DNA of 64,000 nucleotides from Raja brachyura. Lineage: Eukaryota. Numbering within the stretch: the stretch's first letter is position 1; each line of letters starts with the position of its first letter. Under the pieces are notes generated by a model. The model worked only from the letters and a program-made list of their open reading frames with translations. It was not told the DNA's origin and did not search any database. The DNA lies in the NCBI GenBank assembly GCA_963514005.1, contig OY740799.1, forward strand, positions 33,232,001 through 33,296,000, in the 5' to 3' direction. Shown one piece after another: positions 1 to 64,000 of this stretch. A program made the translations under genes and the position numbers.

Positions 1-260
1 AGTCTTGAGATTCAAACTAGAATTGTGTTTTAATGCAATGCAAAGGAACGACAGTAATGCCCAAAGTATGTGCTGGAGTTGAAACACATACAAATATTAC
101 TGCTGAATGTAGTATGGATTGTATATTTGCAGTGACTATGTTGAAATATTATTCCACAACTTCTTTTAATTTGTGCAATATATGTTCATTTTGTTACTCC
201 TCTCTCAAATGTGTAATTCTTCAAGTTGAATGTAAAGGTCGTGTATGTATGTGTTTACAG

Positions 261-2991
261 AAAGAACTACACCAACAGCGACAACAACAACAGAATCTAC
301 CACCAGTCCCACAACTGGTGAGTGATAACTACTCTCAATGTAAACCCATGGGTTTTTATATCACAGCTAAGCTCATAAACATTATTTTCAGTTGCACTAC
401 TTTCCCTTCCTATCTTCAATTTCACTTCATCCATAACAGATGAGTGATCACCTCTGTCAGTATATACTCACTGGCTGTTGGATTTGGTTGTTCAATTAAA
501 ACTTCTACTCATCTTCAGTGAAAGTCTAATAATTTGACCTTTCCACTACAATTTCCAATAACAAGCATTGGTCTAAATATTGAATGAAGGGTCCTGAAAT
601 TTATTTCTGCAGACAATTATTAGAATCCTCTTCTTTAAATGATGGCAACTATGATGATCAGCCAGCCTGTGTGAGTCTCAATAAAGCATCTCTCATGGGT
701 AATTAAGCTATGTAATTCATAATAAAAGTGCAATGGTAGGTTTTCTGGTGATTGCCATAAATAAGTGGGTACACCACACTGAAATGCATTGAAGTCTTTG
801 AGGGAATGAAAACTGAGCAAAAATCGTGCAGGACTATACTATTTTGTTGCTGCTGCATCTCTACTCGTGATGGTTCTGCAGAGAAGAAAATAATTTTTCC
901 ATGTCTAAATTGTTTTCACATTTCTCAATAATTTCTCAGCATTACACTTGAAAGTTCCAAGTGATCAACAGTATGTTAAGTGCAGTTACCACACTTGCTC
1001 ACAAAATAATGTTCTATTGAAAGTATGGTTTCCTTGTGATGCAGATAAATCACCCAGCACATTATATTGCTGAATGGAGTATGGTTATCATTTTGAAGCC
1101 ATTTGCTGAAATTATGTTACACAATCATTTATCCGGCTAATTTTCTACTTCCTCAGTTGTGCCATTCATCGTTGAATGGTCATGAATGCTTTTACTTTCT
1201 TAAGAAACAATAACAGTATCAACCATAACTGAGTTTACCACCAGTCAGATAACTGGTGGGTGATGCCTTCATTCAATATTAATTCATGGATATTTTAAAG
1301 CAACTATCCTTTTAAGCACTGCAAGCTTGAACTTTATTGGCTTGCCACAATCGTTTTAATTTCAGCGCAGTAGAGTTCTATCCTTCTCCAGAATCTTAAG
1401 GGTTCACTCGAGGTTGGTGATATGGCACAGAACAGATCAAATATATCTCCTTCATCAACATTCGGAATTATTTCTGTATCAAGCACTGGAAATTTGGGTT
1501 GCCATACAGCCATACGAATAAAAAAGGAACACAACACACGATAGAATTTAACATAGACATCCCCACACAGCAGAATCAACGTTTCCCACTGTGAGGGAAG
1601 GCAATAAAGTTCAGCCATCTTCCTCTTTGTTTACCCGTGGTCGGGGGCCCCAATGTTCAGGCCCTCGCCGGGATGATCGGAACTCCGACGTCGGAATGGA
1701 GAACTCTCTCAGCGACTTGGAGTTCCGAACCGGCCACCTACTGGAGACCAGGGCTCCCGATGTCCACAGGCCGTGCTTGGCGGAGATTCACACTGGCGTC
1801 CTCGCCAAAGGGACCACCAGGACTCCGCGATGTTGTTCAGCATTGCCTGCGGCTAGAAGCTCCGCAACCATAGTTCTACGATGTTAAAACAGTAGGCCCA
1901 ATGCTCCGGAGCTTCATCAAACGATCCCCAGTAAGGAACAGACAGCTCCACTCAGAGGTGTTAATTCAGTGCTGCGTCGCTGTTGAAGCTCTGGTCGGTC
2001 TCCGGAAGGAACGGCCGCGCCAATCCAGTTTGTCTGCCGCGAGGAGTGGGCGAAGATGAGAATAGTCGCATCCTCGCCAGGAAGAGACTGAGAAAAGATT
2101 CCCCACCCCCCTACCCTGACCCACTACCCCACATAAAAAGACTAAGAATACCTCCAAAACATACTTTTAAACAGACTAAAAATAACAAAAAGATGAAAAA
2201 AAAAGACAGAATGCAAACAGAGGCTGCCTTCAAATGGCGCCCCCCTGTGGTAATGTAAATGTAATCATACAACTGAAATCTGAGATACCATATTGGAGAG
2301 AGATTAAAGACCAAATGTGATATACAAAACCAGCTGATTATCTGAAAGCTAAATTTACTCTTGGGTCCTAAAGCCATATGCGTAGTTGGAAAATGAGGTA
2401 CTGTAACTTACACTGAGTACTGAACTTTATTGGAAATGTGTTGGAGATACAAAGTGGAAACGTAGGGAACATTTAAATGACTGACATATAAAATCTCATA
2501 AATAACATATACTACAGTAAATCTGTTTTGGTCTCCACTCTGCTGTGGATCCTCCCTTTCCTTTTCTTGTATACTCACTGCCTATCCTGATTATTTTTAA
2601 GATTTTATTTGTTTCTTTGCAGTAACACTTTTTCCAGACATACCCCTTGTTCTTTCTTCTCCTTTCCTTCCATCTTTCAGTCACTATTTGGGTCACTCAA
2701 TCTCACCTGGTCTCCAGCCCATCACATCATCCCCTATTTCTCTGCACTGTAAATTTTGTTGCATTCTAAATTTTCCAGTACTTATAAAATAGAATCAGTC
2801 TCAAATGTTAATTCTTAACAGATGCTGCTTGACCTACCAAGTACTCCCAGTCATTTGTGCTTTCATTTTTCTTATGTCTGAAATCTGCTTGAGCGGTATA
2901 AGAATTGAGTTGACTTTGTGATTTGAATTTGTTTGTTATTTTCCAGAAGAAACATCAACTGTTACATCAACCAGCATTCCTTCCACAACAG
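261..2991 (+). CDS. PTS microexons, unit A copy 1 (before CysD)
   Basis: 261-317 (ERTTPTATTTTESTTSPTT), 1205-1255 (ETITVSTITEFTTSQIT, weak AAG acceptor), 2947-2991 (EETSTVTSTSIPSTT); all 3n long, phase 1, AG/GT-bounded. Confidence 0.75.
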
Positions 2992-5900
2992 GTAGCTGTT
3001 GGCTTTTTCAATATATATTTATTTTGCAACCTCAACTGATCACAATGAAAATCCATTTGTTTTCTTCTCTATCATCGTCATAAACATCAACGTGCACGGT
3101 GCCTTACAATGCTATGTACGACAGTGATCATAACTTCTACTGAAGTGTGGATGGCCGTTGGCTCGCTTGGAGCTAATCTGCCTTTTGACAGGTCTTGTTT
3201 TTGGTCCTGCAGTGGGTTCACTGCCCCCTCCTCACCTGGCAAACTAGGTGGGGGAGACGGTTTAGTCACCGACTATCCGACCATGGAGCAGGTAGCACGG
3301 GATTACATGGTACCCGTGGCGGGTGGTAATCCCCCCTATCTTCTCTACCTTTTTGATATATTAGACCCTGTTCCCTGTTCCCCATTTTTACTGTCATAAG
3401 TAAAATGTTCGGTCACTCACAATGGCAGCTACTTTTATCATCATGCGGAAATTTGAACTCCCTTCTTTATAAGAATATGATAGGTAACTTCTTTATTTGG
3501 GCATGCGAGGAAACTGTTTGGCCCATTGTGTCCTTTTCAACTTCCAACAGCACAATGTCATGTCCCCTGCTTATTTCCCTGTATTTCTACAACATATTCT
3601 CTTCCACATCCACTCTCCTTTGATTCTTTTGGTATTGGTCTATACAAAGGAATAATTTACAAGAGCCAATTAATCTACCAGCATGTCTCTGGGTGACAGG
3701 AGGAACTCAAGGAAGTACAGGGAGCCAATATGAGCTCCATACAAACAGCACCTAATATCAGGATTGAACTTGGATCTCTCAAGCTTTCAGGCAAAGGCAA
3801 GGCACAGCCTTCCACAGCTTGTTGAGAGTGGTCTTCTTTTCATTATAATCTCTTTCCTCCTTTAACTCTTGATTCTGTTTTATGAATTGACAGCAAACGT
3901 GTTCCTTTATCATATATTATCCTGGAGCAGCTACCTTTTTGCCATTTCCCTCTTGCCCACTAATTAAACTCTTCTGCATATATGTTATACCTTTTCACCA
4001 TATACAGTACGTAGCATGTTTCAAGGTGATATGGTGAGGCAACGCAACTACTCCAATAATGTTCTTCAATAGCACGCTGAGACCAACCCATCAAAGTGGA
4101 AAGAATATCCGGCTGTTAAAATCATGCAATAGTTAGTGCACAGCTGCAGTCAGCTGCCTGATAAGTGACATCTCACGTTTGTGCTTTATGCTTTTTCTCT
4201 ATTGTTCTGTTCTGCACTGGCAATGAATGTTTCCCTACTTGAAGTTGTATCTTAATTCAGATCAATCAACAGTTCCCCAAACATATTGTTATTATTCCCA
4301 TTTTACTGTTCCCATTTTCATTTAAACTGTAATTTGTAAGATTCATTTTGATGCACAACCATGTTTCTCAAATCTTGTTTTTTATATTTATGTTTATATT
4401 TTCCACTATGTAGTGTTTTTTTACAAGTTTGCCTTATGTTTTCTTTCTTTACATTACAGTGCCATACTGTTTGGGTGTATGGTCTCCTTGGTCTAATAAT
4501 GATACACCAACACCGTCATCTCCAAATGATTATGAATTGTTGATACCATATGGCACTCAATTGTGCCCATCTTCTTCTGATAAAATTACCACCATTCAGT
4601 GCCAATTTGCCAAACATCCTGAATGGCCACTAAGTGTATCGCCAGATGTTGTGACCTGCAATAAAGAGATAGGATTGATGTGCACATTCTCTGGATCTCC
4701 TTCTGGCCACTTTTGTAATGACTACAGAATTAGAGTTTGCTGCGAGCCAACTGAGACTACAACTGTCCCCACGACTACAACTGAGTCTACCACCAGTCCC
4801 ACGATTGGTGAGTGATACCTTCTCCAGTACTTGTTAACAGTCGTTTTAAAGGAAGGACAACTGTGTCCAAAGTATGTCCAGCTTGTGCTGGAATTGAACC
4901 AAATACAAATATTACTGCTCAATGTTGCGATGATTATAAATTTGCAGTGGCTTTTGTTGAAGTTATTCCACAACTTCTCTTTAATCAATATATGCTGATT
5001 TTGTTACTACACTTCCAAATGTGCCTTTCTTCGTTGAATATAAAAGACATGTATGCATTTGTTTACAGAAGAAACAACAACAACAACAACAACAGCTACG
5101 ACCACCACAGAATCTACCACCAGTCCTACAACTGGTAAGTGATATCTTATCTCAATGTGCACTCATAGTTTTTTTTTAATCACAGCTGAGCTCATACACA
5201 CACGTTCCCATCCTTGCTTCAAGTTTTGCAATTTCATGATCCCATTTTAGAGTCTGTGGGTTCAGTCTTGATGGTCCTCTGATGCTGGATAGAGGTAGTG
5301 CAGCACTGACAATACTGTGCTGTTCAGCTTGAGATTTTGAGCTGGGTTTGTGAGTGTGCTGTTGTGACTGCGGTATATTTTGTGGCCAATAGCAAAGAAC
5401 AGAAACATCTCTCAACTACCATGAATAATAACGATGATTACAACAAAATTTCTCAGGAAATATTTTTAAGTTCTATAGTTTATCGGATGTAGATATGAAT
5501 AAGTAGTTTCTGGTGTTCCCTATATTTCAGCTGTGACCATATTTTAATACAATTTCTTGCTGCAAGTCCTTTGCAAGATAGGAAGTATTGAAAGGAGTTT
5601 ATCTCGACTTTACACAATCTCTTTTGAAATAGTCCAATTACCACCTGCATTTGTCGGTCATTCAAAATCTACGATTCAACATGGATGATTTAATTGTCCA
5701 TGAATTTGTTTCTCTTTCGAAGAAACATCTACAACAACCAGCACAACTGAGTCCACAACCACTTCCACAACTGGTGGGTGGTGATATTTTCATTTGTAAA
5801 TCTTTTTAACACAAGCTCACCTATACATATACATACTATATCACATAATTTAAAACAAATGTAATGCCTTGGTAGACAAAAATGCTGGAGAAACTCAGCA

Positions 5901-8900
5901 GGTGCAGCAACATCTATGCAGCGAAGGATATAGGCAACGTTTCGGGCCGAAACCCTTCTTCAGACCCTTTCGGCCCGAAGCGTTGCCTATTTCCTTCACT
6001 CCATAGATGCTGCTGCACCCGCTGAGTTTCACCAACATTTTTGTCTACCTTCGATTTTCCAGCATCTACAGTTCCTTCGTAAATAAATGTAATGCCTTTA
6101 TTATTTTCCAGAAGAAACCACTCCCACGGTGACACCAAGCACCACCACCACCTACACAACAGGTGAGTGATCACCTCTGTCAGTAGCTTATTACCAGCCG
6201 TAACGTTCAGTCATTCAATTTCAACTTCTGCTTGCCTTCAGTTTAATCATTCTTCAACTTGCATGTAATGCTTTTATTTGCAGAAAAAACAACAATAACA
6301 ACGCCAGGGCCACCCACAACCACGTCTACCACCAGCCCCACAACTGGTGAGTAATGCATTTTATCAATCATTTTAACACAAATATGCTCACAGTACCACT
6401 TGCAGGTTGTGACAATGATGATCACTCTTGCCTTGTGCAACACAATTTTACCTCAGCAGCTCATGGGATGTTATCGAATTTCAAAGTCTTGAGATTCAAA
6501 CTAGAATTGTGTTTTAATGCAATGCAAAGGAACGACAGTAATGCCCAAAGTATGTGCTGGAGTTGAAACACATACAAATATTACTGGTGAATGTAGTATG
6601 GATTGTATATTTGCAGTGACTATGTTGAAATATTATTCCACAACTTCTTTTAATTTGTGCAATATATGTTCATTTTGTTACTCCTCTCTCAAATGTGTAA
6701 TTCTTCAAGTTGAATGTAAAGGCCGTGTATGTATGTGTTTACAGAAAGAACTACACCAACAGCGACAACAACAACAGAATCTACCACCAGTCCCACAACT
6801 GGTGAGTGATAACTACTCTCAATGTAAACCCATGGGTTTTTATATCACAGCTAAGCTCATAAACATTATTTTCAGTTGCACTACTTTCCCTTCCTTTCTT
6901 CAATTTCACTTCATCCATAACAGATGAGTGATCGCCTCTGTCAGTATATACTCACTGGCTGTTGGATTTGGTTGTTCAATTGAAACTTCTACTCATCTTC
7001 AGTGAAAGTCTAATAATTTGACCTTTCCACTACAATTTCCAATAACAAGCATTGGTCTAAATATTGAATGAAGGGTCCTGAAATTTATTTCTGCAGACAA
7101 TTATTAGAATCCTCTTCTTTAAATGATGGCTACTATGATGATCAGCCAGCCTGTGTGAGTCAATAAAGCATCTCTCATGGGTAATTAAGCTATGTAATTC
7201 ATAATAAAAGTGCAATGGTAGGTTTTCTGGTGATTGCCATAAATAAGTGGGTACACCACACTGAAATGCATTGAAGTCTTTGAGGGAATGAAAACTGAGC
7301 AAAAATCGTGCAGGACTATACTATTTTGTTGCTGCTGCATCTCCACTCGTGATGGTTCTGCAGAGAAGAAAATAATTTTTCCATGTCTAAATTGTTTTCA
7401 CATTTCTCAATAATTTCTCAGCATTACACTTGAAAGTTCCAAGTGATCAACAGTATGTTAAGTGCAGTTACCACGCTTGCTCACAAAATAATGTTCTATT
7501 GAAAGTATGATTTCCTTGTGATGCAGATAAATCACCCAGCACATTATATTGCTGAATGGAGTATGGTTATCATTTTGAAGCCATTTGCTGAAATTATGTT
7601 ACACAATCATTTATCCGGCTAATTTTCTACTTCCTCAGTTGTGCCATTCATCGTTGAATGGTCATGAATGCTTTTATTTTCTTAAGAAACAATAACAGTA
7701 TCAACCATAACTGAGTTTACCACCAGTCAGATAACTGGTGGGTGATGCCTTCATTCAATATTAATTCATGGATATTTTAAAGCAACTATCCTTTTAAGCA
7801 CTGCAAGCTTGAACTTTATTGGCTTGCCACAATCGTTTTAATTTCAGCGCAGTAGAGTTCTATCCTTCTCCAGAATCTTAAGGGTTCACTCGAGGTTGGT
7901 GATATGGCACAGAACAGATCAAATATATCTCCTTCATTAACATTCGGAATTATTTCTGTATCAAGCACTGGAAATTTGGGTTGCCATACAGCCATACGAA
8001 TAAAAAAGGAACACAACACACGATAGAATTTAACATAGACATCCCCACACAGCAGAATCAACGTTTCCCACTGTGAGGGAAGGCAATAAAGTTCAGCCAT
8101 CTTCCTCTTTGTTTACCCGTGGTCGGGGGCCCCAATGTTCAGGCCCTCGCCGGGATGATCGGAACTCCGACGTCGGAATGGAGAACTCTCTCAGCGACTT
8201 GGAGTTCCGAACCGGCCACCTACCGGAGACCAGGGCTCCCGATGTCCACAGGCCGTGCTTGGCGGAGATTCACACTGGCGTCCTCGCCAAAGGGACCACC
8301 AGGACTCCGCGATGTTGTTCAGCATTGCCTGCGGCTAGAAGCTCCGCAACCATAGTTCTACGATGTTAAAACAGTAGGCCCAATGCTCCGGAGCTTCATC
8401 AAACGATCCCCAGTAAGGAACAGACAGCTCCACTCAGAGGTGTTAATTCAGTGCTGCGTCGCTGTTGAAGCTCTGGTCGGTCTCCGGAAGGAACGGCCGC
8501 GCCAATCCAGTTTGTCTGCCGCGAGGAGTGGGCGAAGATGAGAATAGTCGCATCCTCGCCAGGAAGAGACTGAGAAAAGGTTCCCCACCCCCCTACCCTG
8601 ACCCACTACCCCACATAAAAAGACTAAGAATACCTCCAAAACATACTTTTAAACAGACTAAAAATAACAAAAAGATGAAAAAAAAAGACAGAATGCAAAC
8701 AGAGGCTGCCTTCAAATGGCGCCCCCTGTGGTAATGTAAATGTAATCATACAACTGAAATCTGAGATACCATATTGGAGAGAGATTAAAGACCAAATGTG
8801 ATATACAAACCAGCTGATTATCTGAAAGCTAAATTTACTCTTGGGTCCTAAAGCCATATGCGTAGTTGGAAAATGAGGTACTGTAACTTACACTGAGTAC

Positions 8901-11900
8901 TGAACTTTATTGGAAATGTGTTGGAGATACAAAGTGGAAACGTAGGGAACATTTAAATGACTGACATATAAAATCTCATAAATAACATATACTACAGTAA
9001 ATCTGTTTTGGTCTCCACTCTGCTGTGGACCCTCCCTTTCCTTTTCTTGTATATTCACTGCCTATCCTGATTATTTTTAAGATTTTATTTGTTTCTTTGC
9101 AGTAACACTTTTTCCAGACATACCCCTTGTTCTTTCTTCTCCTTTCCTTCCATCTTTCAGTCACTATTTGGGTCACTCAATCTCTCCTGGTCTCCAGCCC
9201 ATCACATCATCCCCTATTTCTCTGCACTGTAAATTTTGTTGCATTCTAAATTTTCCAGTACTTATAAAATAGAATCAGTCTCAAATGTTAATTCTTAACA
9301 GATGCTGCTTGACCTACCAAGTACTCCCAGTCATTTCTGCTTTCATTTTTCTTATGTCTGAAATCTGCTTGAGCGGTATAAGAATTGAGTTGACTTTGTG
9401 ATTTGAATTTGTTTGTTATTTTCCAGAAGAAACATCAACTGTTACATCAACCAGCATTCCTTCCACAACAGGTAGGTGTTGGCTTTTTCAATATATATAT
9501 ATATTTTGCAACCTCAACTGATCACAATGAAAATCCATTTGTTTTCTTCTCTATCATCGTCATCGTTGAAAACATCAACGTGCACGGTGCCTTACAATGC
9601 TATGTACGACAGTGATCATAACTTCTACTGAAGTGTGGATGGCCGTTGGCTCGCTTGGAGCTAATCTGCCTTTTGACAGGTCTTGTTTTTGGTCCTGCAG
9701 TGGGTTCACTGCCCCCTCCTCACCTGGCAAACTAGGTGGGGGAGACAGTTTAGTCACCGACTATCCGACCATGGAGCAGGTAGCACGGGATTACATGGTA
9801 CCCGTGGCGGGTGGTAATCCCCCCTATCTTCTCTACCTTTTTGATATATTAGACCCTGTTCCCTGTTCCCCATTTTTACTGTCATAAGTAAAATGTTCGG
9901 TCACTCACAATGGCAGCTACTTTTATCATCATGCAGATATTTGAACTCCCTTCTTTATAAGAATATGATAGGTAACTTCTTTATTTGGGCATGCGAGGAA
10001 ACTGTTTGGCCCATTGTGTCCTTTTCAACTTCCAACAGCACAATGTCATGTCCCCTGCTTATTTCCCTGTATTTCTACAACATATTCTCTTCCACATCCA
10101 CTCTCCTTTGATTCTTTTGGTATTGGTCTATACAAAGGAATAATTTACAAGAGCCAATTAATCTACCAGCATGTCTCTGGGTGACAGGAGGAACTCAAGG
10201 AAGTACAGGGAGCCAATATGAGCTCCATACAAACAGCACCTAATATCAGGATTGAACTTGGATCTCTCAAGCTTTCAGGCAAAGGCAAGGCACAGCCTTC
10301 CACAGCTTGTTGAGAGTGGTCTTCTTTTCATTATAATCTCTTTCCTCCTTTAACTCTTGATTCTGTTTTATGAATTGACAGCAAACGTGTTCCTTTATCA
10401 TATATTATCCTGGAGCAGCTACCTTTTTGCCATTTCCCTCTTGCCCACTAATTAAACTCTTCTGCATATATGTTATACCTTTTCACCATATACAGTACGT
10501 AGCATGTTTCAAGGTGATATGGTGAGGCAACGCAACTACTCCAATAATGTTCTTCAATAGCACGCTGAGACCAACCCATCAAAGTGGAAAGAATATCCGG
10601 CTGTTAAAATCATGCAATAGTTAGTGCACAGCTGCAGTCAGCTGCCTGATAAGTGACATCTCACGTTTGTGCTTTATGCTTTTTCTCTATTGTTCTGTTC
10701 TGCACTGACAATGAATGTTTCCCTACTTGAAGTTGTATCTTAATTCAGATCAATCAACAGTTCCCCAAACATATTGTTATTATTCCCATTTTACTGTTCC
10801 CATTTTCATTTAAACTGTAATTTGTAAGATTCATTTTGATGCACAACCATGTTTCTCAAATCTTGTTTTTTATATTTATGTTTATATTTTCCACTATGTA
10901 GTGTTTTTTTACAAGTTTGCCTTATGTTTTCTTTCTTTACATTACAGTGCCATACTGTTTGGGTGTATGGTCTCCTTGGTCTAATAATGATACACCAACA
11001 CCGTCATCTCCAAATGATTATGAATTGTTGATACCATATGGCACTCAATTGTGCCCATCTTCTTCTGATAAAATTACCACCATTCAGTGCCAATTTGCCA
11101 AACATCCTGAATGGCCACTAAGTGTATCGCCAGATGTTGTGACCTGCAATAAAGAGATAGGATTGATGTGCACATTCTCTGGATCTCCTTCTGGCCACTT
11201 TTGTAATGACTACAGAATTAGAGTTTGCTGCGAGCCAACTGAGACTACAACTGTCCCCACGACTACAACTGAGTCTACCACCAGTCCCACGACTGGTGAG
11301 TGATACCTTCTCCAGTACTTGTTAACAGTCGTTTTAAAGGAAGGACAACTGTGTCCAAAGTATGTCCAGCTTGTGCTGGAATTGAACCAAATACAAATAT
11401 TACTGCTCAATGTTGCGATGATTATAAATTTGCAGTGGCTTTTGTTGAAGTTATTCCACAACTTCTCTTTAATCAATATATGCTGATTTTGTTACTACAC
11501 TTCCAAATGTGCCTTTCTTCGTTGAATATAAAGGACATGTATGCATTTGTTTACAGAAGAAACAACAACAACAACAACAGCCACGACCACCACAGAATCT
11601 ACCACCAGTCCTACAACTGGTAAGTGATATCTTATCTCAATGTGCACTCATAGTTTTTTTTTATCACAGCTGAGCTCATACACACACGTTCCCATCCTTG
11701 CTTCAAGTTTCGCAATTTCATGATCCCATTTTAGAGTCTGTGGGTTCAGTCTTGATGGTCCTCTGATGCTGGATAGAGGTAGTGCAGCACTGACAATACT
11801 GTGCTGTTCAGCTTGAGATTTTGAGCTGGGTTTGTGAGTGTGCTGTTGTGACTGCGGTATATTTTGTGGCCAATAGCAAAGAACAGAAACATCTCTCAAC

Positions 11901-14900
11901 TACCATGAATAATAACGATGATTACAACAAAATTTCTCAGGAAATATTTTTAAGTTCTATAGTTTATCGGATGTAGATATGAATAAGTAGTTTCTGGTGT
12001 TCCCTACATTTCAGCTGTGACCATATTTTAATACAATTTCTTGCTGCAAGTCCTTTGCAAGATAGGAAGTATTGAAAGGAGTTTATCTCGACTTTACACA
12101 ATCTCTTTTGAAATAGTCCAATTACCACCTGCATTTGTCGGTCATTCAAAATCTACGATTCAACATGGATGATTTAATTGTCCATGAATTTGTTTCTCTT
12201 TCGAAGAAACATCTACAACAACCAGCACAACTGAGTCCACAACCACTTCCACAACTGGTGGGTGGTGATATTTTCATTTGTAAATCTTTTTAACACAAGC
12301 TCACCTATACATATACATACTATATCACATAATTTAAAACAAATGTAATGCCTTGGTAGACAAAAATGCTGGAGAAACTCAGCAGGTGCAGCAACATCTA
12401 TGCAGCGAAGGATATAGGCAACGTTTCGGGCCGAAACCCTTCTTCAGACCCTTTCGGCCCGAAGCGTTGCCTATTTCCTTCACTCCATAGATGCTGCTGC
12501 ACCCGCTGAGTTTCACCAACATTTTTGTCTACCTTCGATTTTCCAGCATCTACAGTTCCTTCGTAAATAAATGTAATGCCTTTATTATTTTCCAGAAGAA
12601 ACCACTCCCACGGTGACACCAAGCACCACCACCACCTACACAACAGGTGAGTGATCACCTCTGTCAGTAGCTTATTACCAGCCGTAACGTTCAGTCATTC
12701 AATTTCAACTTCTGCTTGCCTTCAGTTTAATCATTCTTCAACTTGCATGTAATGCTTTTATTTGCAGAAAAAACAACAATAACAACGCCAGGGCCACCCA
12801 CAACCACGTCTACCACCAGCCCCACAACTGGTGAGTAATGCATTTTATCAATCATTTTAACACAAATATGCTCACAGTACCACTTGCAGGTTGTGACAAT
12901 GATGATCACTCTTGCCTTGTGCAACACAATTTTACCTCAGCAGCTCATGGGATGTTATCGAATTTCAAAGTCTTGAGATTCAAACTAGAATTGTGTTTTA
13001 ATGCAATGCAAAGGAACGACAGTAATGCCCAAAGTATGTGCTGGAGTTGAAACACATACAAATATTACTGCTGAATGTAGTATGGATTGTATATTTGCAG
13101 TGACTATGTTGAAATATTATTCCACAACTTCTTTTAATTTGTGCAATATATGTTCATTTTGTTACTCCTCTCTCAAATGTGTAATTCTTCAAGTTGAATG
13201 TAAAGGCCGTGTATGTATGTGTTTACAGAAAGAACTACACCAACAGCGACAACAACAACAGAATCTACCACCAGTCCCACAACTGGTGAGTGATAACTAC
13301 TCTCAATGTAAACCCATGGGTTTTTATATCACAGCTAAGCTCATAAACATTATTTTCAGTTGCACTACTTTCCCTTCCTTTCTTCAATTTCACTTCATCC
13401 ATAACAGATGAGTGATCGCCTCTGTCAGTATATACTCACTGGCTGTTGGATTTGGTTGTTCAATTAAAACTTCTACTCATCTTCAGTGAAAGTCTAATAA
13501 TTTGACCTTTCCACTACAATTTCCAATAACAAGCATTGGTCTAAATATTGAATGAAGGGTCCTGAAATTTATTTCTGCAGACAATTATTAGAATCCTCTT
13601 CTTTAAATGGTGGCTACTATGATGATCAGCCAGCCTGTGTGAGTCTCAATAAAGCATCTCTCATGGGTAATTAAGCTATGTAATTCATAATAAAAGTGCA
13701 ATGGTAGGTTTTCTGGTGATTGCTATAAATAAGTGGGTACACCACACTGAAATGCATTGAAGTCTTTGAGGGAATGAAAACTGAGCAAAAATCGTGCAGG
13801 ACTATACTATTTTGTTGCTGCTGCATCTCCACTCGTGATGGTTCTGCAGAGAAGAAAATAATTTTTCCATGTCTAAATTGTTTTCACATTTCTCAATAAT
13901 TTCTCAGCATTACACTTGAAAGTTCCAAGTGATCAACAGTATGTTAAGTGCAGTTACCACGCTTGCTCACAAAATAATGTTCTATTGAAAGTATGATTTC
14001 CTTGTGATGCAGATAAATCACCCAGCACATTATATTGCTGAATGGAGTATGGTTATCATTTTGAAGCCATTTGCTGAAATTATGTTACACAATCATTTAT
14101 CCGGCTAATTTTCTACTTCCTCAGTTGTGCCATTCATCGTTGAATGGTCATGAATGCTTTTATTTTCTTAAGAAACAATAACAGTATCAACCATAACTGA
14201 GTTTACCACCAGTCAGATAACTGGTGGGTGATGCCTTCATTCAATATTAATTCATGGATATTTTAAAGCAACTATCCTTTTAAGCACTGCAAGCTTGAAC
14301 TTTATTGGCTTGCCACAATCGTTTTAATTTCAGCGCAGTAGAGTTCTATCCTTCTCCAGAATCTTAAGGGTTCACTCGAGGTTGGTGATATGGCACAGAA
14401 CAGATCAAATATATCTCCTTCATTAACATTCGGAATTATTTCTGTATCAAGCACTGGAAATTTGGGTTGCCATACAGCCATACGAATAAAAAAGGAACAC
14501 AACACACGATAGAATTTAACATAGACATCCCCACACAGCAGAATCAACGTTTCCCACTGTGAGGGAAGGCAATAAAGTTCAGCCATCTTCCTCTTTGTTT
14601 ACCCGTGGTCGGGGGCCCCAATGTTCAGGCCCTCGCCGGGATGATCGGAACTCCGACGTCGGAATGGAGAACTCTCTCAGCGACTTGGAGTTCCGAACCG
14701 GCCACCTACCGGAGACCAGGGCTCCCGATGTCCACAGGCCGTGCTTGGCGGAGATTCACACTGGCGTCCTCGCCAAAGGGACCACCAGGACTCTGCGATG
14801 TTGTTCAGCATTGCCTGCGGCTAGAAGCTCCGCAACCATAGTTCTACGATGTTAAAACAGTAGGCCCAATGCTCCGGAGCTTCATCAAACGATCCCCAGT

Positions 14901-17900
14901 AAGGAACAGACAGCTCCACTCAGAGGTGTTAATTCAGTGCTGCGTCGCTGTTGAAGCTCTGGTCGGTCTCCGGAAGGAACGGCCGCGCCAATCCAGTTTG
15001 TCTGCCGCGAGGAGTGGGCGAGGATGAGAATAGTCGCATCCTCGCCAGGAAGAGACTGAGAAAAGGTTCCCCCCCCCCTACCCTGACCCACTACCCCACA
15101 TAAAAAGACTAAGAATACCTCCAAAACATACTTTTAAACAGACTAAAAATAACAAAAAGATGAAAAAAAAAGACAGAATGCAAACAGAGGCTGCCTTCAA
15201 ATGGCGCCCCCTGTGGTAATGTAAATGTAATCATACAACTGAAATCTGAGATACCATATTGGAGAGAGATTAAAGACCAAATGTGATATACAAAACCAGC
15301 TGATTATCTGAAAGCTAAATGTACTCTTGGGTCCTAAAGCCATATGCGTAGTTGGAAAATGAGGTACTGTAACTTACACTGAGTACTGAACTTTATTGGA
15401 AATGTGTTGGAGATACAAAGTGGAAACGTAGGGAACATTTAAATGACTGACATATAAAATCTCATAAATAACATATACTACAGTAAATCTGTTTTGGTCT
15501 CCACTCTGCTGTGGACCCTCCCTTTCCTTTTCTTGTATACTCACTGCCTATCCTGATTATTTTTAAGATTTTATTTGTTTCTTTGCAGTAACACTTTTTC
15601 CAGACATACCCCTTGTTCTTTCTTCTCCTTTCCTTCCATCTTTCAGTCACTATTTGGGTCACTCAATCTCTCCTGGTCTCCAGCCCATCACATCATCCCC
15701 TATTTCTCTGCACTGTAAATTTTGTTGCTTTCTAAATTTTCCAGTACTTATAAAATAGAATCAGTCTCAAATGTTAATTCTTAACAGATGCTGCTTGACC
15801 TACCAAGTACTCCCAGTCATTTGTGCTTTCATTTTTCTTATGTCTGAAATCTGCTTGAGCGGTATAAGAATTGAGTTGACTTTGTGATTTGAATTTGTTT
15901 GTTATTTTCCAGAAGAAACATCAACTGTTACATCAACCAGCATTCCTTCCACAACAGGTAGGTGTTGGCTTTTTCAATATATATATATTTTGCAACCTCA
16001 ACTGATCACAATGAAAATCCATTTGTTTTCTTCTCTATCATCGTCATCGTTGAAAACATCAACGTGCACGGTGCCTTACAATGCTATGTACGACAGTGAT
16101 CATAACTTCTACTGAAGTGTGGATGGCCGTTGGCTCGCTTGGAGCTAATCTGCCTTTTGACAGGTCTTGTTTTTGGTCCTGCAGTGGGTTCACTGCCCCC
16201 TCCTCACCTGGCAAACTAGGTGGGGGAGACAGTTTAGTCACCGACTATCCGACCATGGAGCAGGTAGCACGGGATTACATGGTACCCGTGGCGGGTGGTA
16301 ATCCCCCCTATCTTCTCTACCTTTTTGATATATTAGACCCTGTTCCCTGTTCCCCATTTTTACTCCATAAGTAAAATGTTCGGTCACTCACAATGGCAGC
16401 TACTTTTATCATCATGCGGAAATTTGAACTCCCTTCTTTATAAGAATATGATAGGTAACTTCTTTATTTGGGCATGCGAGGAAACTGTTTGGCCCATTGT
16501 GTCCTTTTCAACTTCCAACAGCACAATGTCATGTCCCCTGCTTATTTCCCTGTATTTCTACAACATATTCTCTTCCACATCCACTCTCCTTTGATTCTTT
16601 TGGTATTGGTCTATACAAAGGAATAATTTACAAGAGCCAATTAATCTACCAGCATGTCTCTGGGTGACAGGAGGAACTCAAGGAAGTACAGGGAGCCAAT
16701 ATAAGCTCCATACAAACAGCACCTAATATCAGGATTGAACTTGGACCTCTCAAGCTTTCAGGCAAAGGCAAGGCACAGCCTTCCACAGCTTGTTGAGAGT
16801 GGTCTTCTTTTCATTATAATCTCTTTCCTCCTTTAACTCTTGATTCTGTTTTATGAATTGACAGCAAACGTGTTCCTTTATCATATATTATCCTGGAGCA
16901 GCTACCTTTTTGCCATTTCCCCCTTGCCCACTAATTAAACTCTTCTGCATATATGTTATACCTTTTCACCATATACAGTACGTAGCATGTTTCAAGGTGA
17001 TATGGTGAGGCAACGCAACTACTCCAATAATGTTCTTCAATAGCACGCTGAGACCAACCCATCAAGTGGAAAGAATATCCGGCTGTTAAAATCATGCAAT
17101 AGTTAGTGCACAGCTGCAGTCAGCTGCCTGATAAGTGACATCTCACGTTTGTGCTTTATGCTTTTTCCCTATTGTTCTGTTCTGCACTGGCAATGAATGT
17201 TTCCCTACTTGAAGTTGTATCTTAATTCAGATCAATCAACAGTTCCCCAAACATATTGTTATTATTCCCATTTTACTGTTCCCATTTTCATTTAAACTGT
17301 AATTTGTAAGATTCATTTTGATGCACAACCATGTTTCTCAAATCTTGTTTTTTATATTTATGTTTATATTTTCCACTATGTAGTGTTTTTTTACAAGTTT
17401 GCCTTATGTTTTCTTTCTTTACATTACAGTGCCATACTGTTTGGGTGTATGGTCTCCTTGGTCTAATAATGATACACCAACACCGTCATCTCCAAATGAT
17501 TATGAATTGTTGATACCATATGGCACTCAATTGTGCCCATCTTCTTCTGATAAAATTACCACCATTCAGTGCCAATTTGCCAAACATCCTGAATGGCCAC
17601 TAAGTGTATCGCCAGATCTTGTGACCTGCAATAAAGAGATAGGATTGATGTGCACATTCTCTGGATCTCCTTCTGGCCACTTTTGTAATGACTACAGAAT
17701 TAGAGTTTGCTGCGAGCCAACTGAGACTACAACTGTCCCCACGACTACAACTGAGTCTACCACCAGTCCCACGACTGGTGAGTGATACCTTCTCCAGTAC
17801 TTGTTAACAGTCGTTTTAAAGGAAGGACAACTGTGTCCAAAGTATGTCCAGCTTGTGCTGGAATTGAACCAAATACAAATATTACTGCTCAATGTTGCGA

Positions 17901-20900
17901 TGATTATAAATTTGCAGTGGCTTTTGTTGAAGTTATTCCACAACATCTTTTAATTTATGCAATATATGCTGATTTTGTTACTACTCTCCCAAATGTGCCT
18001 TTCTTCGTTGAATATGAAGGACATGTATGCATTTGTTTACAGAAGAAACAACAACAACAACAGAGACAACCACCACTGAGTCTACCACCAGTCGCACGAC
18101 TGGTGAGTGATACCTTCTCCAGTACTTGTTAACAGTCATTTTAAAGGACGGACAACAATGTCCAAAGTATGTCCAGCTTGTGCTGGACGTACAAATTATA
18201 ACCACAAAGAGTTGAACCACATACAAATGTTACTGCTGAATGCCTTGTTGATTATAAATTTGCAGTGGCTTTTGTTGTAGTTATTCCACAACTTCTTTTA
18301 ATTTATGTAATATATGCTGATTTTGTTACTACTCTCCCAAATGTGCCTTTCTTCAAGTTGAATATAAAGGACATGTATGCATTTGTTTACAGAAGAAACA
18401 ACAACAACAACCACAGCCACGACCACAACAGAATCTACCACCAGTCCAACAACCACTTCCACAACTGGTGGGTGGTGATATTTTTATTTGCAAATCTTTT
18501 TACAAAAGCTCCCCAATACATATACATATAATTTTAATTCAAAACAAATATAATGCCTTTATTATTTTCCAGAAGAAACAACTCCCACGGTGCCACCAAG
18601 CACCACCACCACCTACACAACAGGTGAGTGATCATCTCTGTCAGTAGGTTATTACCAGCCGTAACGTTCAGTCACTCGATTTCAACTTCAGCTTGCCCTC
18701 ACTTGAATCATTCTTCAAGTTGCATGTAATGCTTTTATTTGCAGAAAAAACAGAGCCAACCACAACCGCGTCTACCACCAGTCCCACAACTGGTGAGTAA
18801 TGCATTTTATCAATCATTTTAACACAAATATGCTCAAATACAGTACCACTCGCAGCTTGTGACAATGATGATCACTCTTGCCTTGTGCGGCACAATTTTA
18901 CATCAGCAGCTCATGCGATGTAATCGAATTTCAAAGTCTTGAGATTCAAACTAGAATAGTGCTTTAAAGCAATGCAAAGGAACGACAGTAATGCCCAAAG
19001 TATGTGCTGGAGTTGAAACACATACAAATATTACTGCTGAATGTAGTATGGATTGTATATTTACAGTGATTATGTTGAAATATTATTGCACAATTTTTAA
19101 TTTGTGTAATATATGTTAATTTTGTTACTCCTCTCTCAAATGTGTAATTCTTCAAGTTGAATGTAAAGGCCGTGTATGTATGTGTTTACAGAAAAAACTA
19201 CAACAACAGCGACGACAACAACAGAATCTACCACCAGTCCCACAACTGGTGAGTGATAACTACTCTCAATGTAAACCCATGGGTTTTTATATCACAGCTT
19301 AGCTCATAAACATCATTTTCAGTTGCACTACTTTCCCTTCCTTTCTTCAATTTCACTTCATCCATATCAGGTGAGTGATCGCCTCTGTCAGTACGAACGC
19401 ACTGGCTGTTGGGTTTGGTTGTTCAATTAAAACTTCATCTCATCCTAAGTAAAAGTCGAATAATTTGCTGAAATTATTTTTTTCACAATCATTTATCGGG
19501 TTAATTTTCTACTGCCTCAGTTGTGCCATTCATCAAGTTGAATGGTCATGAATGCTTTTACTTGCTTAAGGAACAATAACACAGTCCAGCATAACTGAGT
19601 TTACCGCCAGTCACATAACTGGTGGGTGATGCCTTCATTCAATATTAATTCATGGATATTTTAAAGCAACTATCCTTTTAAGCACTTTTAAGCTTGAACT
19701 TTATTGGCTTGCCATAATCGTTTCAATTTCAGTGCAGTAGAGTTCTACCCTTCTCCACAATCCTGAGGGTTAACTCGAATATGACACAGAACAGATCAAA
19801 GATATCTCCTTCCTTAACATTCAGAATTATTTCTGTATCAAGCACCAAAGATATATTTTCAAATCATTTACCTTTGTTAACAAATTAAAAAAATTATTTC
19901 AGATTTTAAGTTGCAAAAGAAAGTTTTGATGAGACTTCATAACCAGAAGTTTTGTAAATGTAATCATACAACTGAAATCTGAGACACCATATTGGAGAGA
20001 GATTATAGACCAAATGTTATATACACAACCAGCTGATTATCTGAAACAGTTAAATTTACTCCTGGGTCCCAAAGCCATATGCGTAGTTGGAAGATGAGGC
20101 ACTGTAACTTACACTGAGTACTGAACTTTATTGGAACTGTGTTGGAGATACAAAGTGGAAATGTAGGGAACATTTAAATGACAGACACTTTAATTCTCAT
20201 AATTAATATATACTCCAGTAAATCTGTTTTGGTCTCGACTTTGCTGTGGACCTTCCCTTCCCTTTTCTTGTATACTCACTGCCTTTCCTGATTATGTTTT
20301 ACATTTTATTTGTTTCTTTGCAGTAACACATTTTCCAGACATGCCCCTTGTTCTTTCTTCTCCTTTCCTTGCATCTTTCAGTCACCATTTGGGTCACTCA
20401 ATCTCTCCTGGTCTCCAGCCCGTCACATCATCCCCTATTTCTCTGCACTGTAAATTTTGTTTCATTCTAAATTTTCCAGTATTTATAAAATAGAATCAGT
20501 CTCAAATGTTAATTCTTAACAGATGCTGCTTGACCTACCAAGTACTCCCAGTCATTTCTGCTTTCATTTTTCTTATGTCTGAAATCTGATTGAGCGGTAT
20601 AAGAATTGTGTTGACTTTGTGATTTGAATTTGTTTGTTATTTTCCAGAAGTTATTTTCCAGTTTTTCAATATATATTTATTTTGCAACCTCAACTGATCA
20701 CAATGAAAATCCATTTGTTTTCTTCTCTATCATCGTCATCGTTGAAAACATCAATGTGCACGGTGCCTTACAATGCTATGTACGGCAGTGATCACAACTT
20801 CTACTGAAGTGTGGATTGCCGTTGGCTCGCTGGGAGCTAATCTGCCTTTTGACAGGTCTTGTTTTTGGTCCTGCAGGGGGTTCACTGCCCCCTTCTCACC

Positions 20901-23900
20901 TGGCAAATTTAGTCGCCGACTATCGGACCTTGGAGCAGGTAGCACATGGTATCCGTGGCGCTGGAACTCCCCCTGTCCTTCTCTAACGTTTTGATATATT
21001 AGACCCTGTTCCCTGTTCCCTGTCCCCCATTTTTACTTTCATAAGTAAAATGGCCAGTCGCTCACAATGGCAGCTACTTTTATCATCATGCGGGAATTTG
21101 AACTAATTTCTTTATAAGAATATGATAGGTAACTTCTTTATTTGGGCATGAAAGGAGGTGGTTTTGCCCACTGGGTCCTTTTCAACTTCCAACAGTACAA
21201 TGTCATGTCCCCTGCTTATTTCCCTGTAACTCTCCAACATATTCTCTCCCACATCCACTCTCCTTTGATTCTTTTGGTATTGGCCCATGCAAATGGATAA
21301 TTTACAAGAGCCAATTAATCTACCAGCATGTTTCTGGGTGACAGGAGGAACTCAAGGAAGTACAGGGAGCCATTATATGCTCCATACACACAGCACCGAA
21401 TATCAGGATTGAACTTGGATCTCTCAAGCTTTCAGGCAAAGGCGAGGCATAGCCTACCACAGCTTATTGAAAGTGGTCTTCTTTTCATTATAATCCCTTT
21501 CCTGCTTTAACTCTTGGTTCTGTTTAATGAATTGACAGCAAACGTGTTCCTTTATCATATATTATCCTGGAGCAGCTACCTTTTTGCCATTTCCCTCTTG
21601 CCCACCAATTAATCTCTTCTGCATATATGATATATCTTTTCACCATATACAGTACGTAGCATGTTTAAAGGTGATATGGTGAGGCAGCGCAACTACTCCA
21701 ATAATGTTCTTCAATAGCACGCTGAGACCAACTCATGAAAGTGGGAAGAATATCCGCCTGTTAAAATCATGCAATAGTTAGTGCACAGCTGCAGTCAGCT
21801 GCCTGATAAGTGACCTCGCGTTTGTGCTTTATGCTTTTTCCCCATTGTTCTGTTCTGCACTTGCAATTACTGTTTCCCTGTCTGATACTTGAGGTTGTAT
21901 GTCAATTCAGATCAATCAACAGTTCCCCAAACATATTATTATTATTCCCGTTTTACTGTTCCCACTTTTTTTTAAACTGTAATTTGGAAGATTCATGTTG
22001 ATGCACAACCATGTTTCTCTAATCTTGTGTTTTATATTTATGTTTATATTTTCCACTTTGTATTGTTTTATACAAGTTTGCCTTATGTTTTCTTTCTTTA
22101 CATTACAGTGCCAGACTGTTTGGGTGTATGGTCTCATTGGCATAGTAAACATACACCAACACCGTCATCTCCAAATGATTATGAATTGTTGAACACATAT
22201 GGCCCTACATTTTGCCCATCTCCTTCCGATAAAATTACCACCATTCAGTGCCAATTTGCCAACAATCCTGAATGGCCACTAAGTGTATCGCCAGATCATG
22301 TGACCTGCAATGTAGACGTCGGATTGATCTGCACGTTCTCTGGATCTCCTTCTGGCCACTTTTGTAATGACTACAGAATTAGAGTTTGCTGCGAGCCAAC
22401 TGGGACTACAACTGTCCCCACGACTACAACTGAGTCTACCACCAGTCCCAAGACTGGTGAGTGATACCTTCTCCAGTACCTGTTAACAGTCGTTTTAAAG
22501 GAAGGACAACAATGTCCAAAGTATGTCCAGCTTGTGCTGGAATTGAACCAAATACAAATGTTACTGCTGAATGTTGCGATGATTATAAATTTGCAGTGGC
22601 TTTTGTTGAAGTTATTCCACAACTTCTCTTTAATCAATATATGCTGATTTTGTTACTACACTCCCAAATGTGCCTTTCTTCGTTGAATATAAAGGACATG
22701 TATGCATTTGTTTACAGAAGAAACAACAACAACAACAACTACGACCACCACAGAATCTACCACCAGTCCTACAACTGGTAAGTGATAACTTATCTCAATG
22801 TACACTCATGGGTTTTTTTTATCACAGCTGAGCTCATACACACATGTTCCCATCCTTGCTTCAAGTTTTGCAATTTCAGCTCAGTAGTTCATGATCCCAT
22901 TTCAGAGTCTGTGGGTCAGTCGTGATGGTCCTCTGATGCAGGATAGGGATAGTGCAGCATTGCCAATACTGTGCTATTCAGCATGAGATTTTGAGCTGTG
23001 TTTGTGAATGTGCTGCCGTGACTGAGGTATATCTTATGGCCAAATTACAGAAAATTACAGAAAAAACATGAATAATAACAATTATTGCAACAACATTTCT
23101 CAGAATATATTTTTAAGCTTTTTAGTTTGTACAGTGAAGATATGAATAAGTAGGTTAAGGTGTTCCCTACATTTCAGCTGTGACCATATTTTAGTACAAT
23201 TTCAGCTCAATAGATAATGAGCTGGGTTTGTTCAATATAAGTTGATTTTGTTACTACTCACTCAAACGAGCCTCTCGTTGTGGGATAACTTCCCTCAATG
23301 TGCACTCATTATTTTGTTATCACTGTTGAGCTCATATACATCATACACTCATGTTCAGTGGTAGGGCTTTATCCTCCTTGCATCAAGTTTGGCAATTTCA
23401 GCTCAGTCATTCATGGTCCCATTTCAGAGTCTGTTTGTTCAGTCTTGATGGTCCTCTGGTGCATGATAGGGGTAGTGCGGCACTGCCGATTATATGCAAA
23501 TCTGCTTCAGATTTTGAGCTGGGTTTGTAAATGTACTGTTGTGACAGCAGTATATCTTGTGGCCAATGGCAAAGAACAGAAAAGTCTCTCCACTGCTCTG
23601 AATAATAGCAATAATTACAGCAACATTTCTCAGAAAATGTTTTTTAGCTGTATAGTTTATTCAGTGAGGATATGAATAAGTACAGTGGCTTGCAAAAGTT
23701 TTCATACCCCTTGAACTTTTCCACATTTTGTCACGTTACAACCACAAACGTAAATGTATTTTATTAGGATTTTACGTGATAGACCAACACAAAGTGGCGC
23801 ATAATTGTGAAGTTGAAGGAAAATTATACGAGGTTTTAAAATTTTTTTACAAATAAAAAACTGAAAAGTGTGGCGTGCAAAAGTATTCAGCCCCCTTTAC

Positions 23901-26900
23901 TCTGATACCCCTAAATAAAATCTAGTGCAACCAATTGCCTTCAGAAGTCACCTAATTAGTAAATAGAGTCCACTTGTGTGTAATCTAATCTCAGTATAAA
24001 TACAGCTGTTCTGTGAAGGTCTCAGAGGTTTGTTAGAGAACATTAGTGAACAAACAGCTTCATGAAGCCCAAGGAACGCACCAGACAGGTCAGGGATAAA
24101 GTTGTGGAGAAGTTTAAAGCAGGGTTAGGTTATAAAAAAATATCCCAAACTTTGAACATCTCACGGAGCACTGTTCAATCCATCATCCGAAAATAGAAAG
24201 AGTATGGTACAACTGCAAACCTACCAAGACATGGCCATCCACCTAAACTGACAGGCCGGGCAAGGAGAGCATTGATAAGAGACGCAGCCAAGAGGCCCAT
24301 GGTAACTCTGGAGGAGCTGCAGAGATCCACAGCTCAGGTGGGAGAATCTGTCCACAGGACAACTATTAGTCGTGCACTCCACTAATCGGGCCTTTATGGA
24401 AGAGTGGCAAGAAGAAAGCCATTGTTGAAACAAAGCCATAAGAAGTCCCGTTTGCAGTTTTCCACAAGCCATGTGGGGGACACAGTAAACATGTGGAGGA
24501 AGGTTACACAAAATGCTGGAGAAACTCAGCGGGTGCAGCAACATCTAAGGAGCGAAGGAGATAGGCGACGTTTTGGGTCGGGACCCTTCTTCAGAAGGTG
24601 CTCTGGTCTGATGAGAACAAAATTGAAGGTTTTGGCCTAAATGCAAAACGCTATGTGTGGCGGAAACCTAACACAGCACATCACCCTGAACACACCATCC
24701 CCACTGTGAAACATGGTGGTGGCAGCGTCATGCTGTGGGGATGCTTTTCTTCAGCAGGGACAGGGAAGCTGGTCAGAGTTGATGGGAAGATGGATAGAGC
24801 CAAATACAGGGCAATCTTGGAAGAAATTCTGCTAGAGTCTGCAAAAGACTTGAGACTGGGGCGGAGGTTCACCTTCCAGCAGGACAACGACCCTAAACAT
24901 ACAGCCAGAGCTACAATGGAATGGTTTAGATCAAAGCATATTCATGTGTTAGAATGGCCCAGTCAAAGTCCAGACCTAAATCCAATTGAGAATCTCTGGC
25001 AAGACTTGAAAATTGCTGTTCACAGACGCTCTCCATCCAATCTGACTAAGCTTGAGCTATTTTGCAAAGAAGAATGGGCAAAAATTTCAGTCTCTAGATG
25101 TGCAAAGCTGGTAGAGACATACCCCAAAAGCCTTGCAGCTGTAATTGCAGCGAAAGGTGGTTCTAAAAAGTATTGACTCAGGGGGGCAGAATACTTTTGC
25201 ATGCCACACTTTTCAGTTTTTTATTTGTAATAAAATTTGGAAACCATGTATCATTTTCCTTCCGCTTCACAATTATGCAGCACTTTGTGTTGGTCTATCA
25301 CATAAAATCCCAATATAATACATTTACGTTTGTGGTTGTTACGTGACAAAATGTGGAAAAGTTCAAGGGTTATGAAAACTTTTGCAAGCCACTGTATGTC
25401 ACGGTGTTCCCTACATTTCAGCTGTGACCGTATTTCAGTACAATTTCTTGCAGTAAGACCTTTGCTAAATGGGAAGTAATTAAATGTGTTTATTTCCACT
25501 TTACTCTTTTGTAATTGGGAAATATCTGCTGAATTTGCTGGTCATTCATAATCTTGTATTCAAGATGAATGAATTATTTGTCCATTAACTTGTTTTTCTT
25601 TTGAAGAAACATCTACAACAACCAGCACAACTGAGGCCACAACCACTTCCACAACTGGTGAGTAATGATATTTTCAAGAATCATTTGCGATTCATTTTAA
25701 TACAGTACAAGCCTCTGCCAGACTACATATGCACATACTGAGTATCTATGTATATACAGATAATTTTGCTTCTAAACAAAAGTAAATCCTTTGTTATTTT
25801 CCATTAAAAAACAGTTACCACGGTGACACCAAGCACCATCACCTCCACACCAGGTGATTGAATGCTTCTGTCGGTATGTTATTAGCAGCCATTAGGTTCA
25901 GACATTTTTTTTTATGTAATGGTTTTAATTGCAGAAGAAACAACAACAACAACAACAACAGAGACAACCACCACTGAGTCTACCACCAGTCCCACGACTG
26001 GTGAGTGATACCTTCTCCAGTACTTGTTAACAGTCATTTTAAAGGACGGACAACAATGTCCAAAGTATGTCCAGCTTGTGCTGGACGTACAAATTAGAAC
26101 CACAAAGAGTTCAACCACATACAAATGTTACTGCTGAATGCCTTGTTGATTATAAATTTGCAGTGGCTTTTGTTGTAGTTATTCCACAACTTCTTTTAAT
26201 TTATGTAATATATGCTGATTTTGTTACTACTCTCCCAAATTCTTCAAGTTGAATATAAAGGACATGTATGCATTTGTTTACAGAAGAAACAACAACACCA
26301 ACAACAACAGCCACGACCACAACAGAAACAACTCCCACGGTGCCACCAAGCACCACCACCACCTACACAACAGGTGAGTGATCACCTCTGTCAGTAGGTT
26401 ATTACCAGCTGTAACGTTCGGTCATTCGATTTCAACTTCTGCTTGCCCTCACTTGAATCATTCTTCAAGTTGCATGTAATGCTTTTATTTGCAGAAAAAA
26501 CAACAACAGAGCCAACCACAACCGCGTCTACCACCAGCCCCACAACTGGTGAGTAATGCATTTTACCAATCATTTTAACACAAATATGCTCAAATACAGT
26601 ATCACTCGCAGGTTGTGACAAGGAAGTACAAGGAGCCATTATAAGCTCCATACAAACAGCACCGAATATCAGGATTGAACTTGGATCTCTCAAGCTTTCA
26701 GGCAAAGGCGAGGCATAGCCTTCCACAGCTTATTGAGAGTGGTCTTCTTTTCATTATAATCTCTTTCCTGCTTTAACTCTTGGTTCTGTTTAATGAATTG
26801 ACAGCAAACGTGTTCCTTTATCATATATTATCCTGGAGCAGCTACCTTTTTGCCATTTCCCTCTTGCCCACCAATTAATCTCTTCTGCATATATGATATA

Positions 26901-29900
26901 TCTTTTCACCATATACAGTACGTAGCATGTTTAAAGGTGATATGGTGAGGCAGCGCAACTACTCCAATAATGTTCTTCAATAGCACGCTGAGACCAACTC
27001 ATGAAAGTGGGAAGAATATCCGCCTGTTAAAATCATGCAATAGTTAGTGCACAGCTGCAGTCAGCTGCCTGATAAGTGACCTCGCGTTTGTGCTTTATGC
27101 TTTTTCCCCATTGTTCTGTTCTGCACTTGCAATTACTGTTTCCCTGTCTGATACTTGAGGTTGTATGTCAATTCAGATCAATCAACAGTTCCCCAAACAT
27201 ATTATTATTATTCCCGTTTTACTGTTCCCACTTTTTTTTAAACTGTAATTTGGAAGATTCATGTTGATGCACAACCATGTTTCTCTAATCTTGTGTTTTA
27301 TATTTATGTTTATATTTTCCACTTTGTATTGTTTTATACAAGTTTGCCTTATGTTTTCTTTCTTTACATTACAGTGCCAGACTGTTTGGGTGTATGGTCT
27401 CATTGGCATAGTAAACATACACCAACACCGTCATCTCCAAATGATTATGAATTGTTGAACACATATGGCCCTACATTTTGCCCATCTCCTTCCGATAAAA
27501 TTACCACCATTCAGTGCCAATTTGCCAACAATCCTGAATGGCCACTAAGTGTATCGCCAGATCATGTGACCTGCAATGTAGACGTCGGATTGATCTGCAC
27601 GTTCTCTGGATCTCCTTCTGGCCACTTTTGTAATGACTACAGAATTAGAGTTTGCTGCGAGCCAACTGGGACTACAACTATCCCCACGACTACAACTGAG
27701 TCTACCACCAGTCCCAAGACTGGTGAGTGATACCTTCTCCAGTACCTGTTAACAGTCGTTTTAAAGGAAGGACAACAATGTCCAAAGTATGTCCAGCTTG
27801 TGCTGGAATTGAACCAAATACAAATGTTACTGCTGAATGTTGCGATGATTATAAATTTGCAGTGGCTTTTGTTGAAGTTATTCCACAACTTCTCTTTAAT
27901 CAATATATGCTGATTTTGTTACTACACTCCCAAATGTGCCTTTCTTCGTTGAATATAAAGGACATGTATGCATTTGTTTGCAGAAGAAACAACAACAACA
28001 ACAACTACGACCACCACAGAATCTACCACCAGTCCTACAACTGGTAAGTGATAACTTATCTCAATGTACACTCATGGGTTTTTTTTATCACAGCTGAGCT
28101 CATACACACATGTTCCCATCCTTGCTTCAAGTTTTGCAATTTCAGCTCAGTAGTTCATGATCCCATTTCAGAGTCTGTGGGTCAGTCGTGATGGTCCTCT
28201 GATGCAGGATAGGGATAGTGCAGCATTGCCAATACTGTGCTATTCAGCATGAGATTTTGAGCTGTGTTTGTGAATGTGCTGCCGTGACTGAGGTATATCT
28301 TATGGCCAAATTACAGAAAATTACAGAAAAAACATGAATAATAACAATTATTGCAACAACATTTCTCAGAATATATTTTTAAGCTTTTTAGTTTGTACAG
28401 TGAAGATATGAATAAGTAGGTTAAGGTGTTCCCTACATTTCAGCTGTGACCATATTTTAGTACAATTTCAGCTCAATAGATAATGAGCTGGGTTTGTTCA
28501 ATATATGTTGATTTTGTTACTACTCACTCAAATGAGCCTCTCGTTGTGGGATAACTTCCCTCAATGTGCACTAATTATTTTGTTATCACTGTTGAGCTCA
28601 TATACATCATACACTCATGTTCAGTGGTAGGGCTTTATCCTCCTTGCATCAAGTTTGGCAATTTCAGCTCAGTCATTCATGGTCCCATTTCAGAGTCTGT
28701 TTGTTCAGTCTTGATGGTCCTCTGGTGCATGATAGGGGTAGTGCGGCAGTGCCGATTATATGCAAATCTGCTTCAGATTTTGAGCTGGGTTTGTAAATGT
28801 ACTGTTGTGACAGCAGTATATCTTGTGGCCAATGGCAAAGAACAGAAAAGTCTCTCCACTGCTCTGAATAATAGCAATAATTACAGCAACATTTCTCAGA
28901 AAATGTTTTTTAGCTGTATAGTTTATTCAGTGAGGATATGAATAAGTACAGTGGCTTGCAAAAGTTTTCATACCCCTTGAACTTTTCCACACTTTGTCAC
29001 GTTACAACCACAAACGTAAATGTATTTTATTAGGATTTTACGTGATAGACCAACACAAAGTGGCGCATAATTGTGAAGTTGAAGGAAAATTATACGAGGT
29101 TTTAAAATTTTTTTACAAATAAAAAACTGAAAAGTGTGGCGTGCAAAAGTATTCAGCCCCCTTTACTCTGATACCCCTAAATAAAATCTAGTGCAACCAA
29201 TTGCCTTCAGAAGTCACCTAATTAGTAAATAGAGTCCACTTGTGTGTAATCTAATCTCAGTATAAATACAGCTGTTCTGTGAAGGTCTCAGAGGTTTGTT
29301 AGAGAACATTAGTGAACAAACAGCTTCATGAAGCCCAAGGAACGCACCAGACAGGTCAGGGATAAAGTTGTGGAGAAGTTTAAAGCAGGGTTAGGTTATA
29401 AAAAAATATCCCAAACTTTGAACATCTCACGGAGCACTGTTCAATCCATCATCCGAAAATAGAAAGAGTATGGCACAACTGCAAACCTACCAAGACATGG
29501 CCATCCACCTAAACTGACAGGCCGGGCAAGGAGAGCATTGATAAGAGACGCAGCCAAGAGGCCCATGGTAACTCTGGAGGAGCTGCAGAGATCCACAGCT
29601 CAGGTGGGAGAATCTGTCCACAGGACAACTATTAGTCGTGCACTCCACTAATCGGGCCTTTATGGAAGAGTGGCAAGAAGAAAGCCATTGTTGAAACAAA
29701 GCCATAAGAAGTCCCGTTTGCAGTTTTCCACAAGCCATGTGGGGGACACAGTAAACATGTGGAGGAAGGTTACACAAAATGCTGGAGAAACTCAGCGGGT
29801 GCAGCAACATCTAAGGAGCGAAGGAGATAGGCGACGTTTTGGGTCGGGACCCTTCTTCAGAAGGTGCTCTGGTCTGATGAGAACAAAATTGAAGGTTTTG

Positions 29901-32900
29901 GCCTAAATGCAAAACGCTATGTGTGGCGGAAACCTAACACAGCACATCACCCTGAACACACCATCCCCACTGTGAAACATGGTGGTGGCAGCGTCATGCT
30001 GTGGGGATGCTTTTCTTCAGCAGGGACAGGGAAGCTGGTCAGAGTTGATGGGAAGATGGATAGAGCCAAATACAGGGCAATCTTGGAAGAAATTCTGCTA
30101 GAGTCTGCAAAAGACTTGAGACTGGGGCGGAGGTTCACCTTCCAGCAGGACAACGACCCTAAACATACAGCCAGAGCTACAATGGAATGGTTTAGATCAA
30201 AGCATATTCATGTGTTAGAATGGCCCAGTCAAAGTCCAGACCTAAATCCAATTGAGAATCTCTGGCAAGACTTGAAAATTGCTGTTCACAGACGCTCTCC
30301 ATCCAATCTGACTAAGCTTGAGCTATTTTGCAAAGAAGAATGGGCAAAAATTTCAGTCTCTAGATGTGCAAAGCTGGTAGAGACATACCCCAAAAGCCTT
30401 GCAGCTGTAATTGCAGCGAAAGGTGGTTCTAAAAAGTATTGACTCAGGGGGGCAGAATACTTTTGCATGCCACACTTTTCAGTTTTTTATTTGTAATAAA
30501 ATTTGGAAACCATGTATCATTTTCCTTCCGCTTCACAATTATGCAGCACTTTGTGTTGGTCTATCACATAAAATCCCAATATAATACATTTACGTTTGTG
30601 GTTGTTACGTGACAAAATGTGGAAAAGTTCAAGGGTTATGAAAACTTTTGCAAGCCACTGTATGTCACGGTGTTCCCTACATTTCAGCTGTGACCGTATT
30701 TCAGTACAATTTCTTGCAGTAAGACCTTTGCTAAATGGGAAGTAATTAAATGTGTTTATTTCCACTTTACTCTTTTGTAATTGGGAAATATCTGCTGAAT
30801 TTGCTGGTCATTCATAATCTTGTATTCAAGATGAATGAATTATTTGTCCATTAACTTGTTTTTCTTTTGAAGAAACATCTACAACAACCAGCACAACTGA
30901 GGCCACAACCACTTCCACAACTGGTGAGTAATGATATTTTCAAGAATCATTTGCGATTCATTTTAATACAGTACAAGCCTCTGCCAGACTACATATGCAC
31001 ATACTGAGTATCTATGTATATACAGATAATTTTGCTTCTAAACAAAAGTAAATCCTTTGTTATTTTCCATTAAAAAACAGTTACCACGGTGACACCAAGC
31101 ACCATCACCTCCACACCAGGTGATTGAATGCTTCTGTCGGTATGTTATTAGCAGCCATTAGGTTCAGACATTTTTTTTTATGTAATGGTTTTAATTGCAG
31201 AAGAAACAACAACAACAACAACAACAGAGACAACCACCACTGAGTCTACCACCAGTCCCACGACTGGTGAGTGATACCTTCTCCAGTACTTGTTAACAGT
31301 CATTTTAAAGGACGGACAACAATGTCCAAAGTATGTCCAGCTTGTGCTGGACGTACAAATTAGAACCACAAAGAGTTCAACCACATACAAATGTTACTGC
31401 TGAATGCCTTGTTGATTATAAATTTGCAGTGGCTTTTGTTGTAGTTATTCCACAACTTCTTTTAATTTATGTAATATATGCTGATTTTGTTACTACTCTC
31501 CCAAATTCTTCAAGTTGAATATAAAGGACATGTATGCATTTGTTTACAGAAGAAACAACAACACCAACAACAACAGCCACGACCACAACAGAAACAACTC
31601 CCACGGTGCCACCAAGCACCACCACCACCTACACAACAGGTGAGTGATCACCTCTGTCAGTAGGTTATTACCAGCTGTAACGTTCAGTCATTCGATTTCA
31701 ACTTCTGCTTGCCCTCACTTGAATCATTCTTCAAGTTGCATGTAATGCTTTTATTTGCAGAAAAAACAACAACAGAGCCAACCACAACCGCGTCTACCAC
31801 CAGCCCCACAACTGGTGAGTAATGCATTTTACCAATCATTTTAACACAAATATGCTCAAATACAGTATCACTCGCAGGTTGTGACAAGGAAGTACAAGGA
31901 GCCATTATAAGCTCCATACAAACAGCACCGAATATCAGGATTGAACTTGGATCTCTCAAGCTTTCAGGCAAAGGCGAGGCATAGCCTTCCACAGCTTATT
32001 GAGAGTGGTCTTCTTTTCATTATAATCTCTTTCCTGCTTTAACTCTTGGTTCTGTTTAATGAATTGACAGCAAACGTGTTCCTTTATCATATATTATCCT
32101 GGAGCAGCTACCTTTTTGCCATTTCCCTCTTGCCCACCAATTAATCTCTTCTGCATATATGATATATCTTTTCACCATATACAGTACGTAGCATGTTTAA
32201 AGGTGATATGGTGAGGCAGCGCAACTACTCCAATAATGTTCTTCAATAGCACGCTGAGACCAACTCATGAAAGTGGGAAGAATATCCGCCTGTTAAAATC
32301 ATGCAATAGTTAGTGCACAGCTGCAGTCAGCTGCCTGATAAGTGACCTCGCGTTTGTGCTTTATGCTTTTTCCCCATTGTTCTGTTCTGCACTTGCAATT
32401 ACTGTTTCCCTGTCTGATACTTGAGGTTGTATGTCAATTCAGATCAATCAACAGTTCCCCAAACATATTATTATTATTCCCGTTTTACTGTTCCCACTTT
32501 TTTTTAAACTGTAATTTGGAAGATTCATGTTGATGCACAACCATGTTTCTCTAATCTTGTGTTTTATATTTATGTTTATATTTTCCACTTTGTATTGTTT
32601 TATACAAGTTTGCCTTATGTTTTCTTTCTTTACATTACAGTGCCAGACTGTTTGGGTGTATGGTCTCATTGGCATAGTAAACATACACCAACACCGTCAT
32701 CTCCAAATGATTATGAATTGTTGAACACATATGGCCCTACATTTTGCCCATCTCCTTCCGATAAAATTACCACCATTCAGTGCCAATTTGCCAACAATCC
32801 TGAATGGCCACTAAGTGTATCGCCAGATCATGTGACCTGCAATGTAGACGTCGGATTGATCTGCACGTTCTCTGGATCTCCTTCTGGCCACTTTTGTAAT

Positions 32901-35900
32901 GACTACAGAATTAGAGTTTGCTGCGAGCCAACTGGGACTACAACTATCCCCACGACTACAACTGAGTCTACCACCAGTCCCAAGACTGGTGAGTGATACC
33001 TTCTCCAGTACCTGTTAACAGTCGTTTTAAAGGAAGGACAACAATGTCCAAAGTATGTCCAGCTTGTGCTGGAATTGAACCAAATACAAATGTTACTGCT
33101 GAATGTTGCGATGATTATAAATTTGCAGTGGCTTTTGTTGAAGTTATTCCACAACTTCTCTTTAATCAATATATGCTGATTTTGTTACTACACTCCCAAA
33201 TGTGCCTTTCTTCGTTGAATATAAAGGACATGTATGCATTTGTTTGCAGAAGAAACAACAACAACAACAACTACGACCACCACAGAATCTACCACCAGTC
33301 CTACAACTGGTAAGTGATAACTTATCTCAATGTACACTCATGGGTTTTTTTTATCACAGCTGAGCTCATACACACATGTTCCCATCCTTGCTTCAAGTTT
33401 TGCAATTTCAGCTCAGTAGTTCATGATCCCATTTCAGAGTCTGTGGGTCAGTCGTGATGGTCCTCTGATGCAGGATAGGGATAGTGCAGCATTGCCAATA
33501 CTGTGCTATTCAGCATGAGATTTTGAGCTGTGTTTGTGAATGTGCTGCCGTGACTGAGGTATATCTTATGGCCAAATTACAGAAAATTACAGAAAAAACA
33601 TGAATAATAACAATTATTGCAACAACATTTCTCAGAATATATTTTTAAGCTTTTTAGTTTGTACAGTGAAGATATGAATAAGTAGGTTAAGGTGTTCCCT
33701 ACATTTCAGCTGTGACCATATTTTAGTACAATTTCAGCTCAATAGATAATGAGCTGGGTTTGTTCAATATATGTTGATTTTGTTACTACTCACTCAAATG
33801 AGCCTCTCGTTGTGGGATAACTTCCCTCAATGTGCACTCATTATTTTGTTATCACTGTTGAGCTCATATACATCATACACTCATGTTCAGTGGTAGGGCT
33901 TTATCCTCCTTGCATCAAGTTTGGCAATTTCAGCTCAGTCATTCATGGTCCCATTTCAGAGTCTGTTTGTTCAGTCTTGATGGTCCTCTGGTGCATGATA
34001 GGGGTAGTGCGGCACTGCCGATTATATGCAAATCTGCTTCAGATTTTGAGCTGGGTTTGTAAATGTACTGTTGTGACAGCAGTATATCTTGTGGCCAATG
34101 GCAAAGAACAGAAAAGTCTCTCCACTGCTCTGAATAATAGCAATAATTACAGCAACATTTCTCAGAAAATGTTTTTTAGCTGTATAGTTTATTCAGTGAG
34201 GATATGAATAAGTACAGTGGCTTGCAAAAGTTTTCATACCCCTTGAACTTTTCCACACTTTGTCACGTTACAACCACAAACGTAAATGTATTTTATTAGG
34301 ATTTTACGTGATAGACCAACACAAAGTGGCGCATAATTGTGAAGTTGAAGGAAAATTATACGAGGTTTTAAAATTTTTTTACAAATAAAAAACTGAAAAG
34401 TGTGGCGTGCAAAAGTATTCAGCCCCCTTTACTCTGATACCCCTAAATAAAATCTAGTGCAACCAATTGCCTTCAGAAGTCACCTAATTAGTAAATAGAG
34501 TCCACTTGTGTGTAATCTAATCTCAGTATAAATACAGCTGTTCTGTGAAGGTCTCAGAGGTTTGTTAGAGAACATTAGTGAACAAACAGCTTCATGAAGC
34601 CCAAGGAACGCACCAGACAGGTCAGGGATAAAGTTGTGGAGAAGTTTAAAGCAGGGTTAGGTTATAAAAAAATATCCCAAACTTTGAACATCTCACGGAG
34701 CACTGTTCAATCCATCATCCGAAAATAGAAAGAGTATGGCACAACTGCAAACCTACCAAGACATGGCCATCCACCTAAACTGACAGGCCGGGCAAGGAGA
34801 GCATTGATAAGAGACGCAGCCAAGAGGCCCATGGTAACTCTGGAGGAGCTGCAGAGATCCACAGCTCAGGTGGGAGAATCTGTCCACAGGACAACTATTA
34901 GTCGTGCACTCCACTAATCGGGCCTTTATGGAAGAGTGGCAAGAAGAAAGCCATTGTTGAAACAAAGCCATAAGAAGTCCCGTTTGCAGTTTTCCACAAG
35001 CCATGTGGGGGACACAGTAAACATGTGGAGGAAGGTTACACAAAATGCTGGAGAAACTCAGCGGGTGCAGCAACATCTAAGGAGCGAAGGAGATAGGCGA
35101 CGTTTTGGGTCGGGACCCTTCTTCAGAAGGTGCTCTGGTCTGATGAGAACAAAATTGAAGGTTTTGGCCTAAATGCAAAACGCTATGTGTGGCGGAAACC
35201 TAACACAGCACATCACCCTGAACACACCATCCCCACTGTGAAACATGGTGGTGGCAGCGTCATGCTGTGGGGATGCTTTTCTTCAGCAGGGACAGGGAAG
35301 CTGGTCAGAGTTGATGGGAAGATGGATAGAGCCAAATACAGGGCAATCTTGGAAGAAATTCTGCTAGAGTCTGCAAAAGACTTGAGACTGGGGCGGAGGT
35401 TCACCTTCCAGCAGGACAACGACCCTAAACATACAGCCAGAGCTACAATGGAATGGTTTAGATCAAAGCATATTCATGTGTTAGAATGGCCCAGTCAAAG
35501 TCCAGACCTAAATCCAATTGAGAATCTCTGGCAAGACTTGAAAATTGCTGTTCACAGACGCTCTCCATCCAATCTGACTAAGCTTGAGCTATTTTGCAAA
35601 GAAGAATGGGCAAAAATTTCAGTCTCTAGATGTGCAAAGCTGGTAGAGACATACCCCAAAAGCCTTGCAGCTGTAATTGCAGCGAAAGGTGGTTCTAAAA
35701 AGTATTGACTCAGGGGGGCAGAATACTTTTGCATGCCACACTTTTCAGTTTTTTATTTGTAATAAAATTTGGAAACCATGTATCATTTTCCTTCCGCTTC
35801 ACAATTATGCAGCACTTTGTGTTGGTCTATCACATAAAATCCCAATATAATACATTTACGTTTGTGGTTGTTACGTGACAAAATGTGGAAAAGTTCAAGG

Positions 35901-38900
35901 GTTATGAAAACTTTTGCAAGCCACTGTATGTCACGGTGTTCCCTACATTTCAGCTGTGACCGTATTTCAGTACAATTTCTTGCAGTAAGACCTTTGCTAA
36001 ATGGGAAGTAATTAAATGTGTTTATTTCCACTTTACTCTTTTGTAATTGGGAAATATCTGCTGAATTTGCTGGTCATTCATAATCTTGTATTCAAGATGA
36101 ATGAATTATTTGTCCATTAACTTGTTTTTCTTTTGAAGAAACATCTACAACAACCAGCACAACTGAGGCCACAACCACTTCCACAACTGGTGAGTAATGA
36201 TATTTTCAAGAATCATTTGCGATTCATTTTAATACAGTACAAGCCTCTGCCAGACTACATATGCACATACTGAGTATCTATGTATATACAGATAATTTTG
36301 CTTCTAAACAAAAGTAAATCCTTTGTTATTTTCCATTAAAAAACAGTTACCACGGTGACACCAAGCACCATCACCTCCACACCAGGTGATTGAATGCTTC
36401 TGTCGGTATGTTATTAGCAGCCATTAGGTTCAGACATTTTTTTTTATGTAATGGTTTTAATTGCAGAAGAAACAACAACAACAACAACAACAGAGACAAC
36501 CACCACTGAGTCTACCACCAGTCCCACGACTGGTGAGTGATACCTTCTCCAGTACTTGTTAACAGTCATTTTAAAGGACGGACAACAATGTCCAAAGTAT
36601 GTCCAGCTTGTGCTGGACGTACAAATTAGAACCACAAAGAGTTCAACCACATACAAATGTTACTGCTGAATGCCTTGTTGATTATAAATTTGCAGTGGCT
36701 TTTGTTGTAGTTATTCCACAACTTCTTTTAATTTATGTAATATATGCTGATTTTGTTACTACTCTCCCAAATTCTTCAAGTTGAATATAAAGGACATGTA
36801 TGCATTTGTTTACAGAAGAAACAACAACACCAACAACAACAGCCACGACCACAACAGAAACAACTCCCACGGTGCCACCAAGCACCACCACCACCTACAC
36901 AACAGGTGAGTGATCACCTCTGTCAGTAGGTTATTACCAGCTGTAACGTTCAGTCATTCGATTTCAACTTCTGCTTGCCCTCACTTGAATCATTCTTCAA
37001 GTTGCATGTAATGCTTTTATTTGCAGAAAAAACAACAACAGAGCCAACCACAACCGCGTCTACCACCAGCCCCACAACTGGTGAGTAATGCATTTTACCA
37101 ATCATTTTAACACAAATATGCTCAAATACAGTATCACTCGCAGGTTGTGACAAGGAAGTACAAGGAGCCATTATAAGCTCCATACAAACAGCACCGAATA
37201 TCAGGATTGAACTTGGATCTCTCAAGCTTTCAGGCAAAGGCGAGGCATAGCCTTCCACAGCTTATTGAGAGTGGTCTTCTTTTCATTATAATCTCTTTCC
37301 TGCTTTAACTCTTGGTTCTGTTTAATGAATTGACAGCAAACGTGTTCCTTTATCATATATTATCCTGGAGCAGCTACCTTTTTGCCATTTCCCTCTTGCC
37401 CACCAATTAATCTCTTCTGCATATATGATCTATCTTTTCACCACATACAGTACGTAGCATGTTTAAAGGTGATATGGTGAGGCAGCGCAACTACTCCAAT
37501 AATGTTCTTCAATAGCACGCTGAGACCAACCCATGAAAGTGGGAAGAATATCCGCCTGTTAAAATCATGCAATAGTTAGTGCACAGCTGCAGTCAGCTGC
37601 CTGATAAGTGACCTCGCGTTTGTGCTTTATGCTTTTTCCCCATTGTTCTGTTCTGCACTTGCAATTACTGTTTCCCTGTCTGATACTTGAGGTTGTATGT
37701 CAGTTCAGATCAATCAACAGTTCCCCAAACATATTATTATTATTCCCGTTTTACTGTTCCCACTTTTTTTTAAACTGTAATTTGGAAGATTCATGTTGAT
37801 GCACAACCATGTTTCTCTAATCTTGTGTTTTATATTTATGTTTATATTTTCCACTTTGTATTGTCTTATACAAGTTTGCCTTATGTTTTCTTTCTTTACA
37901 TTACAGTGCCAGACTGTTTGGGTGTATGGTCTCATTGGCATAGTAAACATACACCAACACCGTCATCTCCAAATGATTATGAATTGTTGAACACATATGG
38001 CCCTACATTTTGCCCATCTCCTTCCGATAAAATTACCACCATTCAGTGCCAATTTGCCAACAATCCTGAATGGCCACTAAGTGTATCGCCAGATCATGTG
38101 ACCTGCAATATAGACGTCGGATTGATCTGCACGTTCTCTGGATCTCCTTCTGGCCACTTTTGTAATGACTACAGAATTAGAGTTTGCTGCGAGCCAACTG
38201 AGACTACAACTGTCCCCACGACTACAACTGAGTCTACCACCAGTCCCACGACTGGTGAGTGATACCTTCTCCAGTACTTGTTAACAGTCGTTTTAAAGGA
38301 AGGACAACAATGTCCAAAGTATGTCCAGCTTGTGCTGGAATTGAACCAAATACAAATGTTACTGCTGAATGTTGCGATGATTATAAATTTGCAGTGGCTT
38401 TTGTTGAAGTTATTCCACAACTTCTCTTTAATCAATATATGCTGATTTTGTTACTACACTCCCAAATGTGCCTTTCTTCGTTGAATATAAAGGACATGTA
38501 TGCATTTGTTTACAGAAGAAACAACAACAACAACAACTACGACCACCACAGAATCTACCACCAGTCCTACAACTGGTAAGTGATAACTTATCTCAATGTA
38601 CACTCATGGTTTTTTTTTATCACAGCTGAGCTCATACACACATGTTCCCATCCTTGCTTCAAGTTTTGCAATTTCAGCTCAGTAGTTCATGATCCCATTT
38701 CAGAGTCTGTGGGTCAGTCGTGATGGTCCTCTGATGCAGGATAGGGATAGTGCAGCATTGCCAATACTGTGCTATTCAGCATGAGATTTTGAGCTGTGTT
38801 TGTGAATGTGCTGCCGTGACTGAGGTATATCTTATGGCCAAATTACAGAAAATTACAGAAAAAACATGAATAATAACAATTATTGCAACAACATTTCTCA

Positions 38901-41900
38901 GAATATATTTTTAAGCTTTTTAGTTTATACAGTGAAGATATGAATAAGTAGGTTAAGGTGTTCCCTACATTTCAGCTGTGACCATATTTTAGTACAATTT
39001 CAGCTCAATAGATAATGAGCTGGGTTTGTTCAATATATGTTGATTTTGTTACTACTCACTCAAATGAGCCTCTCGTTGTGGGATAACTTCCCTCAATGTG
39101 CACTCATTATTTTGTTATCACTGTTGAGCTCATATACATCATACACTCATGTTCAGTGGTAGGGCTTTATCCTCCTTGCATCAAGTTTGGCAATTTCAGC
39201 TCAGTCATTCATGGTCCCATTTCAGAGTCTGTTTGTTCAGTCTTGATGGTCCTCTGGTGCATGATAGGGGTAGTGCGGCACTGCCGATTATATGCAAATC
39301 TGCTTCAGATTTTGAGCTGGGTTTGTAAATGTACTGTTGTGACAGCAGTATATCTTGTGGCCAATGGCAAAGAACAGAAAAGTCTCTCCACTGCTCTGAA
39401 TAATAGCAATAATTACAGCAACATTTCTCAGAAAATGTTTTTTAGCTGTATAGTTTATTCAGTGAGGATATGAATAAGTACAGTGGCTTGCAAAAGTTTT
39501 CATACCCCTTGAACTTTTCCACATTTTGTCACGTTACAACCACAAACGTAAATGTATTTTATTAGGATTTTACGTGATAGACCAACACAAAGTGGCGCAT
39601 AATTGTGAAGTGGAAGGAAAATTATACGAGGTTTTAAATTTTTTTTACAAATAAAAAACTGAAAAGTGTGGCGTGCAAAAGTATTCAGCCCCCTTTACTC
39701 TGATACCCCTAAATAAAATCTAGTGCAACCAATTGCCTTCAGAAGTCACCTAATTAGTAAATAGAGTCCACTTGTGTGTAATCTAATCTCAGTATAAATA
39801 CAGCTGTTCTGTGAAGGCCTCAGAGGTTTGTTAGAGAACATTAGTGAACAAACAGCTTCATGAAGCCCAAGGAACGCACCAGACAGGTCAGGGATAAAGT
39901 TGTGGAGAAGTTTAAAGCAGGGTTAGGTTATAAAAAAATATCCCAAACTTTGAACATCTCACGGAGCACTGTTCAATCCATCATCCGAAAATAGAAAGAG
40001 TATGGCACAACTGCAAACCTACCAAGACATGGCCATCCACCTAAACTGACAGGCCGGGCAAGGAGAGCATTGATAAGAGACGCAGCCAAGAGGCCCATGG
40101 TAACTCTGGAGGAGCTGCAGAGATCCACAGCTCAGGTGGGAGAATCTGTCCACAGGACAACTATTAGTCGTGCACTCCACTAATCGGGCCTTTATGGAAG
40201 AGTGGCAAGAAGAAAGCCATTGTTGAAACAAAGCCATAAGAAGTCCCGTTTGCAGTTTTCCACAAGCCATGTGGGGGACACAGTAAACATGTGGAGGAAG
40301 GTTACACAAAATGCTGGAGAAACTCAGCGGGTGCAGCAACATCTAAGGAGCGAAGGAGATAGGCGACGTTTTGGGTCGGGACCCTTCTTCAGAAGGTGCT
40401 CTGGTCTGATGAGAACAAAATTGAAGGTTTTGGCCTAAATGCAAAACGCTATGTGTGGCGGAAACCTAACACAGCACATCACCCTGAACACACCATCCCC
40501 ACTGTGAAACATGGTGGTGGCAGCGTCATGCTGTGGGGATGCTTTTCTTCAGCAGGGACAGGGAAGCTGGTCAGAGTTGATGGGAAGATGGATAGAGCCA
40601 AATACAGGGCAATCTTGGAAGAAATTCTGCTAGAGTCTGCAAAAGACTTGAGACTGGGGCGGAGGTTCACCTTCCAGCAGGACAACGACCCTAAACATAC
40701 AGCCAGAGCTACAATGGAATGGTTTAGATCAAAGCATATTCATGTGTTAGAATGGCCCAGTCAAAGTCCAGACCTAAATCCAATTGAGAATCTCTGGCAA
40801 GACTTGAAAATTACTGTTCACAGACGCTCTCCATCCAATCTGACTAAGCTTGAGCTATTTTGCAAAGAAGAATGGGCAAAAATTTCAGTCTCTAGATGTG
40901 CAAAGCTGGTAGAGACATACCCCAAAAGCCTTGCAGCTGTAATTGCAGCGAAAGGTGGTTCTAAAAAGTATTGACTCAGGGGGGCAGAATACTTTTGCAT
41001 GCCACACTTTTCAGTTTTTTATTTGTAATAAAATTTGGAAACCATGTATCATTTTCCTTCCGCTTCACAATTATGCAGCACTTTGTGTTGGTCTATCACA
41101 TAAAATCCCAATATAATACATTTACGTTTGTGGTTGTTACGTGACAAAATGTGGAAAAGTTCAAGGGTTATGAAAACTTTTGCAAGCCACTGTATGTCAC
41201 GGTGTTCCCTACATTTCAGCTGTGACCGTATTTCAGTACAATTTCTTGCAGTAAGACCTTTGCTAAATGGGAAGTAATTAAATGTGTTTATTTCCACTTT
41301 ACTCTTTTGTAATTGGGAAATATCTGCTGAATTTGCTGGTCATTCATAATCTTGTATTCAAGATGAATGAATTATTTGTCCATTAACTTGTTTTTCTTTT
41401 GAAGAAACATCTACAACAACCAGCACAACTGAGGCCACAACCACTTCCACAACTGGTGAGTAATGATATTTTCAAGAATCATTTGCGATTCATTTTAATA
41501 CAGTACAAGCCTCTGCCAGACTACATATGCACATACTGAGTATCTATGTATATACAGATAATTTTGCTTCTAAACAAAAGTAAATCCTTTGTTATTTTCC
41601 ATTAAAAAACAGTTACCACGGTGACACCAAGCACCATCACCTCCACACCAGGTGATTGAATGCTTCTGTCGGTATGTTATTAGCAGCCATTAGGTTTAGA
41701 CATTTTTTTTTATGTAATGGTTTTAATTGCAGAAGAAACAACAACAACAACAACAACAGAGACAACCACCACTGAGTCTACCACCAGTCCCACGACTGGT
41801 GAGTGATACCTTCTCCAGTACTTGTTAACAGTCATTTTAAAGGACGGACAACAATGTCCAAAGTATGTCCAGCTTGTGCTGGACGTACAAATTAGAACCA

Positions 41901-44900
41901 CAAAGAGTTCAACCACATACAAATGTTACTGCTGAATGCCTTGTTGATTATAAATTTGCAGTGGCTTTTGTTGTAGTTATTCCACAACTTCTTTTAATTT
42001 ATGTAATATATGCTGATTTTGTTACTACTCTCCCAAATTCTTCAAGTTGAATATAAAGGACATGTATGCATTTGTTTACAGAAGAAACAACAACACCAAC
42101 AACAACAACAGCCACGACCACAACAGAAACAACTCCCACGGTGCCACCAAGCACCACCACCACCTACACAACAGGTGAGTGATCACCTCTGTCAGTAGGT
42201 TATTACCAGCCGTAACGTTCAGTCATTCGATTTCAACTTCTGCTTGCCCTCACTTGAATCATTCTTCAAGTTGCATGTAATGCTTTTATTTGCAGAAAAA
42301 ACAACAACAACACCAGGGCTACCCACAACCACGTCTACCACCAGCCCCACAACTGGTGAGTAATGCATTTTATTAATCATTTTAACACAAATATGCTCAA
42401 ATACAGTACCACTCGCAGGTTGTGACAATGTTGATCACTCTTGCCTTGTGTGGCACAATTTTACATCAGCAGCTCATGGGATGTAATTGAATTTCAAAGT
42501 CTTGAGATTCAAACTAAAATGGTGCTTTAATGCAATGCAAAGGAACGACAGTAATGCCCAAAATATGTGCTGGAGTTGAAACACATACAAATATTACTGC
42601 TGAATGTAGTATGGATTGTATATTTGCAGTGACTATGTTGAAATATTATTCCACAACTTCTTTTAATTTGTGCAATATATGTTCATTTTGTTGTTCCTCT
42701 CTCAAATGTGTAATTCTTCAAGTTGAATGTAAAGGCCGTGTTTGTATGTGTTTACAGAAAAAACTATAACAACAGTGATGACAACAACAGAATCTACCAC
42801 CAGTCCCACAACTGGTGAGTGATAACTACTCTCAATGTAAACCCATGGGTTTTTCTATCACAGCTAAGCTCATAAACATTATTTTCAGTTGCACTCCTTT
42901 TCCCTTCCTTTCTTCAATTTCACTTCATCCATAACAGGTGAGTGATCACCTCTGTCAGTATATACTCACTGGCTGTTGGGTTTGGTTTGTTCAATTAAAA
43001 CTTCATCTCATCTTCAGTAAAAGTCTAATAATTTGACCTTTCCACTACAATTTCCAATAACAAGCTTTGTTCTAAATATTGAATGAAGGGTCCTGAAATT
43101 TATTTCTGCAGACAATTATTAGAATCATCTTCTTTAAATGATGGCTACTATGATGATCAGCCAGCCTGTGTGAGTCTCATTAAGGCATCTCTCATGGGTA
43201 ATTAAACTATGTAATTCATAATAAAAGTGCAATGGTAGGTTTTTTGGTGATTGCCATAAATAAGTGGGTACACAATGCTAAAATGCATTGAGGTTTTGCA
43301 AGAGAAGAAAATATTTTTTCCATGTCTAAATTGTTTTCACATTTCTCAATAATTTCTCAGCATTACACTTGAAAATTCCAAGTGATCATCAGTATGTTAA
43401 ATGCAGTTAACACAAAATTATGTTCTTTTGAAAGTCGAGTTTACTTGTGATACAGATAAATCGCCCTGCACATTATATTGCTGAATGGAGTCTGGTTATA
43501 ATTTTGAAGCCATTTGCTGAAAATATTTTTTTCACAATCATTTATCGGGTTAATTTGCCTTTCTTCAAGTTGAATGTAAAGGACATGTATGCATTTGTTT
43601 ACAGAAGAAACTACACCCCATGAAGAATGTTTCTGTGATTCAGATCCACCAAGAAGGGTAATTGTTTCACCCAATTGGGCAGATTTGATGTGGTCGTAAA
43701 TTTGTACTGGATACTTTACCTTTAAAATGTTGCCTTTAATTTACCTAATATCTTATTGTAGTTATCAGAATAAATTGCAATTTTTAACGGCAATGTCTCG
43801 GCTTTGCTTTGGGCTTAATGACATAGTTTATATCCTCAACATTCTATTGAACTCTGAGCTGAATTTCTAACCGTATGTCTTCATGTCAAGCACTACCTTC
43901 CGAAACTAATAACATTACACATCTCTTCACCTGTTTCACTATGTTGCCGCCAAACCTTTCATACACTCTTCTGCTTCTCCAGAGTTGACTCTTCCATTAT
44001 TTATCCACTTGGCCTAGCTCCATCCTTCTGCTTCTAATATCCGAGCCTATGCCACTTTGGATTTATCCAACACCTTTATGTAGTTTTTCCTACATTGTCC
44101 ACCAATGTCTCAGTCTTAAAATTCTCACCCTCCCTGCCTCATCCCTCCATAATCTTAACCAGCACTGAAGGTATTCAAAAACTCTGATCTCTCATTATTG
44201 GCGGCTGGATTTTCAGCCATCTAATAAACAGTATTTTGTTTTTCCAAACATTCCATCACAATAAGAGGCTTCTATGGTTCAGAGAAACCAACACGTGATG
44301 CCCTTTCATATTCAAATGGTTTAGTTGGAAACTAATGCAGCCAAGCCACCCCAAAATATGCTTTTTCATTTGCAGTAACATGCATAATTCAAACAACATG
44401 ACAAATGTGTAACCTTTTGATGTATACATTTTTTGTCATCCTTCCTTAGTGCAATGAAACATGGAAAGAGAACTGTGCAACCCTTACTTGTGTTAAAGAT
44501 GAAATGTTCAAAATTGAACATGTTGCCTGTGAATTACCCATGAAACCAAAATGTTCCAATGGATTAAACCCTATCAGAGTTGAAACTCAAGATGGTTGCT
44601 GTTCAAAGTGGGATTGTGAATGTAAGTCTTTTAATTGATTAAGATTCATCTTTCTTTTGCCAGTGGAAAAGTAATTGTCTTCATTTTTGTTTTTATTATA
44701 CATGAATCTAAACGGATTTTTTTTTTTAGATGATTGTCAGATATGGGGAGGACGACATTATCGTACCTTTGATGGGATATTCTATAACTTCTTTGAAAAT
44801 TGTACACATATTCTCGTGCAAGAAATTATCCCAAAATACAATTTTACTGTGATACTCGATAATTATTACTGCACATCATCAGCGCCTAAATCCTGTCAAC

Positions 44901-47900
44901 AAACATTAATTATCCATTACCAAGGAAATGTCATATATTTAACAACCGGACATCAACCCAGTGTAAGTAATGTCTTCATATATATTAATGCATAGTTGTA
45001 TGTCAGTTTCACAAACCCTTTTCCATACTGGCAGTCATTCTCACATTTCAATGTATCTTTTTTTCCTTTGCTATGTGATATTTAATAATATTTGGCTCTA
45101 AATGTTTCCTCACATGTTAGATACACGTGAAAAAAAAAACATTTCCTGTTGTTTCCAATTTTATTCTTTGCTACACTCCCAGGAGAGCAATAATATTTTA
45201 CAGTGTCATTGGTAAATCAAGACAAAACTACAGATAGTGTCAATGTTAAACTAAAACAGAAAGTGCTGAGCAGGTTAAGCTGCTTGGCTTCTAAACAAGA
45301 CGATAAAGAGTTGTCAGGATGGCTGTGGGAGTCAGACAAAGCGTAGTTGAGAAATGGCACAAGGTAGATCTCTGAACTACTCTTTGTCTCACCTTAAAGG
45401 TATATTGTAAGTACCTTGTAAGCGCTGTATTCCATTCTCCTAGTTCGTCCGTCTTAATCATATTTGAACACTTCCACACATCTGCCTGTAAAATGTCTTC
45501 TTTCTTTCTAACCTTGTATTTGCATTAAAAAAGACATTCCGTACAGTCACCTCAAAAATGTCTTCTCTCTTTCTTAATCACTATTTCTTCTCTACCAATG
45601 TTAATGAATTTCTTGACTGCTCCTCATCTATTTCCTGTACCTCTGCTCCCCCGAGACAGAACAAGGATGGTGTTAGTCAAAAATGCTGGAGAACCTCAGC
45701 GGGTGAGGCAGCATCTATGCAATGAAGGAAATAGACAACGTTTTGGTTCGAAACCCTTCTTCAAACTGATGTGAGGGTGGAGGGAATGAGGTGGGGGGGG
45801 GGGGGGGGGGGGGGAAGAAGAAAGGAAGAGGCGGAGCCAGTGGGTTTAGAAGGGGAGGAGAAAGTAAGGACTACCTGAAATTAGAGAAGTAAATGTTTAT
45901 ACCGCTGGGGTGAAAACTGCTCAAGCAAAATATGAGGTGCTACTCCTCAAATTTACGGTGGTCCTCACTCTGGCCATGGAGGAGGCCCAGGACAGAAAGG
46001 TCGGATTCGGAATGGGAGGGGGGGGTTGAAGTGCTGAGCCACCGGGAGATCAGGTTGGTGTTAGTCTGTTCCTGACATTCCAGCCCCCCCCAGTCTCCAC
46101 ATTCAACAGATAATTCTCTACAATTAATGTTACGTTGAAAGAGATTCCACCACCAGACACATCTTCTCCTTTCCTCCCCTTTCAGCATTTGCAGGAACCA
46201 TTCCTTTTGTGACTCCCTGATCCACTATTCTGCTCCCCTCCCTCCAGCCAGCCAATTCATTATTGAATTTCCTCTCTCGACCATAGGTGATGCAACGCTC
46301 GTCGTTTTGATTTTTATCCTCCTTGTGTTTTATTTTACTAAATTTATTGAGAAAACTGATAATCTTTAATTTATTCAAGGTTATTGTAATTTAGTACCAC
46401 TTGGAAGATTAAATATCACTTTTCACACCAATTTAGTATACTCTTGACCCAACATTTTCAGAATAAATCGATTGCAGATTCATCATTCTGGCAAAGAGCA
46501 TCCAGTCCACATTTTATGGGCAATTTCTGATATTTATTCTGTATTTACACGTCCACGAGATTATCTTTCAGTCCATATTCCCACCTTCATTACATTTACA
46601 CTATATCTATCTTGTTCTTCAACCTCTCCTGACTCCATCTGACAAGCATTTGAAGTTCAATAATTCCTGGACTCAATCGAGCTGTGAGTGTTTAAGAAAA
46701 AACTGAAGATACTGGAAAAATCGAAGGGAGACAAAAATGCTGGAGAAACTCAGCGGGTGAGGTAGCATCTATGGAGAGAAGGAATAGGTGACATTTCAGG
46801 TCAAGACCCTTTGTCAACCCTCTGGGATTCAATATCATTAACCAGTGAATTATATGCTGTGTCAGATATATGATCCCTGGTCCCTATTGATTTTAATGAT
46901 ATTCAGGTTCAGCAGATGAGGAGGCAATGGGAGGCTTGGTAATTATTTTTTCTTTGAGTTAATCTTTATTTTTGTGATTGTTTCTGTTTTTGAAGAATTT
47001 ATTTTTCACTTAATTTTCTTATTTAATTATTTTCTTCAATTTTCATGATGATAGAGACCCTTAAAACCTTAATATCAATGGGAGATTTTACATGAGGGGA
47101 TGCTACTTCCACAGCATTTCCTTTTTTCAATTCTATCAGAAGCATTCAATGGCTGGGATCTTCAGACTACATTGCAACAGCCCAATCACCATCCATTCAA
47201 CAGACTTCAGGATGCTGAAGGTCATTCAGACTGACCTATGTAAATGCAGGTGGAATGTGTAGGAACGAACTGCAGATGCTAGTTTACACCAAAGTTAGAC
47301 ACAAAAAGCCGGAGTAACTCAGCGGGTCAGGTAGCACCTCTGGAGAAAAGGAATATGTGCCGTTTTTGGGTCTAAACCCTTCAGACTGAGAGTCAGGGGA
47401 GAGGAAAACGAGAGAGATAAAAAGGTAAATAGAACAAATGAATGGAAGATATGCAAAAGGTCAAATCGAAGCCAGCAACGATGATCAAGGAAAGGTGCAG
47501 TTCTGAAATTCTGAATTTCCTTCGACCCTGAAGTGCATGGAAGCTGACATTTTGGAGATTTCACCTATTACACATTGTGAACAGGAATAGTTTCACCAAT
47601 TTTTGGGTGCGCCCTTTTTAACAAATTTGACAGCAGCATTTAAATCAGCAGTTAAAACTCAAATAAACTTTTTTTTTTGCTTCAGGAACAGGAACTGAAA
47701 CTTACTCAGCCTCTGTAGAAGTTGTAACAATGGCATTTTCCTGAAGAATGCCACTGATTATTGTTTTAATTGATATTTAATGAGTATTATTTAACAATAT
47801 GTTTCTCACAAATGAAGTCTCAACAATCTTCCATCAATTATCAACAGATTACATTCAATGGAATAGCTGAGAGCTTTCCATATAATGCTGAAGGAATTTA

Positions 47901-50900
47901 CATTTCAAAGATGGGTGTCAATGTACGTGTTCGTATTCCTTACATTCAAACCACTATTACTTGTCACAAACATGCCATCAAGATTCAAGTACCGGAGCAA
48001 TACTTCCGAGATAATACACAAGGACAATGCGGTATGAGATATGTTATTGTTTATACACAATGCTAAGATACATAGCCATATCATACAATTGTGTTTTAAT
48101 AAGTTTGTGCTGTTTGTTTGTAGCTTACTCCAACTAAGGGCAGGTACGGGGTGCATTAAATCTGTGGATTAAAGTCTGAATATTTTTCTTGCAATTACAT
48201 TTAACACAACTAATATGACCAGTAATGTACGCATCTCATCCCGCACATCACTTGTTTGCCCTTCTGACCTCAGGAAAGTATTACAGGTCCATCAAATCAC
48301 ACACAACAAGATTAACAAACAGTTTCTACCCCAAGACCATCACCACTCCGAACTCTGCACTGAACACACAGCCCCTATAGCCAAGATGTTGTACTGATAC
48401 AACACTATACTGTGAAATATTGCACATTATGACTTGACGTTTTCTTGCCGTTTTTGTTATTCGTTATTATTTATCGTTGGAGCTGAAGTTTTCTTCTATG
48501 TATTTACAATGACAAAGTGTATTATTATGATTATTATTATTTAACATGGGGTAACCTATAGTTCACGCCATTAAACTACTTCTTTACATATTTACTTATA
48601 TTTTTATAGAAAGTGAATATCCTAAAATATTGGGTGCATGTTTAACCTATTAAAGGCCTTTCCCACTTAGGCTTTTTTTTAGGCGACTATGCTATCGCCG
48701 TATGGTTGCCGGGGTGGCACTTGTATGGTCGTGAGTAGTCTCAAAGAGTCGTAGCGTCCTTCTGGTCACCGCTCGATTTTCAACGTTCAAAAAATTTGTA
48801 AGACTGTCGGCAACAGTGGGTTGACGCCAATGAGCATAGCTTGACTTCTCCTGATGTAGTTGCTGTCGTAGGTTGTCGGCAGGTGACGTAGGTTGTCGCC
48901 CGCGCTGACTTCGGTGAATTCCATTGGGGACTACCTATGTCATCCTCCGCCAACCAGCGACAGGTACCGGCGACTGAATTGCCTTCAGTTGTCGCTACAG
49001 AGTTGTAGCTTGTCGTCCTAATGGGTTGTCAGTTTTGGTGGCTTGCCGTGGCTTGACATAGACTAGGTGGTAGGTTGTTGTAGCTTGTCGTAGATATTGT
49101 CATGGGGGGGGTCCAGTCGCCGGATTTTCAGCGACCTACTACGACTATGACAGTCGCCGGCAGTCGCCTAAAATGTCGCCTAAGCGGGACAGGTCCTTTA
49201 AGCTTTTATAAAAATCAATTAAACAATAAATTGTATTGTTCTGAAATATTATTTTCTTGCTTATCGAAAATGTTCCTGCGTCATAGGTTCTCTATCCAGA
49301 AATATGAATGATGACTGTATGAGAAGAAATGGAAAAGCAGAGCCTCTTAACTGCTGCCACAAAACTGCATTTGACTGGAAGATTGATGACCCAAATAAAC
49401 CAGAGTGCAGTGCAGCTCCTACAAATGTGCCCTGTGCCCCACCTTCTCCTCCTCCATCATGTGAAAATGCAACTGTGTGTGATGTCCTGAAAGGAAAGTA
49501 TGTACTATTTAATTTTATTTCTTTAAAATGATATAATAAATTCAATTGATGACTTTATTGAACGTTAATGTTGCTGAAAATTCTGAACATAAAACATTGT
49601 AAAAGGATGAAAGGTCAGGGAGCATCTGTCACCCTTAATATTGTTTTTCCATTATATTTTCTTAATGATGTGAGTTAATATATCATAACAAGGATTACAG
49701 AGATAGCTTCAGTATTTAATTAATTTTGTGTTATGGGATCATTTATATACACCTCAGAGAGCGAATGGGACACAATTTAAAATCTAATTTGTTCTGCGCT
49801 GGAATGGAAACTGATTTTTGAAATTAAGCTTCTGAGATTGGTCATCAATTCAGATTCTGTCAGGAGTTACACCAGTTGCGACATGCCTGATGTCTTTGAA
49901 AATTAATCGGTCTCTAAGTGCCTTCAATGGAATACTGAGTACGTTTTGGTATTTGGATTAGTTTCCTCTGCCCTCAAAGTCCCTGTGCCTGTCAATATTG
50001 TTAACATGCACTGACCTGAGTCATAGCACTGGGGAGCAGGTGATACCTAGAATGCAGTCAATGGCCCTGGTCCTGTATATAGTGGAGTGGAGACTTCCTC
50101 AGCAATTTATATACCTCTCATGCTCTGAGATTGTTTAAAGGTTAGCTCTTGAACTCCGCAGTTCCTAAGTACAGAATTAAAAATATCAGTGGTGAATCTA
50201 ATGTGGGCTTGACGAAGTATTGTTCCAATAAAAAATTATCCCCCCCCTCCCCCCCCCCCCCCCTCCTCAATTCCACTTCAGCACACATGATGTGGTTTGA
50301 ATCATGTTCCTGTTGTGGGACTGCTCTTGGCTTCATTGATAGCCTGTTAATACTTCAAAATGACCTTGGAAACCATTAACACAAACATTGAGCATTATTT
50401 TGAGTGCATTAATGTCTTTGCTAAATATTTTAGCACAGAAGTTGATTTTTAAAAGACCACATGGTTCACTGTTGTCCAAGGCTATTTGCACCAAATTTAC
50501 GGTGGTCACTGATTAAATAGCAACATTGAACTGGCAAATTATCCGATCATGATCAAGATTATTTCAGGATTCAGTATTTTTTATTATTGGGGGATTTGCA
50601 CTTGCATTACTGGGAAAATGCACACCAGATATAGGTTAGGGGTGGGCATGGGAATAAATGCATTACTGTCATAGATGTGAAAAATACAGAACATTTTGAT
50701 TAACATTTTGGTAACTAGTATTTCTGGAAATCTTGCCCATTATACAGTATATACAATTAATAAGCATTCTCCCCTTTAACAAGTATTAGTCAAAAACAAC
50801 AGAGAAAGGAGTTTCTTATGTTTGTTATATGCGTTGTAATTTTATTGTTGCAATTAATGTTAACCTTTCTTAGATGTGAAATCATTTTGGGTTTTACTAA

Positions 50901-53900
50901 ATTGTAGGACTAAATACTTTATGTTCCAATTCTACAGTTCATTCAGTGGTTGCAGAAACAATAAGTATTTCGACTTCTACAACCAGGCATGTCAGTACGA
51001 CAACTGCGGGGCAAATTCCACAGAAGCTGATTGTTCCAGTGGTGAAGATGGTAGTTGTGAGTCACGTCCAGGTTCAGATTCAGGTCCAAATTCAAATTCC
51101 GGATCGGGGCAAGGTTCAAGTCCAGGTTCAAATTCCGGATCGGGGCCAGGTTCACGTCCAGGTTCAAATTCCGGATCGGGGCCAGGTTCACGTCCAGGTT
51201 CAAATTCCGGATCGGGGCCAGGTTCACGTCCAGGTTCAAATTCCGGATCAGGGCAAGGTTCAAGTCCAGGTTCAAATTCCGGATCAGGTGCAGGTTCACA
51301 TTCCGGTTCTGAAGAAAATGGTTGCTCCAGCCTTGAAGGTGGCAACTGTGGGTCGAATCCCAGAAGACCTGACTGTTCCAGCTTGGAAGCAGCTGCCCAA
51401 ATGTGCAATAGAGCGGGATGGTGTGTCGACTGGAGATCATCTGCAAATGGATTATGTGGTGAGTATTGTGAAGCAATAGTCAGGGGAATCATAGGGTAGA
51501 CAATCAGAATATTTTTTTCCCAGGATGGAAATACCAAATACTAGAGGGATAATGTTTAAAAGAAATGTGTCGAGCAAGTTGTTTACACCATGTGCAGTAA
51601 GTGCCTAATATGCACTGCTGATGGTGAAGCCAGCTACAATAATAAACTGGGACATATGATAATAAAACACTCTTGACTCTTACCTGTCTTGCTCTATCAG
51701 GAACATGCATGTCTTGAACTCTATCACACTTTTAAAAGCATCCCAATTTCTGGATGTCCCTTTGCCTGCTTACAATCTACTCCAATTAACTTTTGTAATT
51801 ACTATCCCTGAAGGGGCTGTCCCACTTGTGCGACCTAATCCGCGAGTTCAGACCAGTTTGCCCTCGACTCATACTCGCAGCATGGTCGACATGAGGTCTT
51901 TGTAACTCTCCTTCATGCTCAAGAGTAGTCCCCGTCAACATGCTGAAAAATGCCCGCGAGTAAAAAAAGGTTGCATGGAAAAAAATCGATACTTTTTTAC
52001 TCGTAGATTTAGTCGTAGTCGGTCGGCATGTTAGTCGTAGGTAATCGAGGGTAGTCAAAGGTAATCGAAGGTAGTCGTAGATAGTCTTCATCGTGGTCGA
52101 AGGAGGTCGTCTTAACTCTCCACTATTCTGTGTCCAATTTTCCCGAAGTTAGTCGTAGCTAGTCGTCGCTAGTCGAAGCTAGTCTTTAACATAGTCAAAG
52201 GAGGTCGAAGGAGGTCTTCTACCTAGTCGAAGGAGTTCTTCGACATGACATTTTTTAAAACTCTTCTAAACTCGCCAGTTAGGTCGCCCAAGTGGGACAG
52301 CCCCTTAACTTAAACTTTGGTGTGAAAATCTAGGAATTAAGAAACTTGAGGCTTGTATGTTCAACTGTGCTTTTGAAATTTGTTACCTTTAACATGAATG
52401 GAACAAATATGCAAAGATTAATACAAGTGTATACATATTGTTGAGCAAAGTTGAATCTCTTCTGGCTTTTCTTCAACTGGAAGTAGTGGTTTTATAGATA
52501 TTTTAAATGTCTCTTTATTTGATATTTTATGTTAATTCTATTTTAAGACTACATTTGTCCGGATGGTTTCATCTACAAAGCCTGTTCCAGACGTGATCAC
52601 AATTATTGTAAGAACAAGTAAGTATTTTATGATAGACTTCATATTTTCAAAATCTCTCTAATGTCTTTCATGCCAAATTTCAATATTGATATGAAACTAT
52701 AATTTAGTAAATCATTTCACATAATTATCTTTGTTGCAGTATGATGATAGTTGGAGAACATTTTGATGAGCCTGCTGAAGGTTGCTTTTGTCCGGAGGGA
52801 ATGATGCTATCTGAAGATAGGACCCAATGTGTTCCTTCATGCACAAGTAAGTTCTGTTTCCAAGTAAACATACAAATATTTATGAATCACATTTAAAATA
52901 CAGTAATATCTTGTTTAGCATTACCCTCATCACTATAAGCACTTTTCCATTTTGGAGCCTTTTTTTTCCAAAAAAAAAGAATAAAATCAATAAAGGGCCT
53001 GTCCCACAGTACGAGGTAATTCAAGAGCTCTCCCGAGTTTAAAAAAAAATCTTTAACTCGTGGGAAGTACGTAGAATGTACATAGCGGCTACGTCGGAGC
53101 TTGTGGATGTCTCGTAGCAGCTCGCAATGCTAACGGCAGGTACTTGGGAAACGCGAGCACTCGTGAAGTTTTTTCAGCACTGTGAAAAATGTCCACGAGA
53201 GTCCCGAGTACCTACGAACAGCAATTACTGTAATTCGCCAAGTTCGAATCAGGGGAAACTCGGGAGAACTCTTGAATTACCACGTACAGTGGGACAGGCC
53301 CTTGACAGTGGTCAAAATTTGCAAGTTCGAACAGCCTGCCAAGAGTGTCAATTTTTCTTTACATTCACGTAACCAATCAGAACACACCACACGTGCGCTC
53401 ACATCCGGACAGCTGCTACCTCCTAGTCCTCAGTCAAGTCATGCTCTGATGCAACTACATTGTGCACTCATTCTGGCTGTCTTGTTATAATTCGTTATAT
53501 TATCTACACAATTTTTACTTATAATGACTGGAAAACGGCCTGCAATTTCAAGTGCTGAACTGCATCTGTGGAAAAGCAGCACATTGGATGTAAAACTGTA
53601 GGTGTTAAGGCAATTGGAAGCTGGTGCGCATCAGATGAAAGTGGGTAAATCTATTAACTTGGCTACATCAATGATTCAAACCATTATTTTTTAAAAAGTA
53701 GAGAAGATAAAAGCTTGTGCCATGACAACCTCAGCGAAGGTGACTTTTTCCAGGAGCAATATTTTGGAGAAAATGGGAGAGATGTTTTGCATTTGCAATC
53801 ACAATGCCACATGCCATTAAGCCAATTTATCATCATGGAAAAAGCAAGGAGCATCTTCAGACACCAACAAGGAGAAAGTGATAGCCCCAAAACATTCACA

Positions 53901-56900
53901 GTTAGTAGGGATTGGTTTGATTAGTTCAAACAATGCTATGACCTGCTCAGCATCTGTATCTCAGGTGAAGTTGCAAGGGTGCAGTCGTGCAGTCAGCCAA
54001 ATAATTTCCCCAGAATCTCCAAGCAATCATTGAACATAGCAACTACCCTCCCCAGCTTGTCTTCAATGTTGATGAAATAGGCTTTTCTGAAAAAGAATGT
54101 CATCCAGCACTTTTATTTTCTGAAAAGAAACTTTCTTGTGGGTTCAAGGCTGGAAAAGACAGCTTAAAACTCTCACTCAGCAGTAACACTTCAGGAGACT
54201 TCAACCTGAAGCCGCTGATTCGTTTATCACTCAGAAATATCATGAATAATGTGAGGATTATCAAAAATGTTTCTGCCTGTGACTTGGATATCAAACAAGG
54301 CGGCCTGAGTGACAATATATACCGTCACACATGTGTGGTTTATGTCAGACTTTTGCCAAATAATGTGAAGAAAGTAGCCTTGAACCTAAAGCATCGTTGG
54401 TGATCGATAATGGCCCAGGCCACTTAGAGAATCTTGAGTCTTCAGACCTGCATTCTTGTAGAGAAAGTTTATCTTCCATTGCACACAACTTCCTGACTCC
54501 TAGTAAAGATACATTTCTATATTATTTGTCTTTATTCTTTACTACTATTCTTTATTATTATCCATATTCTTCATATACAGTATAATATACAGGACTGTGT
54601 ATGTCTGAGATTAAAAATAACTTACAAAGATCACATCCTCATTTATGGTATAATGACCCCATATTGAGCGCAGTTTCATTTAACATTCAATTTTCTTGGA
54701 ATGTATCTAGATTGCAATTTGAGGTATTACCGTAGTAAAAATTAACTGCTTGCGAATTTAATTCAGAATTAATTATTGCTACGTTTTTTCTACAGGATGT
54801 AAAGACAATTCAGGAAATTTAAGACATGTGAGTACTAGAACATTTTTCAATGCTTCATTGGAATCTATATTTCTATGCAAATTTGTTTCTTGTAATTAGA
54901 ATTTCCTATGAACATTAAGACAGAAATTCCCTAGTTGGAGAGGTATCCTATTTTAAAATTACAGTGCATTAATATCATTCTAATGAATTCTGTTTCGGGC
55001 GTTTATTGGTCTGGGCGATATAATTAAATCCTGAACAATGAAACTGTAAAGTTTTATATCAGAAAATAGTACAACTACTCTAATGCAATTGTTTAAGGCT
55101 AACAGAATAGAAAAAGGCTGTTTGGATCATCATGTATGTGACTCTCCAATTAGACCCCTGTACTGTTATTCCTCAGTAATTCTGCATTTTATATATATTT
55201 CTCTTTGAAAGTTACTATTAAATCTGTATAAATTGCACTTTGAAGTGGTACATTCTGCACTCAAATAAGTTAATGGTTTGAATAATTATATTTGTTTCTT
55301 TCTTCTAATGCCAATGATCTGAAATGTCTCACCTCTGATTAATGCCCTTCCTGCCATTGCTAATCAAGTTTTATTTTCCTTAGATACTCTCAAATATTTT
55401 TACTTTTTATTGGCATTAATTATACTGTCACTTTCCTATTAATACACCGTAGATTCAGTTATGGATGTCAACAATTCCTAATCTGATTCCAGAATAAACT
55501 AAAATCATACAGTGGGAAGTTTCAAACTTTTTCCATCATCCAACTATTTCATTTTGAAGCTCTCTAGTTGTGTTCCTCCATATTGTTTACCTGCATCAAA
55601 CCTTGTTGTGTGTTTTCTTTGCTTGCATTATGTCGCTTTTTTTCCAGTATAATGTTCTGAGGATGCACTTAATGTTGATGCCTCAAGTAACATAGTTGTA
55701 CAGCAATGAAAGAAGCTCTTCAGCCCAACATGTCTATGTTTGGCCCATATCCTTTTAAACTTTTCCAAGTTCTTCCTCTGATAACTTGTTCCCATATGCT
55801 CACCATCCTTATTAAATAAATGTACCCTCGGGTTCCTTTTAAATCTCTGCCCTCTCACTTGAAGCATGTCCTCTAGTTCGTGATTCCCCAACCCTGAGAA
55901 AAAGACTCTGAATTCACCCTATCTACTCCACTCATGGTTTTATACACCACTATAAGACCACCCTCAGCCAACTACACTCCAAGGGATTAAGCCTGACCTT
56001 GCCCAAACTCTCCCTATAGCTGGGTTATCAAGTGACATCTTCACAAACCTTGTCCGCACACTTGTCAGCACAATGGCATCTTTACTATAGTGGGGTGACC
56101 AAAACTAAACATAATACTCTAAGTGTGGCCTCACCAATGTCTCGTACAACAGTAAAAGCTTGTTTACTCAATTCCCTGAGTGATAAAGGACAGCTTGTCA
56201 AAAGCATTCTTAACCTATCCACCTGCAATGCCACTTTCAGGGAAATATGAATACTGGAATATCTCACAGCTCTATCGTTCACTGTGAAGACCGTGCCCAG
56301 GTTTGACTTCCCAAAGTGCAACAGCTAACACTTACATGAATTCCACTTCATTCACCATTTCTTGGCCCAGCTGATCAAAACCCCACTGTGATATTTGATA
56401 ACCATCTTCACAGTCTACAATACTGCCTATTTTGGTGTAATTTACAAACTTACCATCATGCCATATATATTGATCCAAATTGTCGACATAGATGTCAAAT
56501 AGCAGGGGTCCAGCACCGATCCCTGACGCACACCACAAGTCATAGGCCTTTCGTGTAAAATACAACCTTCCTCCCCGATCTTCAACTTCCTACCATGAAA
56601 CTAGTTCTATATCCAGCTAGCAAATTCTCTCTGAATCCCATGCGATCTAGCCAACCAGAGCAGCTACCATGTGGAACCGTATAAAAGACCTAGCTGAAGT
56701 GTATATAGGTAATGTAAACACCCCTGTCCTTCTCAACTTTCTCGGTTGCTTAGTCAAGAAACTCAATAACATTCTTGAGATAAGATTTTACATAAACAAA
56801 AACCATGCATACTATCTGTAATCAATCCCTGTTCTTCCAAAAGCATGTCATTCGTGTATATTATCTTTCAGAATCCTCTCTAGTTACTTTCTACACAGGA

Positions 56901-59900
56901 TTTAACATACTAGTCTATACCTCGTAGGTTTTTCATTGCATCCCATCTTAAATAGAGGCTCTACATTAGCCACCTTCCAGTCTTCCGACACATCATCTGT
57001 GTCTTTTGGTGATTCATATATCTCACCCAGGTCTCCTGCAATTTCTTCTCTAGCTTCCCATAGTGTTCTTGGATATATATGATCAGGTTCGGGAGATTTA
57101 TCTACCTTAATATGTCATAGGACTTCCAGTATTTCCGTGGCTGTAATATGGACTGTCCTCAACAAATCTCCATTAACTTTCCCAAGTTCCTTAATCTTAT
57201 TGTCCTTCTCCATGATAAAAACTGAGGAGAAACATTAATTGAGGTCCTTGATCATCTCCTGCAGTTCCGCGCATAACTGACTGCTTGGGTTTCTGAGAGA
57301 CCCTCTTCTGTTTCTATTTACCTTTTTCCCCCTAATATACTTAAAAATCTCATTGAATGCTCCTAAATCTAATCTGCCTTAGCTATCTCATGCCTCCTTT
57401 TTGTCTTTCTGATTTATTTCTTATGTTCCTCAATCTCCTGTACTTCTTCAGGGATTGAGTTGAACCCCGTGCCCTCTACCTGACCCATGCCTCGCCTCCT
57501 TTTTCCTGTTCATAGCTTCAATTTATCTTGTCATCCAGGTTTCCTTACTTATACCTGTCTTCCTCTTTACTCTCATGGGAACATCTTTACTTTGAATTTT
57601 CACTCTCATTCTTTTAAAAGTATCCACTTTTCTGAACATCCCTTTGCCTGCAAAAAAGCCTACTCCAATCAACTTTTTCAAGCTCATGTTTAATAACATC
57701 TAAGTTGGCCTTGCCCCAATGTAGAACCTTATATTACGGACCAGCCCTATTCTTATCCATAATTATTTAAAAACTAATAGAACTGTGGTTGCTGGTCAAA
57801 AAAGGCCCGGCCACTTCAGTGTCAATGTACCAATTGCTTTTGACATTGTGTAATCACATTTGAAAGTACCAATAAAGATTATGGTTAGATTCCTGATTAA
57901 GCCTATAATAGTTCTAGAAAGGAAAAAATAAATCGATGAGAATTTGTATTACCAATATTATTCAGCAAATTTATTTTGTGAGTCCACATACTGGTAATAA
58001 ATACATGGAAAACAGGTGCTGACTTGACTACAATAATGTTCAGTGCGTGAATTGCCTGTGACGCTCTTGTGCTGAATCTCCAACGAGTATGAAAGTAGTG
58101 AGTTTGATCTTTTGAGGTCAAATGAGGTATTCATTATGGATGAAAACCAATATAAACCGCAGTGGCTGGATATCTGAAATAAAACAAGAAATGCTGGAAA
58201 CACTTAGCGGGTTAAAGTGAAAAAAGGTTAACATTTCAGGTTGAAAATCCTATGTCAGAACTGTGCATGCCCTTCTCAGACAGCTTGATCACATTACATT
58301 AGGCATTTCCCTCCAATGGATAGTTTCAAGAGAGGGAAAAAAAAAATCCAGATTATATTTTGTTTCGTCAATACACTGAAGCAGTAAAGCATGCCATTAT
58401 TTCTGACTTGCTCAGTTACTCCAGTACTTTGTGTCTGAAGCATGATTCTTCTTTTCCCAACTAAATACCAATTGTAATGATCCAATGCTGCATCATTTGA
58501 TGTTAGCTATCTCAAAATGGATCCTTCTGGATTACAACTGGATTACAATTTACATAAGCAACTGGATCATCTTGAGAGAAATTTCTAACACTATGCGATT
58601 TTATAAATGTTTGGTGAATATTTATATTTTTTTCTTACAGGAAGGTGAACATTGGTCCCATCCCAATAATACATGTATTCACTTCAGCTGTACACAAGGT
58701 GTGGTAGTAATGAACAAAATAACATGTTCATCTCGCCCAAGCTGTGATGAGGTTTGTACAATACACTATTTGATTTGTACTAAATTCCTCATGTTCATAA
58801 CACTGGTGTGTTTAAATTGGTTTTTTTTTAAACTGAAAATATCTTAACAAAATCAGATATTGCTTGAAACACTCAGCAAGTCAGGCAGCATCTGTGGAAA
58901 GGGAAATAGAAGTAACATTTCAGTTCAAAGACCCTTTGTCGGACAAAGGATTCTGACAAAGTCTTCAATCTGAAAGATTAACTATTGATCTCTCCATTGA
59001 TGCTGCCTGACCTGCTGAGTGTTTCCACAGCTTTGTTTTTGTCATTGATGTATTTATCAGTTTTGCTATAATTCTTGTTTTTGCAAAGAATTGACCAATG
59101 GATGGTAAACCTAAAAGTACAGCAAAATGAGAAACAAATTTAAATTAATGGGAAAGATTCTACATCAATAGAAACTTAAAAATACAATCTCTTAACATTG
59201 TGAGTATTTTGTGGGTCAGAGGATTAACAGAGTATCCTTTCAAGATACAGCTGCTGCAGAAGGTATTATTCCACCAGTTCATCTGAGTAACCAAGATTTT
59301 AATTTAGCTCCGATAACTGAGATGAAGGGTGGCTTTTGTTTGTTACAAAGGTTATTCGTAAAAAAAAAAGCAGGTGCTAATCTCATTAGTTTCTCGTATG
59401 TTGGGAACAAATTACAAATTGACGCTAAAGCGGCTATCATGTCAGTGATGTCAGGGTAAAAAACTCCAATGCAATGATTTAGTTTCGATTAAATTGAAAG
59501 GTACAGCATAGAAACCTGTCCTTTGGCCCACCATCGATCATTTGTTAACTAGCAATGTTACAAAATTTTGAGATTTTAAAAATCAAGTCTGCAATTTATC
59601 CAATCAGATAAAGCATAAAAAGAAGTTTAATTTGACACCTAATTCACTTTCATATCTTTAGTATTAAGAAAGTTATGACCATTTTCATACTCGGAAATTA
59701 GCATCTTGTTCCCCATTGTCTTTCAATTGACTTAACTCAAAAGCTGTGATCTGGAACAGTTAAAAGCCCATAACTTTATTAAAATTTAAGAGAACTCAAT
59801 GAAATTTTCAGTTATTATAGATTGAAGCATTCTGAAACAAATATGAAACAATCTTACTTGGATGACCTGAAATTAAAGCATATAATTAGTTAGTTATCTA

Positions 59901-62900
59901 ATTGTAGCTCATTACAAAATTCAATTAGATCTAAACATCTATCCATTTCTTAAGAAAATATAAACTTTTTTTACAATGCCTAAGTGTACAAATAACAATC
60001 ACACAATAATCCACAATATAACATAATTTTTAAATCTCATTTTCATGAATTTATAGGCCAAATGGAAGGAATTTAGTGTTTAATGCCTGCAAATTAATGG
60101 CCATTTAAATCAACTAGCGAGTGGGTTTTAGTGGAATGCGGTGGATTAGAACGTTGCGGTTTGCGGTGAAGTCAGTATGAAAAATACAGCCGGTTCATAC
60201 ATTTTTTTGTCCCCTTTTCGCAACATGAAAATGTTATTAAATCCTTCCTAAAAACCAAGTTTTAATGTAAAAATAAACTGTGTAGCTTCTTTTATCGCCT
60301 ACCTTAGGTCCGTTCTGCTGTCACCATTCAGAGCTTTAGAAGATTATTTTAAAACTAATTAATAAATAATCTAGCGTAGTTTAAAAATATCTTTATGAAT
60401 GAAATGTCGGAGCGATTTCTCTTTGGCGATGAAATCGCCCGACATGGATTGATTTGGACTGCCGAGAAAAAATCGGCATTTTAAACACACTCCCCTCTGA
60501 ACGTCGCCAAAGTCGCGCACACGGGGAGTGGCAGAACTGCAGCACTGCTAAAGGTAGGTATTGTAACATACCTATCTTAACACGAGTTCAATGTTATCCC
60601 ACTTTTACAACCGTTCCATACAAACTAAGGACAATTTACGTACGCCAATTAACCTACAAATTCACGCATCTTTGGGATGTGGCAGGAAACCAGAGCATAC
60701 AGAGGAAACCCACACAGTCAGAGGGAGAATGTGTAAACCACACAGACAGCACCCGAGATCAGGATCGAACCTAGGTCTCTGGCGCTGTGAGGCAGTAACT
60801 GCAAGCTGCGTCAGTGTGCTACCCAATGGAGTCTGTTGTATGGTTCAAAAACAGTTCATTGGAACAAAATAAGGAGAACAATAATCTATGTTAGGTGTGC
60901 TATGTTTGACTCACCAGTGCATCCTACTAGTCTAATTAATTCTGACTGATCAAGAGCTTCCTCTCCTCCAGACTAAAACAGTTCATGGAAATTGATATCG
61001 TCAAATCAATCTGGAAATATGGGATGACAATGCAAGGCTTACCACAATAAACATTGTTATAGATTTACCATAAAAACAGCAGATAAATATACCACTACAT
61101 AGTATTGCATTTATTTGCAGATTGGGTCAAAATATCCACGAGAAACAACAGAGTATATAAAAATGACAATATAATAAATTTACAAATGTAAATAAACTAA
61201 TACTGAGTAAGTAGTTGTAATCGCAATAACCTACATTCTCAAATGAGTCTGAAGAAGGGTCTCGACCCGAAACGTTGCCTATCTCCTTCGCTCCTTAGAT
61301 GCTGCTGCACATGCTGAGTTTCTCCAGCCTTTTGTGTACCCTCCTCAAATCCTTGTTGTAGATAACTGGAGCAATTATTTATATTATATCCTTACAAAAT
61401 AATCATGTTTCAAAAAGATATAATAAATCACATTTTATTCCGACATAATTTAGTTATCATTTAATTTTCACCAATACATACATTTGTATTTGCAGTGCAC
61501 TTTGCTTAACACATAACAATTTAAATTTAAATAGTATGTGTACAACAGTGATTAATATTTTCTATTAATTTAGGCTTCCAGAAAATGGGATGAATATCAC
61601 TGCTGCTATGATTGTCCACAGCCACGTAAGTAGTTTTAGTCAAAATAATGCATTCTGTAATATATATTCTGTGTAGTATGTATAGAAACTATAAATTATA
61701 CACATTATGTTATTTAAAGATGAGAACATTTGAAACGAAAATGTACCATTTCCATTATACGATAGTAACTACATTGCTCAAGTACTTAGTTCACCCTTAC
61801 AGTGCTTGTGCTGTGTATCGAGGTATTCTATTATATCTCTCTATTTTAATGGGTATTGAAGCAAATCATATTCCTGGCAGTTTTTCACATAATTTTCAAA
61901 TTGTGAGTTCAGCTTAGGCCTTCATGGCTGAAACAAAATCAGTTAATGAAGGTTTAGTCGAAGTGGCCGTGCTCCAAAAGCTTTGAGATAGATGTTACTG
62001 AATGCAGCTGATTGCTCAGAGCCACCTTTGCTTCTCGCAATTCACACTCAATTTAATTGCATCAGAGTGCTAATCTTGCTGGCCATCCACATGTTGGAGT
62101 CAACGGCCAATAGGCTTCAGCAGCCCTGTCTGTGGAACACCACTGACAGGCTCTCGCAACAAAATAGCTAGGGTGGAACTTTGACTTTGTCAAAGTCAGT
62201 AATTGATTTGAATAGTTTTTGTCCATCTCTGTCATTCAAAGATGCAGTTACTAACAGAGTGCTATATACTCAATTCTGAAAATCCAGCCTTTCATATGAA
62301 ATATTATATTTCATAATGTACTGTTAGCTTTAGTTTTTAGTTTTAGTGATACAATATGGAAACAGGCCCTTTGCCCACCGAGGTTGCAGCGACCAACGAT
62401 CACCCGTACACTGGGGACAATTTACAGAAGCCAATTAACCTACAAACCTGGAATGTAGGAGGAAACCGGAACACCCGGAAAAAACTTGCGTTGTCACAGG
62501 GAGAATGTACAAACTCTGTACGAAGATCATCCATAGTCAGGATTGAACCCAGGTCTTTGGCACTGTAAGGCTGCAGCTCTACAACTGTGCCACCTGCTAA
62601 TGTCATATTAATTATTTGAACGAGGAAATTAATTGTAATATATCCCAAGGATGCAATCTAAACCGAGCCAGGTGGAAGGTGCACCTTAATTGGTTAAATT
62701 TAAATTTCAAGACATATTTATATTTATAATGGATTTATAATCATTTTAAATACTGATTGATTCCTACCAATTTCCACGTTTTATTTTCCCACAGAACAAC
62801 GATGCAAAGTTCAACCCGTGCTGACGGAATTGACCCGGGGTGGTTGTTCAGCATTCGTTGAAGTGAATTCATGTGAAGGATTTTGCAAGTCATTTTCCAT
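261..62900 (+). CDS. MUC2: Gel-forming mucin, MUC2-like (partial multi-exon gene: repeated CysD + Thr-rich PTS microexons, then D4N-VWD-C8-TIL-VWC-CK start)
   Basis: AG/GT-bounded exons splice in compatible phases across the window. The spliced C-terminal part reads CDSDPPRRCNETW...CSNGLNPIRVETQDGCCSKWDCEYDCQIWGGRHYRTFDG, resembling the MUC2 pre-D4/VWD4 segment as I recall it. Strict orthology (MUC2 vs MUC5-type) is not established. Confidence 0.8.
1487..2253 (-). mobile_element. Unclassified GC-rich interspersed element (also about 7969-8733 and 14455-15219)
   Basis: Absent from the transitional copy (about 19846-19952); its right end is the reverse complement of the start of the element at about 63402. 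Confidence 0.7.
4460..4807 (+). CDS. CysD (WxxW) exon, A type, copy 1
   Basis: ttacag|TG...ATTG|gtgagt, 348 nt; VPYCLGVWSPWSNNDTP...NDYE...IQC...VTC...GLMC...CNDYRIRVCC plus a Thr-rich tail. Confidence 0.93.
5069..9471 (+). CDS. PTS microexons between CysD copies 1 and 2
   Basis: 5069-5134, 5723-5773, 6112-6162, 6284-6346, 6745-6801, 7687-7737, 9427-9471; all 3n, phase 1 (e.g. EETTPTVTPSTTTTYTT, EKTTITTPGPPTTTSTTSPTT). Confidence 0.8.
5871..6084. mobile_element. Penelope-derived inverted (hairpin) element with 14-bp TSD (also 12355-12568)
   Basis: GGTAGACAAAAATGCTGG...CCAACATTTTTGTCTACC inverted arms; TSD AAATGTAATGCCTT at 5857-5870 and 6085-6098; empty site at about 18545. Confidence 0.85.
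5932..5965 (-). ncRNA. Minimal type-I hammerhead ribozyme motif (also about 12416-12449)
   Basis: Minus strand GT-CTGAAGA-A-GGGTTTCGGCCC-GAAA-CG-TT-GCCT; activity untested. Confidence 0.55.
10948..11295 (+). CDS. CysD exon, A type, copy 2
   Basis: Same 348-nt exon with intact splice sites. Confidence 0.93.
11557..15957 (+). CDS. PTS microexons between CysD copies 2 and 3
   Basis: 11557-11619, 12207-12257, 12596-12646, 12768-12830, 13229-13285, 14173-14223, 15913-15957; all 3n, phase 1. Confidence 0.8.
17430..17777 (+). CDS. CysD exon, A type, copy 3
   Basis: Same 348-nt exon with one V>L change (PDLVTC). Confidence 0.93.
17946..21352. repeat. Diverged transitional A/B-like copy
   Basis: Homologous to unit A (anchor at 18935) but more diverged; lacks the GC-rich insertion, the hairpin insertion and one microexon. 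Confidence 0.85.
18043..19621 (+). CDS. PTS microexons, transitional unit
   Basis: 18043-18102, 18393-18467, 18573-18623, 18745-18792, 19192-19248, 19571-19621 (last one degenerate); all 3n, phase 1. Confidence 0.78.
22109..22456 (+). CDS. CysD exon, B type, copy 1
   Basis: 348 nt, AG/GT intact; VPDCLGVWSHWHSKHTP...CNDYRIRVCCEP. Confidence 0.93.
22718..26548 (+). CDS. PTS microexons, unit B copy 1
   Basis: 22718-22777, 25607-25657, 25815-25853 (shifted acceptor), 25935-26000, 26284-26373, 26495-26548; all 3n, phase 1. Confidence 0.8.
23683..25394 (+). mobile_element. Tc1/mariner DD34E transposon, Passport-like, defective
   Basis: TA target duplication; long (~200 bp) TIRs CAGTGGCTTGCAAAAGT...ACTTTTGCAAGCCACTG; transposase ATG 24062 to TGA 25176 with WSDE/QQDND/NPIE, 34 residues between second D and E; stops at 24194 and 24383; frameshifting insert at 24505-24593. 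Confidence 0.97.
27375..27722 (+). CDS. CysD exon, B type, copy 2
   Basis: Copy at +5266 with intact splice sites. Confidence 0.93.
27984..31814 (+). CDS. PTS microexons, unit B copy 2
   Basis: 27984-28043, 30873-30923, 31081-31119, 31201-31266, 31550-31639, 31761-31814. Confidence 0.8.
28949..30660 (+). mobile_element. Tc1 copy 2 (same lesions)
   Basis: Same TIRs, TA flanks, stops and insert at +5266. Confidence 0.97.
32641..32988 (+). CDS. CysD exon, B type, copy 3
   Basis: Copy at +10532 with intact splice sites. Confidence 0.93.
33250..37080 (+). CDS. PTS microexons, unit B copy 3
   Basis: 33250-33309, 36139-36189, 36347-36385, 36467-36532, 36816-36905, 37027-37080 (coordinates from the 5266-bp period). 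Confidence 0.8.
34215..35926 (+). mobile_element. Tc1 copy 3 (same lesions)
   Basis: Same structure at +10532. Confidence 0.97.
37907..38254 (+). CDS. CysD exon, B type, copy 4 (A-like 3' tail)
   Basis: B-type domain, but the tail EPTETTTVPTTTTESTTSPTT matches unit A. Confidence 0.93.
38516..42814 (+). CDS. PTS microexons, unit B copy 4 and last A-like microexon
   Basis: 38516-38575, 41405-41455, 41613-41651, 41733-41798, 42082-42174, 42296-42355, 42758-42814. Confidence 0.8.
39481..41192 (+). mobile_element. Tc1 copy 4 (same lesions)
   Basis: Same structure at +15798. Confidence 0.97.
43605..43657 (+). CDS. First single-copy exon (PTS-to-D4N transition)
   Basis: tttacag|AAGAAACT...AGAAGG|gtaatt; EETTPHEECFCDSDPPRR; phase 1 to 0. 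Confidence 0.85.
44450..44621 (+). CDS. Mucin D4N-like Cys-rich exon
   Basis: ccttag|TGC...GAAT|gtaagt; CNETWKENCATLTC...CSNGLNPIRVETQDGCCSKWDCE. Confidence 0.92.
44730..44962 (+). CDS. VWD domain exon 1
   Basis: YDCQIWGGRHYRTFDGIFYNFFENCTHILVQEI...GHQPS; polyT-AG acceptor, gtaagt donor. Confidence 0.93.
45600..46245 (+). mobile_element. Older Penelope-like fragment interrupted by the element above
   Basis: Degenerate coding remnants (RQNKD..., LHIQQIIL...DSTTRHIF..PPLSAF...DSLIH) on both sides of the TSD. Confidence 0.55.
45679..46055 (-). mobile_element. Penelope-like element 3' fragment (GIY-YIG endonuclease C-terminus + 3' repeat)
   Basis: Minus strand, across a frameshift, reads PDLPVAQHFN..SHSESDLSVLGLLHGQSEDHRKFEE*HLIFCLSSFHPSGINIYFSNFR*; 11-bp TSD TGGTGTTAGTC at 45668-45678 and 46056-46066. 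Confidence 0.8.
46690..46812 (-). mobile_element. Penelope-derived short 3' fragment (similar pieces at about 47257-47500, 58165-58260, and an inverted pair at 58860-59035)
   Basis: AAAATGCTGGAGAAACTCAGCGGGTGAGG..CATCTATGGAG family signature. Confidence 0.7.
47848..48031 (+). CDS. VWD domain exon 2
   Basis: ITFNGIAESFPY...QYFRDNTQGQCG; phase 0 to 1, donor gtatga. Confidence 0.9.
48653..49198. mobile_element. PIF/Harbinger-like MITE
   Basis: Imperfect TIRs AGGCCTTTCCCACTTAGGC / GCCTAAGCGGGACAGGTCCTT with TAA-type flanks; internal GTCGTAG-like repeats; no ORF. Confidence 0.7.
49287..49497 (+). CDS. VWD end / linker exon
   Basis: GSLSRNMNDDCMRRNG...AFDWKIDDPNKPEC...CENATVCDVLKG; phase 1 to 2. 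Confidence 0.88.
50938..51458 (+). CDS. C8 domain exon with Gly/Ser-rich insertion
   Basis: ctacag|T...TGTG|gtgagt, 521 nt, phase 2 to 1; FSGC...YNQACQYDNC...DCSS[insert]LEAAAQMCNRAGWCVDWRSSANGLC. Confidence 0.9.
51086..51301 (+). repeat. Coding minisatellite, 6 x 36 nt (PGSNSGSGPGSR)
   Basis: Unit CCAGGTTCAAATTCCGGATCGGGGCCAGGTTCACGT (with variants) at 51086, 51122, 51158, 51194, 51230, 51266. Confidence 0.95.
51812..52305. mobile_element. PIF/Harbinger-like MITE
   Basis: TIR AGGGGCTGTCCCACTTG / CAAGTGGGACAGCCCCT; flanks TGA/TAA. Confidence 0.8.
52548..52617 (+). CDS. TIL domain exon 1
   Basis: DYICPDGFIYKACSRRDHNYCKN; phase 1 to 2, gtaagt donor. Confidence 0.88.
52740..52846 (+). CDS. 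TIL domain exon 2
   Basis: MMIVGEHFDEPAEGCFCPEGMMLSEDRTQCVPSCT; EGCFCP motif; phase 2 to 1. Confidence 0.9.
52901..54732 (+). mobile_element. Degenerate pogo/Tigger-like DNA transposon
   Basis: TA flanks; TIR remnants CAGTAATATCTT / GAGGTATTACCG; broken transposase motifs (VSRDWFD, YPPQLVFNVDE, FKAGKD...SGDFNLKPL, IDNGPGH). Confidence 0.75.
52994..53302. mobile_element. PIF/Harbinger-like MITE nested in the Tigger-like element
   Basis: About 45-bp TIRs AGGGCCTGTCCCACAGTACGAGGTAATTCAAGAG...; flanks TAA/TGA. Confidence 0.8.
54796..54827 (+). CDS. VWC start microexon
   Basis: ttctacag|GATGT...CAT|gtgagt; RCKDNSGNLRH; bridges phase 1 to 0. Confidence 0.8.
55695..57810 (-). mobile_element. Degenerate CR1-type LINE
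   Basis: Minus-strand RT remnants GPLLFDIYVDNLD...KFVNYTKIG and MHFGKSN; many stops and frameshifts; ends approximate. Confidence 0.8.
58641..58751 (+). CDS. VWC domain exon
   Basis: EGEHWSHPNNTCIHFSCTQGVVVMNKITCSSRPSCDE; phase 0 to 0. Confidence 0.88.
59550..60574. mobile_element. Unclassified non-autonomous DNA element inserted in a SINE
   Basis: Imperfect terminal inverted repeat TAGCAATGTTACAA / TTGTAACATACCTA; splits the SINE tail (about 59495-59549) from its body. Confidence 0.45.
60575..60825 (-). mobile_element. tRNA-derived V-SINE (HE1-like)
   Basis: Plus strand CCAATTAACCTAC...GGAAACCCACACAGTCAGAGGGAGAATGTG...CAGGATCGAACC (B box on minus strand). Confidence 0.75.
61245..61343 (+). 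mobile_element. Penelope-derived short element with intact hammerhead core
   Basis: 7-bp direct repeat CTCAAAT at 61238-61244 and 61344-61350; CTGAAGA (61249)-A-GGGTC-TC-GACCC-GAAA-CG-TT. Confidence 0.75.
61574..61625 (+). CDS. VWC end exon
   Basis: tttag|GCT...CCAC|gtaagt; ASRKWDEYHCCYDCPQP (CCxxC). Confidence 0.82.
62345..62596 (-). mobile_element. tRNA-derived V-SINE (HE1-like); decayed copies also at about 3650-3800 and equivalents
   Basis: GGAGGAAACCGGAACACCCGG...CACAGGGAGAATGTACAAACTC...CAGGATTGAACCCAGG. Confidence 0.8.
62795..62900 (+). CDS. C-terminal cystine-knot exon 1
   Basis: QQRCKVQPVLTELTRGGCSAFVEVNSCEGFCKSFS (CxGxC); gtaagt donor; remainder not found in the window. Confidence 0.88.
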
Positions 62901-63401
62901 GTAAGTGAAGTGATTTAATATATTTGTAGTGTTTAAAATCAAATTATAAATCAACCCAAATTAAAAAAGTATTTCTGGCAGGTCAGAGAATCAACGACTT
63001 TGGTTTGTACACTACTAAGAGATGAAAGCACATTTAGATTTTTAAAAATGGGGAAGGAAAAACAAAGAAACAGAGTGGAATGATTACTGGCTGATAGAAC
63101 ATTTATCTTCTTCTTGTCGAGGCCTCACACAAGATTAGAAGTTGTTCAGCCAGAGTGCAACGGTGCCTGTTTTGCGCTTCTTGTGCGTGGTTGTGGAAAG
63201 ATTAGTGGAACAGGGGCACGAAGTGAACACTCTTTCCTTGACCTCATAGAACATATATGACTTAAAGTGTTGGCAAGAGAGGCTAATCATCCAGCAAAAA
63301 TACAATGCTGTAGAAGTTAATGAAGACATTAACTTCCACAGCTTTAAACAGTTTGAGCTTCTAACTCCTTTTGTTGTGCGTGATCAGTATTTCATATTAA
63401 T

Positions 63402-64000
63402 TAGGGGGCGCCGTCCAGTTGGTATGGCTGCCCAGCCTGCAGCTGTCTGTTTTTTAACTTCTTTCTTTTATTTTTAGTGAGTTTTAGTGTTTTGTTTTGG
63501 AGTTCTCGTCTTTTTTATGTGGGGGGAGGGGGGGGGAAGGTGGAAACTACTTTTCAGGGTCCCTACCTGGTCGGAGAAGCGGCTTTTCTCCGGGCTGCAA
63601 CTTCGACCCGTCCTCGCAACCTACCAGCGGGCCTCGAGCGGCGTTTCCTGAGGGGACTGCCCAGAACCTCGGCTTCGGCAGCGGCTCAGCGCTGGAGCGC
63701 CATTGGGGAGCGGAGCGGGCGATACCGTGCCTGGGTCGCCGCGCTGGAGCTCCGGAATACTGAGACCGCAGGTGGACATCGCGGAGCTGCGGGACTGTGG
63801 AGCGGCCAGCTGCGGGCGGCAGCACTGAACTTTAACATCGGGAGCCCGGGATCTCTCGGTGAGATCACCAGTTGTGGAGCTCCATCCAACTTCGGAAGCC
63901 ACGGACTCCAGTAGGGAAGCGGCCATTCCAGGTGTCCCAAGCCGCTGTGAGGACTCTCCCGACGCCGGAGCACCAACACCCGGCGAGAAGGCCTAAAACA
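63402..64000 (+). mobile_element. GC-rich interspersed element, related to 1487-2253, running off the window
   Basis: AGGGGGCGCC...T-rich tract...TTTTTATGTGGGG...G-run shared with the reverse complement of 2060-2247. Confidence 0.65.

Follow-up and report, generated by a model that had tools for sequence, protein, structure and literature searches.

Tandem units of frame-preserving exons in the centre of a predicted Muc19-clade mucin gene of the skate Raja brachyura

Introduction

Mammalian MUC2, MUC5AC, and MUC5B, with which the gene described here shares the order D1-D2-D'D3-PTS/CysD-D4-CK and CysD homology, belong to another clade and encode their centre in one long exon. The skin mucin FIM-B.1 of Xenopus laevis reportedly owes its polydispersity to alternative splicing. 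Multi-exon PTS regions, cited as precedents in an earlier sequence-only reading of this locus, are indeed in print for chicken Muc13 and MUC2 and for frog MucXS and FIM-C.1 (PMC1552070, PMC3549977, PMC5789918, and PMC7177656). Chicken MUC2 resembles the skate gene in its multi-exon PTS region, interspersed CysD, repeated DNA around exons, and an in-frame splice variant, but belongs to another clade, with 64 exons, four CysD, and a 69-aa repeat; that variant was the one seen, and alternative splicing was not massive (PMC3549977). The skate gene has ∼152 exons and 14 CysD, with small exons of 13-31 aa. In Xenopus tropicalis, MucXS/Otogl likewise has a multi-exon centre with alternating Cys-rich and PTS repeats, but the former are not CysD and D4 is absent; long-range RT-PCR on multi-exonic MucXS, whose Cys-rich repeats number 39, yielded a single dominant product (PMC5789918). 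Chicken Muc13, similar in having one PTS repeat per exon, is a transmembrane SEA mucin without CysD, for which control of PTS length by splicing was proposed in 2006 (PMC1552070). FIM-B.1 and FIM-C.1 are comparable as skin mucins with repeat cassettes, and FIM-C.1, termed polymorphic via alternative splicing, which was demonstrated in that system, differs in having trefoil modules (PMC7177656).

The Muc19/spiggin clade is alike in D2-D'D3 grouping, a neighbouring LRRK2 that may reflect shared synteny, and tandem gene expansion of the kind seen in stickleback spiggins; mammalian MUC19 lacks D4, unlike the skate gene with its D4 and 14 CysD, and the literature treats CysD as characteristic of MUC2 and MUC5 (PMC4948705 and PMC2180178). 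D4 occurs in some spiggins (PMC4948705), and the human gene order is SLC2A13-LRRK2-MUC19-CNTN1 (PMC10194819). Dog MUC19 models, like those of elasmobranchs, have many annotated isoforms. By title or abstract start, neither a paper on this shark/skate architecture nor one on MUC19 exon counts was found; subscription papers or the supplements of PMC4948705 may cover these subjects. The skate array is striking, yet it is a variant of a known design, and the splicing idea is already published.

Results

An array of frame-preserving exons

Full exon calling in the window (the whole 64,000-nt stretch analyzed) located 48 Thr-rich exons (39-93 nt) and seven CysD exons (348 nt). All 55 have a length divisible by 3, are phase 1-1, and contain no stops, exactly as the sequence-only reading had stated. 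The splice sites it listed (CAG and AAG acceptors; gtgagt, gtaagt, gtgggt, gtagct, and gtgatt donors) were all located, together with a gtaggt donor, and this variety amounts to four to five ancestral events copied along with the genomic units. Judged by microexon size limits, its label "microexon" is a loose one, since no more than 21 of the 48 exons measure <=51 nt. The array, ∼90 kb long, begins 44 kb upstream of the window and totals 96 Thr-rich and 14 CysD exons, all 110 of which are phase 1-1 and could be skipped in frame. Approximately 11 exon types, as copies inside tandem genomic units, make up the array (Table 1). A strict acceptor-exon-donor pattern had 25 matches in positions 1-43700 and none in the remaining window, on the minus strand, or in the 133 kb upstream of the array. 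The exon array is not a chance arrangement.

Table 1. Features of the array and of the 3' part of the gene (window positions)
Feature	Positions	Strand	Evidence or remark
Genomic unit A, 6.48 kb, last 2.8 of ∼10 copies	1..18119	+	self-BLAST 99.2% at offset 6484
Genomic unit B, 5.27 kb, four copies	21353..42428	+	self-BLAST 99.7% at offset 5266
Presumed Tc1-like transposon, inverted ends, split by SINE-like insert, e-f intron	23682..25394 (approximate)	+	
CysD type A (8 Cys, WSPW, 20-aa PTS tail)	4460-4807, 10948-11295, 17430-17777	+	
CysD type B (WSHW)	22109-22456, 27375-27722, 32641-32988, 37907-38254	+	
Type a, 57 nt	261-317, 6745-6801, 13229-13285, 19192-19248, 42758-42814	+	exon calling; h>a joint
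Type b, 51 nt, TAAG acceptor, gtgggt donor	1205..1255; copies 1205, 7687, 14173, 19571	+	
Type c, 45 nt	2947..2991 (gtagct donor); copies 9427, 15913 (gtaggt)	+	a>c, c>CysD joints
Type e, 60-66 nt, CAGAAG tandem acceptor	5069..5134; copies 11557, 22718, 27984, 33250, 38516	+	
Type f, 51 nt, GAAG acceptor	5723..5773, 12207 (gtgggt); 25607, 30873, 36139, 41405 (gtgagt)	+	
Type g, 51 nt	6112..6162; copies 12596, 18573	+	joints in X2, X5
Type h, 48-63 nt	6284..6346; copies 12768, 18745, 26495, 31761, 37027, 42296	+	
Type i, 39 nt, shifted acceptor, gtgatt donor	25815..25853; copies 31081, 36347, 41613	+	
Chimeric exon j, e upstream flank, CysD downstream flank	18043..18102	+	flank scores 77/80, 76/80
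j-related 66-nt copies	25935, 31201, 36467, 41733	+	
Chimeric exon ef, 75 nt, e start + f end, intron lost	18393..18467	+	73/80, 61/80
Chimeric exon k, 90-93 nt, e-like start + g end	26284..26373; 31550, 36816, 42082	+	68/80, 76/80
Decayed exon copy r	392..439; copies 392, 6876, 13360, 19323, 42889	+	exon calling
Deletion site of exon c; acceptor remains, doubled	20625..20680	+	
Exit exon, 53 nt, phase 1-0	43605..43657	+	
D4 assembly exons	44450-44621, 44730-44962 (VWD), 47848-48031, 49287-49497, 50938-51458	+	
C-terminal exons	52548-52617, 52740-52846, 54796-54827, 58641-58751, 61574-61625, 62795-62900	+	tblastn, sawfish relative
Last exon + stop	64927-65089 (beyond window)		cystine knot starts in 62795-62900

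The CysD exons match Pfam Mucin2_WxxW at 55-58 bits (cut-off 22.4), and their best PDB matches are the CysD of MUC5B and MUC5AC. They encode eight Cys, compared with ten (five disulfides) in MUC2 CysD. A comparison of types A and B gave no significant sign of selection (pN 0.10, pS 0.044, Fisher p 0.26). Among A units, exons are not clearly more conserved than introns (4/726 versus 54/5744 columns).

Type b, which has the weakest splice sites and a T+S+P fraction of 0.56 versus 0.79-0.92 in other types, is crossed by an a>c transcript joint, and a b-like peptide was found in none of the seven relatives' proteins checked. This exon is probably dead or seldom used, and it looks bypassed rather than toggled. 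Type r, five decayed copies of which lie in the window, has lost its donor (atgagt) in 9 of 11 copies, and the copy at 42889-42937 is 49 nt long and out of frame. Its downstream flank is related to those of g and k, and transcript joints bridge it.

Tandem units and recombination at the DNA level

The exon order is CysD-e-f-g-h-a-(r)-b-c in unit A, the remaining copies of which lie upstream of the window, and CysD-e-f-i-j-k-h in unit B. Nine full A units differ from each other by 2-36 substitutions and three full B units by 7-12. Identity between units exceeds 99%, introns and transposon included. The transposon, which we take to be Tc1-like from its motifs, was duplicated with every B unit. 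Recombination at the DNA level is shown by three types of chimeric exon whose flanks are mixed, by a single clean deletion of an exon, and by 11 decayed copies. Counting b, small exons contribute 109-128 aa per unit in each of the 13 spacers, and 97-120 aa when b is left out. Spacer length is thus nearly fixed in DNA. In relatives' models, unit make-up and period differ (134-272 aa in most).

The whole gene predicts a gel-forming mucin

The open gene has ∼152 exons encoding ∼5,300 aa, and its mRNA would be ∼16 kb. The N-terminal part comprises 28 stop-free exons, with a further small one of ∼15 aa not located, and the C-terminal part 13 exons whose frame stays open as far as the stop codon. 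[quoted passage not shown] The VWD of D4 scores 54.5 bits in Pfam, and transcript joints reach 49286. Exon 50938-51458 encodes a C8 with a Gly/Ser repeat insert and a weak C8 Pfam match; an initial protein search with the D4 exon returned no match. The C-terminal open chain is 671 aa long; its cystine knot gives a weak Pfam Cys_knot match on one exon but matches a sawfish relative at 71-73%. Among named proteins, the nearest belongs to the skate Rhinoraja longicauda, with identity at 1034 of 1226 N-terminal residues, in agreement with the earlier suggestion of a probable elasmobranch. That the gene is a gel-forming mucin was also read correctly. As predicted from these features, the gene is an intact gel-forming mucin of skate.

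Placement in the Muc19 clade

In trees whose rows included Muc5 and Muc6, with no authentic MUC2 and no mammalian MUC5B, the D2-D'D3 region falls together with Muc19 of mammals, coelacanth, and polypterids, apart from the Muc5 and Muc6 rows. Clade support was 100/100 (mixture model, 21 rows) and SH-aLRT was 100 (42 rows). Identity is 46-48% to mammalian Muc19 and 40-43% to Muc5. The locus, earlier compared with the MUC2/MUC5 family, is better compared with Muc19. Phylogenetically, the skate gene is placed within the Muc19 clade and outside MUC2/MUC5. A cluster of ∼10 mucin genes surrounds LRRK2, the Roc exon of which lies within the cluster at C19:32.797 Mb, ∼350 kb upstream; it was found in a Roc search and not in a COR-A search. 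The gene nevertheless has features of the MUC2/MUC5 type, i.e. CysD within PTS and a D4 assembly, whereas mammalian-type MUC19 is recognized by having no fourth VWD and no CysD. Elasmobranch proteins named mucin-2-like or mucin-6-like are members of the Muc19 clade that bear CysD as well as D4; mammalian MUC19 may thus have lost both.

Phase 1-1 also occurs in paralogues with the small-exon type, with one CysD+PTS exon of 590-640 nt per repeat, or with a 2.8-kb exon, and a 16-kb open frame on C18 has a phase-1 acceptor as well. Paralogues were compared by tblastx, which was noisy and usable for rough exon places only.

Transcript joints and annotated isoforms

Transcript data were contigs of the putative RNA runs X1, X2, X4, and X5, all from other species, RNA of this species or individual having been looked for and not found. 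Rare forms are lost from contigs, and minor skipping would therefore escape notice. A further run, X6, was flagged as probable DNA and told nothing on exons. Joints k>h, h>a, g>h, a>c, and c>CysD occur at predicted GT..AG sites, their shorter side spanning 42-58 letters, and the unique introns flanking the joined exons are not covered by contigs. These related skates' contigs bear out the use of the exons in spliced transcripts. Joint h>a (57-58 letters a side) and joint k>h are both present in X2, X4, and X5, and type h joints in all four runs. Type f joints are short-sided and confined to X1, among them f>i (GT..AG, 29 letters a side). Among the 15 joints listed in one set, with 147 more beyond the list, those in the array link adjacent exons only, with remnant r bypassed. 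Among the joints listed in a second set, with 37 more beyond the list, X2 and X5 each yield a single linear chain. In X1, two donors have two acceptors each (e>f/e>g; h>a/h>c), three of four joints being GT..AG, with 21-30 letters on the shorter side and in another species.

RefSeq models of related elasmobranch genes include up to 49 isoforms, which differ in individual small exons or in an entire CysD exon, with series in Leucoraja, Pristis, Mustelus, Scyliorhinus, Chiloscyllium, and Amblyraja; CysD skips occur, for instance, in the Amblyraja and Scyliorhinus models. Deletions of 13-17 aa in Leucoraja each correspond to one exon of a paralogue located at C19:31.48 Mb. Of 41 new junction 16-mers, 15 are at least three residues away from any sequence of the longest isoform. 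Some skipping in these paralogue isoforms is plausible. On the other hand, 31 of 84 compared isoforms add no 16-mer to those of the longest form, the outcome to be expected from reads mapped wrongly by one repeat period, and much of the variety could be mis-mapping.

Discussion

We consider it probable that this is the centre of an intact Muc19-clade gene, built of tandem units through unequal recombination and spliced mostly consecutively; we therefore propose that CysD spacing is set mainly in DNA. One ancestral Thr-rich exon with phase-1 borders would have been duplicated, only copies that preserved the frame being tolerated. Blocks of a CysD and five to seven small exons may then have been amplified and homogenized, while recombination among similar exons would have fused some and removed others, and copies b and r would have decayed and dropped out without harm. 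Some in-frame skipping and the choice at tandem acceptors, with or without Glu, probably take place as tolerated noise. Variation in length among animals would be expected from unit copy number.

Regulated combinatorial splicing, in which small and CysD exons are skipped to tune spacer length and gel mesh, seems unlikely to us, even with every array exon skippable in frame, alternative joints in X1, the RefSeq series with its single-exon Leucoraja deletions, and FIM-C.1 as a mucin described as polymorphic by alternative splicing (PMC7177656). Phase symmetry is one inherited state, a requirement of exon duplication, and it is common to the large central exons of paralogues. The X1 joints, short-sided and from another species, may reflect other genomic units, more than a third of the compared isoforms bring no new 16-mer, and near-identical copies of a type leave the splicing machinery little to distinguish. 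Considering the linear chains in X2 and X5 and the nearly fixed spacers, what survives of the earlier splicing proposal is that skipping in frame is possible, and not the combinatorial tuning of spacers. That most small exons are unused remnants, with transcripts jumping from CysD to CysD or D4, is hardly credible: types b and r do look unused, the latter with its donor lost, but three to four runs from separate studies have joints that pass via g or k, h, a, c, and CysD, which largely refutes this reading, and Rhinoraja models have similar peptides between CysDs.

The number of units might partly be an artefact of assembly, the true array being shorter or longer, since some neighboring units differ at just 2-5 sites across 6.5 kb. 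This is quite improbable, because no two units are identical, their differences are nested (U03-U07 are close, as are U02 and U08), there is no N in 264 kb, and relatives' models also have repeated CysD units, up to nine. A broader scenario, in which sharks and rays enlarged Muc19 into a cluster of mucins with CysD and D4 that keeps an ancestral many-exon design, regulated skipping (of CysD too) sets the mesh in each tissue, and chimeric exons represent a fusion route to giant PTS exons, is rather doubtful.

The family picture is corrected, in that elasmobranch mucin-2-like and mucin-6-like proteins belong to the Muc19 clade. If regulated skipping were demonstrated, the 2006 proposal of a PTS length that can vary within one animal would be confirmed. 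One cluster brings together small-exon, one-exon-per-repeat, and giant-exon centres, and because exon fusion, deletion, and decay are visible in one gene, it offers direct access to the question of how giant mucin exons arose.

Structure of the central array and of the whole gene

Scripted exon calling in the window identified 48 small Thr-rich (PTS) exons and seven CysD exons, all 55 of which have a length that is a multiple of 3, phase 1 at both ends and no stop codon, exactly as a sequence-only reading had proposed. The CysD exons match Pfam Mucin2_WxxW above cut-off in a profile search and resemble human MUC5B, MUC5AC, and MUC2 CysD structures in a structure-database comparison. Within the array, a strict exon pattern was matched 25 times, against none in the remaining window, on the opposite strand, or in 133 kb farther upstream. 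Splice-site weakness tracks exon type: AAG acceptors belong to types b and f, gtgggt donors to b, f, and ef, gtgatt donors to i, and gtagct donors to five of the ten copies of c. Tandem CAGAAG acceptors, which permit a one-Glu shift, are found on types c, e, g, j, k, and ef (one-residue isoforms are present in relatives' models), and type f may have lost the first AG and use the second.

The window corresponds to C19 positions 33232001–33296000. The array reaches 44 kb upstream of it, bringing the totals to 96 small exons and 14 CysD exons, alongside 11 decayed copies (r). The array is preceded by 28 exons with an open frame of 1206 aa (one small exon of ∼15 aa is unplaced), identical to a Rhinoraja longicauda model at 1034 of 1226 residues, and followed by 13 exons whose open frame runs via D4 and the cystine knot to a stop. 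The gene measures ∼146 kb, with ∼152 exons and 5,100–5,300 aa. The C8 insert in D4 was not seen in the matching region of the C18 mucin gene or in the paralogous proteins compared.

Features of the gene and of related loci (window positions unless a contig is named)
Feature	Position	Description
Array in window	261–42814	Thr-rich exons, 39–93 nt; CysD exons, 348 nt
CysD type A	4460–4807	WSPW
Exon c deletion	near 20647	Missing from DNA
CysD type B	22109–22456	WSHW
Tc1-like element	23682–25394	SINE-like interruption; three further copies; amplified together with unit B
Exit exon	43605–43657	53 nt
C8 module insert	51030–51360	Gly/Ser/Pro repeat of 12 aa (36 nt, 6.2 copies) and additional Cys-bearing segments, all in frame
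Stop	65089	
D3-region exon (L007)	C19 ∼33182200–33182312	Four codons fewer than Rhinoraja, frame kept
Paralogue small exons	C19 31.48 and 30.66 Mb	Phase 1-1
Paralogue large exon	C19 30.78 Mb	2.8 kb, phase 1-1
One-exon-per-repeat gene	C19 31.90–31.93 Mb	∼20 CysD; CysD+PTS exons of 590–640 nt (31.90 Mb), phase 1-1
Cluster around LRRK2	C19 30.60–33.30 Mb	Small-exon, one-exon-per-repeat, and large-exon central regions adjacent
Partial Mucin2_WxxW matches	C33 18.56–18.74 Mb	Many, each in two short pieces, ∼170 kb; read as another repeat array with split CysD-like domain

Origin of the array and of its phase

Self-comparison resolves the array into a 6.48-kb unit present ∼10 times, one transitional unit, and a 5.27-kb unit (unit B) present four times. 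The units are >99% identical, introns included; full units differ at 2–36 sites and no two are identical. The 110 array exons are copies of ∼11 types, not independent cassettes. Chimeric exons j, k, and ef take the upstream flank from one type and the downstream flank from another, exon c has been deleted once, and the donor is gone from 9 of the 11 r copies, features that we read as marks of unequal recombination.

An exon duplication preserves the frame only when both borders have equal phase. Because phase 1-1 also holds for the paralogue exons, and a phase 1 acceptor for the giant C18 frame, phase 1 merely marks the edge of the central region, common to paralogues. Five exons at 30.66 Mb scored 2-1, probably because the script had picked another AG, 4 nt farther on. 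CysD types A and B show 26.5 non-synonymous and 3.5 synonymous differences, an excess that is not significant, and several changes are to His close to the WxxW motif.

Transcripts and annotated isoforms

A look-up gave no run of the skate's own species recorded as RNA. Transcript contigs came from five presumed-RNA runs of relatives (X1, X2, X4, and X5 in one comparison; X1, X2, X5, and X6 in another); in unique exons, X1 differs at 12/799 letters and X2 at 39/801. The joints given here are those in the rows listed, beyond which stand 147 and 37 others, and contigs drop rare forms. In X2, X4, and X5, exon k is joined to h, h to a, and the exit exon to D4. X5 also joins g to h, h to a, a to g, a to c, and c to CysD, and X2 contains most of these joints. 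All have 42–58 letters on the shorter side. The a–c joint passes over b and r, both uncovered by contigs; b has the lowest PTS likeness of all types, and b-like peptides are absent in all seven relatives' proteins checked. In the rows listed, the well-supported joints form a single linear chain per run. In X1, e is joined to both f and g, h to both a and c, and f to i, with 20–30 letters a side; these joints fit exon skipping and different genomic units equally.

Several related elasmobranch clusters in RefSeq have 14–49 proteins, which vary in the presence of individual small exons, repeat periods, a single residue, or a CysD exon. No 16-mer absent from the longest form of the same gene occurs in 31 of 84 isoforms, as mis-mapping by one repeat period would give. 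Of the 41 new junction 16-mers, 15 lie at least 3 residues away from any 16-mer of the longest form, so that some genuine skipping is plausible in these paralogues, as distinct from the window's own gene.

Family placement

Among the best 120 of 1228 matches to the Rhinoraja protein, shark and ray mucins rank on top (mostly 53–75% identity), followed by Muc19 of coelacanth, polypterids, and mammals (45–50%); Muc5 reaches 40–43%. In midpoint-rooted D2-D'D3 trees, whose rows include no authentic MUC2, the gene groups with Muc19 (support 100/100, 21 rows), and 42 rows give the same placement. An LRRK2 exon lies ∼350 kb upstream, and human MUC19 adjoins LRRK2 (PMC10194819). The gene is thus a Muc19-clade member bearing the CysD and D4 domain set that is usually credited to MUC2 and MUC5 (PMC4948705). 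VWD and CysD matches suggest about ten mucin genes in the C19 cluster, two of which were placed in trees. At the separate C18 locus, CysD lies within a 5481-aa open frame, a classic giant exon. Three near-identical orthologue copies on a single Rhinoraja contig (P0003, P0029, and P0030) are labeled mucin-6-like, yet fall in the Muc19 clade.

Discussion

The multi-exon PTS design is common to the skate gene, chicken Muc13, chicken MUC2, and frog MucXS. Splicing was proposed for Muc13 (PMC1552070), chicken MUC2, which also has CysD, shows one splice variant (PMC3549977), MucXS has one dominant product (PMC5789918), and FIM-C.1 was termed polymorphic through splicing (PMC7177656). A proteomic study of shark skin lists proteins named as mucin-2-like and 5B-like (PMC10707392). 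A search of the literature outside subscription papers and supplements found no paper on the present array or on a CysD-bearing elasmobranch Muc19.

The exon observation is confirmed and its interpretation partly supported. The central region is most likely fixed in DNA, as 14 CysD modules with small-exon spacers of 109–128 aa plus a 20-aa tail (97–120 aa without b). The spacers would be O-glycosylated, and the CysD modules, with 8 Cys, may cross-link non-covalently, as described for MUC2 CysD (PMC3195396). Symmetric phase would allow exon copies to be gained, fused, lost, or skipped without cost, so that splicing noise would be tolerated; regulated combinatorial exon use is possible. The Tc1-like element could date the amplification of unit B.

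Follow-up and report, generated by a model that had tools for sequence, protein, structure and literature searches.

Two Old CysD Types in One Gel-Forming Mucin of Raja brachyura, with a Borderline Excess of Amino-Acid Changes on a Fast-Evolving Surface

The CysD domains found in MUC2, MUC5AC, and MUC5B mucins of the gel-forming kind (PF13330; PDB 8oer, 8ov0, 6tm6, 8s03) are the best sequence and fold matches of the exon studied here, and in those mucins, as in the gene described below, the CysDs lie between PTS stretches in a protein of the VWD...VWD–cystine knot layout. Neither variable CysD surfaces nor the presence of several CysD types in a gene is new: the accessible text of PMC11344006 describes several types in one gene, and that of PMC11933400 and PMC11912381 describes a large surface variation on a common CysD fold. 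Our literature search brought up no dN/dS study of CysD types. The closest named proteins are two shark mucins, P0001 of Mustelus asterias (49% identical over the domain) and P0002 of Scyliorhinus torazame (43%). P0001 likewise has two near-identical CysDs and then a different last one; both proteins are annotated with fewer CysD copies and are far too diverged for codon tests. A protein search with the type-A sequence gave no match at near length, and longer lengths gave only two shark proteins. An evolutionary parallel is the Leptodactylus ATP1A1 R/S pair, for which the accessible part of the report (bioRxiv 10.1101/2020.08.04.234435) describes tandem copies homogenised by non-allelic conversion, some amino-acid differences that persist across species (12 substitutions in most of five species), and a function established by protein engineering.

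The window, by which we mean the whole 64,000-nucleotide stretch of Raja brachyura DNA analysed, contains exons at 4460..4807 and 22109..22456 that are CysD domains of one gel-forming mucin. The gene has the architecture C8-VWD-TIL-VWD-C8-[PTS/CysD]x14-VWD-C8-cystine knot. The features of a MUC2/MUC5-type gel-forming mucin were all found, namely N-terminal VWD/C8/TIL units, PTS with CysD, a fourth VWD unit, and a Cys_knot. Upstream of the CysD region lie C8, VWD, TIL, VWD, and C8, the first VWD and the signal peptide not being located in this upstream domain mapping. Downstream lie VWD, C8 (slightly below the cut-off), and Cys_knot; an open frame at 44675..44995 (+ strand; PF00094, 54 bits) contains the initial exon of D4, the C-terminal VWD, and the C8 exon of D4, with an internal Gly/Ser-rich repeat, is in another at 50864..51499 (+; PF08742, 22.8 bits against a cut-off of 23.7).

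The 14 CysD copies are in tandem, ten of type A and four of type B, all those in the window being on the + strand. The last ~3 of the ten type-A units (~6.48 kb each, ~99% identical) occupy 1..18119, with CysD exons at 4460..4807 (the eighth A copy, a 96-codon CysD with a 20-codon PTS tail) and at 10948..11295 (the ninth) and 17430..17777 (the tenth, in which codon 63 begins with the B-type base, giving L for V); the other seven units lie within 43 kb upstream of the window. The four type-B units (5.27 kb each, 99.2–99.7% identical) span 21353..42428, with CysD exons at 22109..22456 and at 27375..27722, 32641..32988, and 37907..38254, the last of which agrees with type A in bases of codons 68, 98, and 114. 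The exons at 4460 and 22109 are both 348 nt long, with AG/GT splice sites, phase 1-1, and codon frames from 4462 and 22111. A short PTS exon (2947..2991, +) precedes the former, and in a contig from a relative the end of this PTS exon is joined to 4460; another follows at 5069..5134 (+), one of several per unit. Each CysD is on its own exon in intron-containing units of 5–6.5 kb, whereas in MUC2, MUC5AC, and MUC5B there is one large central exon. Assembly or sequencing error as the source of the A/B differences was rejected because both base sets turn up in independent runs from other organisms and because every one of the 14 exons has an open frame and undamaged splice sites.

Both types match PF13330 (Mucin2_WxxW) over the full profile length, at 55.2 (A) and 57.6 bits (B) against a cut-off of 22.4, and W7 and W10 of the WxxW motif are present in all 14 copies. 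The eight top Foldseek matches of a type-A structure model (pLDDT 75, pTM 0.60; alignment of 12 rows) are all mucin CysD-containing chains (TM 0.54–0.66). The type-B model has the same strands, and the small beta-sandwich of the solved CysDs is predicted for both. Of the residues of interest for calcium binding, D23, E25, D87, and Y88 are invariant. Unlike the mammalian CysD, to which the accessible text of PMC3195396 and PMC11207715 assigns ten Cys in five disulfides, types A and B have eight Cys, in a pattern shared with the shark CysDs and with the other CysDs of this genome when their cores are aligned. We read the eight-Cys form as a probable lineage variant that limits the likeness to the mammalian subtype.

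Types A and B are 80% identical. The earlier note had counted 19 non-synonymous against 2 silent-only codons between 4460–4807 and 22109–22456, and we reproduced this count over the 96 codons up to CCEP, the silent-only codons being 39 and 75; the patches of change that it named (e.g., SPWSNND>SHWHSKH) are as described, and all 8 Cys and both WxxW Trp are indeed kept in both exons. Codon counting masks silent changes inside multi-hit codons. At the base level there are 27 differing sites, 23.5 non-synonymous (N) and 3.5 synonymous (S), or 24:3 with codon 28 resolved by a relative (by hand). The changed codons are clustered (9 adjacent pairs, P = 0.0016), spare the core (none falls on the 21 positions that do not vary among 10 other CysDs; P = 0.006 if neutral), and lie mostly outside the predicted strands (17 of 19; P = 0.014, or 0.056 among non-invariant positions). 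Relative to type A, type B has lost the glycosylation sequon at N13, is changed at N12 and D14, and has gained His at 9, 11, 14, and 63. N12 and D14 align to positions that we take to be calcium ligands in MUC2 CysD1.

Could this pattern reflect diversifying selection on CysD surfaces, perhaps under microbial pressure, as the earlier note proposed? The discovery pair was chosen for looking extreme, and on the criterion that the note itself had set, maximum likelihood does not place its dN/dS significantly over 1 (with free kappa, ω = 2.0 and P = 0.23; with kappa fixed at 2.5, ω = 2.7–2.8 and P = 0.07–0.08); the whole-domain tests are non-significant if kappa is 1. A neutral simulation with the intron transition bias gave P = 0.054 for two or fewer silent-only codons among 27 changes, and the site models that the note had called for were divided, with M2a against M1a at P = 0.087 with free kappa or 0.026 with kappa 2. 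Nominal significance is reached only if the invariant core is set aside or the relatives are pooled in: ω of the pair outside the 21 positions is 3.6 (24:3, one-sided P = 0.015), and the visible changes pooled over six organisms, counted by hand, are 48–49 N to 9–10 S (ω = 1.7–1.9), rising outside the core to ω = 2.2–2.5 (one-sided P = 0.005–0.013). The changes that are independent of the discovery pair are weaker evidence (24–25 N to 6–7 S; ω = 1.2–1.5, P = 0.27–0.43; outside the core, ω = 1.6–1.9, P = 0.11–0.20). Codon 68 shows six amino acids and five non-synonymous changes (P = 0.035 for so high a maximum); apart from it, a fixed set of hypervariable codons is unsupported. In these alignments, diversifying selection on CysD is plausible, with a borderline excess.

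It is also possible, although unlikely, that there is no positive selection at all, with about a quarter of the domain constrained and the rest drifting neutrally, the clusters coming from patchy conversion, and the low silent count being small-number noise in a pair chosen as extreme. The tests on the pair, at P = 0.05–0.23, are compatible with this, as is the scatter of the independent changes, which are not concentrated on the pair's codons (6 of 24 fall on them, against 6.1 expected). The paralog pair in organism E has ω = 0.9–1.0. Three other CysD sets in the same genome have ω = 1.18, 0.38, and 0.63, and for the four in-genome sets pooled (ω = 0.9–1.0), M1a with 27% invariant and 73% neutral sites fits as well as M2a (P = 0.35 or 0.18); a two-exon CysD cluster on contig C33, partly detected, was excluded from all codon tests. 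Genome-wide positive selection on CysD is therefore unsupported. On the other hand, the no-selection reading predicts a whole-domain ω of ~0.75, a value that the pooled and independent changes both exceed, and it must also accommodate the pooled test outside the core and the five hits at codon 68. Introns give a further yardstick. In the pair, pN (0.11) exceeds the A–B intron divergence (0.072, 193/2664 sites; Fisher P = 0.027), but this divergence is patchy (1–25 differences per 100 sites) and 5–8% of equal-size intron windows are as diverged as the N sites; in a second two-type array (L021–L023), pN (0.08–0.09) is not above that of the alignable flanking introns (0.07–0.17), as expected with no positive selection. 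Could ω instead be inflated by the method, through silent sites constrained by, e.g., splicing signals or through multi-base mutations counted several times? We consider this very unlikely. It would fit with pS lying under intron divergence in both two-type arrays (0.04–0.05 vs. 0.072 in the main pair; 0.04 vs. 0.08–0.12 in the second) and with the six multi-hit codons of the pair (2.3 expected, P = 0.010) and its nine adjacent differing base pairs. However, the pS deficit of the main pair is not significant (P = 0.20), its pN is itself above the intron level, and for most of the double changes a single-step intermediate is found in another copy or organism (e.g., at codons 11, 28, 33, 63, 68, and 70), which argues against one-hit multi-base mutation at those codons.

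The comparison with contigs of five related organisms (B, C, D, E, and F) shows that types A and B are old. Both are found in relatives, where they are mosaic, and splicing to PTS exons is seen in one relative; run X15 was taken as RNA by guess. Bases 4590, 4592, and 4697 are common to both window types and differ from all listed contigs of three other organisms, and the longest identical A–B run is 63 nt (P = 0.026). From these shared bases and this run, we infer short gene-conversion tracts between the types. The earlier note had allowed that such conversion might explain away the ratio of non-synonymous to silent changes. This did not hold. We rejected patchy conversion alone as the explanation for so few silent changes, because the diverged patches still consist of silent sites to 25% and have much the same ω.

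It seems improbable that selection keeps two functionally different CysD types, with the two homotypic adhesion specificities of the earlier note among the possibilities, against ongoing conversion, as in Leptodactylus ATP1A1. Like ATP1A1 in the accessible report, these are partly homogenised tandem copies with some differences persisting across species: both states of the codon 28–39 patch occur in this genome and in four of five relatives (C, D, and F; five of its sites in E), the adjoining tracts are homogenised, and one B-like contig of organism F carries 11 of 11 B-diagnostic bases in codons 28–52. The sequon loss and His gain are also coherent chemical differences. However, unlike the ATP1A1 copies as described there, the patches assort separately among organisms (in organism C, the 5′ patch is A-type and the middle ones are B-like), type B seems to be missing from one close relative, the units belong as exons to a single gene, and the types are known here from sequence. 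The hint of a missing type B comes from organism B, where the single exon contig seen is A-type at 25 of 27 diagnostic sites and has an overlapping flank identical to the type-B intron, although contigs can drop variants. The C74–C85 loop, which makes the inter-domain contacts in MUC2 CysD1 in the accessible text of PMC11912381 and PMC7599080, is identical in A and B, which also counts against two kept types. A further point on the same side is that diverged patches withstand conversion even without selection.

We therefore prefer, at about an even chance, a reading with two old CysD versions, a fixed core, variation mostly outside the strands, conversion that mixes them, and probably modest positive selection. 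An early duplication would have produced two unit families, and unequal crossing-over would keep each block homogeneous. Short conversion tracts would equalise codons ~40–50 and 76–96 between the blocks while other patches stay apart, and outside the core modest positive selection would have made amino-acid changes accumulate about twice as fast as silent ones. Under this preferred reading, the CysD surface is fast-evolving under concerted evolution, with positive selection likely but unproven, and both types seem to be tunable, dispensable elements, not strictly maintained ones. The case for adaptive evolution is only suggestive.

The sequon loss, the N12/D14 changes, and the His gain in type B would probably have a functional effect, and sticking and cross-linking by the C-terminal third of the repeat region may consequently depend on pH or metals in a different way. 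It is a rather improbable, more specific idea that one chain carries two CysD stickers, calcium- and glycan-bearing in the first ten units and histidine-rich in the last four; selection would both hold the two apart in several species despite ongoing conversion and drive fresh changes on their surfaces. If true, the pair would offer a natural way to find the CysD residues that set mucus cross-linking or microbial binding. Two natural variants of this kind within one protein, and across relatives, bear on what CysDs bind and on the reason for their differing surfaces, and are a convenient pair for testing surface patches for calcium binding, pH response, and self-association.

The CysD exons of type A (4460–4807, + strand) and type B (22109–22456, + strand) are each 348 nt long with AG/GT ends in phase 1-1, and both matched Pfam Mucin2_WxxW in a profile search; mucin CysDs were the best matches among solved structures, both by sequence and by fold search. 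The window sits at G000:C19:33232001–33296000 in a genome of 2.7 Gb. When the survey was extended by 140 kb on its upstream side and 40 kb on its downstream side, we found 14 CysD copies, 10 in type-A units of ~6.48 kb and then 4 in type-B units of 5.27 kb. Each unit carries a single CysD exon and several short Pro/Thr/Ser (PTS) exons, and units inside either block share ~99% identity. The upstream domain exons (C8, VWD, TIL, VWD, C8) and downstream ones (VWD, C8, cystine knot) identify the predicted gene as a MUC2/MUC5-type gel-forming mucin, and its nearest named proteins in a protein search were two shark mucins, which makes a cartilaginous fish the probable host.

The D4 C8 exon (50864–51499, +) bears an in-frame insertion of ~110 residues that is absent from both shark homologs; it consists mainly of a 36-bp Gly/Ser/Pro/Asn repeat in 6.2 copies, and CSS motifs recur at its edges. 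In the first and the fourth type-B unit, one intron harbours a 203-codon reading frame for a Tc1-like transposase (DDE_3; 24565–25173 and 40363–40974, +); unit identity makes this frame likely in all four, and it was amplified together with the type-B unit. The PTS exon at 2947–2991 and its upstream copies have the donor GTAGCT in 5 of the 10 A units versus GTAGGT in the other 5, a difference that could affect exon inclusion. Upstream of the mucin gene, about 138–127 kb before the window, stretch L001 holds a 5.2 kb tandem duplication with 99% identity.

The earlier note had counted 19 amino-acid-changing and 2 silent-only codons over the 96 core codons up to CCEP, with 8 Cys and W7/W10 unchanged, and our recount agrees on both points. 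The PTS tail adds 3 amino-acid changes. Scored by base, the 27 differing core sites come to 23.5 non-synonymous (N) and 3.5 synonymous (S); therefore, the codon count underrates silent change. In a structure model, 17 of the 19 changed codons fall outside predicted strands. Only type A has an N-glycosylation sequon, at N13, and His residues number 2 in A against 5 in B. In a sequence alignment, N12 and D14 match putative calcium ligands of MUC2 CysD1. MUC2 CysD1 is reported to bind two calcium ions (PMC7599080) and to form its inter-domain contacts through the loop bounded by the cysteines that match C74 and C85 (PMC7599080, PMC11912381). This loop is the same in A and B yet different in the relative organism E, the pattern expected from homogenisation within species.

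Could these differences reflect diversifying selection? With custom MG94-type scripts rather than codeml, core pairwise omega was 2.0 (P = 0.23) when kappa was left free and 2.7–2.8 (P = 0.07–0.08) when it was set to 2.5, and whole-exon omega was 2.6–3.3 (P = 0.025–0.09). M2a improved on M1a for the 4 distinct core sequences with P = 0.087 (free kappa) or P = 0.026 (kappa 2). In the pair, no change falls on the 21 positions that 10 other CysDs from this genome keep invariant; when these positions were removed, omega was 3.6 (24:3, one-sided P = 0.015) or 2.6 (23:4, P = 0.046). The proposal is partly supported: omega lies above 1 and is nominally significant outside the invariant positions, but over the 96 core codons the pair itself reached only P = 0.07–0.23. 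In a pair selected for looking extreme, the excess of N changes is suggestive and positive selection borderline.

A CysD family search of the genome gave 85 matches, and the codon analysis covered three single-exon sets, excluding a two-exon cluster on contig C33, three singletons and two broken copies. The 9-copy array of stretches L021–L023 had an omega of 1.18 overall, with 17–18 N : 3 S between its two main types, although divergence in its introns equals or exceeds that at the N sites. Omega was 0.38 for a 20-copy set and 0.63 for a gene pair. Pooling all four CysD sets, the discovery set included, gave 0.9–1.0, with M2a no better than M1a. CysDs of this genome are generally fast-evolving, and the discovery pair is at the high end. 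On the window's contig, G000:C19:30.66–33.27 Mb (L019–L030) contains several further CysD-bearing loci, among them the 9-copy array, in which two or three CysD types occur, and a homogeneous 19-copy array; this suggests an expanded mucin locus. In three copies (L021 7495–7788 and 9338–9631, L022 5680–5973, +), Tyr replaces the final Cys of the CC pair and an extra Cys is present in the loop that follows the second Cys; the disulfides may have been rewired. At G000:C33:18.56–18.73 Mb (L031–L040), a large tandem array encodes WxxW-family domains each split over two exons.

Relatives were compared through contigs of 5 of 21 listed runs (organisms B–F). The codon 28–39 patch is found in both of its states in C, D and F, and five of its sites vary between two E contigs; therefore, the two types predate these species. 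F, which has both A and B, yields contig ends passing from 4460 directly into upstream PTS exon sequence (we guess that this run is RNA), one matching 2947–2991 and another the exon ends at 317/6801/13285/19248/42814, so the CysD exon is spliced there. The dimorphism is real and old, and its gene adds a member to a mucin family already described. That selection maintains two functions against conversion is an unlikely account. At 4590 and 4592, A and B share bases that differ from those of every listed contig from D, E and F, and at 4697 they share one that differs from every listed contig from C, D and E; together with an identical A–B run of 63 nt (P = 0.026), they point to probable short conversion tracts between blocks. 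In organism B the exon is represented by one contig, which has the A state at 25 of the 27 diagnostic sites and overlaps a flank identical to the type-B intron, a hint of possible type-B exon loss, although contigs can drop variants.

Counts in relatives rest on the matches listed, with differences near contig ends not included; hand counts covered 17/18 and 23/24 differences of two long E contigs, all of three F contigs, and C and D partially. The visible distinct core changes pooled to 48–49 N and 9–10 S, with an omega of 1.7–1.9 (P 0.04–0.08 at kappa 2; 0.11–0.18 at kappa 1), rising to 2.2–2.5 outside the invariant core (P 0.005–0.013; 0.02–0.04 at kappa 1), and codon 68 alone takes six amino acids (K, I, V, L, T, N). 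On the other hand, drift on an unconstrained CysD surface is a serious, if lesser, contender: changes outside the discovery pair were 24–25 N : 6–7 S (omega 1.2–1.5, not significant), 6 of 24 fell on discovery codons against 6.1 expected, with no excess over chance, and the differences between the two E contigs, 16 N : 6 S, correspond to an omega close to 1. An inflated omega is improbable. Single-step intermediates exist for most double-base changes, and pN (0.11) exceeds the A–B intron divergence of 0.072 (193/2664 aligned sites, ts/tv 0.97; Fisher P = 0.027), but this intron check is qualified by regional values of 0.03 to 0.13 and by the 5–8% of equal-size intron windows that reach the divergence of N sites; pS (0.04) lies below the introns (P = 0.20).

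The consulted sections of the CysD literature already describe self-dimerisation, variable surfaces and multiple CysD types in one gene (PMC7599080, PMC4948705, PMC11933400, PMC11912381, PMC11207715, PMC11344006, PMC13345508, PMC3195396); in the Leptodactylus ATP1A1 paralogs (10.1101/2020.08.04.234435), non-allelic conversion is reported to homogenise tandem copies even as some amino-acid differences persist across species. The literature searched, with most subscription papers outside its scope, yielded no test of selection at codon level for CysDs. We give roughly even chances to the leading, combined explanation, in which the CysD core would stay constrained while its surface changes fast, concerted evolution would act block by block, patchy gene conversion would mix A and B blocks, and modest positive selection would add to the surface change. 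Type B would then likely differ in a putative pH- or metal-dependent stickiness.
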